This document shows, one piece after another, positions 1 through 64,000 of a DNA stretch of 64,000 nt. Origin of the DNA: Haplodiscus bocki (taxonomy: Eukaryota); contig OZ296648.1 in NCBI GenBank assembly GCA_965655095.1, forward strand, positions 8,556,001 to 8,620,000, written 5' to 3'. Within the stretch, counting starts at the first letter, position 1. Every line of letters starts with the position of its first letter. Made by a program: the position numbers and the translations under genes. Below the pieces are notes generated by a model. The model was not told the DNA's origin. It was given only the letters and a program-made list of their open reading frames with translations, and made no database searches.

Positions 1-2190
1 TTGTTTGTTTTCTAGAAATGATGGTCCGATTTTCTGGCAATGATACTCCTTACCTTACTTTAGAAACATATGATGTCGTATTCAGTCATTTTCCGCGATA
101 ATTTATGATGTCAATTGCCAATTGATTTTCTTAATTCAGGGCTCAATCAGGAGATTTCTATTTTGGCTCGTGTAATTCAGGCACTTCTGCGATTATTGGT
201 TTCATTTTCTCGAAATTCTGGTCCAAATATTTTCCAAAATTTGTCCTAAACGACCCTTTCATATTTTTGTTGGGGCTTCATCAAAAGCAGTGTATATGTA
301 GATTGTTTTAACCGATGCCAATTTTCCAGTTCGTTCCAGGTCTCATTGAATTGTTTAATTGAATTGGTTTGTCAGTCAGAATATTTATTCTCATCGATAG
401 TTTAACGATATCGAACATTAGTTGAAACTCTGACTAGGAAATAATTGTTTTGTAAAGAGAATAGCTCGCCAAGAGCATTTTGCCTCTTGTTGAAAATTCT
501 TTTTAACAAAGACTATGGTTGGATTGCGACCATCGAGTGCTTCTTCGAAAATCGCGATGTGGAGTATCTGAGGAGCCGATATGTCTCGTTTCAATCGTTT
601 CATTTTCTAGACATGAATTATTTTGAATTGTTGCTTGAGATTCGATTTTTTTTGCTGGCGTCTTTTTAATATCGATGTCAGAAGATAAATATAGTGACTA
701 CGTCGACCTTTTTTTTCAGCTTCTATGTCCTTGATTCTTCTGACTGGCCTGATGATTTCAACCTGTTGCTATATATTATGCTGTAATAGCGTATCAGAAC
801 GATAACCACTTTCAACTTGAAAAGCGCGAGGAACGTGTTTTAAACCATACGAAGTGGCTATTTTGTAAATTTTTCAGTACTTGCTAGCAAAATTGAACCA
901 AAGTCGACAGTTTTGGTTTTTTCGTCCTCATTTTTGCTACATTCGCGTTAAAGTCCATTTTTTCCGTACATATAGACCAAGTTATTGCCACCGTACCATT
1001 TTGATTTTTCCGGAGAGAACTTCAAGTTTGTGTATTTTTGGTCACGATAATTGTCATATCTCTCACTTTTGCTAATTTTCGGCCCTTTCGCTCCTTAGCC
1101 TTGGACCTCAATATCAATCTACACTACACAACTAGCATAAATCAATTCAGAATGTTAAATATGGGAATCTTTTCCAACCTTTTTTGAAATTTTTGTCCAA
1201 AAGCGTCTTAAGTGTTATGTAAATTAGCCAAAATCAGCCAATTTTTTGATTTTCGCAGAATTTTCGCTCTTCGCAATTCTTAACAAATTTCTAAGTATCA
1301 GTTAAAACTGATACGATACAGGAGCGGAAATCTCAAAGCGTGCTATCAATTCTCCTGAAAATGAATCATCTATGAGGTTCTCAGATGTCTTAAAGTACAA
1401 AAAAATCTTCATTTTCAACTTTGTGAATTTTCCGGTCTTTTGTTTTCTAATTCGGCTTTCTAGCAAAAAGTGCAATGAAAGCCGATGCTGGAGAACATAC
1501 TGGGTAAGTTTCCCTTGAAAACGACTGTTTTGTAAGAAGTAGATCATTTATACTGTTTTCGAGTCTGCGAAAGTAGCTCAATGCGAGGTTTTCCTGAAGC
1601 TTTTGCTCCGCCTTCCTACTTACCGTTGTGACTAAGCATCCACCTGATTTAGCTACAAGGTGTTAAGTTTCAAGGAACTTTGCTTCTTTGTGACAAATGT
1701 GTCGGAAATGGAACTTTCAGTGCTTTATAGTCAGCCAGAGAACTGCTCAAATCATCGACTATTCTCTGAAATTTTCTTTTGCCTACCAAGTCAATTTTCA
1801 GCTAAAAATCTACCATCAAGCAATGAAATTGAATGAAGTGTAGGAAGTTTGAGATTTCTCGAAATCAAATATTATGAAATAACAAAGTAGATTGCCGAGG
1901 GGCCCAGTTTTATTTCGCCTTTGCTGAGCATACTTTCGTAACCCAGCATGCAAACCCTGCTGAGTTGTAGAGCAAAATCCTGTTAGAAAAACGTTGAAAA
2001 TTTGGAACTCCTTGGCCTTTTGCTGTAGATCCAACGCCAACCCCCTCTCTTTGTCGTAATATCTGCCAAATGATCCCAGGAATGGAACATCCAGGTGAAA
2101 CTAAAGGACGAGGACCGTCTTAATTGAGAAGGAGAGGGTATGGAGAATGCATTGTGCGGTTAAATTAACCAGAATCAGGAAAATGTCAAA

Positions 2191-3968
2191 CTAATTCTAA
2201 TCAATTTATTACATCATAAACCATGAATATAAATATAGAATACAAGCTCAAGGCAGGCGAGCCACTTTAAAGTACGACCGCACTTTTAAATAAAAACAAG
2301 AAAATTTTGAAAAATTCCAATGCGCGACAATCTTTTCGATTGCAAATGTTTCTCCTTCCCCTTTGAGCTTAACGCAATCGACGAGAACTTGAGCGAATGC
2401 CGCAATAGCCGTCTCTTCAAGGATTAAAACCATGAAGCGAGCAAAGGATCGACTGACCGTTGCCTAAAACGTACATCTTGAAGAAATCGTGGAAAAGAAC
2501 GGATTTTTCTCATCGTTTTGTTGAAATGAAAGAAGCTTCTGGTAATATGGACCATAATGGCTGTAAATTGTATAGCGCCGGTACCCTTCTGGTAAAACAG
2601 CGATCGAATTCTTTTGTAAGTGATTTCAGCGGGGACACTCGGCTTGCCGAAGATCGTAACCTCTATGGGAACTTGTTGGGAGAATATTGTGCAACATGGT
2701 GGTAGAATGATCCTTCCGCGGGCAAACGACAGTAAAATTGGAGAGTTCATACACATGTACCTAGTAAACAGCAAGAAATTTGTATTGGATCATCAGTTTA
2801 TCAACTTGGGCAAAAATGATGCTGTGAAGCATCCGTTCTGCAATCTCAAGATTGGCGGTTCGAGGGGAAAAGGAGTGCACCCGTTTTCAGAACGTCTTAT
2901 TGCCTGATGGGATCCATGTTTTTTGAGAAATAACTATTTCGATCTGGACAGTAATCGTCGAGAGCGAAGATTCGTGTTTTGCAGAAAAGGAGCTTCGACT
3001 TCACTCAATTAATATTATTGAATGGCTTTTTTTCCAAATTGTACTCTCTCGGACTTGTTTGGATAGCACTTCTGTTGCTGGGCCTTCATCCATGCATCGA
3101 CAGTGTCGAGTGTCTGCGGAAGTGATTGTGCTTTACTCTCTTGATTGTGGTATATATTGCTATTGTCGGCGAAGAGTGCGATATCAGCATTTATTTTTTG
3201 ACGAAGATCATTGATGTATAAAAAAAGAGCGAAGGACCTATGTCAGACACTTGAAGTATTCAGCAATTAAGTGCTCTGATTGAAGAGCTGTTGTCATCAA
3301 CTTGCAATTATTGTTTCCTGTTACTAAGATAAGACTTGATTTAAAAGACTGCATCTGAAACCATGCGCTTCAAATGTACTCAATAAAACTCCTTGATTGA
3401 GAAATTGGAAGCATTTTGAAGTACCGAAATAAACAACAGGAATTATTTTCGTTGTTTTCCATTGCGTGTCGGATTTGTTGAACAACAGAAGGAAGAGTTG
3501 AGACCGATCATCTCATCATACAACGAAATGATATGTCATCTTGTGTGATGGGCGTGTTTCGAGGTTACCTGCAAGTGAGAGATCCAGGCACGATTCAGAT
3601 TGGCCGAAAGTTGTGGCGGATTCGAGAAGACTTCTCAGAAAAAGATTGATGCTTCTAATCGGATGAGTACTTCGACCGTGTGTTTTGTGTCTTTCGGCAA
3701 ATCAACGTTCAAATCGCCAGCGATGATCCAGTTTCTTTCAAAGTTTAAAGTTTTTCATTGAGGTCATCTTGTCAAGCAGCGATTCGGGTTAATCTGTTTT
3801 TGAGAACTTTTTTACACCTGTAAATCGTCGGAATCAAAAACAATTGTGGGCTCAGAACTGTCAATAGGAGCCACTCTCTGCATCTTTCTTGCGAACACGA
3901 AATTGGAATTCTCTTTTGGTAGAAAGCGCAACACCACCACGTTCGTCCTAACACCTGTTAAATGTTAT
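2191..3968 (-). mobile_element. Decayed non-LTR retrotransposon (CR1/L2-type LINE), 3' part: distal APE endonuclease and reverse transcriptase remnants
   Basis: Minus-strand translation across frameshifts gives EN motifs GGVAL (~3935), TIYR and WIIAGDLNVDL (~3700-3735). RT remnants are KSYLSNRKQ (~3315-3340) and QVSDIGPSLF..YINDLRQKINADIALFADN (3160-3255; degenerate GVPQGSxLGP / FADD). Probable 3' end: AATAAA (2205-2210, minus) followed by a short ttagaattag tail. EN-to-RT spacing is only a few hundred bp, implying an internal deletion. Confidence 0.8.
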
Positions 3969-3977
3969 AATTTTAGG

Positions 3978-4115
3978 GGTTACAGGACTTTTGCTACCAG
4001 TCCATTTGCTACTAGGATCTTTGCTACCACACAAATTGCCACTGGGTCATTTGCTACTAGGTACCATTTGCTACTGCGTAATCATTGCTACTATAATCCA
4101 AATGCTACTACGTAC
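3978..4115 (+). repeat. Left TIR of the MULE, built of ~15-16-bp subrepeats (core tttgctact)
   Basis: About 8 periodic tgctac/tgccac cores, mirrored at 6300-6437. Confidence 0.9.
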
Positions 4116-4800
4116 TCCAAAATTTGTGGAGGCCATACATGATCACAATCAATTTAAACAATTGCGTAATTGATTGACAGCGTGCGGTACGCTCATCAAA
4201 AGCAAAATAGTGAACAACATTAAAAATCGGTAAACAATTCATCACTTTTACTCAATTGTCTACACGTAAACACAATGGCTTACTCGATTTCAACAAATGC
4301 GTAACTTGATTGACAGTCGTTCTTTGTTTCGAACATACGGTATGTGCTTCAAAAGCAGAGAAGTAAACAACATTATACTCCAGCAAACAACGTTTTCGTA
4401 CGCGTGCATAAAGTTACTCATCTATCAATCAAAAAATTTTAAACGTTGCACTGTTGCTACGATATTGAACCGCCTTTACTTTGGCGATTGTTTCCAAATG
4501 GGTACTGCTTGTGCCTTTGAAGTTTATGAAACGAGTTCGAACCTTTCATTTGTCTATTCTTCTAGGAAATCCGAAATATTCAATTCCCGGTTTACACAAT
4601 TTCCAACTTCCTGGAGTTTGGAAAAACCGGGTTGCGGCGGGGAAAGGTAGAAAAAACCCTTAAAAATGCCCTGATCCAGGAACCAAAATTTGGGCACTCA
4701 ATTCGCAGTAGTTTTTTAGAAAATTTATTTTGAAAAAAACATGGAAAAGACACGACTAAATTATAATAACTTGAATAACAAATCGTGTCGTGTCAATCAG

Positions 4801-6140
4801 TCACTGGAGATGAGCGATGCTCCTTAGGAAAGGAATGATATTTTCCATGTTTTCGTCATAGGAAGTAATGAGAGTTTGAACTCGAACATTCAGCTGTTGA
4901 TATTTTCTGCGCGGTTCCTTTTGGTGGCCAGTCACAGCCTGTAGGGCATTGAATTTATGGAGTAGAGCATCTTGGCGGAACTTCTGGAGGAAAGTCCAAA
5001 CGTCCGGATGACTGCCGCTAAAAAGCGACTGGATTCCATAATGCCAGCCTCTGCTAGTAGTAATGGGGCTCTGCTAGTACCTCTAATATAGGTTTTTTGG
5101 AATTAGCAAGCAAATTGCTCGACTTTTTCTGAAACTTCATCTTCAGATTCGAGTCTCAGAAGGATGTCGCTTACCTCTTCCATTACTAAATTGAAACCGT
5201 CTTCAACCTGCTCCACTGGTAAAAAAGCAGTTGCTGGTTCCATCTTCAAGGCTTAGGCCAACTCTGGGGTTGTTGTATAAGCTTTTTTCAAGCCGACTTC
5301 ATTTATCTTGCGCAGAACGGATTGACACAGATGAAAGTAACATCCAGTACTTTGTGCAGTTGGGAACGTTGTGGAAAACGCATTAACAGCCGACTTCTCG
5401 CAGTCCATCATTATTCTTTCATGATTTGCATTCGGTATTAACTGTAGTAGGGCTTGGGTTAAATCATGGTACGTTTTTTTAGTTTTGTTTGGTAAGAGAG
5501 CGTATACACAGGGTGGGTTGTAACCGCCAATTGTAACATGGATTGTGTACAATTGGTAAAACATGTCCGGACATTGCTTGAAGGTTCCGTCACCAAGCCA
5601 TAAGTCCTTTATGGTTTCAAGCAAAAGAAGCATATCTGTCAAGGCAAATATGATGAATCTTTCGGTTTCATCTTTTCCTTTGTCGAAAGCAACAAAATCC
5701 TCGAACTCTTCGGGAATTTGAAAATCTTTTCCATGAGGTATGTGCAGAAGAGCATTTGCAAATTTTCTCTTGTATCTTTTGAGTGACTTCACAATAGTTT
5801 CTTGAGGTGGCAAATTCATTTGCGTTGCCACGTCATTTTGAATTTCTTGGAGAGTTGACGCGATGGCCACGTAGTTCGTTGTTGTTAGTGCCTTTTCTTT
5901 CTTTTTGTTTTTGGCTTGTCTCGCTTCCGTTGCTCCTGGCTTAAAGTTGCAGATATGATCTTTTGGCATTTTTATAATTTCACTTCCTGACGTTATTACT
6001 AAACTTGAACATTCAATTTGACGATGATGGCGGCAAATCCAATGTGTTGTTGTGTTCGTTTCTTGCTTTTTGACGTATTCATAACCTTGATATATGAGAG
6101 TTGGACGTCCTCGGTTGGAAGTTCCGAATTCAATATTCAT
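4801..6140 (-). pseudogene. FLYWCH-MULE transposase pseudogene
   Basis: The 295-aa ORF (5253-6140) has a FLYWCH-like N-terminus (LIYQGYEY..HWIC..C..H) and the motifs WLGDGTF, FYQLYTIH, VYALLPNK, IMMDCE and GCYFHLCQ (CxxH). Homology continues past stops at 5253 and ~5103 and a frameshift into GWHYGIQSLFSGSHPDVWTFLQKF...FLRSIAHLQ* (stop at 4801). The RTNNxxE segment carrying the catalytic Glu is missing. Confidence 0.93.
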
Positions 6141-6299
6141 TTTGATGAGCTAGTTGACAATTGAGTGAAATTCAACTGATGTCTCACATATATATAGCGA
6201 ATAGATGATTACTTAATCAAGAGATTAGTGAATCACGTTAATTATGCTAATTATGAAGCGGAAGTGCGTCAGTGGTAAATGTCTTAGTACATTACTTGA

Positions 6300-6437
6300 C
6301 AATAAGTAGTGGCAAGGTGGTAATAGTAGCAAATTGACTAGTAGCGATTATCACCTAGTAGCAAACTGCCTAGTAGCATTTGTTCTAGTAGCAAAAGGCC
6401 TAGTAGCAAATTAACTAGTAGCAAACGTCCTGACACC
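6300..6437 (-). repeat. Right TIR of the MULE (ctagtagcaaa subrepeats)
   Basis: Periodic tagtagc cores ending in ...gcaaacgtcctgacacc. Confidence 0.9.
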
Positions 6438-6446
6438 AATTTTATG

Positions 6447-7050
6447 ATATCTATCCGTCAGAAAACAGTAGTGTAATCCCTGTGATTGTTCAACTAAGTC
6501 TCTGAGCTGTATGACTTGGTTGAATATCATTTGTAAGCAAAAAAAAATAGAATTATTCTCTAACAGAATCGAGAGACCTATTGTTGGCATTCAAAACATT
6601 CACCTTTAAACCTTGACTCTCCTGACTGATTTGTTTATGTGAATTTAAAATATCATTGAATAGCACTGGATTTAAAACACCAGTTAGTTTCGTCTGTGCG
6701 GAAAGGGAAGTAGAGTTAGTGGATTCCTCGTTGCAGTTTAAAACCTGGTTAATATCGGCAGGACAGCTTCAGCAAATAGTTTGAGCACACTTTCGTTATT
6801 CGAGTATCCTTCCAGAACAGGGGAGAGGTCCAATGTTCCTTCCTTGCTTCTCTTGTCGTCAAAGAAAGGAGTATTAAGCTTTCGAGTGAGTGGTGGCTGT
6901 GAAAGTGGTGTATCAAACAGTGCTTCTTTGGTTTTTGGAGGGTTCATTTCGGATTCACACTCCGTCGCTCGATACGAAATAGATTTGTATTTTTTTTCGT
7001 CGGGGCGAAATAAGTTTCTTCAATCTTGCCTATTAGTCAGTTCATGACAG
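6447..7050 (-). mobile_element. 5' part of the same LINE: endonuclease N-terminus and probable ORF1 remnant
   Basis: Minus strand reads NVLNANNRSL (~6570-6600) and a degenerate SET*L (ETWL motif, ~6490-6505). These join across the MULE TSD to TFNR..GGVAL at 3930-3968. Assignment of 6738-7050 to ORF1 is positional only. Confidence 0.6.
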
Positions 7051-7313
7051 GCTAGAGAAACTCCGATCAAGTTCGATGAAACTATCGCTCACCAAAATCG
7101 TCCATTTCAATTAGAGGTAGCTGGTGTTAGCAGTGATCTTATTAGCTGACAAATCACTATCACACAACCAGAAGCTCACTACTAGTACCACAGTCCATGT
7201 TAAAATGTAAAGAGACATTTTTAGGGGTTTCAATTGTAGTCAGTTTCTAACACTGACTGGTGTACTCTTTTTCCTGGAGAATGTTAGATGCAAATTTTTT
7301 GGTTTGCGTTTAG

Positions 7314-7410
7314 TTGTGGGTTTGCAACGATGAAAGACGTGAAAACGAAGACGTTAGAAGACAGAATGGAGAGCTTCGTGCTGAGTGAAACCTTCAAATA
7401 TCTCTATCTA
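7314..7410 (+). CDS. EDEM1: EDEM1-like ER degradation-enhancing alpha-mannosidase (GH47), internal exon
   Basis: ag|T TGT... encodes [32 protein letters not shown], followed by donor gttagt. This is the conserved GH47 MESFxLxETxKYLYL motif. Confidence 0.9.
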
Positions 7411-7710
7411 GTTAGTATTTAAAGGGTAACTTAAACTAATGCCCCAGAAAATTGCTCACTTCCGTCTTTGCTCTTCAAAATCATGGGTTACGCCGCGAAC
7501 GGAAGGCCTGTTTACACTTTCCTTGTTGCCAATTTTTGTTTTTTTTTCCAAGTACTAGACTCCGGTTTGAAGAGGACTATGTTCCTATGCATCTAAAAAG
7601 AACCAACTGGTTTGACCCCAAATGTGAATTGAAAGACGGTCTGAGTTGGTTTGATTGATCTCTATCTTTACCCATGTCGCATTTGTGTCATGGTATTGTG
7701 TGTGTTTTAG

Positions 7711-7926
7711 CTCTTTGATGAGGACAACTACCTGCACTCTTCAGAACTGGCGGGAAAGTACCTCTTTTCCACGGAAGGGCACGTACTCCCAGTTGTGAAA
7801 TATTCCTCATCCAGCGGCTCAAAGTACAGAGGCGAGTCAGCTGACCCGTCATCCTCCCCTCTGAACTGGTTCTGGCCAAAAAATCCATTACCAGTCGACA
7901 ACAATTATGCTCAACAAAACCCAACA
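7711..7926 (+). CDS. EDEM1: EDEM1-like, penultimate coding exon
   Basis: Acceptor ttttag; encodes LFDEDNYLHSSELAGKYLFSTEGHVLP...QQNPT; donor gtgagt. Phase 0 matches the previous exon. LFDEDN and the TEGH Ca-binding motif are as in EDEM1. Confidence 0.88.
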
Positions 7927-8303
7927 GTGAGTATGCAACCAAATTTTTGGCGCAGAAGTCTTTTCAAGATCTGCTCTTGTTGGCATGGTATTAACTGTAA
8001 ATTCTAATGTGTTTTTAAAATACAAAGATGTTTGTAATCATCTCTATTTTCTCTTAAATCTGTGAAACAGGCTGGATTTCCGTTTTAACATCAAATGGTG
8101 TATGTTCTGTGGAATATATTTGACAAGAGTCGAAATCTTTCTTAAGTAAGAGCGGTTTTGGTCCATGCTCCAATTTCAATGTCATTCAGAGTTTGTCATG
8201 CTTTCATGTGCCTGACAGTGCATTTCACCTCTACCTAAACTCTGTTTCAACTTTTTCTGTACTAATTTCCAGCTTGACACGTATATGGAACAGTGTATTT
8301 CAG

Positions 8304-8396
8304 TGTGACGCTGTGCCTTTTCTGTACCAACACTCGTTGCCTTTGCCGCCTCATCTCTTACACCAAATCGAGCGATTAGTGGGGCTGCACTCTTGA
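8304..8396 (+). CDS. EDEM1: EDEM1-like, last coding exon
   Basis: Acceptor tttcag; encodes CDAVPFLYQHSLPLPPHLLHQIERLVGLHS*. This resembles the EDEM1-type C-terminus (C..VP....SLPL.....QI..MVGL) and lacks the long EDEM3 extension. Confidence 0.82.
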   Translation, partial: CDAVPFLYQHSLPLPPHLLHQIERLVGLHS

Positions 8397-10255
8397 CCTA
8401 ATCCTTGATCTTGACCTGATAGGACCTCGCCTGATAACATTTCCACAAGACCACATATTTAAATGCTGGTTTATGCACAACGAAACAAGTGGGGAAAGTT
8501 AAAAACAAACCGAGAAATCTGTGCCGCAATTTGTCATCAGGGAAACTTCGCCGATAAATGCACCTTGTCTATTTTGTCAATCAGATGAACCACAAGGCTT
8601 CTGGAACTCTAAGACAATTCAATGGAAGCCGTTTTGACCGTTTCTGCATTACATGTGTTTGGGTTTGGGATTTCAAAATCATTTTGTAGTCCTTAATAAC
8701 AACATTAGTAAGAATTAATTCGAGTCTCAAAAATTTATCAATGAACCTAACTATGTCAACTGGCACGTCGTTTGAATTATAAAAGTTTTTTGTAGCTTAT
8801 ACTACCTTGTAAAAAAAATCGAAATTTCGAGCTTATATTGCGCGTATAATGCATTATCTTGTTATAATTTTGGGATAATCTCTTTGAGTATTTTTTATGC
8901 GGGACGAAGAATTTTCAATAGAATTTTCTGGGTACCTTCTCAGAACGTTACTTTTCCTGAACTTTGGTTTTGGCAGTAAAAGGCATTTATATTTGAAATT
9001 TGTATATAGCTGACTAAAATATACTACTATTGTGATTGGCAAAAATATCTTTTCGGTTTTTTTCGGAACGAATATCCCTAATTTTTTCACGAAAAGTTTT
9101 CGTGAAATGCCTTTGGTGCCTTCCTGCGAATACCGCGTCGTACAGGTTCTGAGAGAGCTTTTGCTTAGACTTTGAAAAACCGTCGGTTAGTGTAAAGTCG
9201 TGCCTTTTAGTAAAAATTAGGATACTAGAAAATTATGGTAATGTTTTTGTAAAACTCCAATGTCGTAGTGGTGTTTCGCATCATTTCGTTGTTTTCTACG
9301 ACAAAGACTCTTCAATTCGGACATTATCTAAGGTAAAAAACTGAATTTAATTTAATTGTTCTTTAGGCATGTTCTCATTGGCAGAAAGGGTACCCACCAT
9401 GAGAATACTGCCAATAGCGGAAAACAACCGGAGCAGGCTTGAATTTGGAGGGAAGACCAACCGAACCATAGATGGCAAATATATGCAATTTTCATATATA
9501 TATATGCTACCTCAGAAAGAAAAATGTGTATTGTCAAAATTTTATAATTTACACCGGATTGACCACCTGACATTCAAATCATCCTATGCATCATAAACTG
9601 CCACACAAAAAAAGATCGTTTACAGTACTGCCATTACTTTCATATTTTTTCTATGGTCTTAGTATGGAAGGTATGTCGGCCATAAACTTTTATGGCCTGT
9701 TAATGACTTTAAGGGTAATCTTTGTGGTCATGCAACCTTTTGATGTTTTTACATTGTGGCATTCTGTAAAACTCATGTTTTGGCTTTTTGTCATTTTTTG
9801 GAACGAGCGTTTTCTCTTTATATCACTTTTTGAAACTCATTTTTTTTGGAATTTTGCCCCATATTTAGTGGCTATACGTTTTCCTCAGCTTAACTTATTT
9901 CGTTTTAAAGGAATTCGTGCAGCCATTCCGCTGTAGACTTAGTCGTCGAAATACAAAATCCTTATACGAATTTCGCCTACTTTTTGGACATGCTCAAATT
10001 TTCTCTAGTTCCTAATAGTTTTGTCAGTTGTCAAAAAACGGTGCACCGTGACTCAAATATTTTTGTCCACGGCATACAGTCCGATCTGTATATATGAATC
10101 CTCATTGACGAAGGTGTTCGGTATTCCTAAGTGGAGTGCCTCTAGGCAAACTGAGGTGCATGCTCCTCTTAAAAACGGTTTTCGATTTTTCACTAAAGAG
10201 AATTAGTGTAGGAAATCCTGTTATAACTCACAGTATATATTCACAGTATCACACT

Positions 10256-10374
10256 AGCGTTTTGTAATTTACTTGATATATATAGATGTGAATATTGTAG
10301 TTAAATATTTTGTTTGTTGGTAAAATGCGTTCGATTCAAGATTTTCATATATATCAAGTAAATTTTTCAACGCT
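10256..10374. repeat. Imperfect inverted repeat (~28-bp arms, 18-bp perfect core, ~60-bp spacer)
   Basis: agcgttttgtaatttacttgatatatata (10256-10284) versus atatatatcaagtaaatttttcaacgct (10347-10374). Confidence 0.8.
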
Positions 10375-10469
10375 TTTGTATTAACTTCATATGGATTTAA
10401 ACAGGGTTTCTTTCATTTTGATTCAAGTGAAATGCAAGGTGTTGGTCTAGTGAAAGACAAGTAATCTGG

Positions 10470-10855
10470 AGATGGTGATAGATGACATAGATTCAATTGG
10501 AAGCGGATAGGGTGAAAATACACTAGACGCTATTGGTAGCTGGATGATATAGCTGATTTTGGAACCGGGAGAATATAAATTTAATTGGAATCGTGATGAT
10601 ACAGATTTCATTGGATGCTGAATTTGATGGACGATATTGGAAATAGGATAATATGAGGATATTGGGCTTGGTTATGGTGGATGATATTGGAAGCGGGTTA
10701 ATATAGATTTAATCGGAAGCAGGATAAGATATGCTTATTGGAAGCAAGATAATATAGATGTAATTGGAAACGGGACATTGTGGATGAAGTTTGGAAGCGG
10801 TATATAATCGATAATATTAGAAGTAGGATGTGATGGATGGAATTAGAACGAGATC
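10470..10855 (+). repeat. Degenerate ~26-bp minisatellite (consensus approx. ttggaagcnggataatatagatntaa), ~14 copies
   Basis: ttggaa-like anchors at ~10496, 10533, 10559, 10585, 10611, 10637, 10662, 10687, 10713, 10738, 10764, 10791, 10817 and 10843. Confidence 0.88.
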
Positions 10856-10984
10856 GTGCTGTGTTTTGCAGAATTGCAAAATGCAGATGTGATAAAAAAC
10901 TGTCGCATTACAAGTAACGCCTAACGTTGATTAATTAAAGTGAACATTGTTAATTAGTGCTAATCTTTTTGCGCGGCGGAATAA

Positions 10985-11570
10985 TAATGCAAGAAATATA
11001 GAAAGCTGGTGGAATAAATGAACAGTTGGGATTCCACAGATATCCAGCTATAGAATCCTCTACACAATCAGTACCCGAATCAAAATCTAGTTGTACTAAA
11101 TGATTAAACAAAGTATACTCTGTAATGATTATCTTGAGACTGATAAGTTTTATGTCGAAAAAATCAAAGGTGTGCTAAATGTGAAGAATGAGCTTTAAAA
11201 ATTGTAAAGTGGTCTATTTGTGAGAAATAATTGTTGAAGAATTTTTCAACAATTCTTATTTATTATTCTTCTTAAATCGTTCTATTTTAACAATAAGAAA
11301 ACAATACATAATACAGCAACTGTGTGAATAGATTCACTAGTATATGCATCCTGTGGAGACGAAAAAACTAATAGAACCTGAATTGTAGGTCGTTTTGTAG
11401 GAAAACCTATCATATGCTGAGTAATTTACTACTAGCACCCGAATGTCGAAACTTAAAAATAATAGCTCGATGTTCCCAACAGTATCCTGGCAACTGTGTT
11501 GTTGAACAAAATGCATTTTCAATTGATGAATGGAAGTTTATGTTGCTCTTTTTGATAGTACGTTACATTC
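10985..11570 (+). pseudogene. Possible remnant of a Polinton/adintovirus-associated coiled-coil/membrane protein (unit 1; present in all units)
   Basis: Frameshifted pieces MxEIQKAGGINEQLGFHRYP..SILRL, MSKLKNNSS and EQNAFSIDEWKFML resemble, from memory, a Polinton-linked family with LYP..RL..SKLN..D..IS.EEF motifs. Heavily decayed; weak call. Confidence 0.3.
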
Positions 11571-11574
11571 TAAG

Positions 11575-11706
11575 CGCAGTTACATTGTTTCATCTCGGGA
11601 TGAAACAGATGAAAAGTTGAAACAAATTTCTATCCAAGACGGAACAATTTTACTTCCAGGATGAAACAAAAGACAGAACAAGATGAAAAAAAAAGATGGA
11701 ACAAAC
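11575..11706. repeat. Cluster of GATGAAACA-like subterminal repeats with a hairpin; probable 3' terminus of the DUF6729-like transposon (all units)
   Basis: tgtttcatc-tcgg-gatgaaaca forms a 9-bp stem (perfect in units 2-5, e.g. 19455-19476). It is followed by ~7 gatgaaac/gacggaac/gatggaac variants, directly beyond the 3' end of the minus-strand ORF. Confidence 0.55.
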
Positions 11707-13225
11707 TTAGCTCATGATTAAAAATCCTTGGGGTTGATTGTATTTTCTTCGATTGTTTATATTAGTTAGTTCTTGAGTGTTGATGCTGTCCCGAACGTCT
11801 TGGGTGTTGAACTGGAATGCACTGAATCCTTTGGCTGAGGCGGGTTCTGTGCTTGGTGGTCCCTGGACTGCGGGGCTGGTGACTTTACGGAGTACGGTCA
11901 ATTGCTTCCTTTCATGTTTTCGAGCTTCAATATGTTCTTTTTGTGCTTTAATTCAATCCTCCTGGGCAATATTTGGGTTGGTTTTGAGGCAAACTCCTTT
12001 TCCCCGGTTTTGCGTATGAGCAGGGTCTGTAGCCAGGCCTCGACAACTAGAACAACTGTATTTCTGCATCTTTTTCTGACTGGCTTCAACCCCAGCAGCA
12101 GCTGGTTGGAAGGACTTTTTCCTCCTCCATTGTATTGTTCGACCCAGCCGACGTTGATCGAGGTTTTGCATTATCGGTTGTATCTATTGGCTCTTCGAAA
12201 ACAAGACAACTTCGGTCGGGGCGGAGGAAAAGCTGATAATAAGGAGCATGGTTTCTCGAGGGCTGGTAGAGGCTGGCTACTGATTACAGTTGAAATTTCT
12301 TCGTTTCGAGGCTTGTCTTTGAACCACAACTGAACAGTCCGTAAGTTGACATTAAGCAAAGAGGAAAACTCTTGGAGGGTCACTGTGTTCATGACCCGAT
12401 TTCGAATGGCCTCATAGTCATTGAGCATTGGCTTGTAATGTGATGTATACTCGCATTTGCTGGGCGTCATTTTTTGCATTGGTCGGAGATATTTCTGCGG
12501 GAGATGGCAAAAAAATGGCTTCGGTAGTGCGATTTTTCCGAACAGATTGTGCTGTAAATCCAGCACTCACGAAGCCCCCGTCGATTTTGTTCGACTCCAA
12601 TGTGCCCCGACCGGCGAACACCGAAACGTGAAGTTGTGAACGGTTTGAATTGTAGCCCATACGACACTGCTTTTTTGTCAAACTCTTGCAATTCTTCGTA
12701 AAGCTTGACAATATTTTCAACTTCACTTTCATTGTTTTTTAGTCGAGTTTTTCCAACTTCCAGTAGGTTTTTGGCCAGGTTTTCGACTTTATCCCAACCA
12801 GCAACGCCCCGCTGGTCTGGCCGCCCAGAAGCTTCATAATCGGAGGAATATCTTCCTCCCCGCTGCTTTTTTTCGGGAGATATATCGTTACTGCTTCTCT
12901 ATCCAAATTGTTGATCGAGGGTCCTGGTTGCTGAATCAATTCCAGATTGTCCATCTTTTCTTCCAGCTGGTTATGGTTAAAATGCTGCAAGGCATATTGT
13001 TTGTACTCGCTGATTGGTTGTGGCTTGGTTAGATAATTAAGAATAAATAAGATTCAAATGGAAGCACTGCCTCGCTTTTGTTGTGTAATCTTCCGTTACG
13101 CCACTAATTTGGAATGATTTTCTAGCTAGCTGCCTTGACAGGGCTGAATTAAATCAGAACGTTTTCCCTTCCATTTCTTTTCCCTTTTTTCCGCCGTTGA
13201 CAACGAAGGTTTTCCCATGGCCTTC
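11707..13225 (-). pseudogene. C-terminal part of a large transposase-like protein resembling the DUF6729-associated family (unit 1; copies ~19570-21090, 27790-29215, 34690-36215, 41705-43230, 50280-51805, 57190-58725)
   Basis: Joining frames (best in unit 4) gives GVAGWDKVEKLAKNLLE..NIVELYEELQELDKKAVSY..SRFGARRSGHIGVEQ..SRYKLMLNDxEAIRxRV..LINVNLRTVHLWF..FEEPIDTTGHAKLRR..YSCSxCxx.ATDPxHTQNRGKRFCP..IAQEDxI. I recognise this motif series, including the terminal CxxC-H-C knuckle, from DUF6729-type animal TE proteins. The catalytic core is absent. Support is strongest at 11870-12830. Confidence 0.6.
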
Positions 13226-13230
13226 CAGCT

Positions 13231-13498
13231 GCAATTGAACCATTCTTCACTGGAGGAAGATATGAATTTGTTGTAATTTACTTTTTTGAGTCAACGTTAT
13301 TTTAAGTTATCGCCTATCATAAGAGACAACAGTTGTATTCTTTTTTTATTGAACGAACTGCTAAAACACCAGAGTTGTTATAATGATGTAGCAATTTTTG
13401 CTTTGAGCCATGAAGTGTTGAAAGCTTTGTGTAGAGAAGCATGGAAAGCGAAACATAACTATCCTATGAATGATAGTTTAGATGACGGAGAAGATTAA
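13231..13498 (+). pseudogene. C-terminal fragment of an A32/FtsK-like genome-packaging ATPase of Polinton/adintovirus type (unit 1; copies 21096-21363, 29219-29485, 36220-36486, 43235-43501, 51810-52076, 58729-58995)
   Basis: Consensus AIEPFFTRGRH...YFLSQRYFKLSPIIRDNS..LF....YNDxA..LSHEVFKALCRxAWKAKHNY..ID. It carries the arginine-finger RGRH, the Q sensor (LSQ), IRDN and the FKxLCxxAW..Y..ID tail. Walker A and B are absent. Confidence 0.85.
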
Positions 13499-13579
13499 TG
13501 TATAAAAAACGAATAAATTTTACCCCTTCGACGCAACTTTTTTTTGGTCATGAAATGAAAGAAACCGTTCAGGTCTTTT

Positions 13580-14430
13580 ACGGGTAGTAAACACTTATAG
13601 TGTTCTGTAGTTACAGAACCATACTCTTGAAGCTTGTCTGCTACAGCTGCACTTTCCCCACTATGTGGGAAGAATAATTTCCCCTAATTTTTTCATTGTC
13701 ATTGTAGTTGATCAACTAATTCATAAGGTTGTGTTCAGGTAAGTAGAGATAAACTGTGTTGCAGTTTTCGTGCGCAACCTTTCACCTTCTATTCTTCAAT
13801 TTCAATCTCTAACTTCTAGACCTTTAATCAATTTGCATCTCTCATGTTTATCATCTCCATGTTTCTGATCGTATTCGAAATCCTTATAAAATTATTTTAT
13901 GAAATGTTTTTTTTCGATATTTTTTTATAAACTGTTTTGGGTCAAAAGTAAGCAAGTTGTAACCAGTAATTTTTGAAAAAGTACCTTTCTGAAATGTTCT
14001 ATTTGAAGCTTTGGTATTTTTTGGTAATTTAATTTTTACTACCTTTCGATCTTGGTGATTGATGCAAAATTTGAAAAAAATCACTTGCATTTTTGTCAGT
14101 CAGCAAATTGGAAGCAATAGGTTCGAACAATACCAGTATCCTTTACATCTGATTCAATCAATTCATTTAGAATTTCTATTTTCCTCAGATAATCTATCAT
14201 ATCCTTCTATTCCTTTTTGAATGCTTTCTAGATTTTTCATTTCCAGGTGTAAATGCTTTTGATATATCCGCAGCTGCTTTTTTCCTGTTTAATCGATGGT
14301 TCAACTTCTCGTTCCATATTATAGTACTAACTTTTTCCACTCCGTTTTTCCCCCAATAATTGCTTGGAATTGTTTTCTAGATTGTTGAAGTTTCCTCTAA
14401 AATGTTCCCCAGTGTTGATTGTGAACATTT
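13580..14430 (-). pseudogene. Conserved Polinton uncharacterised protein with a C-terminal 'PNELVDRL..GN..I.DKL.E' motif (unit 1; all units)
   Basis: Frameshifted pieces MFTINTGEDF.., EPIASNLLTDKN, YKDFEYDQKHGDDKHERCKLIK, PYELVDQLQ, GNYSSHIV and SAAVADKLQEYGSVTTEHYKCL. Convergent with the ATPase. Confidence 0.6.
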
Positions 14431-14449
14431 CTGTTCCTCTCGTATATCT

Positions 14450-14871
14450 GATGAAATTAATGAGTTTTACCATAACATCATCCTTCGCCTTGATGAATCG
14501 GTTTTGAAACGAAAAGTGCAGTTCCAGTTATGGCTTAAAAATTCCTTGCTGGCACAGCAGTTTATATATCAGCAGCAATTGCTAATACCCTAGAACTATT
14601 TTTTAGCAATTTTAATACCAATATTTTTTCACTGGTTTAGCAATTGATTTGCCAATCGACTCTAAGAGAAAATACTTAACCCTTCTGCTGCTATAGTATG
14701 TTGAGACAAAATCCTAGTTTTATTTCTACCTACAACACAATTGCCTCGCAATAATTTTATCTACTTACCAGTCTTCTTATTATACCTCTCTTGTCTAATA
14801 TTAGTTTTTCCTGCATGGTTTTTCCCGCCATGGCATAAGGAATTAGTTTCTAGTTTTTGATAACTGTTCAT
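14450..14871 (-). pseudogene. Polinton/adintovirus-type small protein: DUF5679-like zinc ribbon plus amphipathic (protein VI / cupiennin-like) helix (unit 1; all units)
   Basis: MNSYQKLETNSLCHGGKNH..NKKTGK*IKLLRGNxVVGRNKTRxLSQHTIAAEGLGNF / SIGKSxAKPVKK..LKNSSRVLAIAADI..RNF..IHQGxG.YGK. The 'EGLGxFF..GK..AK..K...LKN' amphipathic pattern and the terminal GxG resemble the putative membrane-lytic ORF of these elements. Confidence 0.62.
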
Positions 14872-14914
14872 TTACAATTTGGAGTTTTTCCAACTGACAA
14901 TAATGAAATTAGGG

Positions 14915-15400
14915 TTTTCTGATTTTTTTAACCTGTATTTATGTTGAAATTTCTCCAATGAAATGAACTGGATTATGATCATCATCTATGTAGAATTTAT
15001 TGTCGTTAAGTGGCTCTTATTACGTTATACAGAATTGATGAGCTTTCTTTAGGAATTTTCAAACCTGGCGTTGCAATAAGACTAAATGGTTATAAAAATC
15101 TCTCACGAAATCCATTTACAATTGATCCATCGAAACATTACATTTCAGATAGATTCTGTCCATGGTAGATCTTTTTATAGGTTTTTCACCTAATGGTGCT
15201 CCAGCTGCGTGTTTTGTTTCTGTAAAGGCTACCACCTTATGAACTGTGAATTGAAAATTTTATCATGTCATTAGGGGTTGTTAGAATTGTTTCCACAGTT
15301 TTTTCATCAGCCTCATTTTCTTCCTCCTTCAAGACAATTTTCACATTGGCTCACTCATATATATACCAGTACCAGGTAGCAATCCGTAGATGGAATCGAG
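14915..15400 (-). pseudogene. Penton / minor capsid protein (single jelly-roll), C-terminal half, Polinton/adintovirus type (unit 1; all units)
   Basis: Motif series GEKP...INKIYLK.NCxDGSxVNGxRE..L..FSL..TPGLKI.EE...ILY..INKS..FYLDDDHNPVHFxGE matches the Polinton minor-capsid pattern (C.I.GS..NG....L..F....PGYKI.E.P....Y......D.....V.F.GE). Confidence 0.8.
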
Positions 15401-15404
15401 TTTT

Positions 15405-16300
15405 CATCGAAAGCTCCATGTATTCAATTTTATTTTCCTTCTTCTTTTCTCGATGCTCCAAAACAGTCAGTTGTTCTGCTTTTCGTGAGCACAATTAGTG
15501 TTATTTGTAGATCAGAAACAGGGTCTTACGAGTCAACAAAGTTGCAGTTTCAGGGTTGGTTTAATAATCTGATGATTGTAGCCTTGTCGCTATCTTGAAA
15601 TAGTCGTTTTTTGAGAAGCGTTGATACAGTTGCACCATCGAAATCAATCATCCGAGCTTATTCCGACAAAGAGAATTGAAATTGAATCAGTAGGTACGCT
15701 GAATTCCACGTTGGTGTTCCGTGAACACATGAAAGCTGCTCTGGGTTGCCATTGCTGGTTACCACAATGCCTCTCATTGGCAAAGTGGACTCATTGATGT
15801 ATCGGAAAACTGAATCCATAACGGACCATAGCTCACTGCTAATCAAACCGGTCTCTTCCACAATTACTGCGTCAACCTCTTTCAGGACAGCGAGTTGAAT
15901 GCGTTGCCTGAAAAGCTTGCAGATTGTCCGTTCAGCATTTTCTGCGAGGAACCGCGGTCAGTAAGTGGCATAGCCATTAGGCAATGTATGAGTTCCTCCA
16001 AGGTGCTGCCTTCGCTGCTGACAGTGTTCTGATTACACAACCCACTTCAGGTCTTTCGAGAAAGCGTATGTGAGAGCATTCAATGAGGCCGTGGGTTTGT
16101 CTGTTCCGGGACATCCGAGAGCAAAAACGTGGGGAACGAATGCTTTGGTTTCAGCCAAATATGCGTTAAGAGCATCTATGAACATTGCGAGGAATCTCTG
16201 TTGCTGTTCAAATGACTGGTTTGACTGCTTCGGCGTTTGGTTCATTTTATGCCTGACAGAAAGAGGACTCTGTGTACCGTCAACACAATTCCAATATTAA
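15405..16300 (-). pseudogene. PIF1-family (SF1B) helicase fragment, motifs I-III region (unit 1; copies ~23285-24200, 31410-32300, 38415-39300, 45415-46310, 53990-54790, 60910-61720)
   Basis: One long frame with stops: ALGCPGTDK (Walker A, G>D), RRQHLGGTH (motif Ia/Ib), DAVIVEETGLISSEL..MDSVFRY..PMRGIVVTSNGNPEQL (motif II, then PFGG and GDxxQL motif III equivalents), FQFSLSE*AR. The C-terminal RecA-like domain is absent; the fragment abuts the penton remnant. Confidence 0.85.
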
Positions 16301-18710
16301 TTGCCTTTTTAACGTATCTATTTCTGAATCGTTCTAATATATGCATTAATTCAATTAATTGTTCAATGTTCAAGATTTGGTAAATGAAAGGCATCATCCT
16401 CACGATTTGGATGAGGACGGTGTATTCCGTTTCCATATTTTTTAGCCAGACATGTTTTCATTCGCAGATGATATTCAGGTGTTTATGATCTTTCTTAAAT
16501 TTTAGTGACGAGACAAGCCCGTTGACAAAGACAACTTCCTGGCCCAAAAAGTGCATGGGACCCATTCTACCGGACCGAATTTCACCAGTGCCATTGAACT
16601 GTCAGCCATCACGGTGTGATTTTTGTTGCTGCCTTCCAAGAAGTCGTCGCGTAGTACGATGGGGTATTTTAAGAATTTCTTCCGTCAGCCTTTTTTCGCA
16701 AGAAAGCTCGTTTTGGCGAGGTTAGACGCAACCACAGAGCAATCTTGTTGTGATTAAAGAGGTTTGTTGACGGCGCTCGATTAATTCCCGGGAGCCCATG
16801 CTGACAAAAAGCAGTCTCTGCTCTTCGTGGTTTTTATTGTCAAAATTGGTCTCCTTACCGTCCCCCAAAAATAGCTTGCGTTCCGACATGTTTTCAGTAC
16901 TAAGGGGATCCACCTTGTTCAAAATCAGGTATAATAGCTACGGAAAGAAAGAGGGACTACGTATTACGGGTGGAACGAAAAATTAAGCTGCGCAGGAGAA
17001 TAAAAGCAACTGTGCAGCAACAGCAGGCAACTGGATAACTGCTTCCTATACGCGGTGGCCGCCAAGGCGCAGGGCACAATGTTTTAATGTGAAAATTAGC
17101 AAAAATGCCTTCTTCTAGCACAAAAACTTTAGTTTCTCGGGAACTAAGGAAGATAGCGTCAAGGGGTCTCCATTTTAGTAAACTATGGAGAAATGATTAT
17201 CACTTTGGGGTTTTCTCCAGAAACATCTACCTGCCAAAACCTAATCTCCCTCTTGCTCAAAATGTGGCCGATTTTCCTCAATTTTCGCGTGATTTCTCTC
17301 TAGACTATTTTTGCAGAAAACTGTTGGCGAGATTTTCGCCGTCTTTCCGTCCAGAAATAGGGTTTCAGTCTTTGAATACACCGCAATCTTTAAATACACC
17401 CTTGGCGCAGTCTATCGGTTTATATTGGCTTCATCATCCTTTGGTCAATAGACTGTCGTGACCTGCCCTATTTCTACCGACCAATATATTAAGATGGAAC
17501 TATTTTCTCTCTATGCTTCGAGTCATCCTCATAGCGACTCTGGTTTTGGATAACTTTTACGCTGAGCGCCCATCTGTACTTGATTGAAATTGAATGAGAT
17601 GTAAAGTCTGACTCATCCATCTTGAAATGCAGAGTAACTGCGCGTTCCGCTCGAAGTAACGTTTGCAATTTTAGTGAGAACTTTAATGAGAGATTGCCGG
17701 CTAATCACTGAAACAAGCAATAACAATGTATCCGCAGCTGCGAGCGCTCGCTACTGCCAAGGAACAATGGACTACGACACCCTCTATAATTCTTTTTTCA
17801 AACCTAAACAGGTGCTGCCGCCTGGTTGAGTTCAGTACGACTGGTGGTAAGCCTGATTAGCTAAGGGAAACTTTCTTCCAATGGTATTTCCAGACTTTGT
17901 TTAAGTGATTGACGGCAGTTTTTTCACCAAGAATCTGGTATTTTTTCGTCTTGGGACATTTCTGAAAGTTCGACCTCTGAAATTGACCTGATCTTTGTTT
18001 GCTGGCTTTTTGACCTGCTTCACCATTTTTTCAGAAACGAAGGATACCTGCGACACCCCGGTTCTCATAAAGAAGTTATTTAGAGAAAGGATCAGCGGAG
18101 ATTTTCGGAATTCCAAAAAAATTGCACCATTTTTCAGTCTCACGGCAAACTTTAATTTATACCAGTTTATTCACACAAGAAGGTTTTAACTACAATGTTT
18201 ACGGAACTACGCCACATTTTGTATGGTTGGGAGCATTCATTAAAGTAATTAATTGTCACGTCACGATGACGAAGCGAACCTCGACTGTCGGCTGAGATCG
18301 AAAGTGCAAGCTGATCACAAAAAATATCAATGCTAAGGACGAAATTCGATGCAGCGTGAAGTTCTGAAAAGAAAACGCGACAAAATTAGAACAGTTATGT
18401 TCTAACCAACTAATTCCTTCCGTAACACTTCCAGAAAAGGCGCCTTAGTGCATGCCGGCTGTGAATAACGCCAGTAGCCGAGTATTCTGACTTTTTTGGA
18501 AAAAAAATTGAGTTAAAATAAGTAACTATCAAGATTGTTGCTGGAAGACAGATTCAAATGAGTTAACGGCTTTCAGCAGCATTTCAATCATTCGAGTCGT
18601 TCTGGCAGTACGAGCTCATTGACAGAAGGGCGGTTTAGAACAAATGGCGCTTTACTCGTCTTCCAGAAATTAAATTAGACGTTATCAATACAGTAGACGA
18701 GGGTTAAAAT

Positions 18711-21700
18711 ATCAGAACGAGATCGTGGTGTGTTTGGCAGACTTGCAAAATGCAGATTTGATGAAAACCTGTCGCATTACAAGTAACCCTTGACGTTGAT
18801 TATTCAAAATGAACTTTTTTAATTAGTAATAACCTTTTTGCGCGGCCGAATAATAATGGAAGAAATACAAAAAGCTGGTGGAATAAATGAACAGTTGGGA
18901 TTCCACAGATATCCAGCTATAGAATCCGCTACACAATCAGTACCCGAATCAAAATCTAGTTGTACTAAATGATTAAACAAAGTATACTCGGTAATGAGTA
19001 TCTTGAGACTGATAAGTTTTATATCGAAAAAACCAAAGGAGTGCTAAATGTGAAGAATTAGCTTCAAAAATTGTAAAGTGGTCTATTTGTGAGAAATAAT
19101 TGTTGAAGAATTTTTCAACAATTCTTATTTATTATTCTTCTTAAATCGTTCTATTTTAACAATAAGAAAACAATACATAATACAGCAACTGTGTGAATAG
19201 ATTCACTAGTATATGCATCCTGTGGAAACGAAAAAACTAATAGAACCTGAATTGTAGGTCGTTTTGTAGGAAAACCTATCATATGCTGAGTAATTTACTA
19301 CTAGCACCCGAATGTCAAAACTTAAAAATAGTAGCTCGATGTCCCCAACAGTGTTCTGGCAACTATGTTCGTGAAGAAATTGCATTTTGAATTGATGAAT
19401 GAAAGTTTATGTTGTTCTTTTTGATAGTACGTTACGTTCTAAGCGCAGTTGCATTGTTTCATCTCGGGATGAAACAGATGAAAAGGTGAAACAAATTTCT
19501 ATCCAAGATGGAACAATTTTACTTCCAGGATGAAACAAATGACGAAACAAGATGAAAAAAAGATGGAACAAACTTAGCTCATGATCAAAAATCCTTGGGG
19601 TTAATTGTGTTTTCTCCGATTGTTTATATTAGTTCTTGAGTGTTGATGCTGTCCAGAACGTCTTGGGTGTTGAACTGGAATGCACTGAATCCTTTGGCTG
19701 AGGCGGGTTCTGTGCTCGGTGGTCCCTGGACTACGGGGCTGGTGACTGTACGGAGTACGGTCAATTGCTTCCTTTCTTGTTTTCGAGCTTCAATATGTTT
19801 TTTTTGTGCTTTAATTCAATCCTCCTGGGCAATATTTGGGTTGGTTTTGAAGCAAACTCCTTTTACCCGGTTTTGCGTGTGAGCAGGGTCTGTAGCCAGG
19901 CCTCGACAACTAGAACAACTGTATTTCTGCATCTTTTTCTGACTGGCTTAACCCCAGCAGCAGCTGGTTGGAGGGACTTTTTCCTCCTCCATTGTGTTGT
20001 TCGACCCAGCCGACGTTGATCGAGGTTTTGCATGATCGGTTGTATCTATTGGCTCTTCGAAAACAAGACAACTTCGGTCGGGGCGGAGGAAGAGCTGATG
20101 ATAAGGAGCATGGTTTCTCGAGGGCTGGTAGAGGCTGGCTACTGATTACAGTTGAAATTTCTTCGTTTCGAGGCTTGTCTTTGAACCACAACTGAACAGT
20201 CCGTAAGTTGACATTAAGCAAAGAGGAAAACTCTTGGAGGGTCACTGTGTTCATGACCCGATTTCGAATGGCCTCATAGTCATTGAGCATTGGCTTGTAA
20301 TGTGATGTATACTCGCATTTGCTGGGCGTCATTTTTTGCATTGGTCGGAGATATTTCTGCGGGAGATGGCAAAAAATGGCTTCGGTATTGCGTTTTTTCC
20401 AAACAGATTGTTCTGAAAATCCAGCACTCACGAAGCCACCGTCGATTTTGTTCGACTCCAGTGTGCCCCGGCCGGCGAGCACCGAAACGTGATTTTGTTA
20501 ATGGTTTGAATTGTTGCCCATATGACACTGCTTTCTTGTCCAGCTCTTGCAATACTTCATAAAGCTTGACAATGTTTTCAATTTCACTTTCATTGTAATA
20601 TAGTCGAGTTTTTCCTACTTCCAGTAGGTTTTTGGCCAGTTTTTCCTTTTTATCACAACCAGAAACGCCCTGCTGGTCTGGCCACCAAAAAGCTTCATCA
20701 TCAGAGGAATATCTTCCTCCGCTGCATTTTTTCGAGAGAAATATCGTTACTGCTTCTGTATCCAAATTGTTGATAGAGGGTCCTGGTTGCTGAATCAATT
20801 CCAGGTAGTCCATCTTTTCTTCCACCTGGTTTTGATCAAAATGCTCCAAGACAGTTTGTTTGTACTCGCTGATTGGTTGTAGTAGCTTGGTTACATAATT
20901 AAGAATAAATAAGGTTGAAATGGAAGCACTGCCTTGCTTTTCTTGTGTAATCATCTGTGAGGTCACTACTTTGGAATGATTTTCTAGCTACCTGCCTTGA
21001 CAGGGCTGAAGTAAATCAGAACTTTTCGCCTTCTTTCTCCTTTCTTCCCTTTTTTCCGCCGTTGACAACGAAGATATTCCCCCGGCCTTCCATCTGCATT
21101 TGAACCATTCTTCACTCGAGGAAGACATGAATTTATTGAAATTTACTTTTTTGAGTCAACGTTATTTTAAGTTATCGCCTATCATAAGAGACAACAGTTG
21201 TATTCTTTTTTTATTGAACGAACTGCTAAAACACCAGAGTTGTTATAATGATATAGCAATTTTTGCTTTGAGCCATGAAGTGTTCAAAGCTTTGTGTAGA
21301 GCAGCATGGAAAGCGAAACATAACTATCCTATGATTGATAGTTTAGATGACGGAGAAGATTAATGTATATAAAACGAATATAAAATTTTACTCCCTTGAC
21401 GCAACGTTTTTAGCTCATGAAGTGAAAGAATCAGTTTAGGACTGTTGGTCTTGTGAGGGTTGTAAACACTTATGCTGTTCTGTAGTTACACAACCATACC
21501 CCTGAAGGTTATCTGCTACAGCTGCACTTTCCCCACTATGTGGGAAGAATAATTTCCCCTAATTTTTTTATTGTCATTGGTAGTTGATCAACTAATTCAT
21601 AAGGTTGTGTTCAGGTAAGTAAAGACAAACTGTGTTGCAGTTTTCGTACGCAACCTTTCACCTTCTATTCTTCAATTTCAATCTCTAACTTTTAGACCTT

Positions 21701-24700
21701 TAATCAATTTGCATCTCTCATGTTTATCATCTCCATGATTCTGATCGTATTCGAAATCCTTGTAAAATTGTTTTATTGAAATGTTTTTTTTTCGATATTT
21801 TTTTATAAACTGTTTTGGGTCAAAAGTAAGCAAGTTGTAACCAGTAATTTTTGAAAAGTACCTTTCTGAAATGTTCTATTTGAAGCTTTGGTGTTTTTTG
21901 GTAATTTAATTTTTACTACCTTTCGATCTTGGTGATTGATGCAAAATTTGAAAAAAATCACTTGCATGTTTGTCAGTCAGCAAATTGGAAGCAATAGGTT
22001 CGAACAATACCAGTATCCTTTACATCTGATTCAATCAATTCATTGAGAATTTCTATTTTCCTCAGATAATCTATCATACCCTTCTATTCCTTTTTGAATG
22101 CTTTCTAGATTTTTCATTTCCAGGTGTAAATGCTTTTGATATATCCGCAGCTGCTTTTTTCCTGTTTAATCGATGGTTCAACTTCTCGTTCCCTCTTATC
22201 GTACTAACTTTTTCCACTCCGTTTTTCCCCCCAATAAATGCTTGGAATTGTTTTCTTAGATTGTTGAAGTTTCCTCTAAAATCTTCCCCAGTGTTGATTG
22301 TGAACATTTCTGTTCCTCTATTTAATCTAATGAAATAATGAATTTTACCATAACGTCATCCTTCCCCTTGATGAATAGGTTTTGAAACGAAAAGAGCAGT
22401 TGCAGTTATGGCTTAAAACTTCCTTGTTGGCACAGCAGATGATATATCAGCAGCAATTGCTAAGACCCTAGAACTATTTTTTAGCCATTTGACTACCAAT
22501 ATTTTTCACTGGTTTAGCAGTTGATTTGCCAATCGACTTTCGAAAAATTACCCAACCCTTCTGCTGCTATAGTATGTTGAGATAAAGTCCTAGTTTTATT
22601 TCTACCTACAACACTGTTGCCTCGCAATAATTTTATCTACTTACCAGTCTTCTTATTATACCTCTCTTGTCTAATATTAGTTTTTCCTGCATGGTTTTTC
22701 CCGCCATGGCATAAGGAATTAGTTTCTAGTTTTTGATAACTGTTCATTTACAATTTGGAGTTTTTCCAACTGACAATAATGAAATTAGGGTTTTCTGAAT
22801 TTTTTAACCTGTATTTATGTTGAAATTTCTCCAATGAAATGAACTGGATTATGATCATCATCTATGTAGAATTTATTGTCGTTAAGTGGCTCTTATTACG
22901 TTATACAGAATTGATGAGCTTTCTTTAGGAATTTTCAAACCTGGCGTTGCAATAAGACTAAAGGGTTATAAAAATCTCTCACGAACTCCATTTACAAATG
23001 ATCCATCGAAACAGGTCCATTTCAGATAGATTTTGCCGATGGTAGATCTTTTTATAGGTTTTTCACCTAATGGTGCTCCAGCTGCGTGTTTTGTTTCTGT
23101 AAAGACTACCACCTTATGAACTGTGAATTGAAAATTTAATGTCGTGAGGGGTTGTTAGAATTGTTTCTATAGTTTTTTCAACAGGCCTAGTTCCTTCTTC
23201 CTTCAAGACAATTTTGACATTCGCTGACTCATACATATACCAGTACCAGGTAGCATCCCGTAAGTGGAATCGAACTGTCATCGACAGCTGCAATTTCCAT
23301 GTATTCATTTTTATTTTCCTTGATCTTCTCTCGATGCTCCAAAACAGTCAGTTGTTCTGCTTTTGGTGAGCACAATTTGTGTTTTTTTGTAGATCAGGAA
23401 CAGGGTCTTACGAGTCAACAAAGTTGCAGTTTCAGGGTTGGTTAAATAATCTCATGATTGTAGCTTTGTCGCTATCTTGAAATAGTCGTTTTTTGAGAAG
23501 CGTTGATACAGTTGCACCATCGAAATCAATCTTCCGAGCTTATTCCGACCAAGAGAATTGAAATTGAATCAGTAGGTACGCTGAATTCCACGTTGGTGTT
23601 CCGTGAACACATGAAAGCTGCTCTGGGTTGCCATTGCTGGTTACCACAATGCCTCTCATTGGCAAAGTGGACTCATTGATGTATCGGAAATCTGAATCCA
23701 TAACGGACCATAGCTCACTGCTAATCAAACCGGTCTCTTCCACAATTACTGCGTCAACCTCTGTCAGGACAGCGAGTTGAATGCGTTGCCTGAAAAGCTT
23801 GCAGATTGTCCGTTGTATTTTAACATTTTTTGTTTAGCATTTTCTGCGAGGAACCGCGGTCAGTGAGTGGCATAGCCATTAGGCAATGTATGAGTTTCTC
23901 CAAGGTGCTGCCTTCGCTGCTGACAGTGTTCTGATTACACAACCCACTTCAGGTCTTCCGAGAAAGCAAATGTGAGAGCATTCAATGAGGCCGTGGGTTT
24001 GTCTGTTCCGGGACATCCGAGACCAAAAACGTGGGAAACGAATGCTTTGGTTTAAGCCAAATATGCGCTAACATCATCAATGAACATTGTGAGGAGTCTC
24101 TGTTGCTGTTCAACTGACTGGTTTGACTGCTTTAGTGTTTGATTCTTTTTATGCCTGAAAGAAAGAGGACTCTGTGTACCGTCAACACAATTCCAATAAT
24201 AATCGCCTATATAACGTATCTATTTCTGAATTGTTGTAATATATGCATTAATTCAAATAATTGGTGTTTAATATTCATGATTTGGTAAATAAAAGGCATC
24301 ATCCTCACGATTTGGATGAGGAAGGTGTATTCCGTTTCCATATTTTTTAGCCAGACGTGTTTTCATCCGCAGATGATATTCAGGTGTTTATGATCTTTCT
24401 TAAATTTTAGTGACGAGACAAGCCCGTTGACAAAGACAACTTCCTGGCCCAAAAAGTGCATGGGACCCATTCTACCGGACCGAATTTCAACAGTGCCATT
24501 GAACTGTCAGCCATCACCCAGTGATTTTTGTTGCTGCCTTCCCGGAAGGCGTTGCGTAGTACGAAGGAGTACTTCAAGAATTTCTTGCGGCAGCCCTTTT
24601 TCGGTTTGTTGACGGCGCTCGAATAATTACCGGGAGCCTATGCTGATAAGAAGCAGTCTCGGCCTTTCGTGATTTTTATTATCAAAATTGGTCTCCTTAC

Positions 24701-26913
24701 CGTCGCCCAAAAATAGCTTGGGTTCCGACATGTTTTCAGGATTCAGGGGAGGCACCTTGTTCAAAGTCAGGTATAATAGCTACGGAAAGAAAGAGGGACT
24801 ACGTATTACGGGTGGAACAAAAAATTAAGCTGCGCAGGAGAATAAAAGCAACTGTGCAGCAACAGCAGGCAACTGGATAACTGCTTCCTATACGCGGTGG
24901 CCGCCAAGGCGTACGGCACAATGTTTTAATGTGAAAATTAGCAAAAATGCCTTCTTTTAGCCTAAAAACTTTACTTCATGGGGAACTAACGAAGATAGCG
25001 TCAAGGGGCCTTCATTTTAGTAAACTTGGGAGAAATGGTTATCTGTTTGGGGTTTTCTCCAGATGCATCTACATTTCAAAACCTAATCTCCCTCTTGCTC
25101 AAAATTTGCCCGATTTTCCTCAATTTTGGCGTGATTGCTTTCTAGACTATTATTACAGAAAACTGTTGGCGAAGTTTTCGCTGTCCTTCCGTCCAGAAAT
25201 AGGGTTTCAACTTAGTCAAATCCCATAACGAATAACGGTAGAGCCCCTACCTGCAAGAACCTGTTCCTCTTGCTCAAAAATGGCCCGATTTGGCTCACAT
25301 TTGGCTTGATTGTTCTGAAGACTTTCATACACAAGTTTATGAACCAGATTTTGATTATCTTTTTCCAATAGTGCGATTTCAGGTTGTAAAGTTCAAGATA
25401 TTGGTATATACGCAATTTTCGGCGTACTTTCCTCACTTTTACCTCATCTAGCCACCGAGAGGGAATGGATGAACGCATTTTTACTCAAAGGGAGGTATTT
25501 GAAACTCTGATCAGAAGAAAGACCAATTTCGAAACCTTTTATAACCTCCAAACCCAGATGCCCCTCCCATATTCAAAACTATTTTTCTGTATGTAGTGGT
25601 ATCGGTAACGTGTCGCCACCGCAATCTTTAAATACACCCTCCGCACAGTCTATCGGTTTATGTAACATAATTGGTAACTTAATCGTCTGTCTTGGTCGAC
25701 TTGCTTGTACTTGGCCTTTCGTAACCGAATTTAATTTTCTGATTGGTTTCTTTGTTGGCGATCTTATTCCATAGACTGACGACAGTGATAAAAACTGAAT
25801 AGTCAAAGAGATAGAGGACCTGCTCGAGCTGATCGAAAAATGAGTAAAACGCCGCTGCTTATATCGCTGTTGCTGTTGGGATCATTGATGATATCCTTTT
25901 GGTAAATAATTAATTTTTTCTGTGGGACCTCGCCTTCATTTGGCATCTGTGAAGGTTTTCAAACCTAAGCAGGTGCTGCCGCCTGGTTGAGTTTAGTACG
26001 ACCAGTGGTAAGCTTAACTAGCTCAGGGAAACTTTCTCCCAATTTTTTTCCAGACTCCAGACTACCTTTCGTTGATTGACGACAGTTTTTTCACCTAGAA
26101 TCTGGAGTTTTTCGTCTTGGGATACTTCTCAAAGTTCGACCTATGAAATTGACCTGATCTTTGTTTGCTGCCTTTTTGACCTGCTTAACCATTTTCTTCA
26201 GAAACGGAGGACACCTGCGACACGCCGTTGTTTTGTTTCGGCGATGTGCTGATGGATGTTCTCATAAAAAAAGATATTTAGAAAAAAAGGGATTGGCGGA
26301 GTTCTTCGGACTTTCCGAAATAAATTGCACCATTTTTCAGTCTCACAGCAAACTTCAATATATACAATTTTATTCATACAAGAAGGTTTTAACTACAATG
26401 TTTACGGTACTACGGTACATGTTATTTGGTTGAGAGCATTCATTGAATTTTTTGATTTTCACGTCACGATAACGAAGCAAACCTCGACTGTCGGCTGAGA
26501 TCGAAAGTGCAAGCGGATCATGAGATATACCAATGTTAAGGACAAAATTCGATGCAGCGTGAAGTTCTGAAAAGAAAACGCGACAAAATTAGAAGAGTTA
26601 TATTGTAACCAACTGATTTCTTCCCTAAAACTTCCAGAAAAGGCGCCTTAGTGCATGCCGGCTGTGAATAACGCCAGTAGCCGAGTATTCTGACTTTTTT
26701 TGGAAAAAAATTGAGTTAAAGTAAGTAACTATCAAGATTGTTGCTGGAAGACAGATTCAAATGAGTTAACGGCTTTCAGCAGCATTTCAATCATTCGAGT
26801 CGTTCTGGCAGTACGAGCTAATTGACAGAAGGGCGGTTTAGAAAAATTGGCGCTTTACTCGTTTTCCTGAAATTAAATTAGACATTATCAATACAGCAGG
26901 CATGGGTGAAGAT
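18711..26913. repeat. Macrosatellite unit 2 (8,203 bp)
   Basis: Anchor-to-anchor distance; retains the 25210-25615 segment; deletion at ~25665. Confidence 0.93.
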
Positions 26914-29900
26914 ATTAGAACGAGTTCGTGGTGTCTTTTGAAGACTTGCAAAATGCAGATTTGATAAAAACCTGTCACATTACAAGTAATGCTTGACGTT
27001 TAATACTTAAAATGAACGTTTTAAATTAGTAATAACCTTTTTGCGCGGCCGAATAATAATGGAAGAAATACAAAAAGCTGGTGGAATAAATGAACAATTG
27101 GGATTCCACAGATATCCAGCTATAGACTCCGCTACAGAATCAGTACCCGGATCAAAATCTAGTTGTACTAAATGATTAGACAATGTATACACTGTACTGA
27201 GTATCTTGAGACTGATAAGTTTTATATCAAAAAAATATAATGTATGCTAATTGTGAAGAATGAGCTTTAAAAAATGTAAAGTGTGCTTTTTGTGAGAAAT
27301 AATTTTTGGAAAGATCTTTCGCAATTCTTATTTATTGTTCTTATTAAATCATTCTAATTTAACAATAAGAAAACAATACATATTACAGCAACTGTGTTAA
27401 TAGATTTTTCACTAATATCTGCATCCTGTGGAGACGAAAATATTAATAGAACCTGAACTGTAGGTCGTTTTGTAGTAAAACATATCATATGCTGAGTAAT
27501 TTACTACTAGCACCCGAATGTGGAAACTTAAAATTAATAGCTCGATGTCCCCAACAGTATCCTGGCAACTGTGTTGTTGAACAAATTGCATTTTCAATTG
27601 ATGAATGGAAGTTTATGTTGTTCTTTTTGATAATATGTTACGTTCTAAGCGCAGTTTCACTGTTTCATCTCGGGATGAAACAGATGAAAAGTTGAAACAA
27701 AATTCTATCCAAGACGAAACAATTTTACTTCCAAGATGAAACAAAAGACAAAACAAGATGAAAAAAAAAGATGGAACAAACTTAGCTCATGATTAAAAAT
27801 CCCTGGGGTTAACTGTATTTTCTGCGAGTGTTTGTATCAGTTCTTGAGTGTTGATGCTGTCCAGAACGTCTTGGGTGTTGAACTGGAAGCCACTGAATCC
27901 TTCGGCTGGGGTGGGTTCTGTGCTCAAAGGACTGCTGGGCTGTCGACTGTACGGAGTACGGTCAATTGCTTCCTTTCCTGTTTTCGAGCTTCAAAAAACT
28001 CTTTTTGTGCTTGAATTCAATCCTCCTGGGCAATACTTGGGTTGGTTTTGGGGCAAAATCTTTTTCCACGGTTTTGCGTACGACCAGGGTCTGTAGCTGG
28101 GCCTCGACAACCAGAACAACTGTATTTCCGCATCTTTTTCTGACTGGTTTGAACCCCAGAGGCAGCTGCTTCGAGGGACTTTTTCATCCTCCCTTGTGTT
28201 GTTTTCAATCCAGCCGACGTTCTTCGAAGTTTTGCGTGACCGGTTGTATCTATTGGCTCTTCGAATACAAGAGATGTCGTTGCGCAAATTTCGGTCTGGG
28301 CGGAGGAAGAGCTGATGATGAGCATGGTTTCTCGATGGCTGGTAGAGGCTGTCTACTGATTAGAGTTGAAATTTCTTCCTCTCGAGACATGTTGAACCAC
28401 AAGTGAACAGTGCGTAAGTTGACGTTAATCAAAGAGGAAAACTCTTGGAGGGTCACTGTGGTCTTGGTCGGAGATATTTCTGCGGGAGATGGCAAAAAAT
28501 GGCTTCGGTATTGCGTTTTTTCCAAACAGATTGTTCTGAAAATCCAGCACTCACGAAGCCCCCGTTGATTTTGTTCGACTCCAGTGTGCCCCGGCCGGCG
28601 AGCACCGAAACGTGATTTTGTTAATGGTTTGAATTGTTGCCCATATGACACTGCTTTCTTGTCCAGCTCTTGCAATACTTCATAAAGCTTGACAATGTTT
28701 TCAATTTCACTTTCATTGTAATTTAGTCGAGTTTTTCCTACTTCCAGTAGGTTTTTGGCCAGTTTTTCCTTTTTATCCCAACCAGAAACGCCCTGCTGGT
28801 CTGGCCGCCAAAAAGCTTCATCATCAGAGGAATATCTTCCTCCGCTGCATTTTTTCGAGAGAAATATCGTTACTGCTTCTGTATCCAAATTGTTGATAGA
28901 GGGTCCTGGTTGCTGAATCAATTCCAGGTAGTCCATCTTTTCTTCCACCTGGTTTTGATCAAAATGCTCCAAGACAGTTTGTTTGTACTCGCTGATTGGT
29001 TGTAGTAGCTTGGTTACATAATTAAGAATAAATAAGGTTGAAATGGAAGCACTGCCTTGCTTTTCTTGTGTAATCATCCGTGAGGTCACTACTTTGGAAT
29101 GATTTTCTAGCTACCTGCCTTGACAGGGCTGAAGTAAATCAGAACGTGTCCCCTTCCCTCTCATTTGTTTCCCTTTTTCCGCCGTTGTCAACGAAGATCT
29201 TCCCCCTGCCTTCCATCTGCAATTGAACCATTCTTCACTCGAGGAAGACATGATTTTATTGAAAGTTAATTTTTGAGTCAACGTTATTGTCAATTATGGC
29301 TTACCATGAGAGACAACAGTAGTATTCTTTTTTTATTGAACGAACTGCTAAAACACCAGAGTTGTTATAATGATGTAGCAATTTTTGCTTTGAGCCATGA
29401 AGTGTTGAAAGCTTTGTGTAGAGAAGCATGGAAAGCGAAACATAACTATCTTATGATTGATAGTTTAGATGACGGAGAAGATTAATGTATAAAAAACGAA
29501 TAAATTTTACCCCTTTGACGCAACTTTTTTTTGGTCATGAAATGAAAGAAACCGTTCAGGGTTGTTGGTCTTTTACGGGTAGTAAACACTTATAGTGTTC
29601 TGTAGTTACAGAACCATACTCTTGAAGCTTGTCTGCTACAGCTGCACTTTCCCCACTATGTGGGAAGAATAATTTCCCCTAATTTTTTCATTGTCATTGT
29701 AGTTGATCAACTAATTCATAAGGTTGTGTTCAGGTAAGTAGAGATAAACTGTGTTGCAGTTTTGGTGCGCAACCTTTCACCTTCCATTCTTCAATTTCAA
29801 TCTCTAACTTCTAGACCTTTAATCAATTTGCATCTCTCATGTTTATCATCTCCATGTTTCTGATCGTATTCGAAATCCTTATAAAATTTTTTTTTTTATT

Positions 29901-32900
29901 GAAATGTTTTTTTTCGATATTTTTTTATAAACTGTTTTGGGTCAAAAGTAAGCAAGTTGTAACTCCAGTAATTTTTGAAAAAGTACCTTTCTGAAATATT
30001 CTATTTGAAGCTTTGGTATTTTTTGGTAATTTAATTTTTACTACCTTTCGATCTTGGTGATTGATGCAAAATTTGAAAAAAATCACTTGCATTTTTGTCA
30101 GTCAGTAAATTGGAAGCAATAGGTGCGAACAATACCATTATCCTTTACATCTGATTCAATCAATTCATTGAGAATTTCTATTTTCCTCAGATAATCTATC
30201 ATATACTTCTATTCCTTTTTGAATGCTTTCTAGATTTTTCATTTCCAGGTGTAAATGCTTTTGATATATCCGCAGCTGCTTTTTTCCTGTTTAATCGATG
30301 GTTCAACTTCTCGTTCCCTATTATAGTACTAACTTTTTCCACTCCGTTTTCCCCCCCAATAATTGCTTGGAATTGTTTTCTTAGATTGTTGAAGTTTCCT
30401 CTAAAATCTTCCCCAGTGTTGGTTGTGAACATTTCTGTTCCTCTATTTAATCTAATGAAATAATGAATTTTACCATAACGTCATCCTTCCCCTTGATGAA
30501 TAGGTTTTAAAACGAAAAGAGCAGTTGCAGTTATGGCTTAAAAATTCCTTGTTGGCACAGCAGATGATATATCAGCAGCAATTGCTAAGACCCTAGAACT
30601 ATTTTTTAGCCATTTGACTACCAATATTTTTCACTGGTTTAGCAGTTGATTTGCCAATCGACTTTCGAAAAATTACCCAACCCTTCTGCTGCTATAGTAT
30701 GTTGAGATAAAGTCCTAGTTTTATTTCTACCTACAACACTGTTGCCTCGCAATAATTTTATCTACTTACCAGTCTTCTTATTATACCTCTCTTGTCTAAT
30801 ATTAGTTTTTCCTGCATGGTTTTTCCCGCCTTGGCATAAGGAATTAGTTTCTAGTTTTTGATAACTGTTCATTTACAATTTGGAGTTTTTCCAACTGACA
30901 ATAATGAAATTAGGGTTTTCTGAATTTTTTAACCTGTATTTATGTTGAAATTTCTCCAATGAAATGAACTGGATTATGATCATCATCTATGTAGAATTTA
31001 TTGTCGTTAAGTGGCTCTTATTACGTTATACAGAATTGATGAGCTTTCTTTAGGAATTTTCAAACCTGGCGTTGCAATAAGACTAAAGGGTTATAAAAAT
31101 CTCTCACGAACTCCATTTACAAATGATCCATCGAAACAGGTCCATTTCAGATAGATTTTGCCGATGGTAGATCTTTTTATAGGTTTTTCACCTAATGGTG
31201 CTCCAGCTGCGTGTTTTGTTTCTGTAAAGACTACCACCTTATGAACTGTGAATTGAAAATTTTATGTCGTGAGGGGTTGTTAGAATTGTTTCTATAGTTT
31301 TTTCAACAGGCCTAGTTCCTTCTTCCTTCAAGACAATTTTGACATTCGCTGACTCATACATATACCAGTACCAGGTAGCATCCCGTAAGTGGAATCGAAC
31401 TGTCATCGACAGCTGCAATTTCCATGTATTCATTTTTATTTTCCTTGATCTTCTCTCGATGCTCCAAAACAGTCAGTTGTTCTGCTTTTGGTGAGCACAA
31501 TTTGTGTTTTTTGTAGATCAGGAACAGGGTCTTACGAGTCAACAAAGTTGCAGTTTCAGGGTTGGTTTAATAATCTCATGATTGTAGCTTTGTCGCTATC
31601 TTGAAATAGTCGTTTTTTGAGAAGCGTTGATACAGTTGCACCATCGAAATCAATCTTCCGAGCTTATTCCGACCAAGAGAATTGAAATTGAATCAGTAGG
31701 TACGCTGAATTCCACGTTGGTGTTCCGTGAGGACATGAAAGCTGCTCTGGGTTGCCATTGCTGATTACCAAAATGCCTCTAATTGGCAAAGTGGACTCAT
31801 TGATGTATCGGAAAACTGAATCCATAACGGACCATAGCTCACTGCTAATCAAACCGGTCTCTTCTACAAGTACTGCGTCAACCTCTTTCAGGACAGCGAG
31901 TTGAATGCGTTGCCTGAAAAGCTTGCAGATTGTCCGTTCAGCATTTTCTGCGAGGAACCGCGGTCAGTAAGTGGCATAGCCATTAGGCAATGTATGAGTT
32001 CCTCCAAGGTGCTGCCTTCGCTGCTGACAGTGTTCTGATTACACAACCCACTTCAGGTCTTTCGAGAAAGCGTATGTGAGAGCATTCAATGAGGCCGTGG
32101 GTTTGTCTGTTCCGGGACATCCGAGAGCAAAAACGTGGGGAACGAATGCTTTGGTTTCAGCCAAATATGCGTTAAGAGCATCTATGAACATTGCGAGGAA
32201 TCTCTGTTGCTGTTCAGATGACTGGTTTGCTCGCTTTGATGTTTGGTTCATTTTATGCCTGAAAGGGTGAGGACTCTGTGTACCGTCAACACATTTCCAA
32301 AAATAATTGCCTATATAACGTATGTATTTCTGAATCGTTTTAATGTATGCATTAATTCATTTAAATGGTGTTTAATAATCAAGATTTGGTAAATGAAAGG
32401 CATCATCAAGTGTTTCCTCAAGTGGTGATCGAAGTGGGCAGTTTTTTGGACACTTAGCGTTGAGAACGTTAGGAACTAGCTATTCAGAATAAACATTCTT
32501 GTTAGCGCGAGCTGATATTCGTGTCCACCGTAAACTTTGTTCACTCCAGTCATCTGTCTCTTCCACAGCTATCGTTTGCTCAAATACAATTTTTAACTTA
32601 ATCGTCTGTCTTGGTCGACGTATTTGTACTTGGCCTCGTAACCGAATTTAAATTTCTGATTGGTTTCTTTGTTGGCGATTTTATTCTATAGGCTGACGAC
32701 AGTGATATAAACTGAAAAGTCAAGAGGTAGAGGACCTGCTGGAGCTGATCAGAAATTGAGTAAAACGCCGCCGCTTGTCCCGTTGTTGCTGTTGGGATCA
32801 TTGATGATATCCTTTTGGTAAATAAATAATTTGTTCTGTGGGACCTCGCCTTCATTTGGCATCTGTGAAGGTTTTCACACCTAAGCAGGTGCTGCCGCCT

Positions 32901-33823
32901 GGTTGAGTTCAGTACGACCAGTGGTAAGCCTGACTAGCTCAGGGAATCTTTCTCCCGATTTTATTTCCAGACTACCTTTCGTTGATTGACGACAGTTTTT
33001 TCACCTAGAATCTGGAGTTTTTCGTCTTGGGATACTTCTCAAAGTTCGACCTATGAAAATGACCTGATCTTTGTTTGCTGCCTTTTTGACCTGCTTCAGC
33101 ATTTTTTCAGCAACGAAGGACGCCTGCGACTCGCCGATTTTTTTTTGCTTCTGCGATCAGCTGATGAATGTTCTAATGAAGAAGGTATTTAGAAAAAAGG
33201 GATTGGCGGAGTTCTTCGGACTTTCCGAAATAAATTGCACCATTTTTCAGTCTCACAGCAAACTTCAATATATACAATTTTATTCATACAAGAAGGTTTT
33301 AACTACAATGTTTACGGTACTACGCTACATGTTATTTGGTTGAGAGCATTCATTGAATTATTTGATTTTCACGTCACGATAACGAAGCGAACCTCGACTG
33401 TCGGCTGAGATCGAAAGTGCAAGCGGATCATGAGATATACCAATGTTAAGGACAAAATTCGATGCAGCGTGAAGTTCTGAAAAGAAAACGCGACAAAATT
33501 AGAAGAGTTATATTGTAACCAACTGATTTCTTCCCTAAAACTTCCAGAAAAGGCGCCTTAGTGCATGCCGGCTGTGAATAACGCCAGTAGCCGAGTATTC
33601 TGACTTTTTTTGGAAAAAAATTGAGTTAAAGTAAGTAACTATCAAGATTGTTGCTGGAAGACAGATTCAAATGAGTTAACGGCTTTCAGCAGCATTTCAA
33701 TCATTCGAGTCGTTCTGGCAGTACGAGCTAATTGACAGAAGGGCGGTTTAGAAAAATTGGCGCTTTACTCGTTTTCCTGAAATTAAATTAGACATTATCA
33801 ATACAGCAGGCATGGGTGAAGAT
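26914..33823. repeat. Macrosatellite unit 3 (6,910 bp)
   Basis: Anchor-to-anchor distance; ~2-kb deletion at ~32408 and ~0.1-kb deletion at ~28463. Confidence 0.93.
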
Positions 33824-36800
33824 ATTAGAACGAGTTCGTGGTGTCTTTTGAAGACTTGCAAAATGCAGATTTGATAAAAACCTGTCACATTACAAGTAAT
33901 GCTTGACGTTTAATACTTAAAATGAACGTTTTAAATTAGTAATAACCTTTTTGAGCGGCCGAATAATAATGGAAGAAATACAAAAAGCTGGTGGAATAAA
34001 TGAACAATTGGGATTCCACAGATATCCAGCTATAGACTCCGCTACAGAATCAGTACCCGGATCAAAATCTAGTTGTACTAAATGATTAGACAATGTATAC
34101 ACTGTACTGAGTATCTTGAGACTGATAAGTTTTATATCAAAAAAGTATAACGTATGCTAATTGTGAAGAATGAGCTTTAAAAAATGCAAAGTGTGCTTTT
34201 TGTGAGAAATAATTTTTGGAAAGATCTTTCGCAATTCTTATTTATTGTTCTTATTAAATCATTCTAATTTAACAATAAGAAAACAATACATATTACAGCA
34301 ACTGTGTTAATAGATTTTTCACTAATATCTGCATCCTGTGGGGACGAAAATATTAATAGAACCTGAACTGTAGGTCGTTTTGTAGTAAAACATATCATAT
34401 GCTGAGTAATTTACTACTAGCACCCGAATGTGGAAACTTAAAAATAATAGCTCGATGTCCCCAACAGTATCCTGGCAACTGTGTTGTTGAACAAATTGCA
34501 TTTTCAATTGATGAATGGAAGTTTATGTTGTTCTTTTTGATAATATGTTACGTTCTAAGCGCAGTTTCACTGTTTCATCTCGGGATGAAACAGATGAAAA
34601 GTTGAAACAAAATTCTATCCAAGACGAAACAATTTTACTTCCAAGATGAAACAAAAGACAAAACAAGATGAAAAAAAAAGATGGAACAAACTTAGCTCAT
34701 GATTAAAAATCACTGGGGTTAACTGTATTTTCTGCGAGTGTTTGTATTAGTTCTTGAGTGTTGATGCTGTCCAGAACGTCTTGGGTGTTGAACTGGAAGC
34801 CACTGAATCCTTCGGTTGGGGTGGATTCTGTGCTCAAAGGACTGCCGGGCTGTCGACTGTACGGAGTACGGTCAATTGCTTCCTTTCCTGTTTTCGAGCT
34901 TCAAAAAACTCTTTTTGTGCTTGAATTCAATCCTCCTGGGCAATACTTGGGTTGGTTTTGGGGCAAAATCTTTTTCCACGGTTTTGCGTACGACCAGGGT
35001 CTGTAGCTGGGCCTCGACAACCAGAACAACTGTATTTCCGCATCTTTTTCTGACTGGTTTGAACCCCAGAGGCAGCTGCTTCGAGGGACTTTTTCATCCT
35101 CCCTTGTGTTGTTTTCAATCCAGCCGACGTTCTTCGAAGTTTTGCGTGACCGGTTGTATCTATTGGCTCTTCGAATACAAGAGGTGTCGTTGCGCAAATT
35201 TCGGTCTGGGCGGAGGAAGAGCTGATGATGAGCATGGTTTCTCGATGGCTGGTAGAGGCTGGCTACTGATTAGAGTTGAAATTTCTTCCTCTCGAGACAT
35301 GTCGTTGAACCACAAGTGAACAGTGCGTAAGTTGACGTTAATCAAAGAGAAATTTCCTTGGAGGGTCACTCTGTTCTTGACACGATGTCGAATGGCCTCA
35401 TGGTCATTGAGCATTAGCTTGTAGCGTGACGTATACTCGCCTTTGCTGGGCGCCAATTTCTGCATTGGTCGGAGATATTTCTGCGAAGGATGGCAGAAAA
35501 AAGGCTTCGGTATTGCGATATTTCTGAACATATTGTGCTGGAAATCCAGCACGCATGAAGCCCCCGTCGATTTTGTTCGACTCCAATGTGCCCCGACCGG
35601 CGAGCACCGAAACGTGATTTTGTGAATGGTTTGAGTTGTCGCCCATATGACACTGCTTTCTTGTCCAACTCTTGCAATTCTTCATAAAGCTCAACAATGT
35701 TTTCAACTTCACTTTCATTGTACTTTAGTCGAGTTTTTCCTATTTCCAGTAGGTTTTTGGCCAGTTTTTCCACTTTATCCCAACCAGCAACGCCCTGCCG
35801 GTCTGGACGTCAAAAAGCATCATCAGAGGAATATCTTCCTCTCCGCTGCATGATTTCGAGAGAAATATCGTTACTGCTTCTGTATACAAATTGTTGATCG
35901 AGGGTCCTGGTTGCTGAATCAATTCCAGATAGTCCATCTTTTCTTCCACCTGGATATGGTCAAAATGCTCCAAGGCCGTTTGTTTGTACTCGCTGATTGG
36001 CTGTAGTAGCTTGGTTACATAATTGAGAATTAATAAGGTTGAAATGGAAGCACTGCCTCGCTTTTCTTGTGTAGTCATACGTGGCGTCACTAATTTGGAA
36101 TGATTTTCTCGCTAGCTGCCTTGACGGGGCTGAATTAAATAAGAACGTGTCCCCTTCCCTCTCATTTGTTTCCCTTTTTCCGCCGTTGTCAACGAAGATC
36201 TTCCCCCTGCCTTCCATCTGCAATTGAACCATTCTTCACTCGAGGAAGACATGATTTTATTGAAAGTTAATTTTTGAGTCAACGTTATTGTCAATTATGG
36301 CTTACCATGAGAGACAACAGTAGTATTCTTTTTTTATTGAACGAACTGCTAAAACACCAGAGTTGTTATAATGATGTAGCAATTTTTGCTTTGAGCCATG
36401 AAGTGTTGAAAGCTTTGTGTAGAGAAGCATGGAAAGCGAAACATAACTATCTTATGATTGATAGTTTAGATGACGGAGAAGATTAATGTATAAAAAACGA
36501 ATAAATTTTACCCCTTTGACGCAACTTTTTTTTGGTCATGAAATGAAAGAAACCGTTCAGGGTTGTTGGTCTTTTACGGGTAGTAAACACTTATAGTGTT
36601 CTGTAGTTACAGAACCATACTCTTGAAGCTTGTCTGCTACAGCTGCACTTTCCCCACTATGTGGGAAGAATAATTTCCCCTAATTTTTTCATTGTCATTG
36701 TAGTTGATCAACTAATTCATAAGGTTGTGTTCAGGTAAGTAGAGATAAACTGTGTTGCAGTTTTGGTGCGCAACCTTTCACCTTCCATTCTTCAATTTCA

Positions 36801-39800
36801 ATCTCTAACTTCTAGACCTTTAATCAATTTGCATCTCTCATGTTTATCATCTCCATGTTTCTGATCGTATTCGAAATCCTTATAAAATTTTTTTTTTTAT
36901 TGAAATGTTTTTTTTCGATATTTTTTTATAAACTGTTTTGGGTCAAAAGTAAGCAAGTTGTAACTCCAGTAATTTTTGAAAAAGTACCTTTCTGAAATAT
37001 TCTATTTGAAGCTTTGGTATTTTTTGGTAATTTAATTTTTACTACCTTTCGATCTTGGTGATTGATGCAAAATTTGAAAAAAATCACTTGCATTTTTGTC
37101 AGTCAGTAAATTGGAAGCAATAGGTGCGAACAATACCATTATCCTTTACATCTGATTCAATCAATTCATTGAGAATTTCTATTTTCCTCAGATAATCTAT
37201 CATATACTTCTATTCCTTTTTGAATGCTTTCTAGATTTTTCATTTCCAGGTGTAAATGCTTTTGATATATCCGCAGCTGCTTTTTTCCTGTTTAATCGAT
37301 GGTTCAACTTCTCGTTCCCTATTATAGTACTAACTTTTTCCACTCCGTTTCCCCCCCCCCCCCCAATAATTGCTTGGAATTGTTTTCTTAGATTGTTGAA
37401 GTTTCCTCTAAAATCTTCCCCAGTGTTGGTTGTGAACATTTCTGTTCCTCTATTTAATCTAATGAAATAATGAATTTTACCATAACGTCATCCTTCCCCT
37501 TGATGAATAGGTTTTAAAACGAAAAGAGCAGTTGCAGTTATGGCTTAAAAATTCCTTGTTGGCACAGCAGATGATATATCAGCAGCAATTGCTAAGACCC
37601 TAGAACTATTTTTTAGCCATTTGACTACCAATATTTTTCACTGGTTTAGCAGTTGATTTGCCAATCGACTTTCGAAAAATTACCCAACCCTTCTGCTGCT
37701 ATAGTATGTTGAGATAAAGTCCTAGTTTTATTTCTACTTACAACACTGTTGCCTCGCAATAATTTTATCTACTTACCAGTCTTCTTATTATACCTCTCTT
37801 GTCTAATATTAGTTTTTCCTGCATGGTTTTTCCCGCCATGGCATAAGGAATTAGTTTCTAGTTTTTGATAACTGTTCATTTACAATTTGGAGTTTTTCCA
37901 ACTGACAATAATGAAATTAGGGTTTTCTGAATTTTTTAACCTGTATTTATGTTGAAATTTCTCCAATGAAATGAACTGGATTATGATCATCATCTATGTA
38001 GAATTTATTGTCGTTAAGTGGCTCTTATTACGTTATACAGAATTGATGAGCTTTCTTTAGGAATTTTCAAACCTGGCGTTGCAATAAGACTAAAGGGTTA
38101 TAAAAATCTCTCACGAACTCCATTTACAATTGATCCATCGAAACAGTTCCATTTCAGATAGATTTTGCCGATGGTAGATCTTTTTATAGGTTTTTCACCT
38201 AATGGTGCTCCAGCTGCGTGTTTTGTTTCTGTAAAGACTACCACCTTATGAACTGTGAATTGAAAAATTTCTGTCGTGAGGGGTTGTTAGAATTGTTTCT
38301 ATAGTTTTTTCAACAGGCCTAGTTCCTTCTTCCTTCAAGACAATTTTGACATTCGCTGACTCATACATATACCAGTACCAGGTAGCATCCCGTAAGTGGA
38401 ATCGAACTGTCATCGACAGCTGCAATTTCCATGTATTCATTTTTATTTTCCTTGATCTTCTCTCGATGCTCCAAAACAGTCAGTTGTTCTGCTTTTGGTG
38501 AGCACAATTTGTGTTTTTTGTAGATCAGGAACAGGGTCTTACGAGTCAACAAAGTTGCAGTTTCAGGGTTGGTTTAATAATCTCATGATTGTAGCTTTGT
38601 CGCTATCTTGAAATAGTCGTTTTTTGAGAAGCGTTGATACAGTTGCACCATCGAAATCAATCTTCCGAGCTTATTCCGACCAAGAGAATTGAAATTGAAT
38701 CAGTAGGTACGCTGAATTCCACGTTGGTGTTCCGTGAGGACATGAAAGCTGCTCTGGGTTGCCATTGCTGATTACCAAAATGCCTCTAATTGGCAAAGTG
38801 GACTCATTGATGTATCGGAAAACTGAATCCATAACGGACCATAGCTCACTGCTAATCAAACCGGTCTCTTCTACAAGTACTGCGTCAACCTCTTTCAGGA
38901 CAGCGAGTTGAATGCGTTGCCTGAAAAGCTTGCAGATTGTCCGTTCAGCATTTTCTGCGAGGAACCGCGGTCAGTAAGTGGCATAGCCATTAGGCAATGT
39001 ATGAGTTCCTCCAAGGTGCTGCCTTCGCTGCTGACAGTGTTCTGATTACACAACCCACTTCAGGTCTTTCGAGAAAGCGTATGTGAGAGCATTCAATGAG
39101 GCCGTGGGTTTGTCTGTTCCGGGACATCCGAGAGCAAAAACGTGGGGAACGAATGCTTTGGTTTCAGCCAAATATGCGTTAAGAGCATCTATGAACATTG
39201 CGAGGAATCTCTGTTGCTGTTCAGATGACTGGTTTGCTCGCTTTGATGTTTGGTTCATTTTATGCCTGAAAGGGTGAGGACTCTGTGTACCGTCAACACA
39301 TTTCCAAAAATAATTGCCTATATAACGTATGTATTTCTGAATCGTTTTAATGTATGCATTAATTCATTTAAATGGTGTTTAATAATCAAGATTTGGTAAA
39401 TGAAAGGCATCATCAAGTGTTTCCTCAAGTGGTGATCGAAGTGGGCAGTTTTTTGGACACTTAGCGTTGAGAACGTTAGGAACTAGCCATTCAGAATAAA
39501 CATTCTTGTTAGCGCGAGCTGATATTCGTGTCCACCGTAAACTTTGTTCACTCCAGTCATCTGTCTCTTCCACAGCTATCGTTTGCTCAAATACAATTTT
39601 TAACTTAATCGTCTGTCTTGGTCGACGTATTTGTACTTGGCCTCGTAACCGAATTTAAATTTCTGATTGGTTTCTTTGTTGGCGATTTTATTCTATAGGC
39701 TGACGACAGTGATATAAACTGAAAAGTCAAGAGGTAGAGGACCTGCTGGAGCTGATCAGAAATTGAGTAAAACGCCGCCGCTTGTCCCGTTGTTGCTGTT

Positions 39801-40837
39801 GGGATCATTGATGATATCCTTTTGGTGAATAAATAATTTGTTCTGTGGGACCTCGCCTTCATTTGGCATCTGTGAAGGTTTTCACACCTAAGCAGGTGCT
39901 GCCGCCTGGTTGAGTTCAGTACGACCAGTGGTAAGCCTGACTAGCTCAGGGAATCTTTCTCCCGATTTTATTTCCAGACTCCAGACTACCTTTCGTTGAT
40001 TGACGACAGTTTTTTCACCTAGAATCTGGAGTTTTTCGTCTTGGGATACTTCTCAAAGTTCGACCTATGAAAATGACCTGATCTTTGTTTGCTGCCTTTT
40101 TGACCTGCTTCAGCATTTTTTCAGCAACGAAGGACGCCTGCGACTCGCCGATTTTTTTTTGCTTCTGCGATCAGCTGATGAATGTTCTAATGAAGAAGGT
40201 ATTTAGAAAAAAGGGATTGGCGGAGTTCTTCGGACTTTCCGAAATAAATTGCACCATTTTTCAGTCTCACAGCAAACTTCAATATATACAATTTTATTCA
40301 TACAAGAAGGTTTTAACTACAATGTTTACGGTACTACGCTACATGTTATTTGGTTGAGAGCATTCATTGAATTATTTGATTTTCACGTCACGATAACGAA
40401 GCGAACCTCGACTGTCGGCTGAGATCGAAAGTGCAAGCGGATCATGAGATATACCAATGTTAAGGACAAAATTCGATGCAGCGTGAAGTTCTGAAAAGAA
40501 AACGCGACAAAATTAGAAGAGTTATATTGTAACCAACTGATTTCTTCCCTAAAACTTCCAGAAAAGGCGCCTTAGTGCATGCCGGCTGTGAATAACGCCA
40601 GTAGCCGAGTATTCTGACTTTTTTTGGAAAAAAATTGAGTTAAAGTAAGTAACTATCAAGATTGTTGCTGGAAGACAGATTCAAATGAGTTAACGGCTTT
40701 CAGCAGCATTTCAATCATTCGAGTCGTTCTGGCAGTACGAGCTAATTGACAGAAGGGCGGTTTAGAAAAATTGGCGCTTTACTCGTTTTCCTGAAATTAA
40801 ATTAGACATTATCAATACAGCAGGCATGGGTGAAGAT
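33824..40837. repeat. Macrosatellite unit 4 (7,014 bp)
   Basis: Anchor-to-anchor distance; same ~2-kb deletion at ~39414. Confidence 0.93.
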
Positions 40838-43800
40838 ATTAGAACGAGTTCGTGGTGTCTTTTGAAGACTTGCAAAATGCAGATTTGATAAAAACCTGTC
40901 ACATTACAAGTAATGCTTGACGTTTAATACTTAAAATGAACGTTTTAAATTAGTAATAACCTTTTTGAGCGGCCGAATAATAATGGAAGAAATACAAAAA
41001 GCTGGTGGAATAAATGAACAATTGGGATTCCACAGATATCCAGCTATAGACTCCGCTACAGAATCAGTACCCGGATCAAAATCTAGTTGTACTAAATGAT
41101 TAGACAATGTATACACTGTACTGAGTATCTTGAGACTGATAAGTTTTATATCAAAAAAGTATAACGTATGCTAATTGTGAAGAATGAGCTTTAAAAAATG
41201 CAAAGTGTGCTTTTTGTGAGAAATAATTTTTGGAAAGATCTTTCGCAATTCTTATTTATTGTTCTTATTAAATCATTCTAATTTAACAATAAGAAAACAA
41301 TACATATTACAGCAACTGTGTTAATAGATTTTTCACTAATATCTGCATCCTGTGGAGACGAAAATATTAATAGAACCTGAACTGTAGGTCGTTTTGTAGT
41401 AAAACACATCATATGCTGAGTAATTTACTACTAGCACCCGAATGTGGAAACTTAAAAATAATAGCTCGATGTCCCCAACAGTATCCTGGCAACTGTGTTG
41501 TTGAACAAATTGCATTTTCAATTGATGAATGGAAGTTTATGTTGTTCTTTTTGATAATATGTTACGTTCTAAGCGCAGTTTCACTGTTTCATCTCGGGAT
41601 GAAACAGATGAAAAGTTGAAACAAAATTCTATCCAAGACGAAACAATTTTACTTCCAAGATGAAACAAAAGACAAAACAAGATGAAAAAAAAAAGATGGA
41701 ACAAACTTAGCTCATGATTAAAAATCACTGGGGTTAACTGTATTTTCTGCGAGTGTTTGTATTAGTTCTTGAGTGTTGATGCTGTCCAGAACGTCTTGGG
41801 TGTTGAACTGGAAGCCACTGAATCCTTCGGTTGGGGTGGATTCTGTGCTCAAAGGACTGCCGGGCTGTCGACTGTACGGAGTACGGTCAATTGCTTCCTT
41901 TCCTGTTTTCGAGCTTCAAAAAACTCTTTTTGTGCTTGAATTCAATCCTCCTGGGCAATACTTGGGTTGGTTTTGGGGCAAAATCTTTTTCCACGGTTTT
42001 GCGTACGACCAGGGTCTGTAGCTGGGCCTCGACAACCAGAACAACTGTATTTCCGCATCTTTTTCTGACTGGTTTGAACCCCAGAGGCAGCTGCTTCGAG
42101 GGACTTTTTCATCCTCCCTTGTGTTGTCTTCAATCCAGCCGACGTTCTTCGAAGTTTTGCGTGACCGGTTGTATCTATTGGCTCTTCGAATACAAGAGGT
42201 GTCGTTGCGCAAATTTCGGTCTGGGCGGAGGAAGAGCTGATGATGAGCATGGTTTCTCGATGGCTGGTAGAGGCTGGCTACTGATTAGAGTTGAAATTTC
42301 TTCCTCTCGAGACATGTCGTTGAACCACAAGTGAACAGTGCGTAAGTTGACGTTAATCAAAGAGAAATTTCCTTGGAGGGTCACTCTGTTCTTGACACGA
42401 TGTCGAATGGCCTCATGGTCATTGAGCATTAGCTTGTAGCGTGACGTATACTCGCCTTTGCTGGGCGCCAATTTCTGCATTGGTCGGAGATATTTCTGCG
42501 AAGGATGGCAGAAAAAAGGCTTCGGTATTGCGATATTTCTGAACATATTGTGCTGGAAATCCAGCACGCATGAAGCCCCCGTCGATTTTGTTCGACTCCA
42601 ATGTGCCCCGACCGGCGAGCACCGAAACGTGATTTTGTGAATGGTTTGAGTTGTCGCCCATATGACACTGCTTTCTTGTCCAACTCTTGCAATTCTTCAT
42701 AAAGCTCAACAATGTTTTCAACTTCACTTTCATTGTACTTTAGTCGAGTTTTTCCTATTTCCAGTAGGTTTTTGGCCAGTTTTTCCACTTTATCCCAACC
42801 AGCAACGCCCTGCCGGTCTGGACGTCAAAAAGCATCATCAGAGGAATATCTTCCTCTCCGCTGCATGATTTCGAGAGAAATATCGTTACTGCTTCTGTAT
42901 ACAAATTGTTGATCGAGGGTCCTGGTTGCTGAATCAATTCCAGATAGTCCATCTTTTCTTCCACCTGGATATGGTCAAAATGCTCCAAGGCCGTTTGTTT
43001 GTACTCGCTGATTGGCTGTAGTAGCTTGGTTACATAATTGAGAATTAATAAGGTTGAAATGGAAGCACTGCCTCGCTTTTCTTGTGTAGTCATACGTGGC
43101 GTCACTAATTTGGAATGATTTTCTCGCTAGCTGCCTTGACGGGGCTGAATTAAATAAGAACGTGTCCCCTTCCCTCTCATTTGTTTCCCTTTTTCCGCCG
43201 TTGTCAACGAAGATCTTCCCCCTGCCTTCCATCTGCAATTGAACCATTCTTCACTCGAGGAAGACATGATTTTATTGAAAGTTAATTTTTGAGTCAACGT
43301 TATTGTCAATTATGGCTTACCATGAGAGACAACAGTAGTATTCTTTTTTTATTGATTGAACTGCTAAAACACCAGAGTTGTTATAATGATATAGCAATTT
43401 TTGCTTTGAGCTATGAAGTGTTCAAAGCTTTGCGTAAAGAAGCATGGAAAGCGAAACATAACTATCCTATGATTGATAGTTTAGATGACGGAGAAGATTA
43501 ATGTATATAAAACGAATATAAAATTTTACTCCCTTGACGCAACATTTTTAGCTCATGAAGTGGAAGAATCAGTTTAGGACTGTTGGTCTTGTGGGGTTGT
43601 AAACACTTATGTTGTTCTGTAGTTATACAACCATACTCTTGAAGGTTATCTGCTATTGCTACACTTTCTCAACTATGTTGGAAGAATAATTTCCCCGAAT
43701 TTCTTTTTTGTCATTGTAGTCAATCAGCTAATTCATAAGGATCTGTTGAAATGAAGATAAATTGTGTTGCAGTTTTCGTACGCAACCTTTCGCCTTCTAT

Positions 43801-44924
43801 TCTTCAAATTCAATCTCGAACTTCTAGAGCTTTAATCAATTTGCATCTCTCAGGTTTTTCTTCATGTTTCTGATCGTATTCGAAATCCTTATAAAATTAT
43901 TTTATTGAATGTTTTTTTCGATATTTTTTATAAACTGTTTTGGGTCAAGTGTACGGAAGTTGGCTCTCCAGTAGATTTTGAAAAGTACCTTTCTCAAATG
44001 TTTTATTTGAAGCTTTGGTATTTTTTGGTAATTTAATTTTTACTGCCTTTGGTTCATGGTGATTGATGCTAAATTTGAAACAATTCACTTGGATGTTTGT
44101 CAGTCAGTAAATTGGAAATCATAGGTTCGAACAATACCAGTATCCACTACATCTGATTTGAATAATTCAATGAGAATTTCAGTTTTCCTCTGAGATAATC
44201 TCTCATATCCTTCTATTCCTTTTTGAATGCTTTCTAGATTATTCAATTCCAGGTGTTATTGCTTTTGATTTATCCTCAGCTGCTTTTTTTCCTGTTTAAT
44301 CGATGGTTCATCTTCTCGTTCCCTATTCTAGTACTATTTTTTTCCACTCAGTTTTTCCCCAATAATCGCTTGGAATTGTTTTCTTAGATTGTTGAAGTTT
44401 CCTCTAAAATCTTCCCCAGTGTTGGTTGTGAACATTTCTGTTCCTCTATTTAATCTAATGAAATAATGAATTTTACCATAACGTCATCCTTCCCCTTGAT
44501 GAATAGGTTTTGAAACGAAAAGTGCAATTGCAGTTATGGCTTAAAAATTCCTTGCTGGCACAGCAGATGATATATCAGCAGCAATTGCTATTACCCTAGA
44601 ATTTTTTTTAGCTATTTGAATACCAATATTTTTCACTGGTTTAGCAGTTAATTTGCCAATCGACATTCGAAAAATTACCCAACCCTTCTGTTGCTATAGT
44701 ATGTTGAGATAAAGTCCTAGTTTTGTTTCTACCTACAACACTGTTGCCTCGCAATATTTTTATCTACTTACCAGTCTTCTTATTATACCTCTCTGGTGTA
44801 ATAATAGTTTTTCCTGCATGGTTTTTCCCGCCATGGCACAAGGATTTAGTTTCTAATTTTTGATAACTATTTATTTACAATTTGGAGTTTTTCCAACTGA
44901 CAATAATGAAATTAGGGTTTTCTG

Positions 44925-45410
44925 TATTTTTTTAACCTATATTTATGTTGAAATTTCTCCAATGAAATGAACTGGATTATGATCATCATCTAAGTAGAAT
45001 GTATTGTCGTTAAGTGACTTTTATTACGTTATACAGAATTAATGTGGTTTCTTCTCGAATTTTCAAACCTGGCGTTGCAATAAGACTAAAGGGTTTCAAA
45101 AATCTCTCACGAAATTCTTTTACAAATAATCCATCGAAACAGTTGCTTTTCAGATAGATTTTGTTGATGGTAGATCTTTTTAAAGGTTTTTCACCTATTG
45201 GTGCTCCAGCTGCGTGTTTTGATTCTGTAAAAGCTACCACCTTATGAACTGTGAATTGAAAATTTTATGTCGTGAGGGGTTGTTAGAATTGTTTCTTTAG
45301 TTTTTTCAACAGCCCTAATTCCTTCTTCCTTCAAGACAATTTTGACATTCACTGACTCCTTTATATACCAGTACGAGGTAGCATCCGGTAAGTGGAATCG
45401 AACTTTCATC
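44925..45410 (-). pseudogene. Best-preserved penton fragment (unit 5)
   Basis: ORF 45010-45240: ..GEKPLKRSTINKIYLKSNCFDGLFVKEFRERFLKPFSLIATPGLKIREETTLILY; after a frameshift, TFYLDDDHNPVHFIGE. Confidence 0.8.
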
Positions 45411-46329
45411 GACAGCTGCAATTTCCATGTGTTCAATTTTATTTTCCTTCATCTTTTCTGGATGCTCCAAAACAGTCAGTTGTACTGCTTTTGGTGCGCA
45501 CAATTCGTGTTTTTTGTAGATCAGGAACAGGGTCTTACGAATCAACAAAGTTGCAGTTTCAGGGATGGTTTATTAATCAGATGATTGTAGCCTTGTCACT
45601 ATCTAGAAATGGTCGTTTGTTGAGGAGAGTTGAAACAGTTGCACCATCGAAATCAATCGTCCGAGCTTATTCCGACAAATAGAATTGATATTGAATCAGT
45701 AGGTACGCTGAAAGCCACGTTGGTGTTCCGTGAGGACATGAAAGATGCCTTGGGTTGCCATTGCTGATTACCAGAATGCCTCTCATCGGCAAGGTGGACC
45801 CATTGATGTATCGGAAAACTGAATCCATAACGGACCATAGCTCACTTCTAATCAAACCGGTCTCTTCCACAAGTACTGCGTCAACCTCTTTCAGGACAGC
45901 GAGTTGAATGCGTTGCCTGAAAAGCTTGCAGATTGTCCTTTCAGCATTTTCTGCGAGGAACCGCGGTCAGTAAGTGGCATAGCCATTAGGCAATGTATGA
46001 GTTCCTCCAAGGTGCTGCCTTCGCTGCTGACAGTGTTCTGATTACACAACCCACTTCAAGTCTTTCGAGAAAGCGTATGTGAGAGCATTCAATGAGGCCG
46101 TGGGTTTGTCTGTTCCGGGACATCCGAGAGCAAAAACGTGGGGAGCGAATGCTTTGGTTTCAGCCAAATATGCGTTAACAGCATCTATGAATATTGCTAG
46201 GAGTCTCTGTTGCTGTTTAAATGACTGGTTTGACTGCTTCGGTGCTTGGTTCATCTTATGCCTGACAGAAAGAGGTTTCTGTGTACTGTCAACACAGTTC
46301 CAATATTATTTGCCTATATAACGTATCTA

Positions 46330-49300
46330 TTTCTGAATCGTTTTAATATATGCATTAGTTTGTTTGGTGTTTAGTACTCAAGATTTGGTAAATGAAAGGC
46401 ATCATCCTCACGGTTTGGATGAGGAATGTGTATTCCGCTTCACTATTTATTAGCCAGACATGTTTTCACAGATGATGTTTTCACATTCGCAGATGATATT
46501 CAGGTGTATATGATCTTTCTTAAGTTTTTGTGACGAGACAAGCCCGTTGACGAAGACAACTTCTGGCCCAAAAATTGTATGGGACCCATTCTACCGGACG
46601 GAATTTCACCAGTGCCATTGAACTGTCAGCCATCACGGAGTGATTTTTGTTGCTGCCTTCCCGGAAGGCGTTGCGTAGTATGAAGGAGTACTTCAAGAAT
46701 TTCTTGTTTCAGCTCTTTTTCGGAAGAAAGCTCGTTTTTCCGAGGTGAGACGCAACCACAGAGCAATCTCGTTGTCATTAAAAAGAGGTTTGTTGACGGC
46801 TCTCGAATAAATCCAAGCAGCCTATGCTGATAAGAAGCAGTCTCGCCCTTTCGTGATTTATAATATCAAAATGGGTCTCCTTACTGTCGCCCGAAAATAG
46901 CTTGCGTTCCGACATGTTTTCAGGATTGAGGGGAGCCACCTTGTTCAAAATCAGGTATAATAGCTACGGAAAGAAAGAGGGACTACGTATTACGGGTGGA
47001 ACGAAAAATCATTTTGCGCAGGTGAAAAAAGCAACTGTGCAGCGACAGCACGCAACTGGATAACCGTGTCCTGTACGCGGTGGCCGCCAAGGCGTAGGGC
47101 ACAATGTTTTAAAGTGGAAAATAGCAAAAATGCTTTCTTTTAGCCTAAAAACATTAGTTTCTGGGGAACTAAGAAAGATAGCGTCAAGGGGTCCCGACTT
47201 TAGTGAACTATGGAGAAATGGTTATCACTTTGGGGTTTTTTCCAGAAACATCTACCTGCCAAAACCTAATCTCCCTCTTGCTCAAATTGTGGCCGATTTT
47301 CCTCAATTTTGGCGAGATTTCTTTCTACACTAATTTTACAGAAAACTGTTGGCGAAGTTTTCGCTGTCTTTCCGTCCAGAAATAGGGTTTCAATCTTTGA
47401 AAACACCGCCATCTTTAAATACACACTTGGCGCAGTCTATCGGTTTTTGTTGGCTTTATCAACCTTTGGTCAATAGACTGTCGTGACCTGCCCTTTTTCT
47501 ACCGACCTATATATTAAGATGGAACTATTTTCTCTCCATGCTTTGAGTCGTCCTCATGGCGACTCTGATTTTGGATAAATTTTGCGCTGAGCGTCCAACT
47601 GTACTTGATTCAAATTGTATGAGATCTAAAGTTTGACTCATCCATCTCGAAATGCAGAGTAACTGCGTGTTCCGGTCGAAGTAACGTTTGCAATTTTAGT
47701 GAGAACTTTAATCAGAAATTGCCGGCTAATCACTAAAACCAGCAATAAAAATGTCTCCGCAGCTGCGAGCGCACGCTACTGCCAAGGAACAATGGACTAC
47801 GACACCCTCTATAATTCTGGGGTGACTAGTTCTAAGAATAACAATCACCAAAATATATTAGGAAGAGTCCGTAACGCCGACAACTGCGCGAATGACACTC
47901 CGGTCTGACTCTGCGGCGAACAGAAAAACGGGAACGAACGAAAAGAACAAAGGGATCCAGAGTGGCTAGCTGAGAGAGGTGCTCTGAGATTGAGAGAAAA
48001 GTGTTGCTTCAAGTGGTGATCGAAGTGGGCAGCTTTTTGGACACTTAGCGTTGAGAACGTTAGGAAATAGCCATTCAGATTAAACATTCTTGTTAGCGCG
48101 AGCTGATATTCGTGCCCACCGTAAACCTCTGTTCAGTCATCTGTCTCTTCCACAGCTATTGTTTGCTCAAATATATTTTGTAACTTAATCGTCTGTCTTG
48201 GTCCACGTATTTGTACTTGGCCTTTCGTAACCGAATTTAAATTTCTGATTGGTTTCTTTGTTGGCGATTTTATTCTATAGGCTGACGACAGTGATATGAA
48301 CTGAAAAGTCAAGGCGATAGAGGACCTGCTCGAGCAGATCGGAAGTTCAGAAAAACGCCGCTGCTTATCCCGCTGTTGCTGTTGGGGTCATTGATGATAT
48401 CCTTTTGGTAAATTTTTAATTTTTCTGTGGGAACTCGCCTTCTTTTTTCATCTGTGAAGGTTTTCAAACCTAAGCAGGTGCTGCCTCCTGGTTGAGTTTA
48501 GTACGACCAGTGGTAAGCTTGACTAGCTCAGAGAAACTTTCTCCCAATTTTTTTTCCAGACTCCAGACTACCTTTCGTTGATTGACGACAGTTTTTTCAC
48601 CAAGAATCTGGAGTTTTTCGTCTTGGGATACTTCTCAAAGTTCGCCCTATGAAATTGACTTGATCTTTGTTTGCTGCCTTTTTGACCTGCTTCAGCATTT
48701 TTTGAGAAACAAAGGACGCCTGCAACACGCGGTTGTTTTTTTGTTTCGCCGATGTGCTGAGGGATGTTCTCATAAAGAAGTTCTTTAGAAACAAGGGATT
48801 GGCGGACTTTCTGAAATAAATTGCACCATTTTTCAGTCTCACAGCAAACTTCAATAGATACAAGTTTATTCATACAAGAAGGTTTTAACTACAATGCTGA
48901 GAGTACTACGCTACATGTTATACGGTTGAGAGCATTCATTGAATTATTCGATTTTTACGTGACGATAACGAAGCGAACCTCGACTGTCGCCTGAGATCGG
49001 AAGTGCAAGCGGATCATAAGATATACCAATGTTATGGACAAAATTCGATGCAGCGTGAAGTTCTGAAAAGGAAACGCGACAAAATTAGAGGAGTTATATT
49101 GTAACCAACTGATTCCTTCCCCAAAGCTTCCAGAAAAGGCGCTTTAGTGCATGCCGGCTGTGAATAACGCCAGTAGCCGAGTATTCTGACTTTTTCGGAA
49201 AAAAATTGACTTAAAATAAGGAACTATCAATATTGCTGCTGGAAGGCAGATTCAAATGAGTTAACGGCTTTCAGCAGCAATTCAATCATTCGAGTCGTTC

Positions 49301-49390
49301 TGGCAGTACGAGCTAATTGAAAGAAGGGCGGTTTAGAACAATTGGCGCTTTACTCGTCTTCCTGAAATTAAATTAGACATTATCAAAACA
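46330..49390. other. Unassigned, deletion-polymorphic portion of the repeat unit (degraded coding-like sequence)
   Basis: Conserved between copies and slightly more GC-rich, with broken reading frames. I recognised no family. Confidence 0.4.
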
Positions 49391-49408
49391 GCAGGCAAGG
49401 GTGAAGAT

Positions 49409-52400
49409 ATTAGAACGAGATCGTGGTGTGTTTTGCAGACTTGCAAAATGCAGATTTGATAAAAACGTGTCGCATTACAAGTAACGCTTGACGTTGATTA
49501 CTTAAAATGAACTTTTTTAATTAGTAATAACCTTTTTGCGCGGCCTAATGATAATGGAAGAAATACAAAAAAGCTGGTGGAATAAATGAACAGTTCGGAT
49601 TCCACAGATATCCGGCTATAAACTCAGCTACAGAATCAGTACCCGGATCAAAATCTAGTTGTACTAAATGATTAAACAATGTATACACTGTACTGAGTAT
49701 CTTGAGACTGATAAATTTTATATCAAAAAATATAAGGTAAGCTAAGTGTGAAGAATGAGCTTTAAAAAATGTAAAGTGTGCTATTTGTGAGAAATATTTG
49801 TTGGCGACATCATTCGCAATTCTTATTTATTATTCTTATTAAATCATTCTAATTTAACAATAAGATAACAACAAATATTACAGCAACTGTGTTAATAGAT
49901 TTTTCACTAATATCTGCATCCTGTGGAGACGAAAAAATTATTAGAACCTGAACTGTAGTTCGTTTTGTAGTAAAACCTATCATGGGCTGAGTAATTTACT
50001 ACTGGCACCCGAATGTCGAAACTTAAAAATAATAGCTCGATGTCCCCAACAGAATCCCGGCAACTGTGTTGTTGAACAAAATGCATTTTCAATTGATGGA
50101 TGGAAGTTTATGTTGTTCTTTTTGATAGTATGTTATGTTCTAAGCGCAGTTGCAGTGTTTCATCTCGGGATCAAACAGATGAAAAGTTGACACAAATTTC
50201 TATCCAAGACGGAACAATTTTACTTCCAGGATGAAACAAAAGACAAAACAAGATGAAAAAAAAAGATGGAACAAACTTAGCTCATGATTAAAAATCCTTG
50301 GGGTTAATTGTATTTTCTGCGAGTGTTTGTTAGTTTTTGAGTGTTGATGCTGTCCAGAACGTCTTGGGTGTTGAACTGGAAACCACTGAATCCTTCGACT
50401 GGGGCGAATTCTGTGCTCGGTGGTGCCTGGACTACCGGGTTGGTGACTGTACGAAGTGCGGTCAATTGCTTCCTTTCCTGTTTCCGATTTTCAATATGCT
50501 CTTTTTGTGCTTTAACTCATTCCTCCTGGGCAATGTTTGGGTTGGTTTTGGGGCAAAAATCTTTTCCTCGGTTTTGCGTATGACCAGGGTCTGTAGCTAG
50601 GCCTCGACCAGACCAACTGTATTTCTGCATCTTTCTTTGACTGGCTTCAACCCCAGCAGCTGCTGCTTCGAAGGACTTTTTCATCCTCCATTGTGTTGTT
50701 TTCAATCCAGCGGACGTTCATCGAGGCTTTGCGTGACCGGTTGCATCTATTGGCTCTTCGAATACAAGAGGTGTCGTTGCGCAAACTTCGGTCTGGGCGG
50801 AGGAAGAGCTGATGATGAGGAGCATGATTTCTCGATGGCTGGTAGAGGCTGGCTACTGATTAGAGTTGAAATTTCTTCCTCTCGAGACTTGTCTTTGAAC
50901 CATGTGTGAGTAGTCCGTAAGTTGACGTTAATCAAAGAGAAAATTCCTTGGAGGGTCACTGTGTTCTTGACCCGATGTCGAATGGCCTCATGGTCATTGA
51001 GCATTAGCTTGTAACGCGAAGTATACTCGCTTTTGCTGGGCGTCAATTTCTGCATTGGTCGGAGATATTTCTGCAAGAGATGGCAAAAAAATGGCTTCGG
51101 TATTGCGTTTTTCCAAACAGATTGTTCTGAAAATCCAGCGCTCACGAAGTCCCCGTCGATTTTGTTCGACTCCAATGTGCCCCGACCGGCGAGCACCGAA
51201 ACGTGATTGTTAATGGTTTGAATTGTTGCCCATATGACACTGCTTTCTTGTCCAGCTCTTGCAATTCTTCATAAAGCTTGACAATGTTTTCAATTTCACT
51301 TTCATTGTAATTTAGTCGAGTTTTTCCTACTTCCAGTAGGTTTTTGGCCAGTTTTTCTTTTTTATCCCAACCAGCAACGCCCCTCTGGTCTGGCCGGCAA
51401 CAAGCTTCATCATCGGAGGATTGTCTTTCTGTCCGCTGCATTTTTTCGAGAGAAATATCGTTACTGCTTCTGTATCCAAATTGTTGTTAGAGGGTCCTGG
51501 TTGCTAAATCAATTCCAGGTAGTCCATCTTTTCTTCCACCTAGATATGGTCAAAATGCTCCGAAGCCGTTTGTTTGTACTCGCTGATTGCTTGTAGTAAG
51601 CTGGTTACATAATTAAGAATGAATAAGTTTGAAATGGAAGCACTGCCTCGCTTTTCTTGTATAACCATCCGTGGCGTCACTAATTTTGAATGATTTTCTA
51701 GCTAGCTGCTTTGACAGGGCTGAACTGAATCAGAACGTGTCCCCTTCCCTCTCCTTTGTTTCCTTTTTTCCGCCGTTGACAACGTAGATCTTCCCCTTGC
51801 CTTCCATCTGCAATTGAACCATTCTTCACTCGAGGAAGACATGAATTTATTGAAAGTTACTTTTTGAGTCAACGTTATTTTAAGTTATCGCCTATCATAA
51901 GAGACAACAGTTGTATTCTTTTTTTATTGAACGAACTGCTAAAACACCAGAGTTGTTATAATGATAGAGCAATTTTTGCTTCGAGCCATGAAGTGTTCAA
52001 AGCTTTGTGTAGAGCAGCATGGAAAGCGAAACATAACTATCCTGCGATTGACAGTTTAGATGACGGAGAAGATTAATGTATATTTATCGAATATAAAATT
52101 TTACCCCTTTGACGCAACATTTTTAGCTCATGAAGTGAAAGAATCAGTTTAGGACTGTTGGTCTTGTGAGGGTTGTAAACACTTATGTTGTTCTGTAGTT
52201 ATACAACCATACTCTTGAAGGTTATCTGCTATTGCTACACTTTCTCAACTATGTTGGAAGAATAATTTCCCCTAGTTTCTTTGTCATTGTAGTCAATCAG
52301 CTAATTCATAAGGATCTGTTGAAATAAAGATAACTTGTGTTGCAGTTTTCGTACGCAACCTTTCACCTTCTATTCTTCAAATTCAATCTCTAACTTCTAT

Positions 52401-55400
52401 AGCTTTAATCAATTTGCATCTCTCAGGTTTTTCATCTCCATGTTTCTGATCGTATTCGAAATCCTTATAAAATTATTTTATTGAACTCTTTTTTTTCGAT
52501 ATTTTTTATAAACTTTTGGGTCAAAAGTACGGAAGTTGACGCTCCAGTAGATGTTCAAAAGTACCTTTCTCAAATGTTTTATTTGAAGCTTTGGTATTTT
52601 TTGGTAATTTATTTTTTCTACCTTTAGTTCATGGTGATTGATGCTGACTTTGAAACAATTCACTTGGATTTTTGTCAGTCAGTAAATTGGAAACAATAGG
52701 TTCGAACAATACCAGTATCCGCTACATCTGATTTATTTAATTCATTGAGAGTTTCTGTTTTCCTTTGAGATAATCTATCATATCCTTCTATTCCTTTTTG
52801 AATGATTTCTAGAATTTTCAATTCCAGGTGTTATTGCTTTTCATATATCCTCAGCTGCTTTTTTCCTGTTTAATCGATGGCTCAACTTCTCGTTCCCTAT
52901 TATAGTACTAACTTTTTCCAGTCAGTTTTTCCCCCAATAGTTGCTTGGAATTGTTTTCTAGCTTTTTTAAGTTTCCTCTAAAATCTTCCCCAGTGTTGAT
53001 TGTGGACTTTTCTCTTCTTCCATTTAATGTAATGAAATTAAAGAATTTTACCATAACGTGATCCTTCCCCTTGATGAATAGGTTTTAAAACGAAAAGAGC
53101 AGTTGCAGTTGTGGCATAAAAATTCCTTGTTGGCACAGCAGATGATATATCAGCAGCTATTGCTAATACCCTATAACTATTTTTTAGCTATCTGAATACC
53201 AATATTTGTCACTGGTTTAGCAGTTGATTTGCCAATCGACTTTCGAAAAATTACCCAACCCTTCTGCTGCTATAGTATGTTGAGACAAAATGCTAGTTTT
53301 ATTTTTACCTACAATATAGTGGCCTCGCACTATTTTTATCTACTTACCAGTCTTGTTTTATACCTTTCTGGTGTAATATTAGTTGTTCGTGAATGGTTTT
53401 TTCCCGCCTTGGCCTGAGGGAATAGTTTCGAATTTTTGATAACTATTCATTTACAATTTGGAGTTTTTCAAACTGACAATAATGAAATTAGGCTTTTCTG
53501 AATTTTTTGAACCCATATTTATGTTGAAATTTCTCCAATGAAATGAACTGGATTATGATCATCATCTAAGTAGAATGTATTGTCGTTAAGTGACTCATTA
53601 CGTTATACAGGATTAATGTGGTTTCTTCTCGATTTTTCAAACCTGGCGTTGCAATAAGACTAAAGGGTTATAAAAATCTCTCACGAAATCCATTTACAAA
53701 TGATCCATCGAAACAGTTACATTTCAGATAGATTTTGTTGATAGATTTTTTTTATAGGTTTTTCACCTAATGGTGCTCCAGCTGCGTGTTTTGATTCTGT
53801 AAAGGCTACCACCTTATGAACTGTGAATTGAAAATTTTATGTCGTGAAGATTGTTAGAATTGTTTGTATAATTTTTTCATCTGCCCTATTTCCTTCCTCC
53901 TTCAGGACAATATTGACATTCGCTGACTCATATATATACCAGTACCAGGTAGCATCCCGTAGCTGGAATCGAACTTTCATCGAAAGCTGCAATTTCCATG
54001 TATTCAATTCTCTTTTCCTTCATTTTTTCTCGATGCTCGAAAACAGTCAGTTGTTCTGCTTTTGGTGCCACAATTCGTGTTTTTTTGTAGATCACGAACA
54101 GGGTCTTACGAGTCAACAAAGTTGCAGTTTCAGAGATGGTTTATTAATCTGATGATTGTAGCCTTCTCACTCTCTAGAAATGGTCGTTTGTTGAGGAGAG
54201 TTGAAACAGTTGCACCATCGAAATCAATCGTCCGAGCTTATTCCGACAAATAGAATTCATACTTAATCAGTAGGTACTGGCAAAGTGGACTCATTGATGT
54301 ATCGGAAAATTGAATCCATAACGGACCATAGCTCACTGCTAATCAAACCGGTCTCTTCTACAAGTACTGCGTCAACCTCTTTCAGGACAGCGAGTTGAAT
54401 GCGTTGCCTGAAAAGCTTGCAGATTGTCCGTTCAGCATTTTCTGCGAGGAACCGCGGTCAGTAAGTGGCATAGCCATTAGGCAATGTATGAGTTCCTCCA
54501 AGGTGCTGCCTTCGCTGCTGACAGTGTTCTGATTACACAACCCACTTCAGGTCTTTCGAGAAAGCGTATGTGAGAGCATTCAATGAGGCCGTGGGTTTGT
54601 CTGTTCCGGGACATCCGAGAGCAAAAACGTGGGGAACGAATGCTTTGGTTTCAGCCAAATATGCGTTAAGAGCATCTATGAACATTGCGAGGAATCTCTG
54701 TTGCTGTTCAGATGACTGGTTTGCTCGCTTTGATGTTTGGTTCATTTTATGCCTGAAAGGGTGAGGACTCTGTGTACCGTCAACACATTTCCAAAAATAA
54801 TTGCCTATATAACGTATGTATTTCTGAATCGTTTTAATGTATGCATTAATTCATTTAAATGGTGTTTAATAATCAAGATTTGGTAAATGAAAGGCATCAT
54901 CAAGTGTTTCCTCAAGTGGTGATCGAAGTGGGCAGTTTTTTGGACACTTAGCGTTGAGAACGTTAGGAACTAGCTATTCAGAATAAACATTCTTGTTAGC
55001 GCGAGCTGATATTCGTGTCCACCGTAAACTTTGTTCACTCCAGTCATCTGTCTCTTCCACAGCTATCGTTTGCTCAAATACAATTTTTAACTTAATCGTC
55101 TGTCTTGGTCGACGTATTTGTACTTGGCCTCGTAACCGAATTTAAATTTCTGATTGGTTTCTTTGTTGGCGATTTTATTCTATAGGCTGACGACAGTGAT
55201 ATAAACTGAAAAGTCAAGAGGTAGAGGACCTGCTGGAGCTGATCAGAAATTGAGTAAAACGCCGCCGCTTGTCCCGTTGTTGCTGTTGGGATCATTGATG
55301 ATATCCTTTTGGTAAATAAATAATTTGTTCTGTGGGACCTCGCCTTCATTTGGCATCTGTGAAGGTTTTCACACCTAAGCAGGTGCTGCCGCCTGGTTGA

Positions 55401-56321
55401 GTTCAGTACGACCAGTGGTAAGCCTGACTAGCTCAGGGAATCTTTCTCCCGATTTTATTTCCAGACTCCAGACTACCTTTCGTTGATTGACGACAGTTTT
55501 TTCACCAAGAATCTGGAGTTTTTCGTCTTGGGATACTTCTCAAAGTTCGACCTATGAAATTGACCTGATCTTTGTTTGGTGCCTTTTTGACCTGCTTCAG
55601 CATTTTTTCAGCAACGAAGGACGCCTGCGACTCGCCGTTTTTTTGCTTCTGCGATCAGCTGATGCATGTTCTCATGAAGAAGGTATTTAGAAAAAAAGGG
55701 ATTGGCGGAGTTCTTCGGACTTTCCGAAATAAATTGCACCATTTTTCAGTCTCACAGCAAACTTCAATATATACAATTTTATTCATACAAGAAAGTTTTA
55801 ACTACAATGGTTACGGTACTACGCTACATGTTATTTGGTTGAGAGCATTCATTGAATTATTTGATTTTCACGTCACGATAACGAAGCGAACCTCGACTGT
55901 CGGCTGAGATCGAAAGTGCAAGCGGATCATGAGATATACCAATGTTAAGGACAAAATTCGATGCAGCGTGAAGTTCTGAAAAGAAAACGCGACAAAATTA
56001 GAAGAGTTATATTGTAACCAACTGATTTCTTCCCTAAAACTTCCAGAAAAGGCGCCTTAGTGCATGCCGGCTGTGAATAACGCCAGTAGCCGAGTATTCT
56101 GACTTTTTTGGAAAAAAATTGAGTTAAAGTAAGTAACTATCAAGATTGTTGCTGGAAGACAGATTCAAATGAGTTAACGGCTTTCAGCAGCATTTCAATC
56201 ATTCGAGTCGTTTTGGCAGTACGAGCTAATTGACAGAAGGGCGGTTTAGAAAAATTGGCGCTTTACTCGTTTTCCTGAAATTAAATTAGACATTATCAAT
56301 ACAGCAGGCATGGGTGAAGAT
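49409..56321. repeat. Macrosatellite unit 6 (6,913 bp)
   Basis: Anchor-to-anchor distance; ~2-kb deletion at ~54901 and ~90-bp PIF1 deletion at ~54277. Confidence 0.93.
51810..52076 (+). pseudogene. Best-preserved packaging ATPase fragment (unit 6), 88 uninterrupted codons
   Basis: AIEPFFTRGRHEFIESYFLSQRYFKLSPIIRDNSCILFLLNELLKHQSCYNDRAIFASSHEVFKALCRAAWKAKHNYPAIDSLDDGED*. Confidence 0.85.
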
Positions 56322-59300
56322 ATTAGAACGAGTTCGTGGTGTCTTTTGAAGACTTGCAAAATGCAGATTTGATAGAAACCTGTCACATTACAAGTAACGC
56401 TTGACGTTGATTAATTAAAATGAACATTTTTAATTAGCGCTATCCTTTTTGCGCGGCCAAATAATAATGGAAGAAATACGAAAACCTGGTGGAATAATTG
56501 AACAGTTGGGATTCCAAAGATATCCAGCTATAAAATCCGCTACAGAATCAGTACCCGGATCAAAATCTAGTTGTACTAAAAGATTGAACAATGTATACAC
56601 TTTAATGAGTATCTTGAGACTGATAAGTTTTCCATCGAAAATTTATCAGGTGTTCTAAATGTGAAGAATGAGCTTTAAAAAATCTAATGTGAGTTTTTTT
56701 TTAATCAGTTTTTGAAAAAGTCCTTACCAATTCTTAATTATTATTCTTAATAGTTCAGTCTAATTTAACAATAAGAAAACAACACATATTACAGCAACCA
56801 ACTGTGAATAGATTCTTCACTAGTATATGCATACTGTGGAGACGAAAAAACTAATAGAACCTGAATTGTAGCTCGTTTTTGTAGTAAAACCTATCATAAG
56901 CTGAGTAATTTACTACTAGCAACCGAATGTCGAAACTTAAAAATAATAGCTCGATGTCCCCAACAGAATCCCGGCAACTGTGTTGTTGAACAAAATGCAT
57001 TTTCAATTGATGGATGGAAGTTTATGTTGTTCTTTTTGATAGTATGTTATGTTCTAAGCGCAGTTGCAGTGTTTCATCTCGGGATCAAACAGATGAAAAG
57101 TTGACACAAATTTCTATCCAAGACGGAACAATTTTACTTCCAGGATGAAACAAAAGACAAAACAAGATGAAAAAAAAAGATGGAACAAACTTAGCTCATG
57201 ATTAAAAATCTTTGGGGTTAATTGTATTTTCTGCGAGTGTTTGTTAGTTCTTGAGTGTTGATGCTGTCCAGAACGTCTTGGGTGTTGAACTGGAAGCCAC
57301 TGAATCCTTCGGCTGGGGCGGGTTCTGTACTCGGTGGTCCTTGGACTACGGGGCTGGTGACTGTACGGAGTACAGTCAATTGATTCCTTTCCTGTTTTCG
57401 AGCTTCAATATGCTCTTTTTGTGCTTTAATTCAATCCTCCTGGGCATTGTTTGGGTTGGTTTTGGGACAAAATCTTTTTCCCCGGTTTTGCGTATGAACA
57501 GGGTCTGTAGCCAGGCCTCGACAACTAGAACAACTGCATTTCTGCATCTTTTTCCAACTAGCTTCAACCCCAGCAGCAGTTGCTTGGAGGCACTTTTTCA
57601 TCCTCCATTGTGTTGTTCTCGACCCAGCGACGTTGATCGAGGTTTTGCATGAACGGTTGTATCTTTTGGCTCTTCGAATACAAGAGGTGTCGTTGCGCAA
57701 ACTTCGGTCTGAGCGGAGAGAGAGCTGATGATGAAGAGCATGGTTTCTTCAGGCCTAGCAGAGGCTGGCTACTGATTAGAGCTGAAATTTCTTCCTCTCG
57801 AGACTTGTCTTTGAACCACAAGTGAACAGTCCGTAAGTTGACGTTAATCAAAGAGAAAATTCCTTGGAGGGTCACTATGTTCTTCACCCGATGTCAAATG
57901 GCCTCATGGTCATTGACCATTAGCTTGTAACGCGAAGTATACTCGCCTGTGCTGGGCGTCAATTACTGCATTGGTCGGAGATTTTTCTGCGAGAGTTGGC
58001 AAAAAAATGTGTTCGCTATTGCAATTTTTCCGAACAGATTGTGCTGAAAATCCAGCACTCATGAAGCCCCCGTCGATTTTGTTCGACTCCAATGTGCCCT
58101 GACCGGCGAGCACCGAAACGTGATTTTGTGAATGGTTTTAATAGTCGCCCATATGACACTGCTTTCTTGTCCAGCTCTTGCAATTCTTCATAAAGCTTGA
58201 CAATGTTTTCAATTTCACTTTCATTGTAATTTAGTCGAGTTTTTCCTACTTGCAGTAGGTTTTTGGCGAGTTTTTCCTTTCTATCCCAACCAGCAACGCC
58301 CCGCTAGTCTGGCTGCCAAAAAGCTTCATCATCAGAGGAATATCTACCTCTCCGCTGCATTCTTTGGAGAGAAATATCGTTACTGCTTCTGTATCCAAAT
58401 TGTTGATAGAGGGTCCTGGTTGCTGAATCAATTCCAGGTAGTCCATCTTTTCTTCCACCTGGGTATGGTTACAATGCTCCAAGGCCGTTTGTTTGTACAC
58501 GCTGATTGGTTGTAGTAACTTGGTTACATAATTAAGAATAAATAAAACTAAAATGGAAGCACTGCCTCGCTTTTCTTGTATAACCATCCGTGGCGTCACT
58601 AATTTTGAATGATTTTCTAGCTAGCTGCTTTGACAGGGCTGAACTGAATCAGAACGTGTCCCCTTCCCTCTCCTTTGTTTCCTTTTTTCCGCCGTTGACA
58701 ACGTAGATCTTCCCCTTGCCTTCCATCTGCAATTGAACCATTCTTCACTCGAGGAAGACATGATTTTATTGAAAGTTAATTTTTGAGTCAACGTTATTGT
58801 CAATTATGGCTTACCATGAGAGACAACAGTAGTATTCTTTTTTTATTGAACGAACTGCTAAAACACCAGAGTTGTTATAATGATGTAGCATTTTTTTATT
58901 TGAGCTATGAAGTGTTCAAAGCTTTGTGTAGAGAAGCTTGGAAAGCGAAACATAACTATCCTGCGATTGACAGTTTAGATGACGGAGAAGATTAATCTAT
59001 ATTTATCGAATATAAAATTTTACCCCTTTGACGCAACATTTTTAGCTCATGAAGTGAAAGAATCCGTTTAGGATTGTTGGTCTTGTGAGAGTAGTAAACA
59101 CTTATGTTTTTCTGTAGTTTTACAACCATACTCTTGAAGGTTATCTGCTATAGCTACTCTTTCTCCACTATGTAGGAAGAATATTTTCCCCTAATTTCTT
59201 TATTGTCATTGCAGTCAATCAACTAATTCATCAGGATCTGTTGAAATAAAGATAAATTGTGTTGCAGTTTTCGTACGCAACCTTTCACCTTCTATTCTTC

Positions 59301-62300
59301 AAATTCAATCTCTAACTTCCAGAGCTTTAATCAATTTGCATCTCTCAGGTTTTTCATCTCCATGTTTCTGGTCGTATTCGAAATCCTTATAAAATTATTT
59401 TATTGAACTTTTTTTCGATATTTTTGATAAACTATTTTGGGTCAAAAGTAATCAAGTTGATGCTCCAGTAGATTTTGAAAAGTACCTTTCTCAAATGTTT
59501 TATTTGAAGCTTTTGTTATTTTTTGGTAATTTATTTTTTACTACCTTTGGTTCATGGTGATTGATGCCCGATTTGAAACATTCCACTTGGATTTTTGTCA
59601 GTCAGTAAATTGGAAACAATAGGTTCGAACTATACCAGTATCCACTACATATGATTTAATTAATTCATTGAGAGTTTCTGTTTTCCTCTGAGCTAATCTA
59701 TCATATCCTTCTATTCCATTTTGAATGATTGAGAGATTTTTTCAAATCCAGGTGTTATTGCTTTTCCTATGTCCTCAGCTGCTTTTTTCCTGTTTAATCG
59801 ATGGTTCAACTTCTCGTTCCCTATTGTAGTACTAACTTTTGCCACTCAGTTTTTCCCCAATACTTGTTTGGAATTGTTTCCTAGATTTTTTAGGTTTCCT
59901 CTAAAATCTTCCCCAGTGTTGATTGTGAACATTTCTCTTCTGTTTAATCTAACGAATTGAAAGAAGTTTACCATAACATCATCCTTCCTCTTGATGAATA
60001 GGTTTTAAAAGGAAAAGAGCAGTTGCAGTTATGGCTTAAAGATTTCTTGGTGGCACAGCAGATGATATATCAGCAGCAATTGCTAAGACCCTAGAACTAT
60101 TTTTTAGCCATTTGACTACCAATATTTTTCACTGGTTTAGCAGTTGATTTGCCAATCGACTTTCGAAAAATTACCCAACCCTTCTGCTGCTATAGTATGT
60201 TGAGATAAAGTCCTAGTTTTATTTCTACCTACAACGCTGTTGCCTCGCAATATTTTTATCTACTTACCAGTCTTCTTATTATACCTCTCTTGTGTAATAT
60301 TAGTTTTTCCTGCATGGTTTTTCCCGCCATGGCATAAGGAATTAGTTTCTAGTTTTTGATAACTGTTCATTTACAATTTGGAGTTTTTCCAACTGACAAT
60401 AATGAAATTAGGGTTTTCTGAATTTTTTAACCTGTATTTATGTTGAAATTTCTCCAATGAAATGAACTGGATTATGATCATCATCTGAGTAGAATGTATT
60501 GTCGTTAAGTGGCTCTTATTACGTTATACAGAATTGATGAGCTTTCTTTAGGAATTTTCAAACCTGGCGTTCCAATAAGACTAAAGGGTTATAAAAATCT
60601 CTCACGAAATCCATTTACAAATGATCCATCGAAACAGTTACATTTCAGATAGATTTTGCCGATGGTCGATCTTTTTATAGGTTTTTCACACCTAATGGTG
60701 CTCCAGCTGCGTGTTTTGTTTCTGTAAAGACTACCACCTTATGAACTGTGAATTGAAAATTTTATGTCGTGAGGGGTTGTTAGAATTGTTTCTATAGTTT
60801 TTTCAACAGGCCTAGTTCCTTCTTCCTTCAAGACAATTGTGACATTCGCTGACTCATACATATACCAGTACCAGGTAGCATCCCGTAAGTGGAATCGAAC
60901 TGTCATCGACAGCTGCAATTTCCATGTATTCATTTTTATTTTCCTTGATCTTCTCTCGATGCTCGAAAACAGTCAGTTGTTCTGCTTTTGGTGCGCACAA
61001 TTCGTGTTTTTTTGTAGATCAGGAACAGGGTCTTACGAATCAACAAAGTTGCAGTTTCAGGGATGGTTTAATAATCTGATGATTGTAGCCCTGTCACTAT
61101 CTAGAAATGGTCTTTTGTTGAGGAGAGTTGAAACAGTTGCACCATCGAAATCAATCGTCGAGCTTATTCCGACAAATAGAAATGATATTGAATCAGTAGG
61201 TACTGGCAAAGTGGACTCATTGATGTATCGGAAAACTGAATCCATAACGGACGATAGCTCACTGCTAATCAAACCGGTCTCTTCCACAAGTACTGCGTCA
61301 ACCTTTTTCAGGAGAGCGAGTTGAATGCGTTGCCTGAAAAGCTTGCAGATTGTCCGTTCAGCAATTCTCTGCGAGAGGAGCCGCGGTCAGTAAGTGGCAT
61401 AGCCACTAGGCAATGTTTGACTTCCTCCAAGGTGCTGCTTTCGCTGCTGACTGTTCTGATTACACGACACAATTCAGGTCTTTCACGAAAACATATGTGA
61501 GAGTATTCAATGAAGCCGTGGGTTTGTCTGTTCCGGGATATCCGAGAGCAAAATTGTGGAAAACGAATGCTTCGGTTTAACCCAAACTTGCGTTAACAGC
61601 ATCTATGAACATTGCGAGGAATCTCTGTTGCTGTTCAGATGACTGGTTTGCCCGCTTTGATATATGGTTCATTTTATGCCTGAAAGGGTGAGGACTCTGT
61701 ACCGTCAACACAATTCCAAAAATAATTGCCTATATAACGTATCTATTTCAGAATCGTTTTAATATATGCATTAATTCAATTAAATGGTGTTTAATATTCA
61801 AGATTTGGTAAATGAAAGGCATCATCCTCACGATTAGGATGAGGAAGGTGCATTCCGTTTCCATATTTTTTAGCCATACAAGTTTTCTTTCGCAGATGAT
61901 ATTCAGGTGTTTATGATCTTTCTTAAATTTTAGTGATGAGACAAGCCCGTTGACAAAGACAACTTCCTGGCCCAAATAGTCTATGGGACCCATTATACCG
62001 GACCAAGTTTTACCAGTGCCATTGAATGTCAGCCATCACGGAGTGATTTTTGTTGCTGCCTTCACAGACGGCGTTGCGTAGTACGAAGGAGTACTTGAAG
62101 AATTTCTTGCGTCAGCCCTTTTTCGGAAGAAAGCTCGTTTTTGCGAGGTGAGACGCAACCACAGAGCAATCTTGTTGTGATTAAAAAGGTTTGTTGACGG
62201 CTCTCGAGTATTTCCCGGGAGCCTATGCTGATAAAAAGCAGTCTCGGCCTTTCGTGATTATTAATATCAAAATTGGTCTCTTTGCCGTCCCCAAAAGTAG

Positions 62301-64000
62301 CTTGCGTTCCGACATGTTTTCAGGGTTAAGGGGAGCCACCTTGTTCAAAGTCAGGTATAATAGCTACGGAAACAAAGAGGGACTACGTATTACGGGTCGA
62401 ACGAAAAATCAACTTGCGCAGGTGAAAAAAAGCAACTGTACAGAAACAGCACGCAACTGGATAACCGTGTCCTGTACGCGGTGGCCGCCAAGGCGTAGGG
62501 CACAATGTTTTAAAGTGGAATTTAGCAAAAATGCTTCCTTTTAGCCTAAAAACATTAGTTTCTCGGGAACTAAGAAAGATAGTGTCAAGGTGTCTCCACT
62601 TTAGTAAACTAGTGAGAAATGGTTATCTGTTTGGGGTTTTCTCCAGAAACATCTACATTTCAAAACCTAATCTCCCTCTGGCTCAAAATGTGCCCGATTT
62701 TCCTCAGTTTTGGCGTGATTGCTTTCCAGACTATTAATACAGAAAGCTGTTGGCGAAGTTTTCGCTGTCTTTCCGTCCAGAAATAGGGTTTCGAAATTGG
62801 TCAAATCCCTTAACGAATAACGGTAGAACCCCTACCTGCAAGAACCTGTTCCCCTTGCTCAAAAATGGCCCGATTTGGCTCACATTTGGCTTGATTGTTC
62901 TGAAGACTTTCATACACAAATTTATGAACCAAATTTAGATTATCTTTTTCCAATAGTGCTATTTCAGGTTGTAAAGTTCAAGATATTGGTATATACGCAA
63001 TTTTCGGCGTACTTTCCTCACTTTTACCTCATCTAGCCATCGAAAGGGAATGGATGAACGCTATTTTACTCATAAGGAGGTATTTGAAACTCTCTGATCA
63101 GAAGATAGACCAATTTTGAGACCTTTTATACCCTCCAACCCAAGATGCCCCTTCCATCTTCAAACCTATTTTCCTTCATGTAGAGGATCCGTAACGTGGT
63201 CGGCACCGGAATCTTTAAATACACCCTTGGTGCAGTCTATCAGTTTATGTTAGTTTTTATGATCCTTTGGTCAATAGACTGTCGTGACCTGCCCTTTTTC
63301 TACCGACCTATATATTAAGATGGAACTATTTTCTCTCCATGCTTTGAGTCATCCTCATCGCGACTCTGATTTTGGATAAATTTTGCGCTGAGCGTCCAAC
63401 TGTACTTGATTCAAATTGTATGAGATCTAAAGTTTGACTCATCCATGTCGAAATGCAGAGTAACTGCGTGTTCCGCTCGAAGTAACGTTTGCAATTTTAG
63501 TGAGAACTTTAATCAGAAATTGCCGGCTTATCACTAAAACCAGCAATAAAAATGTCTCCGCAGCTGCGAGCGCACGCTACTGCCAAGGAACAATGGACTA
63601 CGACACCCTCTTTAATTCTGGGGTGACTAGTTCTAAGAATAACAATCACCAAAATGTTTTAGCAAGAGTCCGTAACGCCAACAACTGCGCGAATGACACT
63701 CCGGTCTGACTCTGCGGCGAACAGAAAAACGGGAACGAACGAAAAGAACAAAGGGATCCAGAGTGGCTAGCTGAGAGAGGTGCTCTGAGATTGAGAGAAA
63801 AGTGTTGCTTCAAGTGGTGATCGAAGTGGGCAGCTTTTTGGACACTTAGCGTTGAGAACGTTAGTAACTAGCCATTCAGATTAAACATTCTTGTTAGCGC
63901 GAGCTGATGTTCGAGCCCACCGTAATCCTCTGTTCGGTAATTTGTCTCTTCCACAGCTATTGTCTGCTCAATTATAATTTAACGTAATCGTGTGTCTTTG
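56322..64000. repeat. Macrosatellite unit 7 (incomplete, >7.6 kb; closest to the undeleted ~9-kb form)
   Basis: Contains all variable segments in order up to the window end. Confidence 0.9.

Follow-up and report, generated by a model that had tools for sequence, protein, structure and literature searches.

Structure of the locus

The window analysed here is a stretch of 64,000 nucleotides from Haplodiscus bocki, and from position 10842 onward it is occupied by head-to-tail repeats. The initial annotation had claimed at least 7 copies over more than 53 kb. The tandem array is real and larger: it is free of N and spans 69.3 kb in total, from window position 10842 to C1:8636124, which is about 16.1 kb beyond the end of the window. 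It consists of nine periods of 6710-8894 bp, with pairwise identities of 88.9-98.8%. The part inside the window (10842..64000) takes in six complete periods and the greater part of another, with starts at 10900, 18769, 26972, 33882, 40896, 49467 and 56380; further period starts lie at 65274, 71984 and 79988.

On its left the array is flanked by a degenerate 26-bp minisatellite (10490..10850, plus strand), which has 9 ATTRGAW motifs in 460 bp against a background of 0.2. The first base of the array coincides with the ninth of these motifs, and the unit carries the same motif at that place; at the left array break the flanking minisatellite and the unit thus share a short homology. An exon resembling EDEM1, an ER mannosidase, lies at 7324-7410 (E 5.5e-5), 3.4 kb left of the array, and no match was found for the next presumed exon of that gene. 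A gap of 200 N lies 5.4 kb to the right. No further copies of the unit were found in the 110 kb left or the 64 kb right of the array, and an Rfam search of the window gave no match at the gathering score.

The initial annotation had described the monomer as a virion module. It is a nest of old, broken transposon fragments instead: the Polinton slice makes up 31.5% of the unit and has no major capsid gene, a split ATPase and a cut penton. A piece of one LTR (LTR-A) contributes 23%, a Dada-U6 transposon 19%, unique DNA 11% and a Helitron piece 10%, and 140 bp come from another LTR (LTR-B). A separate dispersed family was found for every part except 936 bp and 243 bp. The 936-bp unique stretch (39960..40895 in copy 4, no strand assigned) is present in all nine periods, and 10 of 10 candidate matches to it lie inside the array. 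Resemblance of the pieces to their nearest relatives found is only 70-83%, and the Polinton DNA is 66-83% like its relatives over short stretches. The two LTR pieces, the unique stretch, the presence of a transposon inside the ATPase and its Dada-U6 identity had all been missed by the first reading.

Decayed Polinton genes

Direct Pfam scans of all six frames of 40400-49600, in which stops were written as X, returned no Polinton family and a lone YkyA match at chance level, so identification of the genes needed relatives from the same genome. For this, natural Polinton genes that occur in this genome were used to build 14 profiles; a reversed decoy gave 0 matches for all 14. In copy 5, the stretch of Polinton DNA to the left of the Dada insertion (41035..41572, plus strand) contains the N-terminal half of the packaging ATPase in decayed form and has a DNA match to the dispersed copy L039 (E 7e-5). 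The C-terminal half lies to the right of the insertion (43232..43522, plus strand; residues 131-228, with stops). On the minus strand follow a decayed, conserved 287-aa Polinton gene with a profile match (43603..44357), a decayed 137-aa gene in two frames, basic and with a cysteine pair (44469..44868), and the 3' part of the penton, or minor capsid, gene (45016..45261), of which the first ~70% is missing.

The packaging ATPase and the penton, on whose recovery the initial reading of the array depended, were both recovered by profiles in 8/9 copies. The C-terminal half of the ATPase matched with E 1e-29 to 6e-10, and the N-terminal half (residues ~48-118) in copies 1, 3, 4 and 7, that is in 4/9, with E 8e-4 to 2.5e-3 (for example at 34375-34521); an intact relative matches Pox_A32 (E 1.2e-5). 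For the penton the best E per copy ranged from 9e-6 to 4e-12, and the array retains only residues 258-355 of 356. A further Polinton gene, as had been proposed, was confirmed. The 287-aa gene had profile matches in 5/9 copies and the 137-aa gene in 8/9; the amphipathic helix of the latter is borderline (19/300 shuffles equal it). A DUF5679 domain, also suggested, was looked for in two natural members of the 137-aa family and not recovered. Nor does every copy have every gene, as had been claimed: copy 8 has lost 2.1 kb, including most viral segments. The DNA left of the ATPase was tried as a 177-aa gene or as penton and rejected, with 0 profile matches there.

Only the 3' end of the penton is in the array, and the structure of its family was predicted from a natural 356-aa member. 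A 150-sequence alignment gave a model with a pLDDT of 66, whose best PDB match is the mavirus penton 6g41 (E 4.8e-4, with a low TM-score of 0.22); on this model the penton family is predicted to fold like the mavirus penton. An alignment of 25 close relatives had given an uninformative model (pLDDT 32), and a sequence search against solved structures gave 0 matches.

The absence of polymerase, integrase and major capsid genes, as first described, was borne out. A 25-piece profile of the double jelly-roll major capsid gave 0 matches in the array and dispersed relatives have the gene; the integrase and three pieces of the protein-primed polymerase likewise had 0 profile matches in the array. No Pfam protease was seen in the six frames of one period, in scans that also missed genes that are present, and there was no cysteine protease among 15 frames of a dispersed Polinton copy. 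No terminal inverted repeats were seen in the array as inverted matches with a 20-base seed, and the borders of the slice are LTR-B DNA and Helitron DNA. A leftover major-capsid gene or the missing left part of the Polinton was not found in the 110 kb left of the array. In the slice the genes are arranged as in a subfamily dispersed in this genome (L034, L035, L036 and L046), with the ATPase facing the 287-aa gene, the 137-aa gene and the penton; the slice is therefore an internal cut-out. Polinton remnants occur in 6/21 flanking windows of 8.5 kb, so their presence in the array needs no special cause; the ATPase piece has 5358 first-look candidates in the genome.

In the accessible text of papers on Polintons/Mavericks and adintoviruses (PMC4028283; PMC8502044), degraded endogenous Polinton relics are common in animals, and the A32/FtsK-like ATPase, the penton and two accessory genes found here are like theirs. 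Unlike the Polintons described there, the array holds a 2.7-kb internal slice with no ends, which is in tandem as a passenger and not as an element.

A Dada-U6 transposon inside the ATPase

The ATPase is interrupted in copy 5 by an internally deleted Dada-U6 transposon (41573..43228, minus strand), in which bases 1-224 of the parent are joined to 2695-4226. It is 83% like the intact parent and sits in the Polinton ATPase, not in U6; one end of the insertion is present in 9/9 copies of the unit and the other in 8/9. The parents, two near-identical copies (on C5 and C4), are both inserted in U6 with GCGCAA duplicated, and the U6 gene at the C5 parent scores 69.9 bits with Rfam. They carry sub-terminal TCTTCTCTG / CAGAGAAGA (8/9 and 7/9 bases), 14 bases from each end, and no end-to-end inverted match was present among the matches listed for the parent. 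The parent frame of 1142 aa has patterns at 358, 426, 456 and 615 and a CCHC finger at 1033, and these patterns (DDE with DxxH, CCHC) suggest that it is the Dada transposase.

The initial annotation had seen the 3' end of an element like DUF6729 in each unit. The intact parent does contain DUF6729 (E 7.5e-37), and the array copy has lost this domain by deletion. Pfam DUF6729 lies in the N-terminal region of a Dada transposase and would mark Dada transposases; a literature search for the term DUF6729 found no papers.

The insertion site in the array resembles the usual target. In the first codons of the C-terminal half of the ATPase lies a U6-like motif; it is 14 bases away from where Dada is inserted, at the same distance and on the same side as in U6, and has 8/9 bases in 2/8 copies and 7/9 bases in 6/8. 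The chance of such a motif at one fixed place is 1.6e-4 for 8/9 bases and 2e-3 for 7/9, and its source is the codons of a conserved FFxRGRH stretch of the ATPase. At a second, more decayed non-U6 Dada copy the motif matches at only 2/9 bases. In the part of their paper that is accessible, Kojima and Jurka only speculated that the U6 motif is a recognition signal (PMC3706591). The off-target site with a U6-like motif is one event, and it renders the Dada target rule directly testable.

The parents agree with the accessible descriptions of Dada-U6 (PMC3706591, PMC8869645) in their insertion in U6, the duplicated GCGCAA, the sub-terminal motif and the C-terminal CCHC finger. The orientation of the transposase is that of U6, an arrangement reported there for Capitella. 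The array copy has kept 224 bp at the 5' end and 1.5 kb at the 3' end, much like Dada-U6N1_DR (231 and 1567 bp) in the same sources. It has non-U6 DNA at both ends, which in the available text of the 2013 paper (PMC3706591) was never seen for Dada-U6, and no recognisable duplicated target, unlike the Dada-U6 copies in U6 in these sources (PMC3706591, PMC8869645).

Helitron and LTR pieces

The PIF1 fragment of the initial annotation was confirmed as an internal fragment of a Helitron RepHel (45393..46291 in copy 5, minus strand), of which only the PIF1 helicase part is present. Its Pfam matches (E 7.5e-5 and 6.2e-4) fall under the curated cut-off, and in tblastn it matches a Helitron of this genome with E 5e-65; it is 75% like C2:76337355-76338260. 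The piece spans residues ~1924-2280 of the 2577 of RepHel, the Rep (HUH) part is not in the unit, and no Helitron end was found.

The LTR-A piece (46534..48543 in copy 5, plus strand) is the last 2.1 kb of a 3.1-kb LTR and is 70% like intact copies, which belong to 17-kb retrotransposons with LTRs 14 kb apart. Most of it is deleted in copies 3, 4 and 6 through one common 1997-column gap. The LTR-B piece (40896..41034 in copy 5, plus strand) is the first 140 bp of a dispersed, solo-LTR-like element of 2.4-2.5 kb with ends TGTCGC...GCGACA. The right edge of these 140 bp is the amplification junction. Only the last array copy runs into the whole solo LTR, which places the original locus at the right end of the array. 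The DNA right of the solo LTR was considered as a Helitron and rejected on comparison.

Exchange between copies

Identical tracts were longer than in at least 999 of 1000 permutations in 19/36 copy pairs (p<=0.001); the test shuffles polymorphic columns, with local rate differences unmodelled, and 17/36 pairs fell short of p<=0.001. The nearest partner of a copy changes along the unit, and identical deletions are common to non-neighbours (copies 3/4/6, 2/9 and 1/5). This patchwork identity points to recent exchange between array copies, and here the first description, a Polinton relic in a tandem array with recent exchange, holds. The youngest duplication comprises two adjacent 7-kb periods (29141..43100, right end approximate, no strand assigned), which are 99.8% identical, with 12 substitutions and 3 indels between them in the 6.9 kb that were compared. 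Mean pairwise divergence is 0.068-0.096 in the viral segments and, in the others, 0.069 for Helitron, 0.090 for the unique stretch, 0.093 for LTR-A and 0.094 for Dada; by these values the viral segments have diverged as the other parts of the unit have.

Origin of the array

The array is probably a composite macrosatellite of dead mobile-element fragments made by unequal exchange (probability about 0.75). It is most likely a neutral accident of unequal recombination, and neither a set of viral genes that has been retained nor an archive for defence; we infer no function for the viral part of the unit, a neutrality that is read from sequence. Nesting and divergence suggest the following order of events. 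An old Polinton would have decayed, and a deleted Dada-U6 would then have jumped into its ATPase at a site mimicking its U6 target. Deletions, together with the arrival of Helitron and LTR sequences, may have reduced the Polinton to 2.7 kb. A non-homologous join of base 140 of the solo LTR to Polinton DNA ~9 kb upstream would have made the first tandem pair, from which unequal crossing-over and gene conversion may have produced at least nine shuffled copies. Finally, a deletion ending in the flanking minisatellite seems to have taken away the original left end. The Dada insertion is common to the copies, as is the penton cut, found in 8/8 of those retaining the penton, so the virus genes were dead before amplification. 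Against unequal exchange stands the missing original left end: the array begins 58 bp before LTR-B, and a later deletion must therefore be assumed. The lack of a leftover major-capsid gene in the 110 kb to the left, the resemblance of that left end to a Helitron 3' end and the 200-N gap near the right end also count against it.

The initial annotation had considered that the unit may be cargo of a rolling-circle element. Such an element would be Helitron-like and non-autonomous, its 3' end would form the left array edge, and RepHel would be supplied from elsewhere in the genome. Long PIF1 frames are abundant in this genome, many at a regular spacing of 15-20 kb, and one PIF1 locus is a 15-kb tandem at 99.6%. 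Helitron tandem arrays are also already known (PMC12001565), and in the available text they share with this locus a tandem array containing Helitron sequence. Read on the minus strand, the last bases of the array are CTAA, followed by T, 12-17 bases past a 7-bp stem, which is like a Helitron 3' end. This stem, however, is weak and rich in A+T (-6 to -7 kcal/mol over the whole 61 bases) and is intact in only 5/10 copies and broken in the other 5; the CTAA belongs to the motif of the flanking minisatellite, whose homology explains it too, and the bases that follow are not TC. The left 58 bp match no fetched Helitron locus, nor anything outside the array. The true amplification junction lies inside LTR-B and has neither a 5' TC nor a 3' hairpin with CTRR, and the helicase fragment is internal and lacks the Rep part, unlike the arrays in the accessible text of PMC12001565. 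Rolling-circle amplification is unlikely, and unequal exchange is preferred.

A host archive, the other suggestion, is much less probable. The array would be kept to supply small RNAs, directed at four or five mobile families and transcribed from plus-strand LTR-A; in its boldest form it would be a tandem LTR-driven antisense cassette sampling Polinton, Dada, Helitron and two LTR families, with the copies raising the guide-RNA dose. LTR-A is in sense on the plus strand; Dada, Helitron, penton and two more Polinton genes are on the minus strand and would be antisense, and the continuing exchange between copies was counted in its favour. If true, the cassette, itself very improbable, would target the genome's most abundant virus-like invader. 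Similarity of 70-83% is poor for guide pairing, and the pieces are only that close to their nearest relatives found. The ATPase lies on the opposite strand from the other coding pieces, three copies are without most of LTR-A and one is without viral genes, and the orientation argument comes down to just three independent elements; Polintons also occur in the flanking windows. An assembly artefact, with some or all copies mis-joined or falsely duplicated, is scarcely credible. The youngest pair is as similar as two alleles set in tandem could be, and mosaic identity could arise by switching between near-identical reads; most copies, however, are 5-11% apart, each with its own indels, there is no N in the array, and a public contig of 438,193 bases, possibly the same assembly, carries products of copy 2 as well as of copy 9, which lie 53 kb from each other. 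Equally doubtful is a structural or regulatory role as spacer, heterochromatin block or enhancer dosage beside the EDEM-like gene, whatever the pieces of the array once encoded. The exon is near and the unique stretch is in every period, but that stretch diverges as fast as the remainder (0.090) and the next presumed EDEM exon is unmatched.

Composite arrays in other genomes

Unequal exchange of this kind would be ordinary biology with an unusual passenger, in which dead viral genes reach nine tandem copies without function in a Polinton-rich genome, and it suggests caution where a high copy number is the sole ground for inferring viral domestication. Specialists may gain more from the link between DUF6729 and Dada and from the U6-like motif at an off-target Dada site. 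Literature searches, with subscription papers mostly outside their reach, found no tandem array containing Polinton DNA. Composite tandem repeats are known from the human genome, and the available text of 10.1101/2021.07.12.451456 attributes them to unequal crossing-over. Unlike the human T2T composites described there, the array here lies at one locus, is one third Polinton and has no captured exon that was found. It is like those macrosatellites and megasatellites in joining at least three repeat types, transposons included, head to tail, and the identity of 80-100% given there within arrays is comparable with that seen here.

A composite tandem array at a single locus

Self-comparison of the window (C1:8556001-8620000, in a genome of 1.5 Gb) shows direct repeats from 10842 to its end, and comparison of the adjoining stretches places the right limit at C1:8636124, giving a total of 69.3 kb. 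Cut at a common landmark, the assembled array contains nine whole periods of 7869, 8203, 6910, 7014, 8571, 6913, 8894, 6710 and 8004 bp, which are 88.9-98.8% identical to one another. When 2 kb of the unit was used as a query against the genome, every long match fell in the array. The head-to-tail array proposed in the initial annotation is therefore real in the assembly, confined to one locus, and extends beyond the window. It is very unlikely that the whole array is an assembly artefact; its youngest copy is less safe from this explanation than the array as a whole.

The Polinton slice

A Pfam search of the six frames of one period, with stops as X, returned no Polinton family, so relatives were used for identification. 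A 71-aa frame at 29270-29482 gave 5358 first-look candidates, of which 150 were scored; many lie in open frames of 240-260 aa, one of which matches Pox_A32 (E 1.2e-5) and adjoins a double jelly-roll gene and an rve integrase. Natural frames at 23 fetched loci, together with 25 penton proteins, supplied the profiles, which were run on the array and on the reversed array. ATPase residues 131-228 were matched in 8 of the 9 copies and residues 48-118 in 4 (E 8e-4 to 2.5e-3), the 287-aa gene in 5, the 137-aa gene in 8, and the penton from residue 258 onward in 8. The major capsid, integrase, three polymerase pieces and five other genes had no profile match across the array, and the reversed-array decoy had none to any profile. 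Both the predicted ATPase and penton and the suspected lack of major capsid, integrase and polymerase were borne out.

The identity of the penton is based on a natural 356-aa family member and not on an array copy. Its structure model (pLDDT 66, pTM 0.49) has the mavirus penton as top PDB match, with E 4.8e-4 and probability 0.96 but a TM-score of only 0.22; adenovirus penton bases rank below, and minor capsids are among its viral-model matches. On this model, the family is probably a penton.

In gene order the four array genes match a dispersed subfamily whose major capsid and ATPase genes point toward the 287-aa gene, 137-aa gene, penton and integrase. The aligned parts contain stops and frame changes. 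The monomer had been described as a virion module; it does carry ATPase, penton and further Polinton genes, but these are the middle 2.7 kb of such a Polinton, lack a match to major capsid, and make up 31.5% of the unit.

At least two Polinton gene orders occur in the genome (fetched loci L029-L032 and L047-L048 versus L033-L036 and L046), one with two successive penton-like genes. No protease was recognised in the single dispersed copy scanned. A second, smaller case of tandemly duplicated Polinton DNA, at C1:107817501-107827500 (L041), carries major capsid and ATPase twice, about 1.77 kb apart.

A Dada-U6 element within the ATPase

The DUF6729-like transposon end in the initial annotation can now be named: it belongs to a Dada-U6 element sitting between the two ATPase halves. 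The 28253-29110 frame (286 aa) has its match in an element at C5:97786572-97790797 (L006, L007, L026), whose 1142-aa transposase frame is unbroken, has no introns and carries DUF6729 (E 7.5e-37). A copy at C4:10753026-10755532 (L008, L009) has an internal deletion, is 99% identical to the C5 element and keeps a 577-aa frame. The 1142-aa frame also carries transposase patterns typical of Dada. Both elements lie within U6 snRNA with GCGCAA on each side, the signature of Dada-U6 according to PMC3706591.

In the array copy, parent bases 1-224 abut 2695-4226, and identity to the parent is 83%. Its position between the ATPase halves indicates, from sequence, that it entered the Polinton before amplification. 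U6 is absent from both its flanks and no duplicated target was seen. At 43229-43258, and at the equivalent place in seven other copies, a 9-base motif lies at the U6 spacing of 14 bases from the site, matching at 8/9 bases in two of the eight copies and 7/9 in six. The chance of such a match at one fixed place is 1.6e-4 (8/9) or 2e-3 (7/9), and the eight copies count as one event. The motif falls within the codons for a conserved ATPase stretch, FFxRGRH; the only other non-U6 Dada end examined has 2/9 motif bases. PMC3706591 puts this motif forward as the Dada-U6 recognition signal, and the off-target site fits that proposed rule. This fit and the link between DUF6729, a term absent from the literature searched, and Dada transposases are the more useful results.

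Other parts of the unit and the array ends

The PIF1 fragment seen earlier holds up. Spanning no more than RepHel residues about 1924-2280 of 2577, it shares 75% identity with a C2 Helitron across 913 bp. It is followed by the final 2.1 kb of a 3.1-kb LTR (LTR-A) from an LTR retrotransposon, a 936-bp array-specific stretch (10/10 candidates inside the array), and 140 bp from the start of another element, which resembles a solo LTR (LTR-B).

Only the last copy runs into the whole 2.4-kb LTR-B element and then ordinary DNA, which pins the amplification junction to base 140 of LTR-B and marks the right end as the original locus. The left end lies 58 bp ahead of LTR-B and falls within a 26-bp minisatellite, at its ninth motif, which the unit also has there. 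The 110 kb to the left hold neither unit sequence nor the missing capsid gene, from which we infer a probable deletion at this end.

Origin of the array

The most likely origin, at a probability of roughly 0.75, is that a patch of dead nested elements underwent a single non-homologous tandem duplication, after which unequal crossing-over and conversion would have acted among the copies. Such an origin matches human composite macrosatellites as presented in 10.1101/2021.07.12.451456.

The recent exchange suspected at the outset is supported: the most similar partner copy changes from place to place in the unit, with stretches at 99-100% identity; identical gaps are common to copies 3/4/6, to 2/9 and to 1/5; and in 19 of 36 copy pairs the polymorphic sites include an identical run whose maximum length has p<=0.001 (1000 permutations). 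The most recent pair is separated by 12 substitutions and 3 indels across 6.9 kb.

Helitron tandems are common in this genome and the left edge is a CTAA following a weak hairpin, as at a canonical Helitron 3' end, but rolling-circle copying is an unlikely source of the array, as the true junction is without such a signal and the 58 bp at the left edge match no fetched Helitron. The strand layout loosely fits a small-RNA archive; that reading appears very unlikely, because the pieces are 17-30% diverged from the nearest relatives found, a distance that argues against guide pairing.

The four Polinton segments have a mean divergence of 0.068-0.096, compared with 0.069 for the Helitron piece and 0.090-0.102 elsewhere, so the viral DNA shows no apparent sign of being spared; most of it is gone from copy 8. 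A Polinton remnant occurs in 6 of 21 flanking 8.5-kb windows, and given this base rate a composite array bearing one is unsurprising here. No such array was found in the titles and abstract listings searched.

Minor observations

A MULE-type element at 3983-6432 has 112-bp inverted repeats (75%) composed of 15-bp units; on the minus strand it contains an open frame of 298 aa with FLYWCH and MULE (5253-6149). Probable exons of an EDEM-like ER mannosidase lie at 7324-7410, which matches EDEM1 (E 5.5e-5), and at 7711-7935, which had no match. The terminus of an abundant dispersed repeat (720 first-look candidates) is at 9565-10060, and is inverted back-to-back at another locus (L094).

Elsewhere, Helitron-like clusters with frames of 2400-2780 aa (C3:133.75-134.27 Mb, C23, C4:110.5-111.1 Mb, C9:18.8-19.0 Mb) are partly spaced regularly at 15 or 20 kb, with 99.6% identity across 12 kb in one pair; a relative carries OTU, Helitron_like_N and PIF1. 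Young LTR retrotransposons (L053-L056; C1:15.68 Mb, C10:6.77 Mb) have 3.1-kb LTRs (99%) containing an antisense 297-aa frame that matches no Pfam family.
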